Source: Nitrospirales bacterium (GTDB lineage Bacteria; Nitrospirota; Nitrospiria; Nitrospirales; UBA8639). From it: 64,000 nt of DNA. The notes under the pieces were generated by a model. The model did no database searches and was not told the DNA's origin. It worked only from the letters and a program-made list of their open reading frames with translations. This document shows, piece by piece, positions 1-64,000 of the stretch. Made by a program: the position numbers and the translations under genes. The stretch lies in assembly GCA_963555755.3 (NCBI GenBank), contig OY820905.2, forward strand, positions 3,680,001-3,744,000, read 5' to 3'. Positions within the stretch are counted from its first letter, which is position 1. The number at the start of each line of letters is the position of its first letter.

Positions 1-22
1 GTCTGTTGAGGATCTGGAAGGT

Positions 23-967
23 TTGATGAACGAATCCATGTTGTGTCCACAAGGTTCCTCAACAGGTAGATCTGCGCTGACTCAACAGTCTGGAGATGTT
101 ACCCTTCACCTTGAATCACTCGGTAGATTTCGACTCCATTGTTATTCGCAAGGTGGATTGCCTGCGCTGGCGATTCGATTTATCCCTCTCCATATTCCCT
201 TGCTCAAGAACTTAGGGCTGCCCCAAGTTCTCGGTGATCTGACGAAAAAATTTCAAGGTCTCCTGATTGTCGCGGGTCCCGCCGGGAGCGGAAAAAGCAC
301 AACCCTGGCGGCGTTTATCGATAAACTCAATTCTGAACGTCGAGCGCATATCTTGACTCTGGAACAACCCATCGAGTTTCTTCATTCAGATAAAAATGGT
401 TTCGTGTCACAGCGTGAAATTGCTGGGGATGTTCCCAATATTTCATCGGCCCTTGCGTCTGTCTCACGGGAAGATGCTGATGTGGTCATGATTGGGGACA
501 GTGGGAATCGTGAGTCAGTCGAGGCCGCGCTTACCCTCGCAGAATCCAGGAATCTTGTTTTGCTGACGATGCAAACGTCATCATGTCTGTTGGCTTTACA
601 ATGTCTGGTGCAATATTTTCCCGGTGAGGAACAACCATTCATTCGGCATCGCCTCGCCATGGTCCTCGAAGGCATGATTGCGCAAACCTTGATTCCTCGA
701 ATGAAGGCTGCAGGTCGTGTCTTGGGTCTTGAAATTCTCATGCCGACCGCAGTAATTCGTGGTTTGATTCGAGAAGACAAAATTCGGCAAATTTACTCCA
801 TCATGCAAACCGGACAAGCCAAACACGGCATGCAGACGATGAATCAAGCCCTTGTGGATCTCTATCGGCGTCGCTTAATTTCTGTTTCGGCGGCACTCGC
901 GCATTCGAATGTGCCCGATGAATTACAGCAAATGATTCATCGAACGGATGCGAGATTGCGGGGATAA
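23..967 (+). CDS. pilT: PilT/PilU-family type IV pilus ATPase (probably 5'-truncated by the window; degenerate motifs)
   Basis: Walker A GPAGSGKST, EQPIE, AIRNLIRE-like VIRGLIRE, GMQTMNQ tail; lies upstream of pilC. Confidence 0.8.
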   Translation: MMNESMLCPQGSSTGRSALTQQSGDVTLHLESLGRFRLHCYSQGGLPALAIRFIPLHIPLLKNLGLPQVLGDLTKKFQGLLIVAGPAGSGKSTTLAAFIDKLNSERRAHILTLEQPIEFLHSDKNGFVSQREIAGDVPNISSALASVSREDADVVMIGDSGNRESVEAALTLAESRNLVLLTMQTSSCLLALQCLVQYFPGEEQPFIRHRLAMVLEGMIAQTLIPRMKAAGRVLGLEILMPTAVIRGLIREDKIRQIYSIMQTGQAKHGMQTMNQALVDLYRRRLISVSAALAHSNVPDELQQMIHRTDARLRG

Positions 968-1062
968 AAAAACCGTATCTCGTGATTCGTATCTCGCATC
1001 TCGTTTTTTCTCCACGAAATACGAGATATGAGATACGAACGACCTTCTTTTCTTTAAGAAAT

Positions 1063-2274
1063 ATGCCAGTCTTCGTCTATCATGGCCAGTCCCGGCAAGG
1101 TCGGCGGCGGCGTGGAGAAATTTTCGCGACCGACCGTCAGGATGCTGCTCGTGTATTGCGAAAACAGGATATTGTTACCACTTCTATCCGTGAGAAACCT
1201 GCACCAGTTTCGTTCACCCTATTTTCTTTAAGGACCCGGCGGGTGAAGCCTCGTGAGTTGGTGGTGTTCACCCTGCAATTGGCCACATTGGTGAAAGCCG
1301 GCGTTCCGCTTCTGCAAGGTTTGACCACGTTGGCTCGGCATAGTTCTGATTCAACCTTGCGAGATATTCTCTACGATGTGGGGCAATGCGTGAAATCCGG
1401 TAATCCCTTGGGAGCGTCGTTGCGAGCGCATCCTGAAGTGTTTTCTCCCTGGTATGTGGGGATGGTTGAAGCGGGGGAGGCGATTGGGGCGCTCGATGTG
1501 ACACTGCAGCGCCTCGCCGATTCTTTAGAAAAGCGCTTGAATCTTATGCACCAAGTTCGGGCGGCACTCGTGTATCCCTTGGTGGTGTTTGTGGTGGCGC
1601 TTTCCGTGCTCACCGTCCTTGTGATGTGGGTGATCCCCATGTTTGGGCCGCTGTTCACTGATTTCGGTGATGCCTTACCATGGCCAACGGCGGTGGTGCT
1701 TCAGGCCAGTGCCTTCATAAATTCACATATCCTCTTGCTGCTGGGTCTTGGGGTGGGTGTTGGGTTGTTGCTGAAGAAAATCCTGCGTACGGATTCGGGG
1801 CAAGTCTATCGAGAATATCTGTTGCTGAAAGTGCCGTTGATGGGAACCGTGCTGTTTAAAACAGCCTTGGTGCATTTCACCCGTACGTTAAGCGGACTGT
1901 TAAGAAGCGGCGTGCCCATCTTGGAGAGTCTCTCTCTTGCAGGTCGCACCTCTGGGTTGCGTCGGCTGGAGCACGCGCTTCGTGATGCCCAGCGCAGCGT
2001 GGGCGAAGGCCATTCCCTGGCCGATCCTTTACTAGCCAGCGGCGTGTTCCCTCCGTTTGTGACGGAAATGGTGCGAGTCGGTGAATCAACCGGAGCATTG
2101 GATACAACACTGGAGAAAGTGGCGGATCTGTATGAGCAAGAAGTGAATCGGGATATTCTGTCCTTAACAGCTCTGATTGAACCGCTCATCATTGTGGTGT
2201 TAGGCATCGGCATTGGTTTTATTGTGGTGGCCATGTATCTTCCGATCTTTAACATGGCGTCGGTCGTTGGATAG
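1063..2274 (+). CDS. pilC: Type IV pilus platform protein PilC (T2SSF family)
   Basis: FTLQLATLVKAGVPL, GEAIGALD and GESTGALD, MYLPIF; start moved to ATG 1063. Confidence 0.9.
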   Translation: MPVFVYHGQSRQGRRRRGEIFATDRQDAARVLRKQDIVTTSIREKPAPVSFTLFSLRTRRVKPRELVVFTLQLATLVKAGVPLLQGLTTLARHSSDSTLRDILYDVGQCVKSGNPLGASLRAHPEVFSPWYVGMVEAGEAIGALDVTLQRLADSLEKRLNLMHQVRAALVYPLVVFVVALSVLTVLVMWVIPMFGPLFTDFGDALPWPTAVVLQASAFINSHILLLLGLGVGVGLLLKKILRTDSGQVYREYLLLKVPLMGTVLFKTALVHFTRTLSGLLRSGVPILESLSLAGRTSGLRRLEHALRDAQRSVGEGHSLADPLLASGVFPPFVTEMVRVGESTGALDTTLEKVADLYEQEVNRDILSLTALIEPLIIVVLGIGIGFIVVAMYLPIFNMASVVG

Positions 2275-2275
2275 G

Positions 2276-2655
2276 GGGAATGTTGAAAAAGCATGCCCCC
2301 GCGGAGGCGGGGGGGCGTCAGCGGCGTTCTCGGCCCTTTGTCGTGCTCACGTACTGTGAGTACGCTCCACGCGTCAAAGTGCCTGCGGCCTTGCTGAGCG
2401 CACCTTTTTGAACATCCCCTGTTGCTTTTGGCGTTTCATAAGGGTTCGCGGAAGAATAACTTCATCTGGTTGGGTGCTGAGACACCTGTCTGGCAAGGCG
2501 CGAGGACTGCGCATACTCCCCGTATGGAAAGGACGAGCAACGCCGCCAGGCGGGATGGATCGACGCCCAAACAGGGGAAGGTATTCTTCCGCGCGCCCTA
2601 AGATGAGTTGCATGTGAACGGCATTATGAAAATTTTTCAATTATTCCACGGTTCC
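2276..2655. mobile_element. MITE family C, containing a family A copy and a REP-like hairpin
   Basis: GGGAATGTTGAAAAA end, inner IR TTTTTGAACATCCCC, tail homologous to 51462-51749; flanks ATAGG/ATAGT. Confidence 0.75.
2442..2598. mobile_element. MITE family A (157 bp)
   Basis: GGGTTCGCG...GCGCCC TIRs, TAA TSD, 7 copies in window. Confidence 0.9.
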
Positions 2656-2686
2656 ATAGTCTCAAACTGGATTTATTGGGTGGTCT

Positions 2687-3616
2687 GTGACTAATAACGA
2701 ACAACAGATTCGTCTATACCCTCCGGCCAAGGTGAATCTTATTTTGCGTGTTGGAGAGCGTTTGTCCAATGGCTATCATGCTTTGTGGTCGCTCATGCAG
2801 ACGGTGGGGTTGACGGATGAATTGACCATTAGAATTGATTCGTCGTTCACGGGGATTCGGTTTGAATGTGCGGGTCTCGAATTGTCACAAGCAACTGACA
2901 ACCTCGTGTATCAAGCCGCTGACCTTGTATTGCAAGAAACCGGGTCTACTGTAGGGGTGGAAATTTCTTTGCGAAAACACATTCCTGTTGCTGCCGGTTT
3001 GGGAGGCGGAAGTAGTGATGCCGCTGCCACGATTATGGGATTAAATCGTGTGTTAGGATGTGGCTGGTCTTTGTCGGAAATGATTTCTCTCGGTCAGCGG
3101 CTCGGGAGTGATGTGCCATTTTTTTTCGCCGCTCCGACCGCGGTGATTCAGGGCGTGGGTGAACGAATTTCACCAGTCACTCTTGCCGGCGATCGTTGGA
3201 TTCTCTTGGTCAATCCTGGCTTTCCGATCCACACGAAGTTAGCCTATCAACGGTTGGATGAAGGCAGAGGTGCCGGCTTTCAATCTGACAATCACTTCCC
3301 TGATTTGAATGGAACAGCTCCTTTGTCTTGGGATGATGTGTTACCCCTCATCAAAAATGATTTCGAGGATGTGCTGTTGGACGATTATCCAGAGCTGGCT
3401 CATATCAAAACAGCTTTATTGACAGCTGGAGCAGAGGCCGCGCTCGTGTCCGGGAGTGGGGCGACCATATTTGGAATATTTTCTGATGAATCGAAGGCTC
3501 AGCACGCGAGAAGGCAGTTGGCCGATTTACCTCAATGGCGCGTGTTTGTGGTGCCGGTAAAGAGAGTCGGTCTTTTGGAGTCAGGTGAGGAGTCGGGAGT
3601 AAAGAGTGAGGAGTAG
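2687..3616 (+). CDS. ispE: 4-diphosphocytidyl-2-C-methyl-D-erythritol kinase
   Basis: PAKVNL, KHIPVAAGLGGGSSDAA, GSDVPFF, SGSG. Confidence 0.95.
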   Translation: MTNNEQQIRLYPPAKVNLILRVGERLSNGYHALWSLMQTVGLTDELTIRIDSSFTGIRFECAGLELSQATDNLVYQAADLVLQETGSTVGVEISLRKHIPVAAGLGGGSSDAAATIMGLNRVLGCGWSLSEMISLGQRLGSDVPFFFAAPTAVIQGVGERISPVTLAGDRWILLVNPGFPIHTKLAYQRLDEGRGAGFQSDNHFPDLNGTAPLSWDDVLPLIKNDFEDVLLDDYPELAHIKTALLTAGAEAALVSGSGATIFGIFSDESKAQHARRQLADLPQWRVFVVPVKRVGLLESGEESGVKSEE

Positions 3617-3785
3617 AAAGGGACTTCGTGCTTTTCCCTCTGGCTCCTCACTTTGTACTTCTGACTATTTTCTCAGGAAAAGTCATTCAGTTGACAAAAT
3701 CCGAAGGATGACCTAAATACGGGGCTCAACCGAAAAGTTTTCTTTCTTTTGTGCTTGCCATTTCAACCAATTTCTCACCCACGCT

Positions 3786-4727
3786 ATGAATCCTGAATTA
3801 AAGATTTTTTCTGGGAATGCCAATCTGGCGCTGGCTCAAGAGATTTGCGCCTACCTGGAAGTTCCATTGGCAAAGGCCACGGTGTCTACCTTTAGCGACG
3901 GGGAGACTCGGGTCAAAATCGAAGAAAATGTGCGGGGTTGCGACGTGTTTGTGATGCAATCCTGTTGTAATCCAGTGAATACCTCGGTCATGGAATTATT
4001 GATCATGCTCGATGCGCTGAAACGGTCATCAGCCTTTCGCATTACGGCAGTGATCCCGTATTTTGGCTATGGCCGGCAAGACCGGAAAGATCAACCTCGT
4101 GTGCCGATTAGTGCCAAACTGATGGCGGATTTGATTACCATTGCCGGTGCCCATCGTGTCCTGACGATGGATCTGCACGCCGGCCCCATTCAAGGATTTT
4201 TCAATATTCCAGTTGATCATTTGTATGCGCGACCGGTCCTGCTGGATTATGTCAAGAAAAGTGAATTCGGAGATTTGGTCGTGGTGTCGCCCGATGCCGG
4301 TGGTGTGGAACGAGCGCGTGGGTTCGCCAAGCGATTGGAAGCGAATTTAGCCATCATCGATAAGCGGCGCGAAGGGCCTAATCAAGCCAAGGTCATGAAC
4401 ATCATTGGGGATGTGAAAGATCGTCATGTTTTGCTCCTGGATGACATGATTGACACCGCGGGGACTATTGTCGAAACCGGCAAAGCATGCGCCGACAATG
4501 GGGCATCGAGTGTGTGGGCGGTGTGCACGCACCCGGTCCTTTCCGGTCCAGCCATTGAACGAATTGAAGAGTCCTGTCTTACGCAGGTGGTGGCTACCAA
4601 TTCCATTCCCCTTCGAGGACAAGCCCAGCAATGTCCGAAAATTCGGATCCTCTCCGTTGCGCCCCTGTTAGGGGAAGCTATTCAACGTATCCATCAAGAG
4701 CAATCCGTCACATCCTTATTTGAATAA
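3786..4727 (+). CDS. prs: Ribose-phosphate pyrophosphokinase
   Basis: [31 protein letters not shown]. Confidence 0.97.
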
Positions 4728-4865
4728 CCCCCTTTTTATTCAGTGCCCAATTCTGTAGAATACACGGGTCATGTGTCGAACCTACTGAGTTGAAACCAAA
4801 TGAGGCCTTGGGTCGTCATCCATACATTTTATGGATGAGTTCATATTTTAGCGTGAGGGGATCAT

Positions 4866-5567
4866 ATGAAGTTTGTCGCTGAAGCTACAGCACGGAAAGA
4901 AACAGGAAAAGGTGTCGCCCGCCAAATTCGCCGGGCCGGGAGAATTCCCGCCGTCATATATGGCCAAGGGGAATCACACCTGCTGGAATTGGATCCCGCC
5001 GCTGTTCGAAAAATCCTGATTACCCAAGCGGGGAGTACGGGATTAATTTCGCTCCGTATCATGGGTGGTTCGGAGGAAATCCAGAGGACGGCAATCATTC
5101 ATGATTATCAGGTCGATCCTATTACCAGTTCTTTGTTGCATGTTGATTTTCTCGAAGTTGCGATGGATAAAGTGGTTCGCGTTCAAGTCCAAGTCCATGT
5201 GACAGGCAGCGTCCCTGTTGGAGTCAAGATCGATAAAGGTGTGCTGCATCAGTCCATACGCGAATTGCACATCGAATGTCTTCCCAACGCCATCCCCGAC
5301 CAGATCGATGTTGATGCCTCGGAATTAGGCCTTGGTCAGGGGATTCACGTGCGGGAGGTGCATGCGGGTGAGGGCATAAAAATTCTCGACGATCCCAATG
5401 GTATGGTGGTGAACGTGGCTGCGCCAATTTCAGAAGAAAAATTGGCAGCGATGTTGACTGGTGAAGCCGGAGAAGCTGTTGTTGCGCAGCCAGAAGTTGT
5501 CGTGGCAGATACAGTCAAGACTGAAGCGGCTCCTGCCGATACCAAAGCCCCTGAAACGAAAAAATAA
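4866..5567 (+). CDS. rplY: 50S ribosomal protein L25/Ctc
   Basis: GRIPAVIYG, LHVDF; prs-rplY-pth synteny. Confidence 0.95.
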   Translation: MKFVAEATARKETGKGVARQIRRAGRIPAVIYGQGESHLLELDPAAVRKILITQAGSTGLISLRIMGGSEEIQRTAIIHDYQVDPITSSLLHVDFLEVAMDKVVRVQVQVHVTGSVPVGVKIDKGVLHQSIRELHIECLPNAIPDQIDVDASELGLGQGIHVREVHAGEGIKILDDPNGMVVNVAAPISEEKLAAMLTGEAGEAVVAQPEVVVADTVKTEAAPADTKAPETKK

Positions 5568-5570
5568 CCC

Positions 5571-6140
5571 TTGCATCTCATCGTTGGTCTCGGGAACCCC
5601 GGTTCCAAGTACGCCGCTACGAGGCATAACATCGGGTGGAATGTTGTTGCCCGAGCCGCTTCGCAATGGTCCATTGGTATTTCTCCCTCCTCTACAGGTT
5701 ATGCGGGACAAGGTCAGTTAGACAAAACTCCTGTTGTCTTGGCCTTGCCGTTGACATGGATGAATCTCAGCGGCGAGGTGGTAGAATCGTTGGTGAGGGA
5801 ATATGGGATTGCCAGCGATCATTTGATCGTGGTCCATGATGATGTTGATTTGCCCGTTGGCCGATTGCGAATAAAGTTTGGTGGTGGTACTGGTGGTCAT
5901 AATGGATTGCTCTCCATCATCTTGGCTTTGGATGTCGAAGGGTTTTACCGTCTGAAATTTGGGATTGGTCGACCGGAACCTAGTCAAGAAACCGCTGATT
6001 TTGTGCTGGCTCCATTTGGGGAGTCGGAACTATCGGCTATTGATACCATGATCGATCAATCGGTTGAGGCGCTTAAATGTTTGGTCGTTGATGGGGCCAC
6101 AGAGGCCATGAATCGATTTAATCCACGAGCACAGGAGTAA
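5571..6140 (+). CDS. pth: Peptidyl-tRNA hydrolase
   Basis: LIVGLGNPG, TRHNIG, GGHNGL. Confidence 0.96.
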   Translation: MHLIVGLGNPGSKYAATRHNIGWNVVARAASQWSIGISPSSTGYAGQGQLDKTPVVLALPLTWMNLSGEVVESLVREYGIASDHLIVVHDDVDLPVGRLRIKFGGGTGGHNGLLSIILALDVEGFYRLKFGIGRPEPSQETADFVLAPFGESELSAIDTMIDQSVEALKCLVVDGATEAMNRFNPRAQE

Positions 6141-6167
6141 GTGGGGACATAAAGCTCGAAATTCTAA

Positions 6168-6347
6168 GGACCTGCGAGAAAATAACTTGATCAATATCGC
6201 GCCAAGATGTGGGTCGGATTTGGACGGAACGATTGAGAAACACCCGAGGCATAGCACAGCTATGGTGAGGGTGTTTCGATTGAGGCCCGTTCAAAGATGG
6301 CCCGAAGATTGGATGCGAGATTGATCAAGTTATTTTCTCGCAGGTCC
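6168..6347. mobile_element. MITE family F (180 bp)
   Basis: GGACCTGCGAGAAAATAACTTG TIRs, TAA TSD; 4 copies. Confidence 0.9.
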
Positions 6348-6605
6348 TAAGCACCAATCTCAAACAAATTCCAAATTCGAATAACAAATTTTCCAAGCCA
6401 TCCAGTCAAATTTTTGAGATTGGAATTTTGATCATTGGGATTTTATTCGAATGTCGAATGTCGTGCTTCGGATTGTTCTTACCCTGATTGACATACCATC
6501 TTGTTTGACAGTTATTTCTGGCCTATGATAGGGTCGTTTCCCTTGTGGGAAAGCCGTTCGGTGAAGGTAGAAGTCTGGGACTTTGCTGGGAAATGAGGGT
6601 GATAC

Positions 6606-6947
6606 ATGGCGTTTTATGAGTCGATTTTCATTCTACGATCGTCGCTGTCTGATGAAGAAACTGCTGCGGTCCAGGAAAAAATGAAGGGGGCCTTGGAGAA
6701 GCATGGGGCTTCAATCATCAAAGTAGAAAATTGGGGTAAGAAGAAGTTGGCCTATGAGGTTGCTCATGATCGACGAGGAACCTATACCCTTCTTCAATTT
6801 GAAGCTGGTGGAAATGTCATCAGTGAGTTAGAGCGGATGTATCGGTTAGAAGACTCCGTGTTAAAATTTTTGACCGTCCGTGTTAAAAAAGTAGACCTCC
6901 AAGAAGCAGCCGTTGAAACTGTGGAGTCTGACAGTGGTGGGGTTTAA
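6606..6947 (+). CDS. rpsF: 30S ribosomal protein S6
   Basis: YESIFIL, WGKKKLAYEV. Confidence 0.95.
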   Translation: MAFYESIFILRSSLSDEETAAVQEKMKGALEKHGASIIKVENWGKKKLAYEVAHDRRGTYTLLQFEAGGNVISELERMYRLEDSVLKFLTVRVKKVDLQEAAVETVESDSGGV

Positions 6948-7341
6948 CAAAGTTATTCTGATCGGGAATCTGACCAGAAACCCTGAACTTCGATACACTC
7001 CGAGCGGCACGCCTGTTGCGAATTTTGGATTAGCGGTGAATCGTCGTTTTAAGCAGGCAGATGATCAAAAAGAAGAAGTGTGTTACATCGATATCGTGGT
7101 GTTTGGGAAACAAGCCGAACTTTGCGGGCAATATCTCAGTAAAGGAGACGGCGCGATTATTGATGGTCGACTTCAGCAGCGGCGATGGGAAACAGATGAT
7201 GGACAACGTCGCAGTAAGCATGAGGTCGTGGCTCAATCTGTGACGTTTCTTCCCAAACGACAGGGACAGAGTTCCGACATGGGTGGTGCAGAGGAAGAAT
7301 ACCATCCCGATCCCTCCAATGAGGGCGGAGAGGATGCGTAA
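6934..7341 (+). CDS. ssb: Single-stranded DNA-binding protein
   Basis: FNKVILIGNLTRNPELRYTPSG; GTG start after GGAG. Confidence 0.95.
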   Translation: MVGFNKVILIGNLTRNPELRYTPSGTPVANFGLAVNRRFKQADDQKEEVCYIDIVVFGKQAELCGQYLSKGDGAIIDGRLQQRRWETDDGQRRSKHEVVAQSVTFLPKRQGQSSDMGGAEEEYHPDPSNEGGEDA

Positions 7342-7343
7342 CA

Positions 7344-7407
7344 GGCTGTGAATGTTGAAAAATGGCGTCAGCCTTCGCCAAGGCTACGGCGGGCTTTTTC
7401 AACACCC
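7344..7407. mobile_element. Reduced family C remnant with a REP-like hairpin
   Basis: AATGTTGAAAAA...TTTTTCAACACCCC enclosing GCCTTCGCCAAGGCTACGGC. Confidence 0.55.
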
Positions 7408-7431
7408 CTAAAGATGGTAGGAGATTGAAAC

Positions 7432-7662
7432 GTGGAAAGAGGTAGTAGGCTTTTTCAGCGGCATCGAGTGTGTCGGTTTTGTCATGAGCAAACCCCTTTG
7501 GATTTTAAAGATGTGCCGTTATTACGAAATTTCTTGACAGAACGTGGTCGGATTATTCCAAGGCGGACCTCGGGAAATTGTATGCGGCATCAACGGAAAC
7601 TTACCCTTGCAATAAAACGCGCCAGAAGTATTGCTCTGTTGGCCTTTGCCGAGGAGCGATAA
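7432..7662 (+). CDS. rpsR: 30S ribosomal protein S18
   Basis: [20 protein letters not shown]. Confidence 0.96.
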
Positions 7663-7761
7663 ACGCTTCTGAAGGTCCGTGATGGCAGCGAGAGGGGTGC
7701 CCCTCGCTGTTCACTTCTTTAGATTGCGTGTTGGGTTGAATACGTTAAAATGGAAGTCACT

Positions 7762-7906
7762 ACTCAGGTTGCTTCCCTTTTGGCTCAGGACAAGCCGTGA
7801 GGAGCGCAGAACCGACCCCTATTGAGCCTGTCCTGAGGTCCGTGAAGGATGAGGATTCGAGTACCACAGCAACGCCGTCATGAGCCAAAAGGGAAGTGAC
7901 CTGGGT
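7762..7906. mobile_element. MITE family I
   Basis: TIR ACTCAGGTTGCTTCCCTTTTGGCTCA; homologous to 8797-9281. Confidence 0.8.
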
Positions 7907-7939
7907 GGGTACAAATGGAATAGCGAGGATACCGGCACC

Positions 7940-8509
7940 ATGGCCTCGCTGGACATCAGTCTTAATGATATTCCCTCCGATGGTCTTGACTATGCCAGTC
8001 AAGTCACTCGTATGGATTTGGATCTGAGGGAAGGCGACCCTGAGTTTCAAGGGGAACTGGAATTCACAGCCACAATTCATGCCGCAGAGCATGAAGCTTG
8101 GGTGGCGGGGGATCTTCGAGGTGTCCTGCTTCAAGAATGCGTTCGGTGCTTAGGTGTCTTTAAGAATGTCGCGAATATTCCGGTGGCGGCCTACTATCAG
8201 AGCCATGATGCCTCTGCAACAAAAGAGAAACCTAAAGGGCGAAAAGGAAAAGAGATTGAACAACAGGGTGAGGAGACTGACAGCTACCCCATTCTGAATG
8301 ATCGATTCAATGTGGCTGAGATGCTTCGGGAGCTGTTGATTTTGTCCATTCCGATTCAGCCATTGTGTCAGGAGCACTGTCAGGGGCTGTGTCAAGTGTG
8401 TGGTCAGAATCTCAACCAGCGACAATGTGGATGTGACTCCCTGATGCCTGAATCACCGTTTGCGGTTTTGCGGGACAAACTGAAATCTCCCCAAAAATCA
8501 CAACGGTAG
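7940..8509 (+). CDS. yceD: YceD/DUF177 protein
   Basis: CVRCL, LCQEHCQGLCQVCGQNLN; upstream of rpmF. Confidence 0.9.
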   Translation: MASLDISLNDIPSDGLDYASQVTRMDLDLREGDPEFQGELEFTATIHAAEHEAWVAGDLRGVLLQECVRCLGVFKNVANIPVAAYYQSHDASATKEKPKGRKGKEIEQQGEETDSYPILNDRFNVAEMLRELLILSIPIQPLCQEHCQGLCQVCGQNLNQRQCGCDSLMPESPFAVLRDKLKSPQKSQR

Positions 8510-8572
8510 TCGTCGAGGTGATTATAAAGAGTTCAGCGAAAATATAGGTGCACGACCATTTGAGGAAATTTT

Positions 8573-8755
8573 ATGGCGAATCCAAAACACAGACATTCAA
8601 AGGCGAGGCGGGATAAACGACGGACTCATATTAAACTCGTGGCCCCGAGTTTTTCAATTTGTCCTCAGTGTCATGAGCGGATGTTGCCCCATCGCACCTG
8701 CCTTTCTTGTGGTTACTACAAGAAAGTAGCCATCATTGCCGTTGCTGAGGGCTGA
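8573..8755 (+). CDS. rpmF: 50S ribosomal protein L32
   Basis: [17 protein letters not shown], CxxC...CxxC. Confidence 0.97.
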
Positions 8756-8796
8756 GACCTTCCTTCTTCAACCCTTATAGGGTCATCCCTTACCAT

Positions 8797-9281
8797 TCAT
8801 GGTCACGACTCAGGTCACTTCCCTTTTGTCTCATGATGGCGCTGCTGTGGTGCTCGAATCGGATCATGCAGAATGTAGGGTTCTGGCAGCACAATACGAT
8901 CAGGTGCCAATAAAGTTATGGCACTCCTCGTGGGTTATGTCGCCTCTCCTTTTGAGCGAATTGCGTCGTCTTTTATTGTTAGGTAGCTGCAGCATCTCAT
9001 GCTGCCTCTTCCTGGCGTCATAGCCCCTTGGTCCGTGGGAAGAGGGCACGATACGATCGTGCAACTACACAAGAAAGAACGCTCACAGGAAGCAACGCCA
9101 TGGCCAAGAAACTCCATGGGGCCAGAATTGGATGGCGGTAGGATAGAACCATATATTCTGTATGATCCCTCGAATCCTCATCATTCGCGGACCTCGGGAC
9201 CAGGCTCAATAGGGGTCGGTTCTGCACGCCTCGCGCCTTGTCCTGAGCCAAAATTGAAGCAACCTGAGTCGTGACCATGAA
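8797..9281. mobile_element. MITE family I (inverted copy) interrupted by element J
   Basis: IR TTCATGGTCACGACTCAGGT / ACCTGAGTCGTGACCATGAA; internal homology to 7762-7906. Confidence 0.8.
8861..9168. mobile_element. Non-autonomous element J (308 bp)
   Basis: TIR GGATCAT(G/A)CAGAAT, 8-bp TSD CTCGAATC; empty site present in the 7762 copy. Confidence 0.85.
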
Positions 9282-10299
9282 AATTGCAATCGATGCGATG
9301 GGCGGGGATCATGGCCTGACTCCCGTCGTCGAAGGTGCGATTCAAGCGATCAAAGAGCTCGACATCGAGTTGGTCTTGGTGGGTCAAGAAGCCCAGATTC
9401 GAACCGAGTTAGATCGCATGAAATGGACTGACTCTCGCCTCACCGTTCAACATGCCTCCCAAACAGTGGATATGCATGAGTCGCCCGCCCAGGTCGCGAG
9501 GAAAAAACGCGATTCGTCCATTTGGGTGGCCACCAAACTGGTCAAAACGGGGCAAGCCGATGCTGTGGTCAGTGCAGGAAACACTGGAGCGACCATGGTC
9601 TCGGCCTTTTTTTTGCTTGGGGTGATCAAGGGAGTTGAGCGACCTGCCATTTGCGCTACGTTACCAACTTTGCAAGGAACAGCCGTCATGTTGGATGTGG
9701 GGGCAACCGTTGATTGCACGGCCCAGCAACTCTATCAGTTTGGAATCATGGGCCATGAATATGGCAAGCATCTGCTCGGGAAATCCACCCCTCGTGTTGG
9801 GCTGTTGAGTATTGGTGAGGAAGATACCAAGGGCAATGATATGACTAAAGGGGCCTTTCGTTTGCTTCGAGATAGCCCGCTGAACTTCATCGGAAATATT
9901 GAAGGTCGTGATGTGTATAGCGGGAATGCCGATGTCATTGTCTGTGATGGATTTCTCGGCAATGTCGCCTTGAAAATTTCTGAAGGCCTGGCTGAGGCCA
10001 TGAAAAAAATGCTCATGCGAGAAATTATGGCCTCTTGGTTGGGCCGGCTTTCGTTTCTCTTTCTCACGGGACCCCTCATGCGTTTTAAGCGCCGAACCGA
10101 TTACGCGGAATTCGGTGGTGCACCGTTGTTGGGCGTCAACGGCATTAGTATGATTTGCCATGGACGATCTTCGGCTAAGGCGATCAAAAATGCGATTGTT
10201 CGCGCAGAAGCCTTAGCCAAAGGCCGACTCATTGAACTCATTCAGCAGGATATTGCGGAGAATTTGACTGGTTCCGGTCCCAAGATGGCTGCCGAATGA
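9277..10299 (+). CDS. plsX: Phosphate acyltransferase PlsX
   Basis: IAIDAMGGDH, SAGNTGA, CDGFLGN, HGRS. Confidence 0.97.
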   Translation: MKIAIDAMGGDHGLTPVVEGAIQAIKELDIELVLVGQEAQIRTELDRMKWTDSRLTVQHASQTVDMHESPAQVARKKRDSSIWVATKLVKTGQADAVVSAGNTGATMVSAFFLLGVIKGVERPAICATLPTLQGTAVMLDVGATVDCTAQQLYQFGIMGHEYGKHLLGKSTPRVGLLSIGEEDTKGNDMTKGAFRLLRDSPLNFIGNIEGRDVYSGNADVIVCDGFLGNVALKISEGLAEAMKKMLMREIMASWLGRLSFLFLTGPLMRFKRRTDYAEFGGAPLLGVNGISMICHGRSSAKAIKNAIVRAEALAKGRLIELIQQDIAENLTGSGPKMAAE

Positions 10300-11273
10300 G
10301 AAGCCACATTCTTGGGACAGGTTCCTATGTTCCGAAACAGGTGCTGACGAATGTTGACCTTGAACAACTGGTGGATACGTCAGATGCGTGGATTGTCGAG
10401 CGAACCGGAATCCGGGAGCGCCGAAGAGCTGCTCCAGGAGAAGCCTGCTCTGATTTGGGAGTCCAAGCCGCTCAGCAAGCGTTAAGTGCTGCACACATTC
10501 AGGCTGCCGACCTTGATCTCATCATCGTTGCCACGTGTACAGGGGATTCTCCCCTTCCCTCCACTGCATCCCTTATTCAATATCGACTTGGTGCGGCACG
10601 TGCCGCGGCTTTCGATATTTCTGCGGCCTGTTGCGGGTTTGTCTATGCCTTGTCGGTGGCCGATGCCTTCGTGCGATCCGGGCAATATCGTTATGTCTTG
10701 GTCATCGGCGCTGAAGTGATGACTTCTATTACCGACTGGACAGACCGAAACACCTGTGTGATTTTTGGCGATGGGGCGGGCGCAGCAGTGGTGGGGCCGA
10801 CTGAGGAAGACCGGGGGCTGTTATCGATCCACTTGCATGCCGATGGCCGGCTCTCTGATCTCATTTGCGTTCCGGGAGGAGGTTCGTCCGTTCCGGCTTC
10901 GGAATCCATGCTGGCCGAGCGATTGCAATTTGTCAAAATGCGTGGAAATGAAACCTTTAAAATCGCCGTTAAAACCATGGAGGCGGCGGTTCGTGAGGCC
11001 ATGGCTGCCCAGGATTTGACCGTGGCCGATATTGATTTTCTGGTTCCCCATCAGGCGAATATTCGTATCCTCAAAGCCGTTGGTGAACGGCTGGGCTTGT
11101 CGATGGACCAGGTCATTATTAATTTGGATCGTGTTGGCAATACCTCTGCAGCCTCAATTCCCCTTGCGTTAGATGAAGCGGTCAGGGCTGGACAAATTCA
11201 ACCGGGAAGTTTAATAGTTCTTGCGGCCTTCGGGGCAGGGCTCACATGGGCCTCCGGAGTCATTCGTTGGTAA
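10296..11273 (+). CDS. fabH: 3-oxoacyl-ACP synthase III
   Basis: DTSDAWIVERTGI, AACCGF, PHQAN, GNTSAAS. Confidence 0.97.
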   Translation: MRSHILGTGSYVPKQVLTNVDLEQLVDTSDAWIVERTGIRERRRAAPGEACSDLGVQAAQQALSAAHIQAADLDLIIVATCTGDSPLPSTASLIQYRLGAARAAAFDISAACCGFVYALSVADAFVRSGQYRYVLVIGAEVMTSITDWTDRNTCVIFGDGAGAAVVGPTEEDRGLLSIHLHADGRLSDLICVPGGGSSVPASESMLAERLQFVKMRGNETFKIAVKTMEAAVREAMAAQDLTVADIDFLVPHQANIRILKAVGERLGLSMDQVIINLDRVGNTSAASIPLALDEAVRAGQIQPGSLIVLAAFGAGLTWASGVIRW

Positions 11274-11347
11274 AGGCCTGAATCAAAAATATCAATAATC
11301 GGTGACCTGCGATAGAAAAAAATTGTGAAGCAACCTGAGTGACTAGT

Positions 11348-11561
11348 GGGCATGTTGAATATTTCAAGCCCATGGCCTCGAGATGTTAAAAATACGGTAA
11401 ACAGTGTCAGTTGGAGGGAATGTTCAAAAAAGCATGCCCTGAGTCTTTCCGAAGGGTCCGTCTAGCAAGGCCGCAGCCATTTTGACGCGCGGAGCGTACT
11501 CATAGTACGTGAGCACGGCAAAATGGCGAGAACGCCGCTGGCGGCTTTTTTCAACATTCCC
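11348..11561. mobile_element. MITE family C (214 bp)
   Basis: Core near-identical to 62869-63082; outer IR GGGCATGTTGAA, inner IR GGGAATGTTCAAAAA. Confidence 0.85.
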
Positions 11562-11579
11562 TAGGGAGAAAGGGAAACG

Positions 11580-12389
11580 ATGGCAAATGATCGACCACTA
11601 GAAGGTGAATGGGCCCTAATCTTGGGAGTCTCGAGCGGATTTGGCGAGGCCGTGGCCTTAGAATTAACGGCCCTGGGAATGAATATTTTTGGCGTGCATT
11701 TAGATAGAAAATCCACGCTTCCGAATTCGGAACGGATTGCCCGAGACATTAAAGCACTTGGGCGTGAAGCCGTTTTTTGGAATGTGAATGCTGCCGATGC
11801 GGAAAAACGAAAAGAGGTGATTGAAGGAATACAGGCAAAGTTAAAAGAGGGAAAGGTCAAGACCATCCGTGTTCTCCTTCATTCCCTAGCGTTTGGTACC
11901 CTGAAGCCATTTATTACCAAATCAATTGCCGACATGGTGAACAAAGCTCAGGTAGACATGACGCTGGATGTCATGGCGAATAGTTTGGTGTATTGGACGC
12001 AAGATCTCGTCGCAGCCGACCTTCTAGGCCAGGGTGGTCGAATTTTTGCCATGACGAGTGCGGGAGGAGCCCGTGTCTGGAGGACCTATGGAGCGGTATC
12101 TGCAGCCAAAGCGGCGTTAGAATCCCATATTCGGCAACTGACACTTGAACTGGCTCCTCTAGGTATTACAGCCAATGCGATTATGGCTGGAGTCACCGAT
12201 ACCCCGGCATTGCGGAAAATTCCAGGTTCCGATCAAATGTTGACTTGGGCAAAGCGAAAAAATCCCTCTGGACGATTGACTTTGCCAAAGGATGTTGCCG
12301 AAGCCATTGGACTACTCAGCCATCCAAAAGCCCAGTGGATTACCGGCAATGTGTTGTGTGTGGATGGTGGAGAATTTATCGTCGATTAA
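11580..12389 (+). CDS. fabL: Enoyl-ACP reductase, FabL/FabI-type SDR
   Basis: GxSSGFG, Y-x6-K motif YGAVSAAK; within the fab operon. Confidence 0.75.
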   Translation: MANDRPLEGEWALILGVSSGFGEAVALELTALGMNIFGVHLDRKSTLPNSERIARDIKALGREAVFWNVNAADAEKRKEVIEGIQAKLKEGKVKTIRVLLHSLAFGTLKPFITKSIADMVNKAQVDMTLDVMANSLVYWTQDLVAADLLGQGGRIFAMTSAGGARVWRTYGAVSAAKAALESHIRQLTLELAPLGITANAIMAGVTDTPALRKIPGSDQMLTWAKRKNPSGRLTLPKDVAEAIGLLSHPKAQWITGNVLCVDGGEFIVD

Positions 12390-12510
12390 CAGGTGCTCAC
12401 AAAGCTTGCCAGCGGCGTTCTCGGCCTGTTGCCGTGCTCACGTACAAGAGTACGCTCCGCGCGTCAACAGGCCTGCGGCCTTGCTGGACAAGCATTGTGA
12501 GCACCTGTTA
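12387..12510. mobile_element. MITE family E
   Basis: TIR TAACAGGTGCTCACAA; cargo homologous to family C. Confidence 0.8.
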
Positions 12511-12585
12511 GCAAAGAGGACGATTTTCTGGTTATGAAAATTTTCCCGTTGACATTGGCGACAATTTCACTCATATCTAAACCCC

Positions 12586-13527
12586 ATGTCTGAGAAGATT
12601 GGTTTCCTATTTCCTGGTCAGGGGTCACAATCCCTTGGGATGGGACAAGCACTGGTAGAGAGTCGTCCAGATCTTCGGAAGTTGTATGAGGATGCGAGTA
12701 CGATTCTGGGATATGACTTAGCGGCCCTGTGTTTTGAAGGGCCGGCCGAGCAACTGAATAAAACGGAATTCACGCAACCCGCATTGCTGGTGACCAGTGT
12801 CGTGGCTTTGCGAGCATTGGGGTCTGGACTCGAGCCTGTTGCCGTGGCTGGACATAGTTTGGGGGAGTATTCCGCAATTGTCGCGGCGGGGGGACTTGGG
12901 TTTCAGGAAGCGGTCCAGCTGGTTCAAAAACGAGCAAAATTTATGGCGGAAGCGGTTCCTCCAGGTAGCGGACTCGTTGCTGCGGTTCTAGGATTAGCCC
13001 CAGAAGTGGTCCAAGAGGCTTGTCAGGAAGCGCAATCTGAAGGTGTCGTTTCGGCGGCAAACTTTAATGCCCCTGGGCAGGTTGTCATAGCGGGAGAGAA
13101 AGGTGCGGTAGAGCGGGCGATCGAATTAGTGAAGGCCAAAGGGTGTCGGCGGGTCATGCCCTTACCCGTGAGTGTGCCGGTCCATACCGCTCTGATGAAA
13201 CCAGCCGCCGATCGTTTGCTTCCTTTTGTTGAGACGGCGTCTCTATCTGACTTACACGTACCGTTGATCAACAATGCCGATGCGAAGCCTTTAACCACGG
13301 TGGCTGAAATTCGAGAATCCCTGATTCGCCAATTACCTTCGTCCGTTCTCTGGGAACAATCGATTCGGATCATGGGTAAGATGGGCGTCACGACTTTCGT
13401 GGAGATTGGCCCTGGAACTGTATTAACCGGTTTGGTTAAACGTATTTTGCCTGAGGCTACATTGTGCCATGTCCACAATCCAGAATCGCTTGAGGCTACG
13501 TTGTCGACACTTGGAAAAGCCGCGTAG
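12586..13527 (+). CDS. fabD: Malonyl-CoA-ACP transacylase
   Basis: FPGQGSQ, GHSLGEY. Confidence 0.97.
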   Translation: MSEKIGFLFPGQGSQSLGMGQALVESRPDLRKLYEDASTILGYDLAALCFEGPAEQLNKTEFTQPALLVTSVVALRALGSGLEPVAVAGHSLGEYSAIVAAGGLGFQEAVQLVQKRAKFMAEAVPPGSGLVAAVLGLAPEVVQEACQEAQSEGVVSAANFNAPGQVVIAGEKGAVERAIELVKAKGCRRVMPLPVSVPVHTALMKPAADRLLPFVETASLSDLHVPLINNADAKPLTTVAEIRESLIRQLPSSVLWEQSIRIMGKMGVTTFVEIGPGTVLTGLVKRILPEATLCHVHNPESLEATLSTLGKAA

Positions 13528-13551
13528 GATCATTTATTGATGTGAACAACT

Positions 13552-14295
13552 ATGGTGCTTGAAGGAAAAAAAGCGGTGGTGACTGGAGCGGCCCAAGGTA
13601 TAGGGCAAGCAATTGCCGAATCTTTAGCCCAAGCAGGAGCTGATGTGGTGGTGGCAGATCTTGATGTCACACGTTGTCAGGATACTGTCGATCGGGTCAA
13701 GAAGCATAAACGGAAAGCCTTGGCGGTCTCGACTAATGTCGCGCAATGGGATGAGGTGAAGGCCATGGTTGATCAAGTGGTCAAGGATTGGGGCCGTATT
13801 GATATTTTCGTCAACAATGCCGGCATCACTCGTGATGGGCTCGTGGTCCGCATGAAAGAAGAGGATTGGAATGCCGTCATTCAAGTCAATTTGACTGGGA
13901 CGTTTTATTGCACCAAGGCGACCTTAGGGCCAATGTCCAAGCAGCGGTATGGCCGGATTATTAATATGGCTTCCGTCGTCGGAGTCATGGGGAATGCGGG
14001 ACAGGCCAATTACGCTGCGTCGAAAGCCGCGGTGATTGGGTTGACCAAGACGATTGCCCGTGAGTATGCGAGTCGGAATATTACGGTGAATGCGGTGGCT
14101 CCTGGATTTATCAACACGGCGATGACTCAAGGGTTGGGTGAGGATGTGAGAGAGATGCTTTCGAAACAAATTCCGCTTGGACGCTTGGGCGAGCCAGGTG
14201 ATATTGCGGAAGCCGTGCGATTTCTGGCATCAGATGCAGCCAGTTACATCACGGGCCAGGTGTTGCATGTGAATGGTGGGATGCATATGGCGTGA
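13552..14295 (+). CDS. fabG: 3-oxoacyl-ACP reductase
   Basis: NNAGITRD, NYAASKA, VAPGFI. Confidence 0.97.
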   Translation: MVLEGKKAVVTGAAQGIGQAIAESLAQAGADVVVADLDVTRCQDTVDRVKKHKRKALAVSTNVAQWDEVKAMVDQVVKDWGRIDIFVNNAGITRDGLVVRMKEEDWNAVIQVNLTGTFYCTKATLGPMSKQRYGRIINMASVVGVMGNAGQANYAASKAAVIGLTKTIAREYASRNITVNAVAPGFINTAMTQGLGEDVREMLSKQIPLGRLGEPGDIAEAVRFLASDAASYITGQVLHVNGGMHMA

Positions 14296-14407
14296 GCCGT
14301 AATGCGTGATGTGTGATGCGAAAAACATCAAGACGCGTTCACGCTTTACGCGTTACGGCTCATGCATCACGGATTACGGATCTACAAAATAGGAGGTGGT
14401 AACTTCG

Positions 14408-14638
14408 ATGGCCGTTGAAGAGAAGATTAAAAAAATCATTGCAGAGCAGTTGGGCGTGGAAGAGGATGAAGTCGTGCCTGAAGCCTCATTCGTCGAGGAT
14501 CTGGGCGCGGATTCCTTAGACACGGTAGAGCTCGTCATGGCGCTTGAGGAAGAATTTGATGTCGAAATTCCGGATGAAGATGCGGAAAAGCTTCAAAAAG
14601 TCTCTCAAGCCGTTGAATATATCAAAGAAAAAACCTGA
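14408..14638 (+). CDS. acpP: Acyl carrier protein
   Basis: [20 protein letters not shown]. Confidence 0.98.
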
Positions 14639-14655
14639 TCTCGCGGGGTTGAGTG

Positions 14656-15933
14656 ATGGTTGAGTCAAACCGACGCCGAGTGGTGATCACGGGTTTGGGC
14701 GTGGTGACGCCATTAGGGATTGGTGTGGAAAAAACCTGGCAAGCCTTAATTGCCGGGGAATCCGGGATCGCGACGATTACACGGTTTGATGCCTCCGAGT
14801 ATGTCTGCCAAATTGCTGGTGAAGTGAAAGACTTTAATCCTGGCGACTACATCGACAAAAAAGAAATCAAAAAAATGGATAGGTTCATCCACTTTGCTGT
14901 GGCGGCCAGCCAGGAGGCTGTGGATGATGCCGGATTAAAAATTACTCCTGACAATGCGGATCGTGTGGGCGTGTACATCGGTGCCGGAATGGGTGGACTC
15001 CCGGCCATCGAGCATTATCACGATGTGCTGAAGGAAAAGGGGCCTGGCCGAGTATCACCATTTTTTATCCCGATGGTCATCATCAATCTGGCTTCGGGGC
15101 AAGTCGCTATTCGGTTTGGCGCACGAGGACCAAATTCTTGCGCGGTGACGGCATGTGCAACGGGCAATCATTGTCTTGGCGATGCCCTTCGGATTATTCA
15201 ACGCGGCGAGGCGGATGTCATGTTGGCCGGGGGAGCGGAATCCGTAATCAGTCCGTTAGCAGTGGCTGGGTTTGCTGCAGCCAAGGCGTTGTCACGTCGA
15301 AACGATAATCCCGAAGGTGCGAGTCGGCCGTTCGATCGAGATCGCGACGGGTTTGTCATTGGTGAGGGAGCGGGTGTCGTGGTATTAGAAGAGCTGGAAC
15401 ATGCTCAGCGGCGGGGGGTTCGGATTTATGGTGAATTGGCCGGATATGCCATGACCAGTGATGCATTTCATATCACGGCTCCGCCGGATGAGGGGGCGGG
15501 TGCGGTCATGTGCATGGAAAAGGCCATTCACGATGCCGGGGTAGACAAGTCGGACATCGGGTATGTTAATGCCCATGCGACATCCACCTTTGCGGATAAA
15601 ATTGAAACCACGGTGATTAAAACAGTATTTGGTCAGCAAGCCTATCAGCTTCCTGTTAGTTCCACGAAGTCGATGACGGGGCATCTTCTGGGTGCGGCTG
15701 GAGGGATTGAATCGGTCTTTACGACATTGGCCTTGTACCATGGATTGCTTCCGCCGACCATTAATTTGGAAAATGCGGATCCTGATTGTGATTTGGATTA
15801 TGTTGTTGGACGGGCTCGTTCTACGCCAATCAATGTTGCGATCTCCAACGCCTTCGGTTTTGGAGGTGTCAATGCCTGCCTGGTGATGAAAAAACTTCAA
15901 ACCAGCCATCCCAATTATAGTGATTCCAAATAA
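14656..15933 (+). CDS. fabF: 3-oxoacyl-ACP synthase II
   Basis: TACATG, NAHAT, KSMTGHLLGAAG, FGFGG. Confidence 0.97.
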   Translation: MVESNRRRVVITGLGVVTPLGIGVEKTWQALIAGESGIATITRFDASEYVCQIAGEVKDFNPGDYIDKKEIKKMDRFIHFAVAASQEAVDDAGLKITPDNADRVGVYIGAGMGGLPAIEHYHDVLKEKGPGRVSPFFIPMVIINLASGQVAIRFGARGPNSCAVTACATGNHCLGDALRIIQRGEADVMLAGGAESVISPLAVAGFAAAKALSRRNDNPEGASRPFDRDRDGFVIGEGAGVVVLEELEHAQRRGVRIYGELAGYAMTSDAFHITAPPDEGAGAVMCMEKAIHDAGVDKSDIGYVNAHATSTFADKIETTVIKTVFGQQAYQLPVSSTKSMTGHLLGAAGGIESVFTTLALYHGLLPPTINLENADPDCDLDYVVGRARSTPINVAISNAFGFGGVNACLVMKKLQTSHPNYSDSK

Positions 15934-16188
15934 GTTCCATGCACTAAACTCGAAATCAGAATATCGAAATCCGAAACAAACCATAAATCCTAAATTCGAA
16001 ATCTTCCATTTGGTTATTTTAATGTGTTTCGCATTTGGAAATTCGAGATTCGGATTTTCGCCATCAGCAGAGAGAACGGAAGTTAATTGAAATAACTATA
16101 GTTTCAACGCCAATATGTGCCTGATGTTTCCCGCTCCGTTTCATACTTGCCTGGATCATCATTATTAACTTTTAGGTTTTTCCCAATT

Positions 16189-16920
16189 ATGTCCGTCCTT
16201 GAAGAAGCTCAAAAGACCATTCAGTATGTATTTACCCACCCGACGTTATTGGAAGAAGCCCTGACCCACAAATCCCATCTTCAGGGAAAGCAAGGCGAGT
16301 CCCTGAAGGATAACGAACGGCTCGAATTTTTGGGGGATGCGGTTCTGGGCTTGATCATCAGTGAATATTTGGCCAGAACCTATCCAGATGTGACCGAAGG
16401 CGATCTTTCGCAGACGCGGGCACAGTTGGTCTGTCAATCGTCACTGGCGCAAGCTTCGCGTCGGCTGGAACTTGGGTTTTTGTTGCGTTTGGGAAGAGGT
16501 GAGGAACTGACGCGTGGGAGGGAAAAAAGCTCACTCCTGGCTAACACCCTCGAGGCAGTCATTGCGGCCATCTTTTTGGATGGAGGGCTGGCCCCTGCTC
16601 GGGTCTTTGTCCTGAAGGCGTTGGAGGACAACCTAATGGCCTTAGATCAATCAAACCTCTTGGCCAACCGGCAGGATTATAAGAGTCAGCTTCAAGAATG
16701 GTGTCAGCAACAACGTTCCACTATTCCGGAATATCATCTAGTGAGTGAGTCGGGTCCTGATCATGAAAAAGTCTTTGAAGTTGAAGTGAGTATTCAGGGT
16801 GCGATACAAGGGCGAGGCGTTGGGTGTAATAAGAAATCGGCCGAGCAAGAGGCTGCAAAACATGCCTATTCACGGGTTGGCGATGATGATTCTGAAGAGA
16901 TGGCCTCTCCCATGGTATAA
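16189..16920 (+). CDS. rnc: Ribonuclease III
   Basis: NERLEFLGDAVL, dsRBD DYKSQLQE. Confidence 0.97.
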   Translation: MSVLEEAQKTIQYVFTHPTLLEEALTHKSHLQGKQGESLKDNERLEFLGDAVLGLIISEYLARTYPDVTEGDLSQTRAQLVCQSSLAQASRRLELGFLLRLGRGEELTRGREKSSLLANTLEAVIAAIFLDGGLAPARVFVLKALEDNLMALDQSNLLANRQDYKSQLQEWCQQQRSTIPEYHLVSESGPDHEKVFEVEVSIQGAIQGRGVGCNKKSAEQEAAKHAYSRVGDDDSEEMASPMV

Positions 16921-16925
16921 TACAA

Positions 16926-17237
16926 CTTAGAAATTGCAGTTGGATTACAAAAGTCCGCGTGCACCTGGCAAAATAAAAAACTGTCTTATCACCACTAAGG
17001 GTTCGCGCAACAATAACTTCCCCTGTTTGGGTGCTGAGACACCTGTCTGGCAAGGCGCGAGGACTGCGCATACTCCTCGTATGGAAAGGACGAGCAACGC
17101 CGTCAGACGGGATGGATCGACGCCCAAACAGGGGAAGTTATTGTTGCGCGAGCCCTTAGGTGACCACGACTTTTTGTATTTCCTCATGCACACCAATATC
17201 TTATACGTCTGTTTTGCGCCCAACTACCGTTTCTAGG
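16926..17237. mobile_element. MITE family G containing a family A copy
   Basis: C(C/T)TAGAA...TTCTAGG ends; homologous to the empty G at 41953. Confidence 0.8.
16999..17155. mobile_element. MITE family A
   Basis: 157 bp, TIRs, TAA/TTA flanks. Confidence 0.9.
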
Positions 17238-17304
17238 TTAAAAAATTTGAAAGGTGATCAGAAAATCAAAAGGTGGACACAGGTAAACAGGTAAGGAGGT
17301 TTCA

Positions 17305-17907
17305 ATGAGGAAGTACCGATTTGTGATTCTATCGATGCTGGTATTAAGCGTTTTCATTTATAGTGGAAATGGCCAAGTATGGGCGAAGGATCCCCAGATC
17401 GTTCTCGCAGCGGATGGGGCGGGGAAGGCTCCCCGTGCAGTGTTGAAAACCAAGTTTGGAGAGATGGAAATCGTGTTCTTTCCCGAGTTGGCCCCGAAAC
17501 ATGTGGAAAGTTTTTTGACGTTGGCGAAAAAGGGATATTTTAATGGCACAATTTTTCATCGGGTGATTCCGGGTTTTATGATTCAAGGCGGTGATCCGAA
17601 TACCAAAGATCCCACAAAAAAGAATGCCTATGGAACGGGAGGCCCCGGATATACCGTGCCCGCGGAATTCAATAAAATTCCACATGAAAAGGGAATTTTG
17701 TCTGCGGCCCGAACGGCTGATCCCAATAGCGCGGGCTCACAATTTTTCATCATGGTGGCCAGATCCAAGAGTTTAGATGGGCAGTACACGGTTTTTGGAG
17801 AGGTGGTCAAAGGGATCGAAGTCGCGGATAAGATCGTCGGTCAGCCTCGGGATCGACGGGATATGCCGTTGGAGCGGATTGAAATGACCATTGAGGTGAT
17901 GGAGTAG
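17305..17907 (+). CDS. Exported cyclophilin-type peptidyl-prolyl isomerase
   Basis: Signal peptide; FHRVIPGFMIQGGDP, GSQFFI, LDGQYTVFG. Confidence 0.95.
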   Translation: MRKYRFVILSMLVLSVFIYSGNGQVWAKDPQIVLAADGAGKAPRAVLKTKFGEMEIVFFPELAPKHVESFLTLAKKGYFNGTIFHRVIPGFMIQGGDPNTKDPTKKNAYGTGGPGYTVPAEFNKIPHEKGILSAARTADPNSAGSQFFIMVARSKSLDGQYTVFGEVVKGIEVADKIVGQPRDRRDMPLERIEMTIEVME

Positions 17908-17983
17908 AAAGAGAAAAAACGTAATCCGTGAAGCGTAATGCGTGATCCGTAGGAGGGAGTTTTTACGCATTACGCTTTACGTA

Positions 17984-18640
17984 TCACGGCATTGAAGGGT
18001 CTTCCATCTTCGCGCCGCTGGGTATAATGATGCGGTCGTTTGTTTCGCTTAACTGTTTGAGCTGTTCGGCGACATCCGGATGATGACTCTTGAGAAATCC
18101 GGTCAGGCCATCCAAAAAGCGAGTGGAACGGAGGCCGGTGCCGGAAAACTCGGTAATAAAAATCAATCCTCGATCTAATACCTCTCCGGCCATGTCGGTG
18201 TCGATTTTTTCGCCTTCCATAAAGGCTTTGTATTCTTTTTTTAAGGTTTCCGTAAATGCTGGGGCCATGCCTTCGGGAACGTGGATCGGGCTAAACGAAC
18301 GCCGCAAACCCTGAATCGCGGCGATCACTTCGCCATCTTGTCCATCTCGTCGGGAATGGAAATGTTTGAAGGTAACCGCCTCCAGGAAATAAAACACCTC
18401 CGCCGCTTTATCGCCCCATTTCTCCAGTAATTCCCGATACAGCGCGCGACGGCCCTGATCAAATTGATCCCCAACACGTTTTTGTTGATACTCGACATTG
18501 GCATCGAGGTATACGCAATCCGTATGGCAGGCGATGTCGACGACTCGGTGGGTTCCACAGCATTGGCTGCAAATAGACCCGCTGAGGGCCGGGCAAGGCC
18601 GTTTCCCTTTTCGGGCATGGCAGTAGATGCATTGACTCAT
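17984..18640 (-). CDS. Hypothetical protein with a Cys-rich N-terminal metal-binding region
   Basis: CxxC, CPA, CxxCC, C, C cluster; overlaps the stop of the upstream gene; RBS GGAG. Confidence 0.75.
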   Translation of the reverse strand: MSQCIYCHARKGKRPCPALSGSICSQCCGTHRVVDIACHTDCVYLDANVEYQQKRVGDQFDQGRRALYRELLEKWGDKAAEVFYFLEAVTFKHFHSRRDGQDGEVIAAIQGLRRSFSPIHVPEGMAPAFTETLKKEYKAFMEGEKIDTDMAGEVLDRGLIFITEFSGTGLRSTRFLDGLTGFLKSHHPDVAEQLKQLSETNDRIIIPSGAKMEDPSMP

Positions 18641-19665
18641 TGTTTGCGGGTGTCTCCTCCCATCATCCCTAGCCCATAATCCGAAAGCGTTCGTTGTTTC
18701 TTTTTCCCCTTATTTTTGGCGTTGGCTGGTCGCTCTAACCCATTCATCTCCGCCCCTTTGGCGTAGAGATAGGGAACGAGAATCATATGCTTGGCTCGAT
18801 CAATCTTCACAGTGGATGGAGATATGAGAAACTCAGCAATCACCCGCATTTTTTTATTCGGCTGAACCCGCCAAATTTTTCCTGCGGTCAAGTCCGAGAG
18901 GTACATGTTGCCGTATTGGTCGAAGTCCACCCCACTTAAATTCCGAAATCTACCGGTAAAAAAAGAATTGGAAATGATTTCGTTGATCGAACGGTTTTGA
19001 TCAATTTCGAGTACGGTTCCTTTCTCAAGGCTGACTACGACGAGTCGCCCGGATTTTGGATGAACGGCTAATCCGCGAGGCGAGGCCAAGTCGTCATTGT
19101 GCAAATAGAGCGAAACGATATGGTCCTGAGTGGTATCGATCTGATAAATGGCATTGCCTTCCGTGTCCAACACAAACAGTTGCCCGCTGCCGTCCGCGAT
19201 AAGGTCGGTGAGTTCCGTGACATGGAATTGGCTGAAAGACAACGTAACGGTCGATTGCCCTGTGTTGATATCGAATCCGCGCACGGAATCGAGGTCGGCG
19301 ACGTAGAGGGTCTTCCCGACAATAGCCATCCCATTTGGAGAATGAAGAAGGGTGCCCCTTGTGCCGCCATGAATGAAATGCAGGTCAATGAGCTCTCCGT
19401 CGGTGTTTAGTTTCGAGATAAACCCATTGTTATCCCGTTTGCCCGGATCGCCATTGGCATTGGCAATGAAGTAGTGTTGCCCTGAGGGAGAAACAATAAA
19501 GCATTGGGGCGTCTTCAAATCGCCAATTGGTTGCCCATTGATGATTGCTGGCCAACCAGACAGGCAGATGAGGAGAACAAGAAAAGAAAGAAGGGGAGGA
19601 ACTGATGGAGAAAAGTGGTATCGTGACACCCTCGCATCGTACGAGACCATTTTTTGCACTGTCAA
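18637..19665 (-). CDS. Exported SMP-30/NHL-type beta-propeller protein
   Basis: DNNGFISKL, SPNGMAI, LYVAD repeats; hydrophobic N-terminus. Confidence 0.8.
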   Translation of the reverse strand: MTVQKMVSYDARVSRYHFSPSVPPLLSFLVLLICLSGWPAIINGQPIGDLKTPQCFIVSPSGQHYFIANANGDPGKRDNNGFISKLNTDGELIDLHFIHGGTRGTLLHSPNGMAIVGKTLYVADLDSVRGFDINTGQSTVTLSFSQFHVTELTDLIADGSGQLFVLDTEGNAIYQIDTTQDHIVSLYLHNDDLASPRGLAVHPKSGRLVVVSLEKGTVLEIDQNRSINEIISNSFFTGRFRNLSGVDFDQYGNMYLSDLTAGKIWRVQPNKKMRVIAEFLISPSTVKIDRAKHMILVPYLYAKGAEMNGLERPANAKNKGKKKQRTLSDYGLGMMGGDTRKQ

Positions 19666-19689
19666 GGAAATGGCCGGGTTCGGCTCTTA

Positions 19690-19848
19690 GGGTCCGTCAC
19701 GAAATAACCCGTACAATTGGGAGGCCCATCTTTGGCCCAGGGCGTCGTTGCTCATCGGTCACATAGTACCTCTATGCTCCCTCGTCGCGCCTTGCCCTGA
19801 TCACTAATTTGGACCTCTCAATGGCACCGGTTATTTCGTGACGGAACT
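19690..19848. mobile_element. MITE family D, short single-arm form
   Basis: TIR GGGTCCGTCACGAAATAACC, TTA flanks. Confidence 0.85.
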
Positions 19849-19986
19849 TTACATTGACTTGAATTTCTCACCCTTGTTATCGTCGCTCCTTGCGGGTTGC
19901 TCGTCGCTAGTATTTGGGGATATTTCATACCCTCTTTTTTCCGAGCAACTAGCGACCAGCAACAAGTAACAAGTAAGGAGGTTCCT

Positions 19987-20853
19987 GTGCCCGCTCAGTT
20001 GATTGATGGAAAAGCGCTAGCCCAAGACATTCGTCAGTGTATTGCTCAGGATATCGAGGCGTTAGTGGGGCAGACTGGAGTTCGTCCCGGCCTCGCAGTG
20101 GTGCTGGTGGGTGAGGATCCGGCCTCGGCAGTCTATGTTCGGAATAAAAAGAAAGCGTGTGATACGGCGGGATTGTATGTGGATGACCACACCCTTCCCG
20201 CTACGACAACGCAAGAAGAACTGCTTAAGCTGATTGATCAATTGAATGCCGATCCAAAGATTCATGGTATTTTGGTCCAGCTTCCGCTTCCCTCTCAAAT
20301 CGATAGCCAAACAGTGTTGAACGCCGTGTCGCCGGATAAGGATGCCGATGGGTTTCACCCCTATAACATTGGCAGGTTGGTGGCGGGTGACCCGTTGTTT
20401 GTACCGTGTACCCCTAAGGGCGTGATTCGGATGATCGAATCCACCGGACAAACCCTTGAGGGGAAACGAGCGGTAGTGTTGGGGCGCAGCAACATCGTCG
20501 GAAAGCCAGTCGCGATTTTATTGATGCACCGTCATGCCACGGTGACAATCTGTCATTCGCGAACACAAGATTTGCCAGGGATGTGTCGGGAAGCGGATAT
20601 TCTCGTGGCGGCTATTGGAAAAGCGCAATTTGTCAAAGCTGATATGGTGAAGCCCGGGGCCGTGGTGATTGATGTGGGTATCAATCGGTTGGGTGATGGC
20701 CGGTTAGTCGGCGATGTGGATTTTGAACCCGTCAAGGAACGGGCCGGCTGGCTTTCACCGGTTCCGGGCGGGGTGGGGCCCATGACGATTGCCATGTTGC
20801 TGGCCAACACGTTGGAAGCCGCCAGACGTGTTGTAAGGCCTGTGATAAAATAA
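19987..20853 (+). CDS. folD: Methylene-THF dehydrogenase/cyclohydrolase
   Basis: [30 protein letters not shown] after AAGGAGG. Confidence 0.97.
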
Positions 20854-21608
20854 CTTGGACATCTCGCATCCCATCTTCGGGCCATCATTGAACCTAGAAG
20901 CAGCAGTTGGATCACAAAAGTCCGCGCAAGCTCTCAGGGTCCGTCACGAAATAACCGGGACAATTGGCCGAGACGATTTTGGAGCGAGCCAAGGAGCGAA
21001 GAGCGCGCATACCGGGAGTATGGAAGCGATGAGCGACGCCGGCGGAGCCCAAAAGCGTCCGGCCCTCCGGGGAGGCCCATCTTTGGCCCGGGGCGGCGTT
21101 GCTCCTCGGTCACAGAGCCCCGCTCTGCTCCCTCGTCGCGCCTTGCCCCGATCACAAATCTGGGCCTCCCAATTGTCCCGGTTATTTCGTGACGGACCCT
21201 TAGCGCACCTGGCACAATACAAAAAGGTCTCATCACCACGGAGGGTTCGCGCAAGAATACCTTCCCCGGTTTGGGTGCTGAGACACCTGTCTGGCAAGGC
21301 GCGAGGACTGCGCATACTCTCGGTATGGAAAGGACGAGCAACGCCGCCAGGCGGGATGGATCGACGCCCAAACCGGGGAAGGTATTCTTGCGCGAACCCT
21401 AAGGTGACCACGACTTTTTGTATTGCACCATGCACACCAATTTCTTACACGTCTTTTTTGTGCCCAACTGCCGTTTCTAGGTTGAACGGGTCTCAATCGA
21501 AAAAGCCTCAACATAGCTGGGCTATGCGTCGGTTTTTTCTCAGTCGTTCCGTCCAAATCCGACCCAAATCTGGGCGCGATTTTGCCAAAGTTATTTTGTC
21601 ACAGGCCC
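20837..21608. mobile_element. Nested MITE composite F[G[D][A]]
   Basis: F halves 20837-20892 and 21482-21608; G 20893-21481 (TSD TTGAA); D 20937-21199; A 21243-21399. Confidence 0.88.
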
Positions 21609-21635
21609 TAAAATGATGAAAGCCATGAAGCCGAA

Positions 21636-22526
21636 ATGAATGATGGACGACACACATTGCGGCGAACCTTGGAACAGGGAGAGTTCGCCATCACCGTTGA
21701 AATGAATCCTCCCAAGGGCACAAATGTTTCGGCCTTACTCGAGACCGCCAAGGCCTTGGTCGGCCATGTGCATGGCATCAATGTCACGGATAACACCGCT
21801 GCGGTGATGCGCGCGAGTTCCGTCGCTGTGTCGCGGCTGTTGTTTGAGCAGGGGCACGACCCGGTTTTGCAAGTGACCTGTCGGGACCGAAACCGAATGG
21901 GGATTCAGTCGGACTTACTGGGCGCACATCTTCTAGGCATTGGCAATGTTCTGTGCTTGACAGGGGATAGCCCACAAGTCGGGGATCACAAAGAGGCTAA
22001 ACCCGTGTATGATATAGATTCCGTTCAGGTCATGCGGACCATCGGTTTATTGAATCAAGGGCGAGACATGGCTGACAAACCGTTAGATGGCGCCACGGAT
22101 TTTTTTATAGGTGCTGCGGTGGCTCCTGGCGCCGACTCTGCTGACCTCATGCATCAGAAATTGAGCGCAAAGGTCCAAGCCGGTGCACAATTTTTCCAAA
22201 CTCAAGCCCTATATTGTTCCGATTTGTTCCAGGGATTTATGTCGGAAGTGCGGAAATACCCCTGTAAGGTCTTGGCCGGGGTGTTGGTTCTCCGCTCGGC
22301 GAAAATGGCGGAATATTTGAACGCGAATATCCCGGGGATTGATGTGCCCAAAGAACTCGTATCTGAAATGAAGGATGCCGGAGAGTCTTGTGAAGCGGAT
22401 GTTGGCGTGGATATTGCGGTACGCCTTATTAAAGCGGTTCGTCCGTACTGCGATGGCGTTCATATTATGCCTGGTCGTTTGGGCGATCGAGTGCTCGAGA
22501 TTATTCGAAAGGCGGAATTGAACTGA
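21636..22526 (+). CDS. metF: Methylenetetrahydrofolate reductase family protein
   Basis: INVTDN, TCRDRNR, LCLTGD, GAQFFQTQ. Confidence 0.85.
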   Translation: MNDGRHTLRRTLEQGEFAITVEMNPPKGTNVSALLETAKALVGHVHGINVTDNTAAVMRASSVAVSRLLFEQGHDPVLQVTCRDRNRMGIQSDLLGAHLLGIGNVLCLTGDSPQVGDHKEAKPVYDIDSVQVMRTIGLLNQGRDMADKPLDGATDFFIGAAVAPGADSADLMHQKLSAKVQAGAQFFQTQALYCSDLFQGFMSEVRKYPCKVLAGVLVLRSAKMAEYLNANIPGIDVPKELVSEMKDAGESCEADVGVDIAVRLIKAVRPYCDGVHIMPGRLGDRVLEIIRKAELN

Positions 22527-23314
22527 TGACGGTCCCGGAGTTCCAACGTCAAAAAGAAAAAGGAAAGAAACTGGTCGTGGTCACAGCCTACGATGCGTTG
22601 TTTACGCGAATTGTAGAACAATCCGGCATCGAAGCGATTCTGGTTGGGGATTCCCTTGGCGTGGTGGTTCAGGGAAAACAGGACACACTGTCCGTGACCA
22701 TGGAGGATATGATCTATCATACCCGACTCGTCGCTGGTGCACGGGAACAGGCTCTGGTCATTGCCGATATGCCGTTTATGTCATACCAAATCAGTATCGA
22801 AGAGGCCCTCCGGAATGCCGGACGTCTGATTCAGGCTGGAGCTGGAGCGGTGAAGCTGGAAGGTGGAATCCCCATGATCGATCGTGTGCAAGCACTCACG
22901 CGAGTGGGCATTCCCGTGATGGGGCATATTGGGATGACGCCTCAGTCCGTCAATCAGTACGGTGGATACAAAGTGCAGGGCCGGGACGAAAATCATGCGG
23001 AGGCTTTGCTCGCCGATGCTCGGGCGTTAGAAGCCGCGGGAGCCTTTTCACTCGTACTCGAAGCCATGCCGGCTGATCTTGCGAAAGCCATCACCCAAGC
23101 GGTCTCCATCCCAACGATTGGGATCGGCGCGGGTCCTGATTGTGATGGGCAAGTGTTGGTGCTCTATGACCTTCTTGGACTCTTCGATGATTTTACCCCG
23201 AAGTTCGTGAAGCCGTATGCCCACTTAAAAGCCGATGCCCTACAAGCCCTCCGCCGATTCAAAGAAGAGGTGGAATGCCAAAAATTTCCCTCTGATCTCG
23301 AAAGTTATCACTAA
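22526..23314 (+). CDS. panB: Ketopantoate hydroxymethyltransferase
   Basis: TAYD, LVGDSLG, VKLEGG, GHIGMTPQS. Confidence 0.97.
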   Translation: MTVPEFQRQKEKGKKLVVVTAYDALFTRIVEQSGIEAILVGDSLGVVVQGKQDTLSVTMEDMIYHTRLVAGAREQALVIADMPFMSYQISIEEALRNAGRLIQAGAGAVKLEGGIPMIDRVQALTRVGIPVMGHIGMTPQSVNQYGGYKVQGRDENHAEALLADARALEAAGAFSLVLEAMPADLAKAITQAVSIPTIGIGAGPDCDGQVLVLYDLLGLFDDFTPKFVKPYAHLKADALQALRRFKEEVECQKFPSDLESYH

Positions 23315-23473
23315 GGACTCGCGCAAAAATAACTTCCCCTGTTTGGGCGTCGATCCATCCCGTCTGGGCGGCGTTGCTCGTCCTTTCCATACCGAGGAGT
23401 ATGCGCAGTCCTCGCGCCTTGCCAGACAGGTGTCTCAGCACCCAAACAGGGGAAGTTATTCTTGCGCGAACCC
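23315..23473. mobile_element. MITE family A (reverse)
   Basis: TAA TSD is the panB stop codon. Confidence 0.88.
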
Positions 23474-23564
23474 TAAACCCTGGGTCTGTTTTTTTTGATT
23501 ATTCTGCCGGCGAGAATGCATGATTTCGACCATTCCACTTTGGCGGCTTTAAGTTGTCGTTCTA

Positions 23565-23593
23565 TTGACAATTCACCAAACGGAGCCTAACAT
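23565..23593 (+). promoter_or_regulatory. Putative sigma70 promoter of purA
   Basis: TTGACA-N17-TAACAT. Confidence 0.6.
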
Positions 23594-23606
23594 TCATCTC
23601 CGGTTG

Positions 23607-23640
23607 GCTCTGACTTTGTGTGAGTCGGGGCTTTTTTTAT
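23607..23640 (+). terminator. Terminator-like hairpin in the purA leader
   Basis: GCTCTGACT/AGTCGGGGC stem followed by a T-run. Confidence 0.5.
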
Positions 23641-23694
23641 GACATTTTCGAGTGGGTGTCTTCACAGGATTCTTTAGGAATATAGAGAGTTGAA

Positions 23695-25023
23695 ATGGCA
23701 AATTTAATCGTCATTGGATCGCAGTGGGGGGATGAGGGGAAAGGGAAAATTGTCGATATTCTTTCCCGTGATGCTGATGTGGTCGTTCGTTTTCAGGGTG
23801 GGTCCAATGCCGGTCATACGGTGGTGACCAGAAAAGGAACCTATATTTTCCATTTGATTCCGTCCGGCATATTATCGAAGGGGAAATTGTGTATTTTGGG
23901 AAGCGGAGTCGTGATTGATCCTGGTGCACTAATTGGGGAATTGGATCAACTGCAAGCTCAAGGGATCAAAATTGGGCGGAATTTTTTGATTAGTCAGCGG
24001 GCTCATGTGATCATGCCGTATCACAAGGCCATTGATAAGGCGGCGGAAAAAGCGAAAGGGTCTCGTCGCATTGGCACCACGGGGAAGGGTATTGGTCCGG
24101 CCTATGTGGATAAAATGGCTCGTATTGGCATTCGAATGGGTGATCTTCTCAACCCTGATGTTTTTCGGGGCAAAGTGGAAGACAATCTGGTCGAGATCAA
24201 TAATTTCCTTCGGCACGTGTATAAAGCTCGAGGGTTTACTCCAGATCGTATTGTCGAGGAATATATGAAGTATGCCGACCGGTTGCGTTCTCATGTCGCT
24301 GATGACTCCTTGCTACTGCATAAGGCCACAGAAAATGGGCGCCATGTCTTATTTGAAGGGGCGCAAGGTACGCATTTGGATGTTGACCTTGGGACCTATC
24401 CGTTTGTGACGTCGTCAAGCTCTTGTGCCGGGGGCGCCTGTACTGGAACGGGGATTGGCCCAACAAAAATCGATGCGGTGCTTGGCGTCACGAAAGCCTA
24501 TTCCACACGCGTTGGGAGTGGGCCGTTTCCCACGGAATTGTCCGATGCCGTTGGGGAGGGTTTGCAAGAACGCGGTCAGGAAATTGGTGCGACTACGGGA
24601 CGCGCCCGCCGGTGTGGTTGGTTGGATGCTGTGGTGTTGCGGTATGCCGTGCGCGTGAACGGATGTACGTCATTGGCCGTTACTAAATTGGATGTGCTGG
24701 ATGGCTTGCGCCAAATAAAAATTGCCGTTGGGTATCGGCATAAAGGGAAACTCTATCGGGACATGCCCGCTGACCTTCAGGTTCTTTCAGAATGCGAACC
24801 GGTGTATGAAGTGATGCCTGCGTGGACGGGAACGACTACAGCGGTTACGTCCTATAAAGATCTTCCCCGAGAGGCCAAACGCTATTTAAGTCGGATTGAA
24901 GAATTAACCGCTTGCCCCATTGATATTGTGTCAACGGGCTCCCATCGGGAACATACCATCATGCTGAAAAACCCGATGACCGCTATCCGTCCGCGCACCA
25001 GAATTCCCAAAGTCAGCGCGTAA
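23695..25023 (+). CDS. purA: Adenylosuccinate synthetase
   Basis: QWGDEGKGK, GIGPAY, EGAQG, TTGRARRCGW. Confidence 0.98.
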   Translation: MANLIVIGSQWGDEGKGKIVDILSRDADVVVRFQGGSNAGHTVVTRKGTYIFHLIPSGILSKGKLCILGSGVVIDPGALIGELDQLQAQGIKIGRNFLISQRAHVIMPYHKAIDKAAEKAKGSRRIGTTGKGIGPAYVDKMARIGIRMGDLLNPDVFRGKVEDNLVEINNFLRHVYKARGFTPDRIVEEYMKYADRLRSHVADDSLLLHKATENGRHVLFEGAQGTHLDVDLGTYPFVTSSSSCAGGACTGTGIGPTKIDAVLGVTKAYSTRVGSGPFPTELSDAVGEGLQERGQEIGATTGRARRCGWLDAVVLRYAVRVNGCTSLAVTKLDVLDGLRQIKIAVGYRHKGKLYRDMPADLQVLSECEPVYEVMPAWTGTTTAVTSYKDLPREAKRYLSRIEELTACPIDIVSTGSHREHTIMLKNPMTAIRPRTRIPKVSA

Positions 25024-25040
25024 CGGAACCCTACTCTTGT

Positions 25041-25069
25041 TTGACAAGCCGGAGGGCGGTTGCTAGCAT
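25041..25069 (+). promoter_or_regulatory. Putative tRNA promoter
   Basis: TTGACA-N17-TAGCAT followed by a GC-rich discriminator. Confidence 0.65.
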
Positions 25070-25080
25070 CGCGCCTCGGT

Positions 25081-25156
25081 GAGCCGCTAGCTCAGTTGGT
25101 AGAGCATCGCCCTTTTAAGGCGAGGGCCGAGCGTTCGAGTCGCTCGCGGCTCACCA
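25081..25156 (+). tRNA. tRNA-Lys(TTT)
   Basis: Acceptor GAGCCGC/GCGGCTC-ACCA, anticodon loop CTTTTAA, TTCGA T-loop. Confidence 0.97.
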
Positions 25157-25360
25157 TATTTCAATAACTTACGAGCCTCTTCATCTCGTTCAACTAAACC
25201 ATAGGACAAACCATAGGACAAAAAAGTCTTTTCCAGACTTGTGACTGCCTGTCTTAGTTTCCTTTCCCATTTTGGCCATTCATGAGAATAGTAAGCGGTC
25301 ATCCCTGGCATTTTGTGACCTAAGAGGGTCTGTCTGACCTCGTAATCAACCCCAAGTTCT
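25157..25360 (-). pseudogene. Tyrosine integrase C-terminal remnant
   Basis: ELGVDYEVRQTLLGHKMPGMTAYYSH (LGH...Y box); cut off by IS6. Confidence 0.75.
25196..25219. repeat. Tandem 12-bp repeat AAACCATAGGAC x2, putative integrase arm sites
   Basis: Perfect direct repeat 40 bp from the tRNA 3' end. Confidence 0.6.
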
Positions 25361-26152
25361 GTTATTGTCAATTTAAGTTGCACTTGGCAGACTGGGCTGC
25401 ATGAAAAATAAACCACCCAGTTACCAACGCCATCGCTTTCCTTCTGAAATTATTAGCCACGCCGTCTGGTTGTACCATCGTTTCTACCTCAGTTTCCGTG
25501 AAGTCGAAGAATTGCTGGCCGAACGTGACCTCACCGTCACCTATGAAACCGTTCGTCAATGGTGCCGAAAGTTTGGGCCAGCCTATGCGCGGAAATTGAA
25601 GAAACGACAAGGTCGTCTCGGTGCTACGTGGCAGCTTGATGAAGTGTTTGTGTCCATCCAAGGCGAACAGCAGTATCTCTGGCGAGCCGTGGATCAAGGC
25701 GCCGACACCATTGATATGTTGGTGCAACGCCGCCGTAATACACAAGCAGCGGTGCGCTTCTTCCGCCGCTTACTGAAAGGCCAAGGCCGTGAGCCGCGCT
25801 GGATGTTCACCGACACACTCAAAAGCTACGGCGCCGCACACCGGGCCGTCATGCCTACCGTCGAGCCTATCAATGCGGTCTACGCCAATAACCGAGTTGC
25901 AGTGTCACACCAACCCACGCGGCAACAAGAATATCATATGCGAGGGTTCTCTTCAGCAACTCACGCTCAACGGTTTTTGACGTTCCACGGACTTACACAG
26001 AATCTCTTTCGTCTCGGCCGCCACCTCATGCAGGCGGTCCATTATCGACTGTTGCGCCCCAGGCCTTTCAGGTCTGGGAGGAAGCGGTGTACGCATAAGC
26101 AGCTTGGCTTAGCTGGTTCAATGTGCCCATCAATCGTTAAGTTGACAATACC
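25361..26152 (+). mobile_element. IS6-family element
   Basis: TIRs GTTATTGTCAATTTAA / TTAAGTTGACAATACC. Confidence 0.88.
25401..26098 (+). pseudogene. IS6 transposase, damaged
   Basis: RHRFPSEII, DEVFV, TD; NNRxE changed to NNRVA; frameshift near 26058 before QAFQVWEEAVYA*. Confidence 0.8.
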
Positions 26153-26382
26153 CATCAATGCCGTAGTCGGCAAACCAGACAACCCACCGTACAAATGGTC
26201 TAGAAAAGGGAGGCCCTACTCGCAGGGTGAATTCCCACATGTCAGACGGCGGAGTTCCGCGGATTGACCTTCAACGGGTTCCTTGGTACTTTGCTGTCCA
26301 GTCAAACAGGCCTTTTAAAATTCCTATTCTCAATTGATGACAGGGAGATTCATGAGGACTGACCTACTTAATTATATAGATA

Positions 26383-28224
26383 GTGTCTGAGAGAAAACAC
26401 CGGTTTTATCGGGCATGGTCCGGGATATTTTTTCCACACCTCTCTTCGGCCTCCTCTGTCGTGCTCACGAACGGCTTTTCTCGTCCACCATTCGTGCCAT
26501 GTCCTGGATGGGAGCCCTCCCCAGGACGTCGCAGTCGATTCGCGACAGAGGTCTCCCTCGGGTGCAGGATTCCTTTCGGCCGCTTGCCGCGCTAGGCCGC
26601 TTGCTTGAGTTGCGGCTTACGGCGTCGGTGGTGTTCCAGCAACCGATGGCCAATCTTGTGGAGATTGTACGCCAAGATCCCAAACCCGACGTAGCGCTGA
26701 AACCCCGCCCCTCCTTTGTCAGGACACCGATTCAACCCATGGTGTTCCAAGGCAGTGATGTCCGATTCAATCGCACGGTGCTGCTGCCGTAAGCGGCGAA
26801 AGGTCGGCTGCGTTTCCCGGGCCTGATCGGCTTGGGAGCGCCGCCCTTTTTTGGGCATGATGACTTCGGGAATAAACAGTTCGAGGAGTTCGCGATCCTG
26901 TTGTGCGCTGAACCCCTTATCCACACTCCAACGCTGGATCTGTCCATCCCCAAATCGGGCCACCAGCCGATCGGCGAGAGGCAGGGTTTCCTTCACATCA
27001 CTGCCCTGGGTCATGATCTTATAGTCCAGGATCAAACGATGTTGATCCGTGGTGATGAGTAATTTATGGCCGAGTTCCACCGCCGGGGCGACTTTCCCCT
27101 TGTTGATCCATTCGGTATGCGGTTCAAACAGGGACAAGAGTGTGTCGGCATGGGGAATCGTTTCCCCCTGCAAGACCCGTCGGTCGATAAGATCCAGATG
27201 CTTGATGAGCATCTCGTGATAGTATTCCACCTCGGCCAGGATGTTTTGCTCCAGTAGGGAGCAGGTCTGGGGCCGACGCACCAGTAGGCTGGCAAAGACT
27301 TTCTGCTCCAACGCGTAGGCTTTCTGCAGATAGGCCGTGACCGCCGCGTCGAGCCGCTCGCGCTTCTTGGCGCCCCCGCCATGGGAGATTGTCCCACAGG
27401 TTCGAAGCAAGGTCTTCAGTTGCTTCCGCCACGTGGAGGCCTTGCGCCACCCCGAGGGCTCCAGGTGCTGCGCCAGCCGCGAGAGCAAAACCAAACATTT
27501 CCGACAGGCATCCCACAGCAGATTCAAATCCGTGGGGAAATGGACGGTGGTCTCCAGCACGTAGGTGTCACTTTTGGCGTGAATGGGCTCGGCGGCTTTT
27601 TTTTTAAACACCGCCCGTCCCGCCGCCACCACGATGGCATTGATCTCGGCCAAGAAGGCTTCGTCCACGTGACACACATTCTCACTGATCGTCTTGTGAT
27701 GAAACCCGTGGCCAAATTCCCCCCGGAAGGAGGACTCCAAGCCCATGATCTGCCGCAGTAACTTGTCATAGTGGACCAGGTATTCCAGCCGATCATAGTC
27801 ACAATCCAACGCTAAGCGAACGACCCCCAGGACCAGGACATGCCACAGATCCATCCCGGGTCGTCCGGTCGCCTGCTTGGCCCCCGTGACCTTCTGTTCC
27901 AGCACGGCAAAGATTTGCTCATTGACGTCGGGAGTCTGAAAAATCCACTGGAGCCCCCGCAACACCGGCGGCAATTCATCCCGACTCTTGGGGGGAATGG
28001 GTACTTCCTCAATCGGGGTCTGGCCTCACTCCACCTGCCGTTCAAATCGTTGCCGCATCGTCTCGATCCTCCCTCACCAACCCGGTGCACTGTGAATGTT
28101 GAGGCAGTTTACACGAAAAACACGCTGTTTTCAGGAATTTCGTTCACATACCGTGAAAGATTCGCATCCCGAAAACCGAGAAAACCCGCGTCACGCTTGG
28201 CCAATCTAGCTTTATCTCAGACAC
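26383..28224 (-). mobile_element. IS element (ISNCY/IS5-like DDE)
   Basis: TIR GTGTCTGAGA(G/T)AAA, 6-bp TSD TAGATA. Confidence 0.88.
26592..28058 (-). pseudogene. DDE transposase with an in-frame TGA at codon 11
   Basis: GRPGMDLW, HFPTDLNLLWD, DKGF, AIESDI; ATG 28058 after GAGGGAGGA; stop at 28026-28028. Confidence 0.8.
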
Positions 28225-28560
28225 TAGATAAGGAAATTGAGATTGGGGATGGTCTATCGATTAGAAGCATTTTACCAACCAGTATTACATCCGAAGATAT
28301 CACCAGGCTTGTAGAGCATCATTTCGATGTATACCGTTCCAAAGAATCATTTGAACTTGTAAAGGCACATTACTCGTGTAGATTTTTGAATAATCCCGCC
28401 GGCGGGGCTATTATTTCCGTTGTCCAGAACGATGAAGGAAAGATCGTGGGTGCTTACGGAGGAATACCGCTTCGACTGAAATTAGGTGAGAATTCAGAGA
28501 TTTCTTACCTCATCTGCTGCGACAGTGTTTCACCGCAATTTACTGGCAGCAATCTTATTA

Positions 28561-29866
28561 GGCTCTTCCCCTGATCGAGTGGGTCCGTTACCCTATGGGG
28601 TATGAGAGACAAAGATCTATACAAGGAGATTCTCGGGATTCAGATGCCGTGGACGGTCACCAAGGTGGAGCTCTCCATGGCTGCCGGCGAAGTGACGGTC
28701 CATGTCAAACAATAAGCCGGAGAGCCACAACCCTGTCCCCATTGCGGGACACCTTGTCCTGGCTATGACCAGCGCTCCCGGACATGGCGGCATCTGGATA
28801 CCTGTCAGTTCAAAACGCTCATCGTGGCTAAGGTGCCGCGAGTGACCTGTCCCACCCACGGGGTGGTGACGGTGAAGGTGCCTTGGGCGGAATCGGGGGC
28901 AGGGTTCACCGCCCTGTATGAAGCGCTCGTCCTGGACTGGCTCAAAGAGGCGTCGATTCAAGCCGTGGCCCGTCAATTGTCCTTCAGCTGGAATGCCATT
29001 GCGGGCATTATGCAGCGAGCGGTCACGCGGGGGGTGGCGCGCCGAACCCAAGAAAGCCCGACCCGCATCGGTGTTGATGAGACCTCCTTCCGCAAGGGGC
29101 ACGACTCTGTCACGGTGGTGACGGATCAGAAGAAGGGCCAGGTGCTGCATGTGGCGGAGGAGCGCAAGACCAGCAGCTTGACCAGCTATTATGACACCCT
29201 CACCGCGGCGCAGAAAGCGGAGATAGAAAGCATTGCGATGGATATGTGGCCCGCCTACATCACGGCCACCCTGGAGCAGATTCCCGCGGCGACGCAGAAG
29301 ATCGCCTTTGATAAATTTCATGTGGCCAAGTACCTGGGAGGGGCCGTCGACCAAGTGCGGAAGCAGGAGCATAAAGCCTTGATGGGAGAAGGCTGCGACG
29401 ATCTCAAAGGCACCCAATATGATTGGTTAACCAACCTGAGCAACTTATCCCGCCCCCGGCAGTGTACATTCAAGGTGTTGCGAGCCAGCACGCTGAAAAC
29501 GGCTCGGGCGTGGGCGATCAAAACGCTGGGCATGCAGCTCTGGCACTATGTCAGTCGCACCTGGGCGGAGAAAGGCTGGAAGCAATGGTATGCCTGGGCC
29601 ATTCGCAGTCGCCTGGGCCCGATCAAAAAGGTGGCACGAACCATCAAAAAACATCTGTGGGGCATTCTCACTGCCGTACTCTTGCAGGCCAGCAATGGGG
29701 CGTCGGAGAGTATGAATAGCCGCATTCAAGGCATCAAAATCCGGAGTCGTGGCTTTCGCAATAAAGCGCGATACATCCAAGCCATCTACTTCCATTTCGG
29801 GGGTCTGGACCTCTATCCGGAAGGAGTTCGTCGATAGAATCGACCCACTCGACTTGATGAAGCTCC
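28561..29866 (+). mobile_element. ISL3-family element
   Basis: Ends GGCTCTTC...TCGAGTGGGT / ACCCACTCGA...GAAGCTCC; no TSD seen. Confidence 0.85.
28602..29837 (+). pseudogene. ISL3 transposase with an in-frame TAA at 28713
   Basis: CPHCG, RTWRHLD, GVDETS, MDMWPAY, DKFHV, SNGASE. Confidence 0.88.
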
Positions 29867-29899
29867 ATATTTCTTACCCCTGTGTGCTGGGTGTATTTT

Positions 29900-30286
29900 C
29901 TAAAGAAGGTGTGCAACTTTGTGGATATGAGGGACCACGACCTCGTGGCTTGCCACTGATGGCGTGGAGTTGTCATCAGGCTGCCACCGTATCACCAACG
30001 CGCGTTGGGCCTCTGTTTCGAGTACCATCTCTTGCAACATTCGATTCACGACCACATCACGCTGGGCCCGACTCAGATCAGGGGAAGCCACCTGTCGAGG
30101 TTGGTTGGCTGTGGGTTCCTGAACATCATGGATTGTGATATCTATCGACATGGCGATTTCTATGGGCTTGTCAACATCCAACTTGACCCTTGGTTCGCAA
30201 GCCGAAAACACCATTGGCAGAAGGACTAGAAACCCCATCAACGCTATTGCCAGTAAGAGCCCTTCCCTAGGTCGAAAATTTTTCAA
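29900..30286 (-). CDS. YnbE-like lipoprotein
   Basis: Lipobox FSAC followed by PRVKLDVDKPIEIAMSIDI. Confidence 0.55.
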   Translation of the reverse strand: MKNFRPREGLLLAIALMGFLVLLPMVFSACEPRVKLDVDKPIEIAMSIDITIHDVQEPTANQPRQVASPDLSRAQRDVVVNRMLQEMVLETEAQRALVIRWQPDDNSTPSVASHEVVVPHIHKVAHLL

Positions 30287-30584
30287 AAAATTAGAGCAAA
30301 CAATAGAAACTTTGGGTAGACAAGATTTGGGAATCAGGTCTAACCAAAAGATATACAGTCAGAGAAGCGAAAGTGCAGCCGCCCTAGCCGGACCACCCTT
30401 TTCCCCTCCCTTTTTTCCTAACGCCACCACATGTGGATTCTTTTTCTTCATGGGTGGAATCTACCTGGGCGGTGAAAAAGATCCAAGCCTACCCAACTAG
30501 GGGTTGACCAATACTTGATCGTTCAAGACTCAAATTTTTTTGTTTCTCCTGAAAAACAATAGGGAAATTCGTTTGCCAACAGGG

Positions 30585-31232
30585 TCATGGGTGTTCGGAT
30601 TTGATTTCGACATAATGCTTCACCGATTCAACCCCTTTGGTAGCTTTGATAATGTCTAAGACCTTTGCCAGTTCCGCCGAACTATTTGCCCGGCCGATGA
30701 GAGAAACATTATTTCGCACTGATCGCCAACGGTAATTTACCGAGGTGACACCCTTCTGCGCAATCAGTTGGGCTTCAATTTTGGTGTTTATCCAGATGTC
30801 ATCCACGGTCTGGCCTATTCCCTCTTTGGAATTCTTGTTACCCCCTTCAGCTTTTTTCCGGCGGGCTTCTTTTTCGGCCTTGGTCACGATTTGAATGTCG
30901 TTGGAGATCTTCGTGATACGGGAATCGCTGTTCACCAATTCGGCAACAGCTTGTTTTTCTTGTGGATTATCAAGGGTCCCCGTCAACAAGGCGCGTTGTT
31001 CCCAGACATCGACATTCACGTCGAGGAGAAGGCTTTTATCGCGATCCGATAACCGGGACAAAACTCCAGTGGCAATTTTGGTATCGGTGATTTGGTCTTC
31101 GGTGTTCCGATCCTCAAAGGCTTTCTTGCCTGTTTCTATCATCACGGTGGCACACCCGGAGAATAGAATCCCGACCATGAGTACCGCATACATTGAATGA
31201 TTGAATTTAATTTTCCACATGTCGTTCATCAC
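30585..31232 (-). CDS. Dual-BON-domain lipoprotein (OsmY/DolP-like)
   Basis: Lipobox FSGC; DQITDTKI and DDIWINTKI; LLTG and LIG; GVESV. Confidence 0.88.
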   Translation of the reverse strand: MMNDMWKIKFNHSMYAVLMVGILFSGCATVMIETGKKAFEDRNTEDQITDTKIATGVLSRLSDRDKSLLLDVNVDVWEQRALLTGTLDNPQEKQAVAELVNSDSRITKISNDIQIVTKAEKEARRKKAEGGNKNSKEGIGQTVDDIWINTKIEAQLIAQKGVTSVNYRWRSVRNNVSLIGRANSSAELAKVLDIIKATKGVESVKHYVEIKSEHP

Positions 31233-31456
31233 GCCTCCTTGTGTCTTGTGTTGTCATTCTTGTGTGGACCAATTCGAGCACACATTTATGAGTCAAAGCA
31301 ATCCCCCAAATTAAAAAGGTATTGGAAGTCTGATGCTTTTTTCCCCGCCGACGGAGTGTTGTCGTATCGTCAGTTGGTTTGAAAACGGGTGGTAAGGTTA
31401 CCCATGGTCTTCATGCGGATTCCCTGCTGGGACGTGGTAATCGGCGAAATCTTCGG

Positions 31457-31633
31457 TCAATGGAAATCCAAGGTGGCCTTGGCCTTCAGGGTTCCATCGA
31501 CCATGGAAATTATTTCCCCATGAAGTTTGCTTCCATCTTTTAAATGAATGTGCCCTGGAGTCGAAGCACCGTGGCCCGCCCCAGACAAAACCACGACCAA
31601 TGTGGCGAAAGAGACCAAAATCTTTGGGCACAT
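31457..31633 (-). pseudogene. Truncated exported protein fragment
   Basis: Signal peptide then IHLKDGSKLHGEIISM, early stop. Confidence 0.35.
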
Positions 31634-31877
31634 GAAATTCCGTATCTTCGTTGAAAGTACTAAGGGGCGTTGTAAGGGTGCAAACATAAGAGCTCGTTCA
31701 TGATGTGACATGGGAATAGGAATTTAAAGGGCCTTTTTGACTAGACAGGAAATTATCAAAGAAGTCACTGGGGGGTCATTCGCACCAATCAGGGAATGAA
31801 TACCGCATCTGTCAGGTGAGCCATTGAAGCCCCCCCGATTCGCCTGACAAGTGGACACATTATTTTGTGACAAGTCC

Positions 31878-32837
31878 TTAATAGGGTGGCCGGCTGTTGC
31901 TGAGGCACAGGTCTACCAAGTCGTCGAGGCGCGCGGTCCCGGCACACATCACGGTGTCTGCGCCACCCCAGTAAATCTTTACGCCGCCCTCGTCATCCGC
32001 GACCGCACCGCAGGTAAAGACGACGTTGTGGACGTAGCCAGTGATTTCCCAGGGATCCTCTGGGGCCAGCACCCATTCGTCTGAGACGCCGATAATTTTC
32101 GCGGGGTTGGTGAGATCATGCAACGCTACGCCGAGGCGATAGACCGCCCCGTCCATGGTCTCGAATACTCCGTGGTAGATGCTGAGCCAGCCGCGCTCAG
32201 TGCGGATCGGGGGCGCACCGGGACCGATTTTCGACTCATCCCAGTGGTATGGCACCGGTTTCATGACCACTTCGGAATCGCCCCAGTGCACCAGGTCCGG
32301 TGACCATGACAGCCATACGGACCAAGGACTGATCTCAGAATGGGGACGATCCAGACGGGCGTAACGGCCATTGAACCGCTCTGGGAAGATGACGACATTA
32401 CGCATGTCTGCCTGAGTGATCAGCGCAACCCGCTCGACGGATCGAAAGTCCATGGTTTTTGCCAGCCCGATACGCACACCGTGGCGTGAATAGGCGCTGT
32501 AGGTAATCAGGTATTCCCCGTCTATATACGAGATTCTGGGGTCCTCCACCCCGAAGGCCTCGTATTCTGCAAATGCGCCTTCTGTCGATGGAATCATGAA
32601 TGGTTCCGTTCCGGCTGTGAACTTGAACCCATCCTCACTCTCGGCGATCCCGATGATAGATCGACCACTGCGCAAATGGGATCGAAATAGCATGATGTAG
32701 CGCCCGTTGTGCCGTGCGATGCCGGCGTTGTGCACGGTTTCCACCGGATAGGGGATATCGTGTCTGGTGAGGATCGGGTTGGTCGGGCAGCGTTCGATCA
32801 CCGGCTGAATGTTACACCTGCTACGGGGAGCGGCCAT
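31878..32837 (-). CDS. GH130-family glycoside phosphorylase/hydrolase
   Basis: NPIL, HNAG, GVEDPR, RNVVIFPE, KIGPGAPP, YHGV, NVVF. Confidence 0.92.
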   Translation of the reverse strand: MAAPRSRCNIQPVIERCPTNPILTRHDIPYPVETVHNAGIARHNGRYIMLFRSHLRSGRSIIGIAESEDGFKFTAGTEPFMIPSTEGAFAEYEAFGVEDPRISYIDGEYLITYSAYSRHGVRIGLAKTMDFRSVERVALITQADMRNVVIFPERFNGRYARLDRPHSEISPWSVWLSWSPDLVHWGDSEVVMKPVPYHWDESKIGPGAPPIRTERGWLSIYHGVFETMDGAVYRLGVALHDLTNPAKIIGVSDEWVLAPEDPWEITGYVHNVVFTCGAVADDEGGVKIYWGGADTVMCAGTARLDDLVDLCLSNSRPPY

Positions 32838-34170
32838 AGTCGTCCTCCAATCGAATAATGTCGTCTTCTCCGAAATAGTCCCCCATCTGAACTTCTACGA
32901 AGACCAGTGGGATGTTGCCAGGGTTCATAACTCTGTGGACTGCACCCTTGGGTATGTCAACAGACTGCCCTGGCTTGAGCAGGGTTTCCTGTTCCCCGAC
33001 CGTGACCAGTGCCACCCCGCTGACCACAGTCCAGTGCTCTGCCCGGTGCTGGTGCTTCTGGAGACTCAGCCGCTTGCCTGGCTTGACGATGATCTCCTTG
33101 ACTTTGTGATCGTCCCGTTCGAGGAGGTTTTCGTAGTGTCCCCACGGTCGGTGATTCTCCCGGTCATCGAGAATCCTCTGGTAGACGTCCAGGTATCGAC
33201 GCGCCATGTGCTGGCAAGTGAAGCGTTCCTCTACCTCGTCCCGGCAGACGCGTCGGTCGAGTGAGTCAATTTTGCCCACGGCATGAATGGCTGCATTCAC
33301 ATCTGCGACAAGAAATCCCGTGCTGCCGTCGCGAATGAGTTCCGACATTGATCCACGTCCATATGCGATCACCGGCGTGCCACAGGCCATGGACTCGACC
33401 ACGCTCAGTCCAAAGGGCTCGTCGAATTGGATCAGGTGCAACAACGCCAGGGCACCGCCCAGAATCTCTTGTCTTTTTTCCGGCCCGACGGAGCCGATGT
33501 ATTTCACCCCGGATCCATCAATGTGCGGCTCGACGTGTTTCTTGAAGTACACCTCGTCCTGCACGATTCCCGCGATCACGAGCGGGATGCCAGTCCTGTG
33601 CGCCACCTCAATGGCTTCGTGGACACCCTTGTCGGGGTGGATGCGTCCGAAGAACAACAGGTAGTTTCCTGGATTTTCCTGATAGGGAAATTGTGCGAGA
33701 TCGATGCCATGATAGATGGTTGCGATATAATCGAGTTCACGACACTTGTCGGCCTCGCTGATAGCCACGTAGTACGTCCGCATGTTGTACTTCCGATACA
33801 CCGGCCAAATTGACGACGAAGAGAATCCATGTATGGTCGTGACGATCGGTGTATCGGCAAAACCACTGTAACTGAGCGGTAAAAAATCGAACTGGTTGTG
33901 AATCAGATCGAATTCATCCGCTCGCCTGAATACCTCCGCTATATGCAGGCATTCCCATACCTTTGGGTTGATCGAGAGGTCTTCTGAGTAGGGTCGTTCG
34001 CATACCCAGGAGAGTGTGCCACGGGTGAGGGAATCTCCGGTCGCAAACAGTGTTACGTCTATACCCATTGCCACCAGCTCCTCCGTAAGGAGGCTGACCA
34101 CGTTTTCCCAAGGTCCGTAATGACGCGGTGGTGTACGCCAGGACAGGGGACTTAACATCGCAATTTTCAT
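32821..34170 (-). CDS. GT4 glycosyltransferase fused to a mannose-6-phosphate isomerase type II cupin
   Basis: PPRHYGPWE, GRIHPDKG, EPFGLSVVESMACGTP; RPWGHY...LSLQKHQHRAEHW...EDDIIRLEDDYGR. Confidence 0.92.
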   Translation of the reverse strand: MKIAMLSPLSWRTPPRHYGPWENVVSLLTEELVAMGIDVTLFATGDSLTRGTLSWVCERPYSEDLSINPKVWECLHIAEVFRRADEFDLIHNQFDFLPLSYSGFADTPIVTTIHGFSSSSIWPVYRKYNMRTYYVAISEADKCRELDYIATIYHGIDLAQFPYQENPGNYLLFFGRIHPDKGVHEAIEVAHRTGIPLVIAGIVQDEVYFKKHVEPHIDGSGVKYIGSVGPEKRQEILGGALALLHLIQFDEPFGLSVVESMACGTPVIAYGRGSMSELIRDGSTGFLVADVNAAIHAVGKIDSLDRRVCRDEVEERFTCQHMARRYLDVYQRILDDRENHRPWGHYENLLERDDHKVKEIIVKPGKRLSLQKHQHRAEHWTVVSGVALVTVGEQETLLKPGQSVDIPKGAVHRVMNPGNIPLVFVEVQMGDYFGEDDIIRLEDDYGRSP

Positions 34171-34226
34171 GTAGGACCTGCCTGCAAGGCTTCTAAACGC
34201 GGTGGGGTGGTGTTGTTAATAATGAT

Positions 34227-34367
34227 GGGCACCTCTAAAAACCGTCCTTTTCCGTGATGGCGGCGTCAGCCGCGTGCTCACATCCTCATGTATTCGCCCA
34301 TACACTCCGGTTTTCCGCGCGCGGCTTCCTTGCCCGCACAAAAAATGCCTGGTTTTTAAAGGTGCCC
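34227..34367. mobile_element. MITE family B (141 bp)
   Basis: GGGCACCT(C/T)TAAAAACC TIRs, TSD TGAT; 5 copies. Confidence 0.9.
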
Positions 34368-34625
34368 TGATGCTGTTAATAATCAGGAACAATTGTCCGA
34401 CATAGTAACACGATTTGCCGGACGGTCGACGGGAATAGAAAAAACATGCCGGGTATCGGATGGGACCAACTACGCGTTCCTCACTATTGGATTTTTCAAG
34501 CATGTCATTGGTGATGCCATTGAAGGCCAACATACCGTGCAAATAAAATATTCCACTATTATACTGTGTGGATTGCAATGCAAACTGCCTCAGACGAAAA
34601 AGCCTTGTTCCGGGTTGACACAGGA

Positions 34626-36119
34626 ATGATGGAAACCAAACCTATTCTCTCTACTCTCCTTGCACGGCGTAAGTCGATTGTGATGAATGTGAAGATGGCC
34701 CGCGTCATTACCCGGCCGTATCTGCCTGCCGGTGAAAAACGTATCCGAAACGTTATCCACCGGGTGCTGAATCTGGACGAGGACCAGGCCTGTTCGATAC
34801 TGGAAACCATCTTGAATGACTTCTCTCACCGTCACCGGGGCTTCAGGGTGGCGCTAGAGCGAAATTTCGAAAGAGTAATCCCCTTTATACCGAACGTCGA
34901 TAACCTGTCGAAACAACGGCGGCTTCTGATCGGCGCGTACTTTACCGCGGAATACTCTGTGGAAGCGGCGGCGTTGTTCAATCCCTCCATCGTGCAATTT
35001 CCGTCTCAAGACACGGATCCTGAAGGATCCTGCCGTTTCATTATGAGCTTTCGTGCCACCGGTGAAGGACACATCTCATCCATCGAGTTTCGCAGCGGAA
35101 TTATTGATATGAACAACGATATCTATTTCGATCCCCTGAGCGATTACGTCGAAACTCCAGAAATTCATCACAATCCAAGCTATGACCGGGACCAGTTTCG
35201 GCTGAAACTTCAGGAAATGGGGGCGAGCAACCTGGTGACACAATGGCTCCTCAGCCAATTGGCGGACACATTTACCTTCCACGACCTTCAGGGAAAGATC
35301 GTCGAACTCCAGGGCGTCGACCATTTCACACCACGAGAGAAAGCGGATGGCATCGAAATGTCGATGTGGCTGGCGCAATCCAATTACCAAATTTTCTTTC
35401 AAAAAGATCACCCGATTTCCGAGCGGGTCATCTTTCCGGTCTCGGAATCCGAGCGTAAGGGGATTGAGGATGCCCGTTTCGTGCGTTTCGTTGATGAGGA
35501 TGGCACCGCGACCTACTACGCCACCTATACCGCGTACAACGGAGAGACGATCCTGCCGCACCTCATTGAGACTGGAGACTTTCTCTCATTTAAGATTACG
35601 ACCTTGAATGGAACACAGGCGCAGGACAAAGGAATGGCTCTGTTCCCGAGAAAGATTCGTGGAAAGTACGCCATGCTGTCACGTCAGGGTGGAGAGAACA
35701 ACATGATCATGTTCTCGGACAATCTGTACTTCTGGGAGAAGGCCCAAATTTTGCAAAAGCCTATGTTTCCATACGAATTCATACAAATGGGGAACTGCGG
35801 CTCTCCCATTGAGACACCTGAAGGTTGGCTTGTTTTGACCCACGGGGTTGGCCCGATGCGGACCTACAGTATCGGACTCGAGTTGCTGGACCTGGAAGAT
35901 CCAACCCGGATAATCAGACGGATCGACGAGCCGATTTTGGTGCCGAATGAACATGATCGTGAGGGATACGTCCCCAACGTGGTGTACAGTTGCGGTGCAA
36001 TAATCTACCAGGACGAATTAATCATCCCGTACGCCTCGGCCGACCAGCGCTGTGGCATAGCGACTCTGCCAGTACCGCCAGTGATGGCCAGGCTGGCACA
36101 GAGTTCCACCGATAGATAG
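34626..36119 (+). CDS. Long GH130-like glycosidase
   Basis: EYSVEAAALFNPS, GEGHISS, GIEDARFV, DKGMALFPR, GNCGSP, GYVPNVVYSCG. Confidence 0.9.
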   Translation: MMETKPILSTLLARRKSIVMNVKMARVITRPYLPAGEKRIRNVIHRVLNLDEDQACSILETILNDFSHRHRGFRVALERNFERVIPFIPNVDNLSKQRRLLIGAYFTAEYSVEAAALFNPSIVQFPSQDTDPEGSCRFIMSFRATGEGHISSIEFRSGIIDMNNDIYFDPLSDYVETPEIHHNPSYDRDQFRLKLQEMGASNLVTQWLLSQLADTFTFHDLQGKIVELQGVDHFTPREKADGIEMSMWLAQSNYQIFFQKDHPISERVIFPVSESERKGIEDARFVRFVDEDGTATYYATYTAYNGETILPHLIETGDFLSFKITTLNGTQAQDKGMALFPRKIRGKYAMLSRQGGENNMIMFSDNLYFWEKAQILQKPMFPYEFIQMGNCGSPIETPEGWLVLTHGVGPMRTYSIGLELLDLEDPTRIIRRIDEPILVPNEHDREGYVPNVVYSCGAIIYQDELIIPYASADQRCGIATLPVPPVMARLAQSSTDR

Positions 36120-36155
36120 CCCAGCCCCGTTAGGCAGTTGGGGTCACATCGCTTC

Positions 36156-38492
36156 CTACGACGCCTCGCGAGCCTTCAATTGGGTAAGTTCTCCTTCCTG
36201 TGTGACATGCTCCAAACCGCGGTGGTTGTAGACGGCGAGCAGCGCCATGAGCCAGCAAAGAGAGGACTCTGCGCCCTGATTTTCATTCGCGCCATGCGTT
36301 TCCAGTCCATCCCGGCATCCCCCAGTGGAGTGGTCGTAGAGCGGAATCCTCAGGTCGTTCTCCCCCTGGTACCAGTTGAGACACCGGTACGCTTCAGCGA
36401 TCCATTCCTCGTCCCGCGTGCAGTTGAATGCCTCAATGCAGGCGTCCACCATCGCTGCTGCCTCGAGGGGCTGTTGATCGAATCGCGACTTTTCTCCGTC
36501 TCTGGCGAACCACCCCTGGTTGCCGATAGCGGCGAAATGGCAGCCTATCTCATCGGTCTGAACTTTCTTTAGCCAATCGAGCGCACGCAGTCCCATCTCT
36601 AGCATCTCCTGGTCTGGAAGCCATTGCCCTGAAAGCAGTAAAGCCTGTGGCAGTCTGGCGTTGTCGTAGGTCAGGACATCCTCACACCAGGGCCAGTCTT
36701 CGGTGGCGGAATCCCTGAACTGTTTCATGAGCTTGTTGGAAAGTATCTTGCGCATCTTTCTCGCCCGACTGTCCCCACTGTAGCGGGATAGGTACGCATG
36801 AATACCGATGATGACGAAGGCGATCGCCCGTGGGTGTGTGAAATGCTCGGTGGTTCCCAGCGCACGATGGAACAGGTCTGCCGCAAAATCCACCTGTCCC
36901 TTATCCCGACCCAACGCCACTGCGACGCCCAGGTCCCCCACCGCGCGACCGTGGGAATCCTCCGAGCCTGTTTCCTCGAGCCAGCGGTGATCATAGGACA
37001 TGAAGTTCCGGAACCGGTTGGTCTGACCATTGAAGGCATGGCCCAGAAAACTCAGGTACACGGTGATAAGGTCGCTCGGTGAGGAATCCAGAGGCTGGAG
37101 ATCCTGTGCCGTGACGGCGACAATCAACGCACGGGCATTGTCGTCCACGCAATAGCCGTGCGTCCGGTCTGGAACCGTGTACTGGGAGTGCTGAAGCATG
37201 CCCGTTTTATCGGTCATCCGGCGCACATGGTCCAGCTTGATCTCTGGTAGCTGTTGCTGGCGTAGTCCGAGGGTCTCCAATCTCCGCACGGGTACGATCT
37301 TTCGCAATCGTTGGCGTTTGGCCTCCACGAAGGTCTCGATATAGCGTCTGCCTACGTTGCTCCAGACCATTCTTCGACCGTAGTCATAGGCTCTCTTCTG
37401 CATGGCGCGGAGCTCGTCGGGATGGTCCAGGAGGTTGATGATCTTCCGTGCGAGTTGAATGTGATCCCGGAACGGAACCAATCTGCCTCGACCGTCGGCG
37501 AGCAGCTCCTGAGCGTGCCAATACGGTGTGGAGACCACCGCTTTGCCCATCCCAAACGCATAGGCAAGCGAACCGGATATAATCTGCGCCTCGTTCAGGT
37601 ATGGGGTGACATAAATATCTGCCGCCCCAATAAAGTCCCGCAAGTCCTCGTCGGCCATGAAACGGTCGTGGAAGACAATGTGGTCCGCGACACCGAGCTT
37701 TTTCGCGCGCAGATGAAGGCTGATTCTGTAGTTCTCCCCCTGTTCTGCCTTGAGGTGCGGATGGGTGGCGCCTACCACCAAGTAAATGACCTGTGGTTGG
37801 GCCTTCAGAATCTCCGGCAGGGCATCGATCACCACCTCAATGCCCTTTCCCGGCGAAAGCAGCCCGGAGGTCAGAATGACGCTCCTCCCCAATATGCTGA
37901 ACTTTTCCTTGTAGGCGTCGGATTCAACGAACGGGACGTCAGGAATGCCATGGTGAATCAGGATAATTTTCTCCTCCGGAACCTTGTAGATATCGCGCAG
38001 AAATTCGATTGACCGTTCGCTCATGACAACCAGCCGATCGGAGAATTCAGAGAGTTGCATCATAATATGCCGGTCCTGGAGGGTCGGATCTTTCAAGATC
38101 GTGTGCAAAGTCGTCACGACCGGAATCTTGATGTCACGCAACAGCTCGATAATGAAACTGCCCCGCTGGCCACCGAATATGCCGTATTCATGCTGGAGAC
38201 AGATCACGTCCACCTGGTTGAGGTTGAGCAGATCGGCGGTTAGGCTATATTCGTTCAGGAGGTTCTGGTTGATCTCGAACCGCACCTGAGACGGATAGGG
38301 ATAGCCTTCGGGCCGATCGTTCATCGCGACCGCCCAACAAGCTTTGTCCGGTGCATTCAGAGCGATTGATTCAAGAAGGTGCGAAGTGAATGTAGCCATG
38401 CCACACTGCCTGGGAAGGTAGTTCCCGATGAGGACAATGGCCTTTAGTGTTTCCCACTCCGGCCGTGAGCCTGTCTGGCTGTGGGTTTTCAT
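36156..38492 (-). CDS. GT4 glycosyltransferase with a C-terminal helical glycosidase-like domain
   Basis: PRQCGMATF, QHEYGIFGG, SGSLAYA, STPYWHA; HGYCVDDNARAL, FDQQPLE, NQGAES. Confidence 0.9.
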   Translation of the reverse strand: MKTHSQTGSRPEWETLKAIVLIGNYLPRQCGMATFTSHLLESIALNAPDKACWAVAMNDRPEGYPYPSQVRFEINQNLLNEYSLTADLLNLNQVDVICLQHEYGIFGGQRGSFIIELLRDIKIPVVTTLHTILKDPTLQDRHIMMQLSEFSDRLVVMSERSIEFLRDIYKVPEEKIILIHHGIPDVPFVESDAYKEKFSILGRSVILTSGLLSPGKGIEVVIDALPEILKAQPQVIYLVVGATHPHLKAEQGENYRISLHLRAKKLGVADHIVFHDRFMADEDLRDFIGAADIYVTPYLNEAQIISGSLAYAFGMGKAVVSTPYWHAQELLADGRGRLVPFRDHIQLARKIINLLDHPDELRAMQKRAYDYGRRMVWSNVGRRYIETFVEAKRQRLRKIVPVRRLETLGLRQQQLPEIKLDHVRRMTDKTGMLQHSQYTVPDRTHGYCVDDNARALIVAVTAQDLQPLDSSPSDLITVYLSFLGHAFNGQTNRFRNFMSYDHRWLEETGSEDSHGRAVGDLGVAVALGRDKGQVDFAADLFHRALGTTEHFTHPRAIAFVIIGIHAYLSRYSGDSRARKMRKILSNKLMKQFRDSATEDWPWCEDVLTYDNARLPQALLLSGQWLPDQEMLEMGLRALDWLKKVQTDEIGCHFAAIGNQGWFARDGEKSRFDQQPLEAAAMVDACIEAFNCTRDEEWIAEAYRCLNWYQGENDLRIPLYDHSTGGCRDGLETHGANENQGAESSLCWLMALLAVYNHRGLEHVTQEGELTQLKAREAS

Positions 38493-38613
38493 TGGGGAAG
38501 AGGAAAAACAAACTCCATTTTTTGACTAGCACGAAAGTAGCAAAGGGACCGAGTGGTGTCAATGACACCAATCAGCGGTTTAAAAATGTTCTTGGATTCA
38601 GCAGGCGCTTCAA

Positions 38614-39226
38614 CCTAGAAACAGCAATTGGATCACAAAAGTCCGCGCAAGCTCTTAGGACCTGCGAGAAAATAACTTGAACAATCTCGCATCCAATCTT
38701 CGGGCCATCTTTGAACGGGCCTCAATCGAAAAACCCTCACCATAGCTGTGCTATGCCTCGAGTGTTTCTCAATCGTTTCGTCCAAATCCGACCCAAATCT
38801 TGGCGCGATATTGATCAAGTTATTTTCTCGCAGGTCCTTAGGGTCCGTCACGAAATAACCGGGACAATTGGCCGAGACGATTTTGGAGCGAGCCAAGGAG
38901 CGAAGAGCGCGCATACCGGGAGTATGGAAGCGATGAGCGACGCCGGCGGAGCCCAAAAGCGTCCGGCCCTCCGGGGAGGCCCATCTTTGGCCCGGGGCGG
39001 CGTTGCTCCTCGGTCACAGAGCCCCGCTCTGCTCCCTCGTCGCGCCTTGCCCCGATCACAAATCTGGGCCTCCCAATTGTCCCGGTTATTTCGTGACGGA
39101 CCCTTAGCGCACCTGATAAAATACAAAAATGCCTTATCACCACCGAGGTGACTACGACTTTTTGTATTTCATCATGCACACCAATATCTTACACGGCTTT
39201 TTTTGCGCCCAACTGCCGTGTCTAGG
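38614..39226. mobile_element. Nested MITE composite G[F,D]
   Basis: G TSD TTCAA; TTA-F(38658-38837)-TTA-D(38841-39103)-TTA. Confidence 0.9.
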
Positions 39227-39369
39227 TTCAAAGAAAAAACTTAGATGGGGGAAAAAGGCTACTTCTCTCGTTCCGTGGTGATCTGCTATCTGGTTCTTAG
39301 AGATCCGGGAAGGGGAGCGTAACGGGAGGAAATCTGAAAGAGCTGTCGGGAGTCTAAGGAGAAGATTAA

Positions 39370-39510
39370 GGGCACCTCTACAAACCAGGCATTTTTTGTG
39401 AGGGCAAGGAAGCCGCGCGCGGAAAACCGGAGTGTATGGGCGAATACATGAGGATGTGAGCACGCGGCTGACGCCGCCATCACGGAAAAGGACGGTTTGT
39501 AGAGGTGCCC
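39370..39510. mobile_element. MITE family B
   Basis: TSD TTAA. Confidence 0.9.
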
Positions 39511-39794
39511 TTAAGTGAATGACCGAATGTAGCGGTGACCGTCTTGGGCAGGTTCTTTATGAAATGCCCACAGGGACAGTAGACGGAGCAGGGCGCCAAG
39601 TCGAGGTTGTGAATCGTATGAATACAACCGTTTGGGAGTATCTTCATCAGGGTACATGCCCATGTACCGTTCCCTAATCAAGTCCTTGCCGCAGGCCACA
39701 CACTCAACGATTCCCGGAAAGTTCCCTTCTTCGCTCATTCAGGTGCTTTCCGTTTTGTGAATCAGAACAATGTGGGCCTGACCCAACAGGACAA

Positions 39795-40235
39795 CTATTC
39801 CTTGCACCAATTTGGTTTCCCTGCTTTATCGGTTGCTGGCAAGGCAAATTTTTTGTCCAGAAGCAGTTTGGATACATTTTTTCCATTCGCCATAATCCGG
39901 GCGGTGAGGTAGAAGTGCTCACCCCGCTCCAAGTCGAATAACTCAATCTCCCTGGCGTTTTCCAACACGGTATTCACAAAATTTCTGGCTTTGAGGGCAA
40001 GCTGTTTTTCCTTAACACATTGTCCGAGGATTTCGGGAGTGTCGATTCCGGCAATGCGGATTAAAAGCACGTCGCCAAAAATATTGGGAACATTGGGGAT
40101 CGAGACGAAACAGGAGTGGGCGTGGTAACACCGATGAAATGTGACATTATGAAAATGGGGGTCAATGGCTGAGACGGATGAGGGAGTAACCCCCCAGAAT
40201 ATACCAAGAAGAAGAATAAGACGGAAGAATTTCAT
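39795..40235 (-). CDS. Exported thermonuclease (SNase)-fold protein
   Basis: Signal peptide, IRIAGIDTPE, EKQLALKARNFV, NWC tail. Confidence 0.8.
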   Translation of the reverse strand: MKFFRLILLLGIFWGVTPSSVSAIDPHFHNVTFHRCYHAHSCFVSIPNVPNIFGDVLLIRIAGIDTPEILGQCVKEKQLALKARNFVNTVLENAREIELFDLERGEHFYLTARIMANGKNVSKLLLDKKFALPATDKAGKPNWCKE

Positions 40236-40279
40236 CTCTAAACTGATTTTCCCTGACTGTGACGAATGTCTCTCATGAA

Positions 40280-40592
40280 CCTAGAAGCAGCAGTGTGGAT
40301 CACAAAGGTCCGGGCAAGCTCTTGGCCACCTGGTAAAATACATCACAACGAAGTGACCACGAATTTTTTTATTTCACCATGCGCACCAATATCTCACACG
40401 GCTTTTTTGCGTCCAACTGGTGTTTCGAAGCCTATCCGAGATTAGCGATCGTCACGAGGATGTGCTGGTTTGAGTCAGATATTTCGATCGTTTGAGGCGA
40501 ATAGTTGGGCTATTCAACGAGAAGGATCGGAATATCTGGCCAAATCCCGTGCATCCGGAGTAGATCCGTCTAATCTTTGACAGGCTCCTGGG
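40280..40592. mobile_element. MITE G with family H (40427-40588) inserted in its right TIR
   Basis: TSD ATGAA at 40275 and 40593; H homologous to 62156-62317. Confidence 0.78.
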
Positions 40593-40861
40593 ATGAAGGG
40601 GGAGAGTGTACCACAAAGAAAGGAGGACACAAAACGGAAAGCCAGTTGTTTCTCTTAAGAATTTGGCGACTCTCGTCCTTGAAGTCGGCCAGGGATTCTT
40701 AATTTTGGGGGTCAAGTTTCCATAAATTTTTGCCGAACAGAGGGAAGCTCTTGACCTTATTCAGGTTGTCAGAAAACCTGAGTCATGTCATGAGGTTTAG
40801 GTCAGTCGGAGGTCCAGAGGTTTATCTCGTCGTTACCCACTTTTTGCCATAAGAGGGGCTT

Positions 40862-41809
40862 ATGCGAAACCGGATTTCTTGTTCTGCTCAACAGTTAAGT
40901 CAACTTGAACCGGATATGGTGAAATCGGTGGTTGGTGGTCATGTGTATAAGCTAGGGAGTCAATATCTTTCCGAGAGTCGTGTACGAATTATTGATGCGC
41001 ATGAAGGACACATTAATTCCGAGGTGGATGGAACCTATGGTGTGTATTCCCAAACGATCCGGTTAAAGAGTGGCACTCTCTCCACCAAGTGTTCGTGTCC
41101 GGCTAGTGAACAACCGTTTTGCCGACATTGTGTTGCCGTATTGTTGCACTATTTCCATTCTCGGTCTCTGGAGGAAGTTGTGGTGGAACCTGTGCAAGAA
41201 CCTGTAAAAGAACCTGTGCAAGAACCTGTAAAAGAACCTTCTAAGAGAACTGCAAAAGAGTCCGCAAAAGAAATAGCCAGCGATCAGCCAGCCAGTGAGC
41301 CCCAGGCCGGGTCGCGCAATGTGGATTTCAAATTTCATGAAATTGGAGCGTTTGTTGATTGGATACACGGGGCCATGGATGCGTTGGCCAAGGATGAGCC
41401 TCTTCCCAGTATTCCGGATTTACCACCAGGAGCAGTTCGGAGTTGGACCGAGGCGATTCAGGACCTTCGAGTCCGATACCAGGCCAGTGAAGAAGAACGA
41501 ACCCAAGCCCAGACAGAATTACGCGATTGTCAGAATCAGATCGCTACCCTCACACAGGATTTGGACAAATCCACGAGCGAAGCCAAAAATTATAAAGTGA
41601 AGTACGCCGAAATGCGAAATGAGTTAGACCGTTGTCAAGAAATGCTTGAAGACCATGCGGTCGTTGTAAAAGAACGTGATAAGTACGTCGATCAAATGAA
41701 TGGGTTGCGAGGCGAGCTTTTGCGGAAAGGGGCTGAGCTTGATAGTTTGGCCGATTCTCTCAAGCAAGTCTCAAGTGCCTTGCAAGCCGCGACTCCCCCG
41801 CCGCGATAG
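40862..41809 (+). CDS. SWIM zinc-finger protein with a coiled-coil C-terminus
   Basis: CSCP...CRHCVAVLL; EPVQEPVK repeat linker; heptad-rich tail. Confidence 0.85.
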   Translation: MRNRISCSAQQLSQLEPDMVKSVVGGHVYKLGSQYLSESRVRIIDAHEGHINSEVDGTYGVYSQTIRLKSGTLSTKCSCPASEQPFCRHCVAVLLHYFHSRSLEEVVVEPVQEPVKEPVQEPVKEPSKRTAKESAKEIASDQPASEPQAGSRNVDFKFHEIGAFVDWIHGAMDALAKDEPLPSIPDLPPGAVRSWTEAIQDLRVRYQASEEERTQAQTELRDCQNQIATLTQDLDKSTSEAKNYKVKYAEMRNELDRCQEMLEDHAVVVKERDKYVDQMNGLRGELLRKGAELDSLADSLKQVSSALQAATPPPR

Positions 41810-41952
41810 GTTATAGTCCAGCGCAAGGCGAAGCTCCTCTTCTCACCACCTCACGCCTCCCCGTTCACGAAGGTCAGGGGAATTTTCTACTTTTCCAAAA
41901 AAAATCCGCGCGAGCAAGTAGACCCAAGATTGTCTACCATTCCTCCACTGAA

Positions 41953-42115
41953 CCTAGAAACAGCAGTTGGGCGCAAAAAAGACGTGTAAGATATTGGTGT
42001 GCATCGTGAAAGAGAAAAAGTCGTGGTCACCTTTGTGGTGATGAGACATTTTTCTCTTTTGCGAGGTGCGCCAAGAGCTTGCGCGGACTTTTGTGATCCA
42101 ACTGCTGTTTCTAGG
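41953..42115. mobile_element. MITE family G, empty (163 bp)
   Basis: TIR CCTAGAAACAGCAGTTGG, flanks CTGAA/TTGAA. Confidence 0.88.
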
Positions 42116-42282
42116 TTGAAGACAGATTCGATTCCATCCACAGCTCGAGACGATCCCTAATATCGGATAGCCTCCTAGCACATGCAACTCGGTTCCAATG
42201 TATGGTTGGACCATTTGTTGTAATATGGAGGGTGTTGACCTTTGAAGCCCTTCCCATGCGATTGAGAATCAGGCAAGGCTTA

Positions 42283-42439
42283 GGGTTCGCGCAAGAATAA
42301 CTTCCCCTATTTGGGCGTCGATCCATCCCGTCTGGCGGCGTTGCTCGTCCTTTCCATACGAGGAGTATGCGCAGTCCTCGCGCCTTGCCAGACAGGTGTC
42401 TCAGCACCCAAATAGGGGAAGTTATTCTTGCGCGAACCC
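42283..42439. mobile_element. MITE family A
   Basis: TTA TSD; excision restores the frame RFFKPCLILN. Confidence 0.92.
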
Positions 42440-42851
42440 TTAAAGAATCTCAAGGCGGCCTGCGCGATTGCTGTACCTGCTTCATTTGTATGACCGATGG
42501 CAGTCAACACTTCCTGAATGCTTTGAAACTTTCGATTAGAGAGTGCGGTGGCAATCGGGTCACGGGCCAAAAATGCTGATAAGACTCTCCGAATCGCGGC
42601 CAATTTAATAAATCGATACAGATCAAGGACGGAAGTCGGATCGGGTGTGGCAACGGTGAGGTGACCATTCGCAAATAAAAAGAAATCCAAGGTATGAAAA
42701 TGGGTGCCGGCCCCGACATCGACCAAGACGATATCCCCTTCCAATTTCCCTATGTGATTGAGGAGCCGTTTTTTTTCTGGTGGGGAAGGTTTGACGTGAG
42801 GAGGGTTTCTCCAGTACCCGAACTGAGGGACAAATTCGGGTGAAGGGATAA

Positions 42852-42992
42852 GGGCACCTCTAAAAACCGTCCTTTTCTGTGATGGCGGCGTCAGCCGCGT
42901 GCTCACATCCTCATGTATTCGCCCATACACTCCGGTTTTCCGCGCGTGGCTTCCTTGCCCTCACAAAAAATGCCTGGTTTTTAAAGGCGCCC
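42852..42992. mobile_element. MITE family B
   Basis: TSD ATAA. Confidence 0.9.
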
Positions 42993-43436
42993 ATAAGGGT
43001 TGAACCATACCTTGCAGGGTTTTGATTTTTCGATCGAGAAAGTCCGTGAGGGTTACTGTGGGGTGAAAGTGTCCGAATAGCACATGGAGATTAGCTCCCC
43101 CTGTGTCTCAATCAACTAGGGTGGTCCGAAATCCGCGTTTGACCAGCATAAGCCCTAGATTGCTAGCCACCATGTTTTTTCCGGCTCCCACTTTTCCGGA
43201 GGCTACCGATAGGAGTGTGGGCATCGATGTGTTGGGTGGACCTATTGATAAAAACGTCAAATGTGTGGTTGTAGTTCTGGGTGCAAGTATCAACGAGAAC
43301 CAAATAGTTCGGTAAACAGTTTCTGGAGTATCTCGATGAGGCAGGGCTATTTCATATTAGAGTGTAACTTCATAAATAATAAGGAATAATCGATTTAGGC
43401 TGGCTTTTTCTTTTCGTTTGAGGCATACTCTTTTTC

Positions 43437-45465
43437 ATGCCAGACGAATCCCCAAGCGGACAGCCGGACATCGATCTGGGGCAAGTGGTGGTTCGCCCAA
43501 TTGTCCGGGACGAGAAGGACACCTTCAAGACCCTGCTCGACAGACATCACTACCTCGGGTCTGCCCCGCTGATTGGCCCATCGATCCAATACCTCGCCTG
43601 TGTGCAGGATCGCTGGCTGGCCTTGCTGGTGTTTGCGGCGGCGGCCCTCAAATCGAAACCGCGCGACCACTGGATCGGCTGGCCCCCCTGTTTTCACTGG
43701 CAACGCCTCCATTTACTAGCCAACAACACCCGGTTTCTCATCCTGCCGGGCTGTTCGCAAAAGAACCTTGCCTCGAAAGTCCTGTCGCTCTGCACGAAAC
43801 GGATCACGGCTGATTGGCAAATGTGCCACGGCTACCCCGTGCTCCTCTTAGAAACCTTCGTCGATCCTGCCCGCTTCACCGGGACCTGCTATCGAGCCGC
43901 CGGGTGGCAGGAGCTCGGGCTGACCCGAGGGTTTCGCAAGGCCAATACGCGGTATGTTCCGCATGACCGCCCCAAACGAATTCTGGTCAGAAGTCTGCAT
44001 CCCCAAGCCCGAGCGATCCTGGCCCGCCCGATGTTGGAGCCGCTCTATCAGAAAGGAGAGGTACCTCAGATGCGATTGAATGCCAAGCAGACGAACTCCC
44101 TGTTTACCTATGTGGTGCAATTGACCGATCCACGCAATTTGCAAGGGCAACGACACACCCGACGCGCCCTCACCGCGATCATGTTCTGTGCCACCTTGTG
44201 CGGCGCCGATGGCTATGAAGCGATCTCGGACTGGGCCCAGCAGTTATCTCAGACGATGCGCAAGCGGCTGGGATGCACCAAACGAGGGGGCCGCTACCTC
44301 GTCCCGAGCCGCAGCACACTCTACCGATTTATCTCGGCCGTCGACCCCTGGGAAGTCGACACCCTGCTCGGCCGGTGGCTGGACACCTTTGGGGGGGAGG
44401 ATCAGGGCATCGCCATTGATGGCAAGACCATGCGGGGGACTTCGAAGGTCCCGAGCGAACAGACCCATGTCCTCAGCGCCGTCACCCATGACGAGGGGCG
44501 CCACCTCACCCCAAAAAAGTCGACACCAAGACCAATGAGATCCCCTGCGTGCGTCCCTTATTAGATGAGCTGGAGATCGAAGGGAAGGTCATCACGGCGG
44601 ATGCGCTCCTCACCCAGAAAGAGATCGCAAATTACCTTGTGCAAGAACGCGGGGCCGACTTCGTCTTCACCGTCAAGGGGAACCAGCCGACCTTGAAGCA
44701 CGACATTGAGGCCTTGGATTTGACCGCACAACGATGTGATGATGAGACGACCGATAAGGGCCATGGGCGAATCACGATCCGCAGGATCTGGTGCGACGAC
44801 TCCCTGAATGCCTCTGTCACCTTTCCCCATGTGCAGCAAGTCTTCTGCATTGAGAGGGAAGTCGCGCATCTCAAGAAGGGCATCACGACGGTAGATACCG
44901 TATGCGGAGTCACAAGTCAGTCACCAGCGAAGGCCTCGCCGAAGAAAATCCTCTCGCAAAACCGGAAGCATTGGAGTGTGGAGAATAAGCAGCATTATGT
45001 GTTGGATGTCACCTTTGATGAAGACCGGAGTCAGATCCGACGGCTCAATGGCCCGATGGTCATGACCTGTCTGCGACGCTTGCCCTGAATGCCTCTGTCA
45101 CCTTTCCCCATGTGCAGCAAGTCTTCTGCATTGAGAGGGAAGTCGCGCATCTCAAGAAGGGCATCACGACGGTAGATACCGTATGCGGAGTCACAAGTCA
45201 GTCACCAGCGAAGGCCTCGCCGAAGAAAATCCTCTCGCAAAACCGGAAGCATTGGAGTGTGGAGAATAAGCAGCATTATGTGTTGGATGTCACCTTTGAT
45301 GAAGACCGGAGTCAGATCCGACGGCTCAATGGCCCGATGGTCATGACCTGTCTGCGACGCTATGCCATCAGTCTCTTACGCGTGAAAGGCCAAACCAATA
45401 TCGCGCAGGCGTTTCGATGGCTCTGGGCCAAGCCCCATGTAGCCATCCGCATGGCTCTGCCCTGA
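43437..45465 (+). pseudogene. DUF4338-fused ISAs1 transposase (A6G -1 frameshift; C-terminus disrupted by a duplication)
   Basis: HHYLG, NNTRFLILP, LETFVD; DPR, IAIDGKT, TNEIP, TADAL, VKGNQP, HWSVEN. Confidence 0.85.
44802..45361 (+). repeat. 279-bp tandem duplication
   Basis: 44802-45080 repeated at 45083-45361. Confidence 0.9.
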
Positions 45466-45515
45466 AAAAGTGATCAAAAAAAACTCATGGAATCCCTTGC
45501 TTATAAAAAGAATGA

Positions 45516-46527
45516 TATGCCTTCCCATTTAACTAAGGTTGCTTCAGTTTATTGAATCCCAAGGGTTTTGAGCTGCTGGTCAGGATTTTCAACAAACTCT
45601 GGAAGGTACTCATTGGAGTCTCACGGCGGTTATAGCGAAAGACAAACTCATCAAGATAGTGTTGCAGGTATTTTGAATCCACTCCATGGTGAATCCCGTT
45701 CAGCCAGGTCTGCAGATTGCCGAACGCTCTATGGATGTGTGGAGCGTGCTTCCCAGCACTTGCTGGGTCACCCTGGGTCCGTCTCAGGTGTTCGTATCCT
45801 GCCAAGGCTTTTGCCGAGTATCCCTTCCAACCATCGGACTTGATCTTACTGCCCTCAGCGACATGGCTATTGAGGAATGCTTTGATCTCGTTCTCTCCAG
45901 CGTCTTGAAGAATCGCTAATCGTAAACGCCCTGCTTTCTCTCGAAAGTGATCCCCTTGTGTGTACGTGACAATTTCTACGGCTCCGGCTATTAACGTCTT
46001 GGTTTTCGCTTTCGCGACGCCACGGCCCGTTTTGCCTTTTACCGGTCCACCGATATGGGTTTCATCGGCTTCAACTGTTCCTGCGAGCCGTTCACGGTTC
46101 TGTCGTACCATTCCTCGTCGCAATCTGTGGAGCAAATACCAGGCGCTATCCACCTTCTTGATACTGAGTTGACGCTGCAATTGCACAGCACTGATGCCAG
46201 GTGTGTGCGTGGAGACGAAATAGGCAGCCCAAAACCAAAGCCGTAGCGGCAAGTGCGATCTATGCATCACTGTGCCGCTTAGCGGTGATGTCTGTCTATG
46301 ACACGACGAACACTCAAACCGGAAATATTTTTTGAGCCACCAACCACCGCGATGACCGCAAGCTGGACACATAAACCCGTCTGGCCACCGAATCGCCCGC
46401 AAGTACTCGAAGCACGCTTCTTCGGTGTGGAACCTAACAGAAAAATCCAAGATATCAGCAGCATACCCTGTGTCCATAGTCCAGCAGACTAGTCTAGGGA
46501 CTAACCTTAGTCAAATGGGAAGGCATA
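45516..46527 (-). mobile_element. IS1595-family element
   Basis: 25-bp TIR TATGCCTTCCCATTT(A/G)ACTAAGGTT; TSD AAGAATGA/ACGAATGA. Confidence 0.9.
45533..46477 (-). CDS. IS1595 transposase, apparently intact
   Basis: RWPDGFMCPACG, VEADET, SDGWKGY, HLQ-like YLDEFVFRYNRR. Confidence 0.92.
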   Translation of the reverse strand: MDTGYAADILDFSVRFHTEEACFEYLRAIRWPDGFMCPACGHRGGWWLKKYFRFECSSCHRQTSPLSGTVMHRSHLPLRLWFWAAYFVSTHTPGISAVQLQRQLSIKKVDSAWYLLHRLRRGMVRQNRERLAGTVEADETHIGGPVKGKTGRGVAKAKTKTLIAGAVEIVTYTQGDHFREKAGRLRLAILQDAGENEIKAFLNSHVAEGSKIKSDGWKGYSAKALAGYEHLRRTQGDPASAGKHAPHIHRAFGNLQTWLNGIHHGVDSKYLQHYLDEFVFRYNRRETPMSTFQSLLKILTSSSKPLGFNKLKQP

Positions 46528-46605
46528 ACGAATGAAATGGCCCTGCTCGATGAGGCGAAACACTTGCCTTTGGATGGGGGAAATGGTACTGTTCGACTTC
46601 TAGGA

Positions 46606-46630
46606 AGTGGGCGAGAGCCCACTTTTTTTT
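46606..46630 (+). promoter_or_regulatory. rimP leader hairpin
   Basis: AGTGGGC-GAGA-GCCCACT plus T-run upstream of rimP. Confidence 0.65.
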
Positions 46631-46671
46631 GCTTTGTCGCCCCACCGCGGCTCCATTCGTTAGGTCTAGGA

Positions 46672-47151
46672 TTGGATACCAAATATTTGGGGAAACAGGT
46701 TCAGCTCATGGCTGAGCCCATTGCACGGGCTCTGGACCTTGACTTGCTTGAAATCACTTGTCAAGGCAAGGGAGCTGGTTCGGTCGTTCGAATCACCCTT
46801 GATAAGAATGGAGGCGTGGGCATTCGAGACTGTGAGCAATTTCATCAGTCCCTGCGCCGAGCAATTGAGGTGGCTGACCCCGCGCCTTTTGCCTATAGGC
46901 TAGAGGTTTCATCCCCAGGTGTTGATCGCCTACTAAAGAATCTTAAGGATTACCAGCGGGTGGTGGGAAAAGTCCTCCAAGTGAAGATTCAGGACCCGGA
47001 TGGTGGGCAACAACAGGTGATCGGGCGGTTATCGACTCTCACGGAAACAGGTGTCACATTGTCGGTGCGAACGGGTAAGCAGCAAAAAACACATGAAGTT
47101 GAACTCCTTTGGGATTCCATCACAGAGGCCAAACAACTGGTGGAGTTTTAG
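46672..47151 (+). CDS. rimP: Ribosome maturation factor RimP
   Basis: DCEQF, YRLEVSSPGVDR; upstream of nusA; start uncertain. Confidence 0.93.
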   Translation: MDTKYLGKQVQLMAEPIARALDLDLLEITCQGKGAGSVVRITLDKNGGVGIRDCEQFHQSLRRAIEVADPAPFAYRLEVSSPGVDRLLKNLKDYQRVVGKVLQVKIQDPDGGQQQVIGRLSTLTETGVTLSVRTGKQQKTHEVELLWDSITEAKQLVEF

Positions 47152-47196
47152 CGTGCGCATATTAGGGGTTCGTTAGAGAGACAGGGCTGTGAGTAA

Positions 47197-47354
47197 GGGT
47201 TCGTGCTAGAATAACTTCCCCTGTTTGAGTGCTGAGACGCCTGTCTGGCAAGGTGCGAGGACTGCGCATACTCCTCGTATGGAAAGGACGAGCAACGCCG
47301 CCAGACGGGATGGATCGACGCCCAAAACATGGGAAGTTATTCTTGCGCGAGCCC
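47197..47354. mobile_element. MITE family A
   Basis: Homologous to the other A copies; lies between rimP and nusA. Confidence 0.88.
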
Positions 47355-47371
47355 GAAGAAGGGGAATCGTT

Positions 47372-48622
47372 ATGAAGCATGAAATTATGGCCGTGATTGA
47401 GCAGGTTGGCCGTGAAAAAGGAATTGATAAGGAGCGAGTCCTGGCTGCCGTTGAATCTGCCCTTCTGACCGCAGCAAAAAAGCGATATGGAAGTAACGAA
47501 AATATACAAGTGCAAATTGACCATGAAACCGGGGAAATCTCGATAGTGTCGTTGAAAACGATTTCGGACCCCGTGACCGATGTCAAATCTCAAATTTCCC
47601 TGGAAGAAGCCCGGGAAATTGATTCGGAAGCGGAGGTAGGGGATGAAATCGGGTCTCTTTTGGAAATGGCAGAATTTGGGCGTATTGCGGCCCAGGCTGC
47701 CAAACAGGTGATCTGCCAGAAAGTCAGAGAAGCCGAATGGGAAGCTGTTGAACGAGAATATTCGAAAAAGGAAGGCGATCTGGTCCATGGGGTAATCCTG
47801 GGGCAGGAGCGTCGAAACTATTTGGTTGAAATTGGCAAAACGGAAGCCCTTCTCCCCATCAATGAACAAATTCCTCGTGAGGCCCATCGACGAGGAGATC
47901 GCGTGCGTGCCATGCTCTTGGAAGTTCGACGGACGCCTAAAGATGTCCAAGTGATCTTGACGCGAGCGCATCCGCAATTTGTGGTCAAGCTATTCCATTT
48001 GGAAGTGCCAGAAGTCATGGAAAAAATTGTGGAAATTAAGGGTGTGGTTCGTGAGCCTGGCGATCGGACCAAGATTGCCGTGTCTTCACGAGATAAGGCA
48101 GTTGATCCGGTGGGTGCCTGTGTTGGGATCAAAGGATCCCGGGTCCAAGCGATAGTCCGTGAGCTTAAAGGGGAAAAAATCGATATCATTCCTTGGACCA
48201 CCGATCCACGTGTGTTCATTGGCGAAGCCTTGAACCCTGCCTCTATTGAAAAAGTTGGGATTGACGAACAGAAAAAAGCGGCGCTGGTTGTTGTCGCGGA
48301 CTCCCAGCTTTCATTGGCCATTGGGAAAAACGGACAAAATGTTCGCCTTGCCGCGAAACTCACTGGGTGGAAAATTGATATTATTAGTGGCAGTGAATAT
48401 GAAAAGGAAAAGGTTGAACGGGAAAAGGAGATCAAGGCGGCTTTGGCTGAAGAAGCTGAAGCTCTGCGAGAGCAAGCCGGAGGAGAAAACTCAACTCCTT
48501 CAGAGGAGCCTGATTCTCCAGTAGAACCCGAAGTGGCTCAGGTTACGGCCGAAGCTTCGGAGGCGGTCTCGACTCCAGATTCCATTGAGGAAACTGGAGA
48601 ATCGAAGGAAACCTTATCCTAA
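47372..48622 (+). CDS. nusA: Transcription elongation factor NusA
   Basis: FGRIAAQAAKQVI, REPGDRTK, DPVGACVG, LSLAIGKNGQNVRLA. Confidence 0.97.
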   Translation: MKHEIMAVIEQVGREKGIDKERVLAAVESALLTAAKKRYGSNENIQVQIDHETGEISIVSLKTISDPVTDVKSQISLEEAREIDSEAEVGDEIGSLLEMAEFGRIAAQAAKQVICQKVREAEWEAVEREYSKKEGDLVHGVILGQERRNYLVEIGKTEALLPINEQIPREAHRRGDRVRAMLLEVRRTPKDVQVILTRAHPQFVVKLFHLEVPEVMEKIVEIKGVVREPGDRTKIAVSSRDKAVDPVGACVGIKGSRVQAIVRELKGEKIDIIPWTTDPRVFIGEALNPASIEKVGIDEQKKAALVVVADSQLSLAIGKNGQNVRLAAKLTGWKIDIISGSEYEKEKVEREKEIKAALAEEAEALREQAGGENSTPSEEPDSPVEPEVAQVTAEASEAVSTPDSIEETGESKETLS

Positions 48623-48636
48623 AGATCGTGGGTGCT

Positions 48637-51144
48637 ATGAGAGTTTATGAATTAGCCAAAGAATTGGGAATGGAAAGTAAGGTTCTGATTCCGGAGCTCG
48701 GTCGGCTCGAGATCACGGTATCTTCCCATAGTAATACTTTGACGGAAGATGATGTCCAGAAAGCCTTAGCGGCATTCGGTAAAACGCAAGTGAGCAGTCC
48801 TATTACCGCAAAGGGAAAGTCCGGAAGTGGGACCAAACTTCTGAAAAAGTCTGCTCGTACAGGAAAAGGACGTGAGGCGACGGTGGAACCAGAGCCTCCT
48901 CCCAAACCTGAGAAAAAGCATATTCTTATTAAACGGAAGCGCGAGGAAGTCGAAGCGCCTCCTCCGGAAATTGAAACTCTCGAAGGTATCACTCAGGAAA
49001 GTCTGCCACCTGTTGTGGGGACTGAAACGGACAAGGACATTCCGCTCTCTCCTGAAGTGGCCGCGGTCGCAGAAGCTTTACAATCGCCCTATCCAACTCC
49101 AGAGGAAGCTCTAGCAGAATTCAAAGATACGGTGGCTCCTCCTTCAGGGGAGGGCATGGCTCCCCTGAAACAAGAAGAGCCCGAAAAAGAGCAGGTCGCC
49201 TCGGAGGAAAAGCCCAAGAAGACCAAAAAAACAGGAAAACATCGTGATGAGGCCCTGTTTGCGCAAAAGTATGAAGATGCGGCTCGGTGGCAAGACCTTC
49301 GTCCTCTCCCCACCCTGAGGCGGGAAGAACGAACACGCCATATCCCGTCTGCCACGTCTACCGAGGTCACCAAGCCACGGAGAAAAACGGTGAAGTTGAA
49401 TTCCGGTCTGACCGTGAAGGAATTTGCCGAACACCTTGGCCAGCGATCCGGGGACATCATGAAAAGGTTGATGGAGATGGGCGTGATGTTGACGATCAAC
49501 CAACCCATGGATCTTGATGCCGGCTTGTTGATTGCTGAAGGCTTGGGTATTCAAGTCGAAGTGGCGGTGGAGAAAGAAGGTGAGGCCCTTCTTGAAGAAG
49601 CCCTTGAATCAACTGAGGACATGGAACTTGTGGGGCGTCCTCCGGTGGTCACCATTATGGGGCATGTTGATCATGGGAAAACGTCCCTCTTGGATGCGAT
49701 CCGGCAGACCAACGTAGCCGCCCAAGAGTCCGGGGGCATCACTCAGCATATTGGCGCCTACACGGTTTCGGTGGGTGAGAAGCAGGTCACGTTTCTTGAT
49801 ACTCCTGGGCATGAAGCGTTTACGGCTATGAGGGCACGAGGGGCTCAGGCCACGGATATTGTCGTGTTGGTGGTGGCTGCGGATGACGGGGTGATGCCGC
49901 AAACGGTGGAAGCCGCTCATCACGCTCAAGCTGCCAATGTTCCGATCATTGTGGCCATCAATAAAATAGACAAACCGGGAGCCAATCCCGACCGAGCCAA
50001 GCAGGGTCTGTCTGATCATGGACTCATTCCCGAAGCGTGGGGCGGGCAGACGATCTTTGTTGACGTGTCAGCCAAAGAAAAGCAGGGCCTCGACACGCTA
50101 CTCGAGATGATTCTGTTGCAAGCCGAGGTCATGGAATTGAAGGCTGATATTGCCCAACTGCCGAAGGGTATCGTGCTTGAGTCCAAATTAGATCGAGGGC
50201 GTGGCCCCGTCGCGACGGTGTTGATCCAGAGTGGCATCTTGAAAGTTGGGGTTCCCTATGTCGTGGGTACGACCAGTGGCCGGGTTCGGGCGATGTTGTC
50301 CCATGACGGGAAAAAAATGAAGGAAGCCAGGCCTTCCACGCCAGTGGAAGTCATCGGGTTGCTAGGATTACCCGCAGCCGGCGATAAGTTTGTGGTGGTG
50401 AAGGATGAACGAATGGCCCGTGAAGTGGCCGAAGACCGGCTCCATAAGCAGCGGACAGCCGAGCTTGGGACAGGTGTGACCCGAATGACCTTGGATGATT
50501 TGTATGTGCAAGGGAAGGATTTGGATAAAAAAGAGCTATCCATCTTGTTGAAAGCTGATACGAATGGTTCGGTGTGTGCGTTGCGTGAAGCCGTGCTGAA
50601 AATTCAATCTGACTTAGTGAATCTTCAGGTGATTCATAACGGAGTCGGGACCATCACAGAATCTGATGTCCTTTTAGCTTCGGCTTCAAAAGCCGTTGTC
50701 ATCGGGTTTCATGTGAGGCCTGAACCGAAAGTGTCTGCTTTGGCTGAACGTGAAGGGGTGGAGATCCGGTTGCATACCGTCATCTACAATGCGATCGCTG
50801 ATGTTCGGGCCGCTGCTGAAGGCATGCTTGAACCAACCCTTGTGGAACGTGTGTTGGGTCGGGCTGAAGTGCGGGAGGTGTTTACTATTCCCAAAATCGG
50901 AACCATCGCCGGGTGCTATGTGAATGACGGACACATCGCTCGTTCGAGTGAAGGGGTTCGGGTCCTTCGAGATCAGGTCACGATCTATGAAGGCAAGTTG
51001 GGGTCTCTGCGTCGATTTAAAGACGATGTGCGGGATGTGCAGCAGGGGTATGAGTGCGGAATCGGGGTCGAAAACTTTAATGATATCAAATTAGGCGATA
51101 TCATTGAGGCCTATGTGTTCGACAAAGAAACCGCGAAGTTGTAA
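48637..51144 (+). CDS. infB: Translation initiation factor IF-2
   Basis: MRVYELAKEL, GHVDHGKT, DTPGHEAF, NKID. Confidence 0.98.
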   Translation: MRVYELAKELGMESKVLIPELGRLEITVSSHSNTLTEDDVQKALAAFGKTQVSSPITAKGKSGSGTKLLKKSARTGKGREATVEPEPPPKPEKKHILIKRKREEVEAPPPEIETLEGITQESLPPVVGTETDKDIPLSPEVAAVAEALQSPYPTPEEALAEFKDTVAPPSGEGMAPLKQEEPEKEQVASEEKPKKTKKTGKHRDEALFAQKYEDAARWQDLRPLPTLRREERTRHIPSATSTEVTKPRRKTVKLNSGLTVKEFAEHLGQRSGDIMKRLMEMGVMLTINQPMDLDAGLLIAEGLGIQVEVAVEKEGEALLEEALESTEDMELVGRPPVVTIMGHVDHGKTSLLDAIRQTNVAAQESGGITQHIGAYTVSVGEKQVTFLDTPGHEAFTAMRARGAQATDIVVLVVAADDGVMPQTVEAAHHAQAANVPIIVAINKIDKPGANPDRAKQGLSDHGLIPEAWGGQTIFVDVSAKEKQGLDTLLEMILLQAEVMELKADIAQLPKGIVLESKLDRGRGPVATVLIQSGILKVGVPYVVGTTSGRVRAMLSHDGKKMKEARPSTPVEVIGLLGLPAAGDKFVVVKDERMAREVAEDRLHKQRTAELGTGVTRMTLDDLYVQGKDLDKKELSILLKADTNGSVCALREAVLKIQSDLVNLQVIHNGVGTITESDVLLASASKAVVIGFHVRPEPKVSALAEREGVEIRLHTVIYNAIADVRAAAEGMLEPTLVERVLGRAEVREVFTIPKIGTIAGCYVNDGHIARSSEGVRVLRDQVTIYEGKLGSLRRFKDDVRDVQQGYECGIGVENFNDIKLGDIIEAYVFDKETAKL

Positions 51145-51180
51145 CTTGCTTGGCATTCTGCCAAGCCCGTATCAGCGCAT

Positions 51181-51462
51181 ATGATTGTCGGAGTGTGTCA
51201 GGTTCGCTTACACTTGCCGGATGGTCATTCACTCAAGGCCAAGCGTCAAGTCCTCTCGAGCTTTAAAACGCGATTATGTCAAGCTTTCAATGTTTCTGTC
51301 GCCGAGGTTGGCGATCACGATCTTTGGCAGCAAGCGACATTGGGGATTGCCTGTGTGGCGAATGAAACACGCCATGTCAATGCGGTATTGGATCAGGTCC
51401 TGAATGTCATTCGATCCAACCCTCACCTGGAGTTATTGGAGTCGCACATCGAACTGTTGTAG
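51181..51462 (+). CDS. DUF503 (YlxP) protein
   Basis: SLKAKRQV, FNVSVAEV, DLWQ; infB-rbfA synteny. Confidence 0.9.
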   Translation: MIVGVCQVRLHLPDGHSLKAKRQVLSSFKTRLCQAFNVSVAEVGDHDLWQQATLGIACVANETRHVNAVLDQVLNVIRSNPHLELLESHIELL

Positions 51463-51749
51463 GGAATGTTGAAAAAGGGCGTCAGCCATCGCCAAGGCTA
51501 CGGCAGACAAGCCAGCAGCGTTCTCGGCCCTTGGTTGTGCTCACGTACTCACCCGTACGCTCAGGGCGCCAAGCCTACTCCGCCGAAGTGGCTACGAAGG
51601 CCGGGAGCACCTGCGGCCTTGCTGAGCGCACCTCCCGCCTCCGCGAGGGCATGCTTTTTGAACATCCCCTGCTGCCCTTGGTGTGTGATAATAATGATGA
51701 GGCGCAGGTGAACGGCATGAGGAAAATATTTCAATTCATCAACAGGCTC
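51462..51749. mobile_element. MITE family C with three REP-like insertions
   Basis: 5-bp TSD TTGTA; homologous to 2276-2655. Confidence 0.85.
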
Positions 51750-51760
51750 TTGTAAGTAAT

Positions 51761-51901
51761 GGGCACCTCTACCAACCAGGCATTTTTTGTGAGGGCAAGG
51801 AAGCCGCGCGCGGAAAACCGGAGTGTATGGGCGAATACATGAGGATTTGGGCACGCGACTGACGCCGCCATCACGGAAAAGGACGGTTTTTAGAGGTGCC
51901 C
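51761..51901. mobile_element. MITE family B
   Basis: 141 bp, TIRs. Confidence 0.88.
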
Positions 51902-51932
51902 TCTAATGATTATGCAAGTGGATCCGGTTGTT

Positions 51933-52346
51933 ATGTCTAAACCAACGTTTAAAAGAGCTGAGCGGGTGGCGGACCAACTTCGCATTGAGGTGGCTGATAT
52001 TCTTGCCAAAAAATCAAAAGATCCTCGACTTCATTCAGTGACAGTAACTGATGTGGAAGTCACCAAAGATCTTCGAATTGCGCGTGTGTATGTGTCCATA
52101 TTGGGTCCTCAGGATGGCAAACCAAATATCTTAAAAGCCTTAGCCAGTGCTTCAGGGTTTGTTCGGTCGGAATTGGGACGGCGCCTGGAGTTGCGCTACA
52201 CGCCTGAAGTGAAGTTCTGGGCTGACTCGAATGGGCCTCGTGCGGAACGAATCTTGGAAATCCTTGATACGTTGCCTCCCGCAGGCTCAGAAAGTGCCGC
52301 TGACTTAGGTGCTGATTACACGCCTCATTTGCCTGAGGGTCGATAG
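51933..52346 (+). CDS. rbfA: Ribosome-binding factor A
   Basis: RAERVA, KDPRL, DLRIARVYVS, LRYTPE. Confidence 0.95.
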   Translation: MSKPTFKRAERVADQLRIEVADILAKKSKDPRLHSVTVTDVEVTKDLRIARVYVSILGPQDGKPNILKALASASGFVRSELGRRLELRYTPEVKFWADSNGPRAERILEILDTLPPAGSESAADLGADYTPHLPEGR

Positions 52347-52348
52347 AA

Positions 52349-53329
52349 ATGACGAACGAATCGGCGAGTGTTGTGATGTCTCCAGTCCTTGATGGGGTTG
52401 TGAATGTATCCAAACCGGTAGGGTGGACATCTCATGATGTTGTAGAAAAGTTGCGGCGGTCGCTTGGTATCCGCAAAGTGGGACATGCTGGAACCTTGGA
52501 TCCCATGGCAACGGGCGTGCTTCCCATTTTGATAGGAAAGGGCACGAGGTTATCGGAATATTTAGTCGAGTGGGATAAAGAATATGAAGCGGTCATGCGC
52601 TTGGGGCAGGATACAGATACTCAAGACGCGACCGGCGCGGTCATTCAGGAACGGTCTTATGCCGGGATGACCGAAGAATCGATCCGAACTGCAGCAGCGC
52701 AGTTTTTGGGAGCGCTGCAACAGGTGCCCCCGATGTATTCTGCGCTGAAGGTCGAGGGCCAGCCCCTGTACAAATTGGCTAGGGCTGGGAAAACGGTGGA
52801 GCGTGCGCCTCGGCCTATTACAATTTATCAGTTGGAAGTGTTGAAGGTTGAGATTCCAGACGTGTCTTTTCGGGTGACCTGTTCAAAGGGGACCTATATA
52901 CGCACCCTGTGTACTGATATTGGGCAGACTCTGGGTGTGGGAGGGCATTTGCGTCAATTGTGTCGAACGCGAGTTGGGCCGTTTCATATCGAAGATGCCA
53001 TGTCTCCCTTGGAAATCGACCAAGAATTTCTGTCGCATGGACATAATCAAGTCGTGCGGGGGCTTAATGCCGTGCTCAGCCACTTGCCGGAGGTCGTGAT
53101 TGATTCCTCCATGGTAACGCGAGCCTTACATGGAGCGCCGATCCCTCAATCGGCAGTCTCTCGAACGTTTGGGGAACCTTGCAAAGCCGGTCCTGCCCAA
53201 GAAATTCTGCGGGTCAAAGACCCTGCGGGGCAGTTGCTGGGGTTGGGAAAGTTTGCAAAGGATGCTTCCGATCCGTCAGAAATAGGCCTGCCATTGGTAT
53301 TTGTCAAAGTGTTTGGGCAATCAAGCTAA
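52349..53329 (+). CDS. truB: tRNA pseudouridine(55) synthase
   Basis: TSHDVV, GHAGTLDP, PPMYSA, CSKGTYIR. Confidence 0.97.
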   Translation: MTNESASVVMSPVLDGVVNVSKPVGWTSHDVVEKLRRSLGIRKVGHAGTLDPMATGVLPILIGKGTRLSEYLVEWDKEYEAVMRLGQDTDTQDATGAVIQERSYAGMTEESIRTAAAQFLGALQQVPPMYSALKVEGQPLYKLARAGKTVERAPRPITIYQLEVLKVEIPDVSFRVTCSKGTYIRTLCTDIGQTLGVGGHLRQLCRTRVGPFHIEDAMSPLEIDQEFLSHGHNQVVRGLNAVLSHLPEVVIDSSMVTRALHGAPIPQSAVSRTFGEPCKAGPAQEILRVKDPAGQLLGLGKFAKDASDPSEIGLPLVFVKVFGQSS

Positions 53330-53384
53330 TTTGTGATTTGCCTATATAGGCATTCGAATAATTTTCAGTAGGGAGGGGTGAAAT

Positions 53385-53654
53385 ATGGGGCTCGGAGTTG
53401 CAGTGAAAACCGATATCGTCAAGCAGCATCAACATCATGATAAGGATACGGGTTCTTCAGAGGTGCAGATTGCCTTGTTGACCAACCGCATCAATTATTT
53501 AACTGAACATTTTCGGACTCATAAAAAGGACCATCATTCACGGCATGGATTGTTGCGAATGGTGAGTCGGCGGCGACGGCTATTGAGTTACCTGCATCGT
53601 GTGGATGCGGCAAGCTATCGATCGCTGTTAGGCACGTTAGGACTGAGAAAATAA
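53385..53654 (+). CDS. rpsO: 30S ribosomal protein S15
   Basis: [21 protein letters not shown]. Confidence 0.98.
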
Positions 53655-53675
53655 AAGACTATTTGGAAAAGCCTG

Positions 53676-53854
53676 GGACCTGAGAGAAAATACCTTGGAC
53701 AATATCGCGCCAAGATTTGGGTTGGATTTGGACGGAACGATTGAGAAACACCCGAGGCATAGCACAGCTATGTTGAGGGTGTTTCGATTGAGGCCCGTTC
53801 AAAGATGGCCCGAAGATTGGATGCGAGATGTCCAAGTTATTTTCTCTCAGGTCC
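53676..53854. mobile_element. MITE family F
   Basis: TIRs, CTG TSD; lies between rpsO and pnp. Confidence 0.88.
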
Positions 53855-53881
53855 CTGGTGGGTGAGGAAGGAGAGAATTTC

Positions 53882-55984
53882 ATGGTGCATTCTGTTGAAT
53901 TGGAAGTCGCCGGTCGTACGTTGAGGCTCGAAACAGGCCATATGGCCAAGCAAGCGGATGGATCCATCCTTGCCACCTATGGTGACACGGTGGTGTTAGC
54001 TACCGCGGTAGCCTCAAGGAAGGTAAAACCCGACTCGGATTTTCTCCCCTTAACCGTCAATTATCAGGAAAAAGCCTATTCCGCTGGAAAAATTCCAGGA
54101 GGATTTTTTAAGCGAGAGGGCGCACCGTCGGAAAAAGAAACTCTGACGAGTCGATTAATTGATCGTCCGATCCGTCCTCTGTTTCCTAAGGGATATTTTT
54201 ATGAAACTCAGGTTGTGGTGTCCGTCTTATCCGTGGATCAAACAATGATATCGGATACCATGGGCATTACCGCTGGATCTGCGGCGTTGGCGATTTCCGA
54301 CATTCCATTTAACGGTCCACTTGCTGGAATACGAATTGGCCGGGTTGACGGGAACTTTGTAGTCAATCCCGACATACACATGCTGGCCAAGAGTGAATTG
54401 GACTTGGTCGTGGCTGGCACGGCGGAGGCCATCATGATGGTCGAGGCGGGAGCGGGTGGATTGTCCGAGGCCGTGATGCTTGAAGCCCTGGAACTCGCGC
54501 ATGGGGAAATTAAAAAAATTGTCGCGAAGGTCAATGAACTGAGAGAAAAAGTGGGGCGTCAGAAACGAGTACTTGAAGTGGAAACGGTGAGTGAAGAACT
54601 TCGAGCCCAAGTGAAACAACTGGCCTCCGCTCCCATTCGAGAAGCCGTATTCATTCCGAACAAAGCCGAACGCCAAGAACGATTAGATGAGATTTTGCAA
54701 GAAGCGATCGAAAAGCTCGGTGGGGAAGATTCTACATGCCATCGGCACATTAAAGACATGTACCATGACCTAGAATATGATGAAGTCCGGGATTTAATCT
54801 TGGAGAAAAAAGTCCGAGCCGATGGACGAGGGCCTACGGATATTCGCCCGATCACTTGTGAAACGGGGCTATTGCCACGCACCCATGGTTCTGCCCTGTT
54901 TACCCGAGGTGAGACCCAAGCTCTTGCGGTCGTGACCTTAGGCACCTCTGATGATGAGCAGCGTATTGATGCCCTCGAAGGGGAATATTTTCGAACATTT
55001 TTACTCCACTACAATTTTCCGCCTTTTTGTGTTGGGGAGGCCAGACCCATGCGAGGGCCAGGCCGTCGAGAAATCGGGCATGGAAAACTAGCCCTACGTG
55101 CACTCACATCCGTCATGCCAACCCGTGATGAGTTTCCGTATACCATCAGGCTGGTGTCGGATATTTTGGAATCGAATGGTTCATCATCGATGGCCACGGT
55201 GTGTGGGGGGTCCTTGGCCCTGATGGATGCCGGGGTGCCGATTAAAGAACCGGTTGCTGGAATTGCGATGGGTCTCATTAAAGAAGGAGACCGAGTCATC
55301 ATTCTCTCGGATATCTTGGGGCTAGAAGACCATCTTGGCGATATGGACTTTAAGGTCACTGGCACCAAAAATGGCGTGACGGCTTTGCAAATGGATATTA
55401 AAATTGGAGGCATCAACACGGAGTTGATGCGGCAAGCACTAGAGCAGGCGCGTGCTGGACGGTTGCACATTCTAGAGCGAATGAATGAAGCCTTGGCAGC
55501 TCCACGGCCTGATCTTGCGGCCTATGCCCCAAGAATTTTCACCATTCAAATTAAGCAGGATAAGATCAGAGACATCATTGGCCCGGGTGGCAAGATCATC
55601 AGAGGAATCATCGCTGAATGTGGCGTGAAAATGAATGTCGATGATTCTGGACTGGTGACTATTGCCGCTGTGGACGGAGATTCTGCCAATAAGGCCATCC
55701 AAATGGTGGAACAGTTAACGGAGGAGGTTGAGATTGGGAAGCTCTACCTCGGGACCGTCAGAAAAATTGTCGATTTTGGTGCGTTTGTCGAAATTCTTCC
55801 CAATGTCGATGGCCTCGTGCATATTTCCCAGCTGGCCCACCATCGTGTGAATGCGGTGTCTGATGAGCTTTCCGAAGGAGAGAAAATCATGGTTAAGGTG
55901 ATGGAAATTGACAGGCAAGGGAAGATTCGGTTGAGTCGGAAAGAGGCCTTAGCCGAATCCGAAGTCCCAACGGGCGAATCGTAA
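53882..55984 (+). CDS. pnp: Polyribonucleotide nucleotidyltransferase
   Basis: RLIDRPIRPLF, FTRGETQ, GDMDFKV, KH and S1 domains. Confidence 0.98.
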   Translation: MVHSVELEVAGRTLRLETGHMAKQADGSILATYGDTVVLATAVASRKVKPDSDFLPLTVNYQEKAYSAGKIPGGFFKREGAPSEKETLTSRLIDRPIRPLFPKGYFYETQVVVSVLSVDQTMISDTMGITAGSAALAISDIPFNGPLAGIRIGRVDGNFVVNPDIHMLAKSELDLVVAGTAEAIMMVEAGAGGLSEAVMLEALELAHGEIKKIVAKVNELREKVGRQKRVLEVETVSEELRAQVKQLASAPIREAVFIPNKAERQERLDEILQEAIEKLGGEDSTCHRHIKDMYHDLEYDEVRDLILEKKVRADGRGPTDIRPITCETGLLPRTHGSALFTRGETQALAVVTLGTSDDEQRIDALEGEYFRTFLLHYNFPPFCVGEARPMRGPGRREIGHGKLALRALTSVMPTRDEFPYTIRLVSDILESNGSSSMATVCGGSLALMDAGVPIKEPVAGIAMGLIKEGDRVIILSDILGLEDHLGDMDFKVTGTKNGVTALQMDIKIGGINTELMRQALEQARAGRLHILERMNEALAAPRPDLAAYAPRIFTIQIKQDKIRDIIGPGGKIIRGIIAECGVKMNVDDSGLVTIAAVDGDSANKAIQMVEQLTEEVEIGKLYLGTVRKIVDFGAFVEILPNVDGLVHISQLAHHRVNAVSDELSEGEKIMVKVMEIDRQGKIRLSRKEALAESEVPTGES

Positions 55985-56031
55985 ACTTTTTTTGAGTCGC
56001 TAGTAGCTCAAAACGGGTAGCTTTTTCTTTA

Positions 56032-56192
56032 GGGCACCTCTACAAACCAGGCATTTTGGTGAGGGCCCAGGCATTTTTTGTGAGGGCAAGGAAGCCGCGC
56101 GCGGAAAACCGGAGTGTATGGGCGAATACATGAAGATTTGAGCACGCGGCTGACGCCGCCATCACGGAAAAGGACGGTTTTTAAAGGTGCCC
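56032..56192. mobile_element. MITE family B with an internal 20-bp duplication
   Basis: CCAGGCATTTT..GTGAGGGC duplicated. Confidence 0.85.
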
Positions 56193-56329
56193 TTGAGTGT
56201 ATTTTAAGCACCTGCCGCTCTTGAACAGGTTGTATTTCTTGCCCAATGGTTTTCCATCATCATGGAAAGCTGAGTTCAGAACAAACCAGTTGGTCATGAT
56301 CACGGCAAATCGTTCAGGTTCAATCCTTA

Positions 56330-56486
56330 GGGCTCGCGCAGGAATAACTTCCCCTGTTTGGCCGTCGATCCATCCCGTCTGGCGGCGTTGCTCGTCCTTT
56401 CCATACGAGGAGTATGCGCAGTCCTCGCGCCTTGCCAGACAGGTGTCTCAACACCCAAACAGGGGAAGTTATTCCTGCGCGAACCC
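56330..56486. mobile_element. MITE family A (reverse)
   Basis: TTA TSD. Confidence 0.9.
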
Positions 56487-56559
56487 TTAACAGCGAAGAG
56501 TTCATCTTCGTCCATGCGGGTAAAGATAGTGAGCCATTTTCGTAAAGGCAATAAGCGTC

Positions 56560-57810
56560 ATGCGTAAAGTAGTGCTGGATAATGGTGTTCGGGTGGTTAT
56601 GGAGCGGATGTCGTCGTTGAAGTCCGTGGCCATCGGGATATGGATTAACGTTGGCACTCGTGATGAAAGCAAGGGGCAGGAGGGTCTGTCTCACTTTTTA
56701 GAGCACATGATGTTTAAAGGAACTAGGCGAAGGTCGGCATCCAAAATTTCCCAAGAGATTGATAACCTGGGCGGGGAGATGAATGCGTTTACCACGCATG
56801 AGTCCACCGTGTTTTATGTCAAAGTTTTAGATCAGCAGATTGATCAGGCCGTCGATTTGTTAGCGGACTTGTTTCATCACTCCCGTTTTGCCCCACCCGA
56901 AATTGAACGAGAAAAACAAGTCGTGCTTGAGGAAATCCGGACGGTGCGCGATGACCCTGAGGATTTTGTTCAAGAACTTCATGCCCACCACGTCATGCGA
57001 AGCCATCCCCTGGGCCGCTCCATTTTGGGTAATTCTTCCACGATGGAAGGCATAGGACGAAGGGACATCCTTGATTATGTGGATGAGCAATATCATCCCG
57101 AGAAGCTAGTCGTTTCCGTCGCAGGGAATTTCAACGAAAAAACGTTGCTGCCTCTCTTAAATCGCTCATTTGGAAAGTGGAGACCTTCTCGATCAAAACA
57201 TTGCAGCCTTGATTCTCGAAAACCGCCCAAGCTGTACATCGGGACTTTTGTGCATCCTAAACGATTGGAACAAGTCCATGTCTGTTTAGGTTTGCCTGGT
57301 ATTCCCGTGAACCATCCGACCCGGTATGCCGCTCATATTCTGAATGCGTTGTTTGGAGGGGGCGTGAGCTCTCGGCTCTTCCAGGAGGTCAGGGAAAAAC
57401 GGGGGCTGGCCTATACCATTTATTCGCAACTTTCTAGTTATTCTGATGCGGGGACGCTGACTATCTATGCCGCAACCGGCTCGAAAGAAGCATCCAAATT
57501 GGTTGATGTCGTGCGACGGGAAGTCCGAAAGCTTCGAAATCGAGGACCGGCAGTGCAGGAATTAATCCGCACAAAAAATCAGTTAAAAGGGACACTCATG
57601 CTTGGCCTGGAAGGCACGTACGGTCGAATGAATAAATTAGCCAAGGATGAAATTTGTCAAGGCCGCTACGTGTCTTTAAATGAAATGCTTTCCGAGATTG
57701 ACAAAATCTCAAAAGATCAGGTCCAGATTGTGGCTCAAGATCTCTTAAATATTGAGAAAATGACGGTGACAGCCTTGGGCCCCGTGCCCAAGACCGCGTT
57801 TTCCGCTTAA
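56560..57810 (+). CDS. M16 family zinc peptidase
   Basis: HFLEHMMFKGT, NAFT, SSRLFQEVREKRGLAY. Confidence 0.95.
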   Translation: MRKVVLDNGVRVVMERMSSLKSVAIGIWINVGTRDESKGQEGLSHFLEHMMFKGTRRRSASKISQEIDNLGGEMNAFTTHESTVFYVKVLDQQIDQAVDLLADLFHHSRFAPPEIEREKQVVLEEIRTVRDDPEDFVQELHAHHVMRSHPLGRSILGNSSTMEGIGRRDILDYVDEQYHPEKLVVSVAGNFNEKTLLPLLNRSFGKWRPSRSKHCSLDSRKPPKLYIGTFVHPKRLEQVHVCLGLPGIPVNHPTRYAAHILNALFGGGVSSRLFQEVREKRGLAYTIYSQLSSYSDAGTLTIYAATGSKEASKLVDVVRREVRKLRNRGPAVQELIRTKNQLKGTLMLGLEGTYGRMNKLAKDEICQGRYVSLNEMLSEIDKISKDQVQIVAQDLLNIEKMTVTALGPVPKTAFSA

Positions 57811-57858
57811 TCGGCCTCCCTGGGCCAAAAATATGGTGTAATTTGACAAAAAAGGCTC

Positions 57859-57887
57859 TTGACAACCTTGAGCCAGATGAGTAGCAT
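57859..57887 (+). promoter_or_regulatory. Putative sigma70 promoter
   Basis: TTGACA-N17-TAGCAT. Confidence 0.55.
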
Positions 57888-58088
57888 GTGCCACTTGAAA
57901 TTAAGTGTTAAAAAGAACGCCTCATACTGATGTTTTGAAGTTGTAGGGTGCCGTGAGTGGAAAGGAGGTGGGCTCCCTTAATTTTCAAAAAAGGAAAACA
58001 GACGTTGCAATTGGAACCGGTGTTAGTTACAAAGTTAACTGTTGGTCTTTTCATTTTCATTATGTCATTCTAAGAAAAGGGGGGGGAA

Positions 58089-58646
58089 ATGAAGAAGTCA
58101 TTATTCCGTGGAGGAGTTGTTGCGCTCTTTGCCATCGGTCTGATTTTTGGGTTCCTTGGCACGGTGGAGGCCAAAAAAAAGAGCATCTTTGGTCCCTGCT
58201 CGACCAGTAAGAAATGCCAGGAGAAACCAATCGCCCTAGCTACCATTGGGGGCATGACCCTTGGCGGGAAAATAGCGACTAGTTTAAAGGGACGAGTGTA
58301 CAGTCATTGGGCCGACAATCCCAATGGGGAAATCCTCTTTGGTATTCAATATTGGAATACCAGTGAACCCGCTGAAACTGGTGATCCTCTTGGTCGCGCC
58401 TCTGACGATCGCAATGTGGCCATTCCTGATCCGTTGTTTGTGTGTTGCGCATGGGGCTTCCAGGGTGGTGAAGAAAAAAATGGTCCGTATGCTGGATGGT
58501 ACAACCCGCAAACGACTGTTCGTCTTCGCGTTAAGGATTCAGGATTGATGAAACAATTGACCGCTGCTTCACAAAAACTTGTGGCCATGGAAGTTCAACT
58601 GTCTGGTGGAAATACCATCACAAGTTTTAAGATTCTGGGTGATTAA
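58089..58646 (+). CDS. Exported protein of unknown function
   Basis: Signal peptide ending VEA, strong RBS, Cys motifs C-x5-C and CC. Confidence 0.85.
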   Translation: MKKSLFRGGVVALFAIGLIFGFLGTVEAKKKSIFGPCSTSKKCQEKPIALATIGGMTLGGKIATSLKGRVYSHWADNPNGEILFGIQYWNTSEPAETGDPLGRASDDRNVAIPDPLFVCCAWGFQGGEEKNGPYAGWYNPQTTVRLRVKDSGLMKQLTAASQKLVAMEVQLSGGNTITSFKILGD

Positions 58647-58711
58647 GTTAGAAAACTAAAATTTATTAAGAAAAACACAAGTCTTTATCATTTACAGAGG
58701 AGGAGGGGATT

Positions 58712-59371
58712 ATGAAAGTTCGTACAACCGGGTTGGCAGTTTTAGCTGCCATTGCCTTGGTAAGCGGAATGGCCTCCAGTGCTTTTGCCATTGAAGCATT
58801 CCAAGAAAGGTTTGAATGGGGCGATCTCAGCAAGCCAACCACGCTTCATGCTCGAGTTGCGGTCACCGATCCTTACGACAAAGCAGCCTGGGTGAATGTG
58901 GCTGTGTTCGGCGGAAATGCGGAAAGTGGGTATTACTGGCAAAAGTATTTCCCTGGCAAAAACCTTAAAGTGTATGCTGGAAACGATGCCGTTTGGAGTA
59001 AATTACAAGCGCTCGGAAAAAGTTCTCACAGCCAAGCAGTGATGAGCGGGACCCAAGCGTCAAAGTACACACTCGTGGAATTGACAATACAAGAGACTGA
59101 ACAAAATTATCGTGTGGTATCGGCTATTAAAGAAATCTCGGAAGTTGCCGGTACGCCATCAAACCCACGAAGCATTCATAGCCTTCGTGGCGTTAACGAA
59201 GCCCAGACAATTGAGAATGAGGGTTGGTCAGGCAACAGACGGATGAGGTATGATGTGATGATTCCTGGGGTAGGCGGGGTTATAGGGGTCATTCCCAATT
59301 CCGACCAGAGCGCGCACATGTCCAAGCGCACCAAGAACGACGATGGGTTTGGTCACGAATACCTGAAATAG
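58712..59371 (+). CDS. Exported protein of unknown function
   Basis: Signal peptide ending AFA, RBS GGAGGAGG. Confidence 0.85.
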   Translation: MKVRTTGLAVLAAIALVSGMASSAFAIEAFQERFEWGDLSKPTTLHARVAVTDPYDKAAWVNVAVFGGNAESGYYWQKYFPGKNLKVYAGNDAVWSKLQALGKSSHSQAVMSGTQASKYTLVELTIQETEQNYRVVSAIKEISEVAGTPSNPRSIHSLRGVNEAQTIENEGWSGNRRMRYDVMIPGVGGVIGVIPNSDQSAHMSKRTKNDDGFGHEYLK

Positions 59372-59412
59372 ATATAATAAGTAAGATAAACCTCAAAGGT
59401 TTGTGATTATTC

Positions 59413-59452
59413 AAAAGGCGGGGCTCGAATCACCGAGCCCCGCCTTTTTTTT
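59413..59452. terminator. Bidirectional intrinsic terminator
   Basis: AAAAGGCGGGGCTCG / CGAGCCCCGCCTTTT between convergent genes. Confidence 0.9.
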
Positions 59453-62087
59453 ATTCAGAATCCAGGCGACGTTGAAGGTCGGCTAAACGATTGAGGGCTT
59501 CCAGCGGGGTCATGGAAAACAGATCCATCTGTTTCATTTCTTCAATTATTGGGTGCGGGGATGGCAAGCTATCCTCTAATTCATTGTCGTTTTTTTTGGT
59601 ATTGTGGTGAGATCCATCGGACTGTTCTAACTGAGATAACACTTCTTCCGCGCGTTTGAGAATTTGCAAGGGGATTCCTGCAAGCTGTGCTACGTGAATC
59701 CCGTAACTTCGATCAGCCCTCCCTGGTATAATCTTTCTTAAGAAAACAATAGTATCCTTTAATTCCTTCACGGCCATAGTGTAGTTTTTTATTCCACTGC
59801 GGTGATTCTCCAGATCTGTCATCTCGTGATAATGGGTCGCAAACAATGTCCGTGCTCCCAAGACCCCACGATCCTGAATGTATTCGGCTATTGACCAGGC
59901 GAGACTCAGGCCATCATATGTACTAGTACCACGTCCAATTTCATCCAGAAGAATTAAACTACGGTTTGTTGAGGCACCAAGGATTCTCGCGGTTTCAGCC
60001 ATTTCCACCATAAAGGTGCTTTGGCCGCCAGCAAGATTATCTGATGCACCGACTCTTGTAAAAATACGATCTACAAGCCCTATTTTTGCCTCTGAAGCAG
60101 GAACGAAACATCCGATGTGGGCGAGTAACACAATGAGTCCCGTTTGGCGAAGAAAAGTACTTTTCCCAGCCATATTGGGTCCGGTTATGAGCAAGAGCCG
60201 GTTTTCCTCAAGGTCCAATAACGCGTCATTTGCAATAAAGCCATCGGGCAGGAGAAGTTGTTCGAGAACCGGGTGGCGTCCATCCTGTATATGAATCACC
60301 CCTCCCTCGTGAAGTTCCGGTCGGGAGTAACGTTGTTTAGATGAAATTTCAGCAAAGTTTACTATAACATCGAGAATGCCCAACCGTCTGGCGATTCGCT
60401 GTATTCTTATAGTTTCCTGCCCGATTTTCTGACGAATTGTTTGAAACAATTCCTGTTCCAAATTCCGTAATTGGAGACTGGCTCCGGTCATGTGTTCTTC
60501 CAGGTTTCGTAATGCATCGCTCGTGAACCGTTCAGCATTGGCCAAGGTTTGCTTTCGGGTGAAGTGGGCCGGTACACGAGGAAGATTTGGTTTGGTCACT
60601 TCAAAATAGTAACCAAAGACCTGGTTATATTTTATCTTGAGGGAATCAATTCCTGACTGGCGGCGCTCCTGCTGTTCAAGATCCGTTATCCATCGGCTTC
60701 CATCTCTGGTGATCCGTCGAAGTTCATCAATCTGTTCGTTGTAGGAATCTTGAATAATACCACCCTCTTTGATGGATAGGGGAGCATCGGGCGAGATTGC
60801 TTGTTCGATAAAAACACCCATGTCTTCGAGATTGTCCCAGTCCTGAAGTAACCCTTTTAATAAGTGGCACTGAAAGGGAGTCAGAAGTTGGGAGATTTGA
60901 GCCAGCATTGAGAGTGCTTCTTGTAAATGAAGAAGATCTCGCGGGGTTGCCGATTCCATGGCTATCCGACTACTGATTCGTTCAAGATCGGGAATATTTT
61001 TTAAGGTGTGCCGTAACTCCAATCGAAGTTTGACTTCTTTTGTGATTTCCGTGACAGCATCCAGCCGTTCATTTATGGCGTGAACTTCTACGAGAGGGCG
61101 CACCAGCCATTGTCGCAGTAAGCGGCTTCCCATAGCCGTGACCGTGTGATCCAAAACCGAAAGAACGGTGGCATTTTTTTGATCGGGAGAAAGGGGGGTG
61201 AGAATTTCTAAATTTCGAAGGGTCATGGCATCCATGTGCATTTCGCGTGTTGCATGCCGGATTTGCGGTCGTTGAATGTGATGGTGCTGCAATAGTGGTT
61301 GGGTTCGATGCACATAGCGCAGAACCATGGCGGCTGCCTGGACAGACCCTATCGAACGATCGAGGCCTAAATCCTGTAGTCCTGAAACCTGAAATTGCTT
61401 GAGAAGAAGGTGTTGGGCTTCGTCGAAATCAGATCCCGTTTGGTCATCCGCTTTGACACAAGGAATTTTCAGGGCGGCAATGGCTGTTTGAAGTTTTGGT
61501 AAAGAACCTTGGGACTGGGAAGAGCTGGATGGAAGAATTAATTCTTGTGGGGCCGTACGAATTAATTCATCAAGCAGGTCATCTTGGGCATGGGGACCAC
61601 AAAACTCCGCAAGAAAAAATTCCCCAGTAGAAAGATCAACCGAGGCCAGACCAAAGTGAAGAGCGGCCCCTTCCCCAGACATCTCGCAAGCTATGGCGGT
61701 CAAAAAGTTTGATTCTTTGGCATCGAGCAGGTCTGCATCAAATAAGGTTCCAGGTGTATAGACTCTGACCACTTCCCGTCGAACTAACCCCTTGGCCATT
61801 TTCGGATCTTCGACTTGTTCGCAAAGCGCGACGGTTTTCCCGGATTTCAGAAGTTTTGAAATGTAATTGGAAGAAGCATGGTGGGGAATCCCGCACAGGG
61901 GTACAGGATTCGGATTATTTTTATCTCGTGAAGTGAGGGCAATATTGAGAATGCTGGAAGCCTCTTCCGCATCTTCAAAGAACATTTCATAGAAATCCCC
62001 CACGCGAAAAAATACGATGGCCTCCTGATGGGCATTTTTAATTTCTCGATATTGCCGCATCAAGGGTGTGAGTTCAGGATCGCTCAT
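59451..62087 (-). CDS. mutS: DNA mismatch repair protein MutS
   Basis: TPLMRQY, GDFYEMF, TGPNMAGKST, DEIGRGTS, SYGIHVA. Confidence 0.98.
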   Translation of the reverse strand: MSDPELTPLMRQYREIKNAHQEAIVFFRVGDFYEMFFEDAEEASSILNIALTSRDKNNPNPVPLCGIPHHASSNYISKLLKSGKTVALCEQVEDPKMAKGLVRREVVRVYTPGTLFDADLLDAKESNFLTAIACEMSGEGAALHFGLASVDLSTGEFFLAEFCGPHAQDDLLDELIRTAPQELILPSSSSQSQGSLPKLQTAIAALKIPCVKADDQTGSDFDEAQHLLLKQFQVSGLQDLGLDRSIGSVQAAAMVLRYVHRTQPLLQHHHIQRPQIRHATREMHMDAMTLRNLEILTPLSPDQKNATVLSVLDHTVTAMGSRLLRQWLVRPLVEVHAINERLDAVTEITKEVKLRLELRHTLKNIPDLERISSRIAMESATPRDLLHLQEALSMLAQISQLLTPFQCHLLKGLLQDWDNLEDMGVFIEQAISPDAPLSIKEGGIIQDSYNEQIDELRRITRDGSRWITDLEQQERRQSGIDSLKIKYNQVFGYYFEVTKPNLPRVPAHFTRKQTLANAERFTSDALRNLEEHMTGASLQLRNLEQELFQTIRQKIGQETIRIQRIARRLGILDVIVNFAEISSKQRYSRPELHEGGVIHIQDGRHPVLEQLLLPDGFIANDALLDLEENRLLLITGPNMAGKSTFLRQTGLIVLLAHIGCFVPASEAKIGLVDRIFTRVGASDNLAGGQSTFMVEMAETARILGASTNRSLILLDEIGRGTSTYDGLSLAWSIAEYIQDRGVLGARTLFATHYHEMTDLENHRSGIKNYTMAVKELKDTIVFLRKIIPGRADRSYGIHVAQLAGIPLQILKRAEEVLSQLEQSDGSHHNTKKNDNELEDSLPSPHPIIEEMKQMDLFSMTPLEALNRLADLQRRLDSE

Positions 62088-62155
62088 TGTGAGAACGCGC
62101 TCTTTTCGTGATCAAAAGATTGTGGTATCAAAAAACTGAATTCCCGCTTCAGCTA

Positions 62156-62317
62156 GGAGCCTGTCCGAGATGAGCGATCGTTACGAGGATGTGCTGGTTT
62201 GAGTCAGATGTTTCGATCGTTTGAGGCGAATAGTGGGACTATTCAACGAAAAGGATCGGAAGATCTGGCCAAATCCAGCACATTCGTAGTAGATCAGTCT
62301 AATCTTGGACAGGCTCC
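62156..62317. mobile_element. MITE family H (162 bp)
   Basis: TIR GGAGCCTGTCC(G/A)AGAT, TA TSD in a CTAG context. Confidence 0.85.
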
Positions 62318-62838
62318 TAGTTTTCCTGACTCACAAGGGCGTTCAATAATTTCTGGCTTCTGGTGCCAAAGCCTTGGAGCATAACATGCCGTGAATAGCG
62401 GCTCCCGAATGTCAGATGAAGGGCGAGCCGGTCATCCGGAAGCTGAGCTTGGGAAAGCCGATCGGCCCATTCGATGACCACGACATGTTCGGTATCGAAA
62501 TATGCAGAGAGTCCGATCTCGTCAATTTCAATTGACCCTTCCAGGCGATACAGATCGACATGGGCAATCGGAGGTTGGTTCTCATATTCTTGGATAATCG
62601 TAAACGTGGGGCTGGTGACTTCCTCTGTCGAAAGCCCCATGCCTTTGGCCAGGCCACGAACAACACAGGTTTTCCCAGCGCCTAATTCACCGGTCAGGGT
62701 GATGACCTCACCACCACGCAATTCGTGTCCAATGGCCATGCCCAGTCGCTCGGTGTCTAATCGTGACCGCAAAAGGCATTTCCATTGATGTTTTCCCTTG
62801 TGAGAAAATCGAAGTTTTTGAAGTCGGAAATCTCCCAC
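62317..62838 (-). CDS. tsaE: tRNA t6A biosynthesis ATPase TsaE
   Basis: GELGAGKT, VTSPTF, HVDLYRL, IEWAD; start uncertain. Confidence 0.93.
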   Translation of the reverse strand: MGDFRLQKLRFSHKGKHQWKCLLRSRLDTERLGMAIGHELRGGEVITLTGELGAGKTCVVRGLAKGMGLSTEEVTSPTFTIIQEYENQPPIAHVDLYRLEGSIEIDEIGLSAYFDTEHVVVIEWADRLSQAQLPDDRLALHLTFGSRYSRHVMLQGFGTRSQKLLNALVSQEN

Positions 62839-62868
62839 GCCCGTCTCTTGATTTGAAAATTCCTTGAA

Positions 62869-63082
62869 GGGCCTGTTGAATATTGCACTCCAACAGCCAA
62901 TAAAAGCTCCAAATGAGCCACGCATCGTCAGTGGGAGGGAATGTTCAAAAAAGCATGCCCTGAGTCTTTCCGAAGGGTCTATCCAGCAAGGCCGCAGCCA
63001 TTTTGACGAGCGGAGCGTACTCATAGTACGTGAGCACGGCAAAATGGCGAGAACGCCGCTGGCGGCTTTTTTCAACATTCCC
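62869..63082. mobile_element. MITE family C (214 bp)
   Basis: 5-bp TSD TTGAA. Confidence 0.88.
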
Positions 63083-63098
63083 TTGAAAGAAACCGTGG

Positions 63099-63128
63099 GT
63101 CCTGAGCCCTTCGGCAGGCTCAGGACAG
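63099..63128. repeat. REP-like palindrome at the IS110 junction
   Basis: GTCCTGAGCC-CTTCGGCA-GGCTCAGGAC. Confidence 0.7.
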
Positions 63129-63158
63129 ACTTCCTATGAGGTTGTCAAGTCCTTTTAA

Positions 63159-64000
63159 TTACGCAGTTGCTCTTAGGTATTGTTTGGTCATATTCGCCAA
63201 ATGATATTGCTCGTCGTATGGCATCTGGTGTTCCCACATGCGGAAAATGATTTTCAACCATTTGGCCCCTAAGGCCCGCAGGGCCTGGTTGTGCCGATGG
63301 CCGCGGGTGCGACACTGTTGATAATAATGCTTCGCCCACTCACTGTGTCTCAACGACTGAAAGGCCAACTGCCAAATTGCCTGCCGAAGGTGCTTGTTGC
63401 ACGCAACACGAAATCGCACGACACAACTTTTCCCACTCTGCCGTGTCAGCGGCACGGTGCCGGCCTGGGCTTGCAGATGGCTCCAGGATGCCCAGCGGCC
63501 TGGGGCATCGCCCAATTCCGCCCACAAGCGGGGAATCATCGTGCCACTAAGGCCTCCCGGCAGCGTCCGCATCCACTCAGCTGCCGGGAGGGTTCCGAAA
63601 AAACGTTCAATCTCCGTCTTGTATTCCGTCACCGCGCGGTGGGTCACCAACACCTGCGCGATCAGCACGTCCACCAATCGGGCCTTGGCCCGCACGACAT
63701 GCTCGGGCACCGGTATTTGGGGCGCTTTCAGTTGCGTCCACAACTCGGTTGTCCGTGCCGGGCCCAGCCGATGCTGGCGCGCAAACCGCTGCCACTGGCT
63801 CAGCCGTAGCGTGGTCAGGGTGGCCGGGGTCGGATAGGTTTGCAGAAAATCCAACGCCAGCTGCGTAGTCAGGTCCCCAAAGAGATCCAGCACACGGGGG
63901 TAATATTCCTTCAGCATGCTCGTGAGCTGATTGAGCATCCGCGTCTGTTGGCGCCCGAGTCGCGCATGATCGCGGGTCAGGAGTTTTAATTCTTGGGCCG
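63159..64000 (-). CDS. IS110-family transposase (5' part outside window)
   Basis: ELKLLTRDH, AGTVPLTRQSGKS, CNKHLRQA, ALRALG, YDE; frame open to the window edge. Confidence 0.92.
   Translation of the reverse strand, partial: AQELKLLTRDHARLGRQQTRMLNQLTSMLKEYYPRVLDLFGDLTTQLALDFLQTYPTPATLTTLRLSQWQRFARQHRLGPARTTELWTQLKAPQIPVPEHVVRAKARLVDVLIAQVLVTHRAVTEYKTEIERFFGTLPAAEWMRTLPGGLSGTMIPRLWAELGDAPGRWASWSHLQAQAGTVPLTRQSGKSCVVRFRVACNKHLRQAIWQLAFQSLRHSEWAKHYYQQCRTRGHRHNQALRALGAKWLKIIFRMWEHQMPYDEQYHLANMTKQYLRATA

Follow-up and report, generated by a model that had tools for sequence, protein, structure and literature searches.

A two-part hairpin module was found to be shared by MITE families with unrelated ends in a Nitrospirales bacterium (UBA8639), and ERIC, a long-known repeat, has this module as its core. 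The analysed DNA, referred to here as the window, was the 64,000-nt stretch at positions 3,680,001-3,744,000 of contig OY820905.2 (assembly GCA_963555755.3). A preliminary description of the window, made from its letters, had proposed a strand-specific structured module on different insertion sequence (IS) ends. The observation was confirmed, and this reading of it was supported by covariation in the module and by the match of the ends of families J and H to IS66 and IS1182.

MITE families of the window

The terminal-repeat scan identified 34 MITEs in 10 families (A7, B5, C4, I1, D3, F4, E5, H2, J2, and G1; Table 1), counting one A copy with a degenerate left end and one E copy with a degenerate right end, close to the about 35 elements in about 10 families described before. 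The elements had terminal inverted repeats, carried no transposase gene, were shorter than 500 bp, and occurred in many dispersed copies. The sequences quoted earlier for A (17051-17102), B (from 39405), and C (11466-11537) were exact. When copies were collected genome-wide, as had been proposed, about 1,000 cores were obtained, with 17-283 cores per family.

Table 1. MITEs of the window, with coordinates in the window and strand
Element	Coordinates	Strand	Remarks
Family C MITE	2276..2419	-	long-spacer module, core 2311-2405; 45 bits with model R1
Family A MITE	2442..2598	+	short-spacer module, 3-bp TSD; R1 match
Family F MITE	6168..6347	+	apical hairpin and GA pairs only, basal motif absent; missed by R1
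Family J MITE	7756..7912	+	IS66-type ends, 8-bp TSD, degenerate module; R1 E 6e-4
Family J MITE	8802..9275	-	interior carries an insertion
Family C MITE, long form	11348..11561	+	inner unit from 11416, core 11466-11537, spacers 20/18; 52 bits
Family I, short C-type element with own ends	12390..12507	-	118 bp; R1 52.6 bits
Family G element	15916..16100	.	without module; no R1 match
Family E MITE	16925..17238	-	A copy inside its apex
Family A MITE	16999..17155	+	core 17051-17102, spacers 9/9, GA ladder
Family D MITE, one-armed	19690..19848	-	canonical short module; R1 31 bits
Family F MITE	20836..21608	-	interrupted by nest of E, D, A
Family E MITE	20892..21482	-	contains D and A
Family D MITE, two-armed	20937..21199	.	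module + in arm 1, - in arm 2
Family A MITE	21243..21399	+	terminal-repeat scan and R1
Family A MITE	23315..23473	-	left end degenerate; R1 match
Family B MITE	34227..34367	-	4-bp TSD, spacers 19/18; R1 match
Family E MITE	38613..39227	-	contains F and D; R1 match
Family F MITE	38658..38837	-	terminal-repeat scan
Family D MITE, two-armed	38841..39103	.	R1 match
Family B MITE	39370..39510	+	core from 39405; R1 51.7 bits
Family E MITE, degenerate	40279..40426	-	terminal-repeat scan
Family H MITE	40427..40588	+	IS1182-type ends, degenerate module; R1 E 0.009
Family E MITE	41952..42116	+	uninterrupted, degenerate module; R1 E 2.5e-4
Family A MITE	42283..42439	-	terminal-repeat scan and R1
Family B MITE	42852..42992	-	terminal-repeat scan and R1
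Family A MITE	47197..47354	+	rimP-nusA intergenic; R1 match
Family C MITE	51462..51669	-	additional hairpins inserted
Family B MITE	51761..51901	+	terminal-repeat scan and R1
Family F MITE	53676..53854	+	directly upstream of pnp
Family B MITE	56032..56192	+	20-nt duplication, left arm; R1 match
Family A MITE	56330..56486	-	terminal-repeat scan and R1
Family H MITE	62156..62317	+	R1 E 6e-4
Family C MITE, long form	62869..63082	+	inner unit from 62937, 5-bp TSD; R1 50.9 bits

Structure of the module

The module consisted of a basal CAAGG/RACGCNG loop and a 5-bp apical hairpin closed by tandem GA/GA, and both parts were present in families A, B, C, D, I, and J. Families E and H showed a weak match, F had the apex alone, and G had neither part. 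In the chromosome CAAGG..RACGCCG was counted 771 times, where a Markov-3 control had 230; the window contained 26 occurrences, and only 2 once the halves had been exchanged. The full two-part descriptor gave 473 matches in the chromosome and none in the reversed or the complemented control chromosome. In the alignments both sides had changed in 30/39 and 16/22 pairs, a covariation reached by 0/500 shuffles, and an invariant G.U adjoined the tandem GA. On the motif strand, purines made up 74-84% of the unpaired positions in A, B, E, F, and H, 57% in C, and 52% in D, whose two arms face opposite ways. Among 46 four-nucleotide loops, UUCG was found once and GNRA never; the phage/terminator control for loop type comprised 17 loops only. 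Single G.A and G.T mismatches were about equally frequent in the outer arms (78 and 83). A kink-turn is defined by a 3-nt bulge immediately 5' of tandem G.A pairs, and the alignments showed 0 or 1 bulged base before GA/GA, not 3. An IHF consensus site was not found in the module, and CsrA sites (GGA) were set aside because ERIC and family C hold only one in the core.

The basal and apical motifs were held at fixed distances. The spacer, counted from CAAGGC to the apical GAG, was either 9-10 or 18-21 nt and almost never in between. In the bacterium's own genome it was 9 in 173 and 18-20 in 300 of the 473 matches. A GTDB scan (121 matches) gave 9-10 nt in 25, 19-21 nt in 88, and 13-17 nt in none. 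An independent metagenome scan that left the apical stem free returned a perfect 5-bp stem in 60/122 matches, with spacers of 9-10 in 22, 18-21 in 37, and 29 in 1. The same pattern in phage contigs served as a chance control, since the apex was paired in 0/120 matches, and there the spacers were flat. The short class was exactly 9 in 24/36 matches, the long class was 19-21, and four cases fell in a third class of 27-31 nt; the 10- and 20-nt forms occurred together in one Bacteroidales genome. The long and short spacers differed by 10.35 nt (bootstrap 10.08-10.63, 166 matches), closer to B-DNA (10.5) than to A-RNA (11), although two old lineages could mimic a period because just two classes are well filled. 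The distances from tip to basal motif clustered near 25, 35, and 53 nt. They are given here as clustering only because three methods gave best periods from 9 to 11 (10.5-11; 9.5, with p=0.065 at 10.5; and 9, the last from a run with 4/16 groups visibly mis-called).

Ends and partner insertion sequences

Most of the target-site duplications (TSDs) described earlier were borne out genome-wide. They were 3 bp in A (90/160), F (58/87), E (48/65), and D (10/38, most D copies being nested), 4 bp in B (97/120), 2 bp in H (19/43), and 8 bp in J. The 5 bp ascribed to C was seen at 62869-63082 and was unconfirmed as a rule. Matching the terminal inverted repeats to IS ends, which had been proposed as a check, succeeded for two families. 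The ends of J were those of a resident 2413-bp IS66 (14/14 terminal bases, 12 end pairs at such a distance), with which it shares the 8-bp TSD, and H matched a resident IS1182 at 14/14 at one end. C matched IS5 partially (10-11/14) and F matched ISNCY (11/14), while end matching found no partner in this genome for A, B, D, and E. In 200 genomes of the phylum, family A ends gave scattered matches with 1-2 mismatches at about the control rate, and none of 30 such loci that were read was an IS end except the genome's own copy. PF13340 (IS427/IS1031 groups of IS5) had no match in the genome. Twelve regions lying between distant ends of A, B, E, F, or H were read as well: except for the J-type IS66, they were nested insertions (IS630, IS1634, IS5, IS1595, IS110, other MITEs, or host genes). 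Transposase genes of IS6, ISL3, ISAs1, IS1595, and IS110 were present in the window and unflanked by the terminal repeats of any family, in agreement with the earlier statement that it holds no cognate transposase. The GAG/TGA-type module was absent from all 49 multi-copy elements with drawable ends. The resident IS66 and IS1182 share their terminal bases with J and H, but they code for transposases and have no module; the interiors of the MITEs did not, therefore, originate from these IS by deletion.

Orientation and variation of the copies

Between co-directional genes the motif strand was sense in 315 and antisense in 322 copies. No overall bias relative to genes was seen, the young families A, B, F, and H being near 50:50. 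Close to the 3' ends of genes the old family C showed an antisense bias (48:73 with p=0.03; convergent, 15:40 with p=0.001), which could stem from the extra hairpin and T-run of its left arm. A weak replication bias was observed (leading 472, lagging 533, p=0.058), and the strands were 22:40 in genome G227, assuming an origin at position 1.

Selection for pairing was shown in the variants that multiplied: pairs kept stood against pairs lost at 78:28 in common variants and 225:367 in rare ones (p=1e-11). Among rare variants, 35 double changes restored a Watson-Crick pair and 7 did not. Those within 30 nt of the tip made up 12/12 in A and 11/12 in F, where roughly 1-2 were expected; copying between the arms therefore takes place in DNA. 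Such copying is the behaviour of any quasi-palindrome and can yield covariation without selection. Motif positions were changed in 3/149 common and 45/774 rare variants (p=0.07). With a module that is partial or degenerate, families F, E, and H still number 43-87 full copies. Copying of the tips from the flanks upon insertion was rejected, the tips of short C copies belonging to a few recurring types; in public-read contigs, the joints reflect other copies. The module had been described as hitchhiking on different IS ends, and it does lie on unrelated ends. However, the word undersells it: the multiplied variants keep the fold, and the module therefore likely helps the elements spread.

Distribution and relation to ERIC

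The core was found in about 12 phyla. The cross-phylum model R1, built without window sequences and without named enterobacterial sequences, matched 24 window elements and 13 sites in E. coli K-12, and did not match family F or arm 1 of D. The ERIC2 primer (sequence as checked in PMC6491665) spans the apical hairpin of the core. Of the 12 K-12 ERIC copies marked by this primer, three fit the window-derived descriptor, with spacers of 21/21, and six were among the 13 R1 matches. ERIC (IRU, RU-1) is a 127-bp enterobacterial MITE that resembles the window families in core, long hairpin, and intergenic location. The window families carry its core yet are not ERIC, having neither its length of about 127 bp nor its ends and TA flanks; their TSDs are 2, 3, 4, and 8 bp, their lengths 118-263 bp, and their short-spacer class was unseen in the K-12 copies. 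Within one genus the copy number ranged from 0 to 215. In genomes G232 and G243, some copies had variable arms without a clear TSD. Further carriers of the core may exist among Rickettsia RPE, pneumococcal BOX, and Correia elements.

A match to a known repeat or ncRNA family had been named as what would remove novelty. At gathering level, Rfam returned only a tRNA in the whole window, and 38500-43100 gave noise, with no V_AS5 match at E up to 5. The module is the same as the centre of ERIC. V_AS5 (RF02818, annotated as a Vibrio antisense RNA) aligned to ERIC-type loci in Citrobacter, Pantoea, and Vibrio with E-values between 3e-4 and 0.3, reaching 33 bits against a cut-off of 96. Our search, to which the primary ERIC literature, ISfinder, and supplements were external, found no publication on a core common to the families, and Table 1 of a review gives no DNA motif for ERIC (PMC2229807). 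What is added to the known ERIC is the two spacing classes, the J and H end matches to IS66 and IS1182, the lack of an overall orientation bias, and the arm-to-arm copying.

Discussion

The explanation we favour, tentatively, is that the core is a protein site on a folded DNA strand that aids transposition, with HU as a candidate protein. In this reading the elements are non-autonomous transposons, each built as a single long hairpin with an ERIC-type core at its centre. One strand would fold back, either as a cruciform or as single-stranded DNA at a fork or in the course of transfer. Hinges would then be provided by the basal loop, which has two staggered bulges, and by the apical GA/GA, at a distance of 9-10 or 19-20 bp and probably on the same side of the helix. 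There an architectural protein could bind and bring or hold the paired ends for whichever IS transposase recognises them, and an element of 120-180 bp held in this way would be spared the bending cost. A new family may originate if the hairpin becomes attached to a different IS end, both ends then being made alike by fold-back copying. The genome encodes 5 HU/IHF genes. Of two studies, one reports a distance of 9 bp between HU kinks (10.1101/2021.06.17.448862), and the other that HU binds to bulges and is packed at intervals of 9-11 bp, sensing shape rather than sequence and leaving 1-2 bp mismatches unbound (PMC2241890). The fixed letters CAAGGC/AACGC are unexplained by HU because it reads shape.

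RNA energy rules recovered the covarying structure (z -3.0 for A, -4.0 for B, and -3.0 for C), while DNA rules, which may underestimate tandem GA pairs, did not recover it for A or B (z -0.9 in both). Since the RNA rules fit the core better, an RNA role remains in play: the module might act as RNA for the element, being transcribed and then read by an RNA-binding protein, measured by a double-strand nuclease, or reverse-transcribed before insertion by a transposase. We regard this as possible but on the doubtful side. The invariant G.U beside the tandem GA agrees with it, the step of 10-11 fits an A-form helix too when non-canonical pairs are counted, the sub-threshold V_AS5 alignments point the same way, and many multi-copy ORFs appear, on reading their sequences, to resemble group II intron proteins. 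However, sense bias is absent, stable tetraloops are nearly missing (1/46), the ends and TSDs are of the DDE-transposon type, and arm-to-arm copying requires DNA or reverse transcription.

It is unlikely that the module is itself a separate, tiny REP-like mobile unit, moved or processed by a single-strand enzyme of HUH/RAYT type and acquiring IS ends secondarily. The letters AAGGCG and ACGCCGC, in facing positions, are common to the basal motif of family A and to E. coli REP (181 exact matches), an imperfect hairpin read on one strand via a conserved bulge. Chance is possible for these 13 letters because 4 self-complementary pairs are among them. The AA/GC bulge of REP is required for TnpAREP binding in the accessible part of one study (PMC3479197), and family A has these letters, yet its staggered bulges differ from the 2x2 bulge of REP. 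The variable-arm copies of G232 and G243 would suit such a unit, but the module has long arms, its stem base lacks a GTAG tag, and the bases before CAAGG vary, whereas REP is about 35 nt long with a GTAG tag and without terminal inverted repeats or TSD; most families here have clean IS-type TSDs. The HUH substrate suggested earlier was not supported, and a RAYT link was rejected in this genome: modules flanked both sides of 0/17 Y1/RAYT-like genes, and one side within 1 kb in 35%, against 32% of all genes. It is less probable still that the host keeps the module as a cis-acting mRNA element for stability, processing, or termination. An orientation-dependent RNase E effect of ERIC in Yersinia, as given in the available text of two papers (PMC2229807, PMC3184786), and the antisense bias of family C favour this role, but the even orientation of A, B, F, and H, the copy-number range within one genus, and the alternative origin of the C bias do not, and selection is visible in the variants that multiplied. 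Least probable, in our estimate, is that nothing reads the module, the hairpins drifting to the stablest mismatches (GA, GT) with the shared letters as inherited baggage. The purine-rich mismatches are indeed the stable kind, covariation is obtainable by arm-to-arm copying alone, and F, E, and H multiplied although they do not have the full motif. This reading is opposed by the unpaired letters, which are fixed in about 12 phyla while the intervening stems were replaced, by the empty spacer range of 13-17 nt, and by the variants: copying should erase bulges, yet common variants touched the motif in only 3/149 cases against 45/774 in rare ones (p=0.07).

The folded-DNA protein site may be taken further, to a rather doubtful extension in which the module would be one ancient pan-bacterial transposition enhancer. 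Thanks to its helically phased hinges, any DDE transposase (of IS66, IS1182, IS5, or IS630 type) could mobilise elements of very small size, the intermediate being a fold-back or a cruciform in which the two ends of one strand are paired; ERIC would be one outfit, and fold-back copying would capture new IS ends. The nearest parallel is the Correia/NEMIS element of Neisseria, a MITE whose interior has an IHF site suggested, in the accessible text of a review, to aid transposition (PMC2229807). Compared by description, that site is a sequence site in duplex DNA of one genus, whereas the features of the module exist only in the folded strand and are common across transposase families.

ERIC repeats have been in typing use for 30 years, and to our knowledge the conservation of their centre is unexplained. 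The same core, with strict geometry, lies within ends of unrelated transposase families in about 12 phyla, which contrasts with the statement in a review that the cores of MITEs from different bacteria lack similarity (PMC3184786). Because the spacing is strict, half-turn and full-turn insertions can test it, and the matched pairs J-IS66 and H-IS1182 are available here. Should the core aid the movement of short elements, this would account for the full-length hairpin form of many bacterial MITEs, and the core could be used as a part for very small transposon tools.

Elements of the window and their families

The preliminary description had proposed one conserved hairpin carried by MITE families with unrelated ends, and its coordinates and motifs proved exact on re-checking. 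The window contained 34 short elements from 10 families, almost all intergenic within housekeeping operons and frequently nested (E held A, D and F, and F held E). Each family folded into one long rod, and TSDs varied between families. The window is a piece of a 4.61-Mb contig, and BLAST with the family interiors as queries located 1,005 chromosomal cores without overlap (A 174, B 123, C 283, D-arm1 44, D-arm2 46, F 122, H 97, E 99 and J 17). Family C was nearly identical to repeats of named Nitrospira/Nitrospirales records (loci L007, L008, L024 and L072), which places the host probably in that order. Family E served as a landing pad, with fixed insertion sites for A, D, F, H and C.

Coordinates of individual features (G000:C1, chromosome of the window's genome; other G-numbers, other genomes; L-numbers, loci)
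Feature	Sequence	Position or locus	Observation
MITE-only nests	window	16925-17238, 20836-21608, 38613-39227	Nests, including L128, reach ~940 bp
MITE-only nest	G000:C1	68939-69876 (L128)	
Family D dimer	window	20937-21199, 38841-39103	One module per strand within a single end pair
One-armed family D	window	19690-19848	
Family G	window	15916-16100	AT-rich, short CGAAAT-type internal repeats, no module; 57 BLAST matches, 7 full-length
Further dispersed repeat	window	26207-26335, 31711-31794	22 full copies; no terminal inverted repeats or module
Left-arm-only extensions	G236, G234	L420-L445, L426/L446	Recur in unrelated families, some being arm duplications
Left-arm-only extensions	G245, G239	L456-L471, L450-L475	
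Left-arm-only extension	window	56032-56192	
IS110-family element in family C	G000:C1	1893133-1894492 (L127)	
IS66 element	G000:C1	996882-999294 (L123)	Apparent Druantia DruA-like ORF/domain before transposase, judged by eye; ORF with 74 tblastn matches in genome
ISAs1-type element	window	43437-45088	Apparent DruA-like ORF/domain before transposase
Pfam DruA match	window	43437-44564	
Exact tandem duplication, 279 nt	window	44802-45361	At end of ISAs1-type element
REP hairpin	E. coli K-12	e.g. 5645-5664	13 letters in common with family A basal motif, same facing arrangement

Architecture of the module

The module consisted of two parts on a single strand. In the basal part, C-AA-G-GC lay opposite RAC-GC-N-G, giving a helix of 2-3 bp flanked by two staggered bulges; the apical part combined tandem GA/GA and a G.T pair with a 5-bp stem, usually NNTAC/GTANN, and a loop of 4-6 nt that was free. 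A and D-arm1 had GCG/GAA at the apex instead. A descriptor derived from the window found 473 chromosomal cores, against none in the reversed and none in the complemented sequence. Two cross-phylum alignments, of 15 and 18 sequences chosen from 166 matches for equal spacer and loop length, showed double-sided changes at 30/39 and 16/22 pairs, more than in any of the 500 shuffles or any slid control; because the sequences were also selected for a paired apex, the apex pair counts are not independent evidence. Base pairs were kept far more often in many-copy variants (78:28) than in rare ones (225:367). The rare variants held 35 pair-restoring double changes, in A and F mostly near the tips, whereas about 1-2 were expected from two independent hits. 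One arm was therefore copied from the other in DNA, so covariation alone is no proof of selection. Such copying should erase the bulges, yet they persist.

Identity with the ERIC core and distribution

The module is the core of ERIC, a known enterobacterial MITE. Its motif was directly visible in the aceF-lpd spacer of E. coli K-12, and 3 of the 12 K-12 sites marked by the ERIC2 primer (sequence from PMC6491665) fitted the window-derived descriptor in full. Model R1 was built from 15 sequences of the long class (spacer 18-21 nt), none from the window or a named enterobacterium and 8 from unnamed metagenome contigs. At E<0.05 it matched 24 window elements (A, B, C, I, D-arm2, E, H and J) and found no match in F, D-arm1 or G of the window; in K-12 it matched 13 sites, six of them also primer-marked.

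The ERIC-type core is widespread. A GTDB scan covering 1/64 of the collection yielded 118 loci, corresponding to an estimated 15,000 or so stretches overall. By their record titles, these loci span Gammaproteobacteria, Nitrospirota, Desulfobacterota, Bacteroidota, Clostridia, Verrucomicrobiota, Acidobacteriota, Planctomycetota, Campylobacterota, Spirochaetota, Myxococcota and Gemmatimonadota. The apical stem was perfect in 115 of 121 GTDB matches, and the 3' basal motif was present in 96 of the 121, though absent from the search pattern. The pattern occurred 1-86 times per genome versus 0-1 for the reversed control in 24 of those genomes, and 0 to 215 times among 31 genomes (the window's genome and 30 relatives). 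Module elements directly adjoined tRNA genes at L008 (Rfam match), L310 and L385 (tRNA-like starts, by eye).

Spacing of the two parts

The spacer between the basal and apical parts was left free at 8-36 nt in the GTDB scan and 5-35 nt in the metagenome scan. Of the 121 GTDB matches, 114 nevertheless had a spacer of 9-10 or 18-21 nt, as did 59 of the 60 paired metagenome matches; none in either set fell at 13-17 nt. Chance matches without pairing, from phage contigs, showed a flat distribution. The long and short classes differed by 10.35 nt (10.08-10.63), although a period is not established by two classes on their own and related sequences are not independent; four matches at 27-31 nt may represent a third step. 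The short class occurred in several phyla with differing middle stems, and both forms were found within one genome. Distances from the tip to the basal motif clustered near 25, 35 and 53 nt, both in the window's own families (24, 34-35 and 52-54 nt) and in other genomes, with a fitted period of 9 to 11 depending on the method. In several families the left arm alone was lengthened by ~20-26 nt.

Ends and partner insertion sequences

The family ends derive from unrelated transposases. The J ends agreed at 14 of 14 bases with an IS66 element of 2413 bp, both with an 8-bp TSD, and the H ends matched IS1182 at 14/14 positions at one end and 10 at the other; C ends tentatively resembled IS5 (10-11/14) and F ends ISNCY (11/14). 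A, B, D and E yielded no partner IS. The GAG/TGA-type module was found in none of the 49 multi-copy elements with drawable ends (out of 111 clusters). B-like ends accompanied a canonical core in a gammaproteobacterium and H-like ends occurred in a spirochaete; therefore, ends and cores reassort across phyla. An IS110-family element occupied the identical left-arm position of family C in 12/12 copies; the MITE is a target of its recombinase, in the way that REPs are for other IS110 elements.

Folded DNA or RNA

Helical phase and bending limit short transposons. A folded-DNA site for a protein is tentatively favoured over an RNA serving the element, which appears somewhat less likely. The step near 10.4, the scarcity of RNA tetraloops (1/46), the arm-to-arm copying and the lack of a link to transcription all point to DNA, as does G.A being about as frequent as G.T in the outer arms. 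With genes called by a simple custom ORF finder, the motif strand between co-directional genes was sense 315 and antisense 322 times, and lay on the leading strand in 472 versus 533 cases (p=0.058). A bias near gene ends was confined to the old family C; E and D were biased towards one replication strand, and D nests in E. In favour of RNA, folding by RNA energy rules recovered the covarying structure in A, B and C at z -3 to -4, and folding by DNA energy rules did not do so for A and B.

For the folded-DNA site, HU is a candidate reader because it kinks DNA at points 9 bp apart and binds bulged and cruciform DNA, according to 10.1101/2021.06.17.448862 and PMC2241890; the fixed letters of the module are not explained by HU. 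The REP-type transposase TnpAREP requires the REP bulge (PMC3479197). The basal letters of the module resemble this bulge, but the module has neither the REP tag nor a linked Y1 gene.

ERIC and MITEs are already known. MITEEc1 has been assigned to the IS630 family in 10.1101/2024.01.18.576219, and PMC3184786 describes MITEs of Neisseria, E. coli and Anabaena as dissimilar in their cores. A core common to several MITE families, or its spacing, was unreported in those parts of the open-access literature that were searched. The observation is real, and the mechanism proposed for it can now be tested directly.
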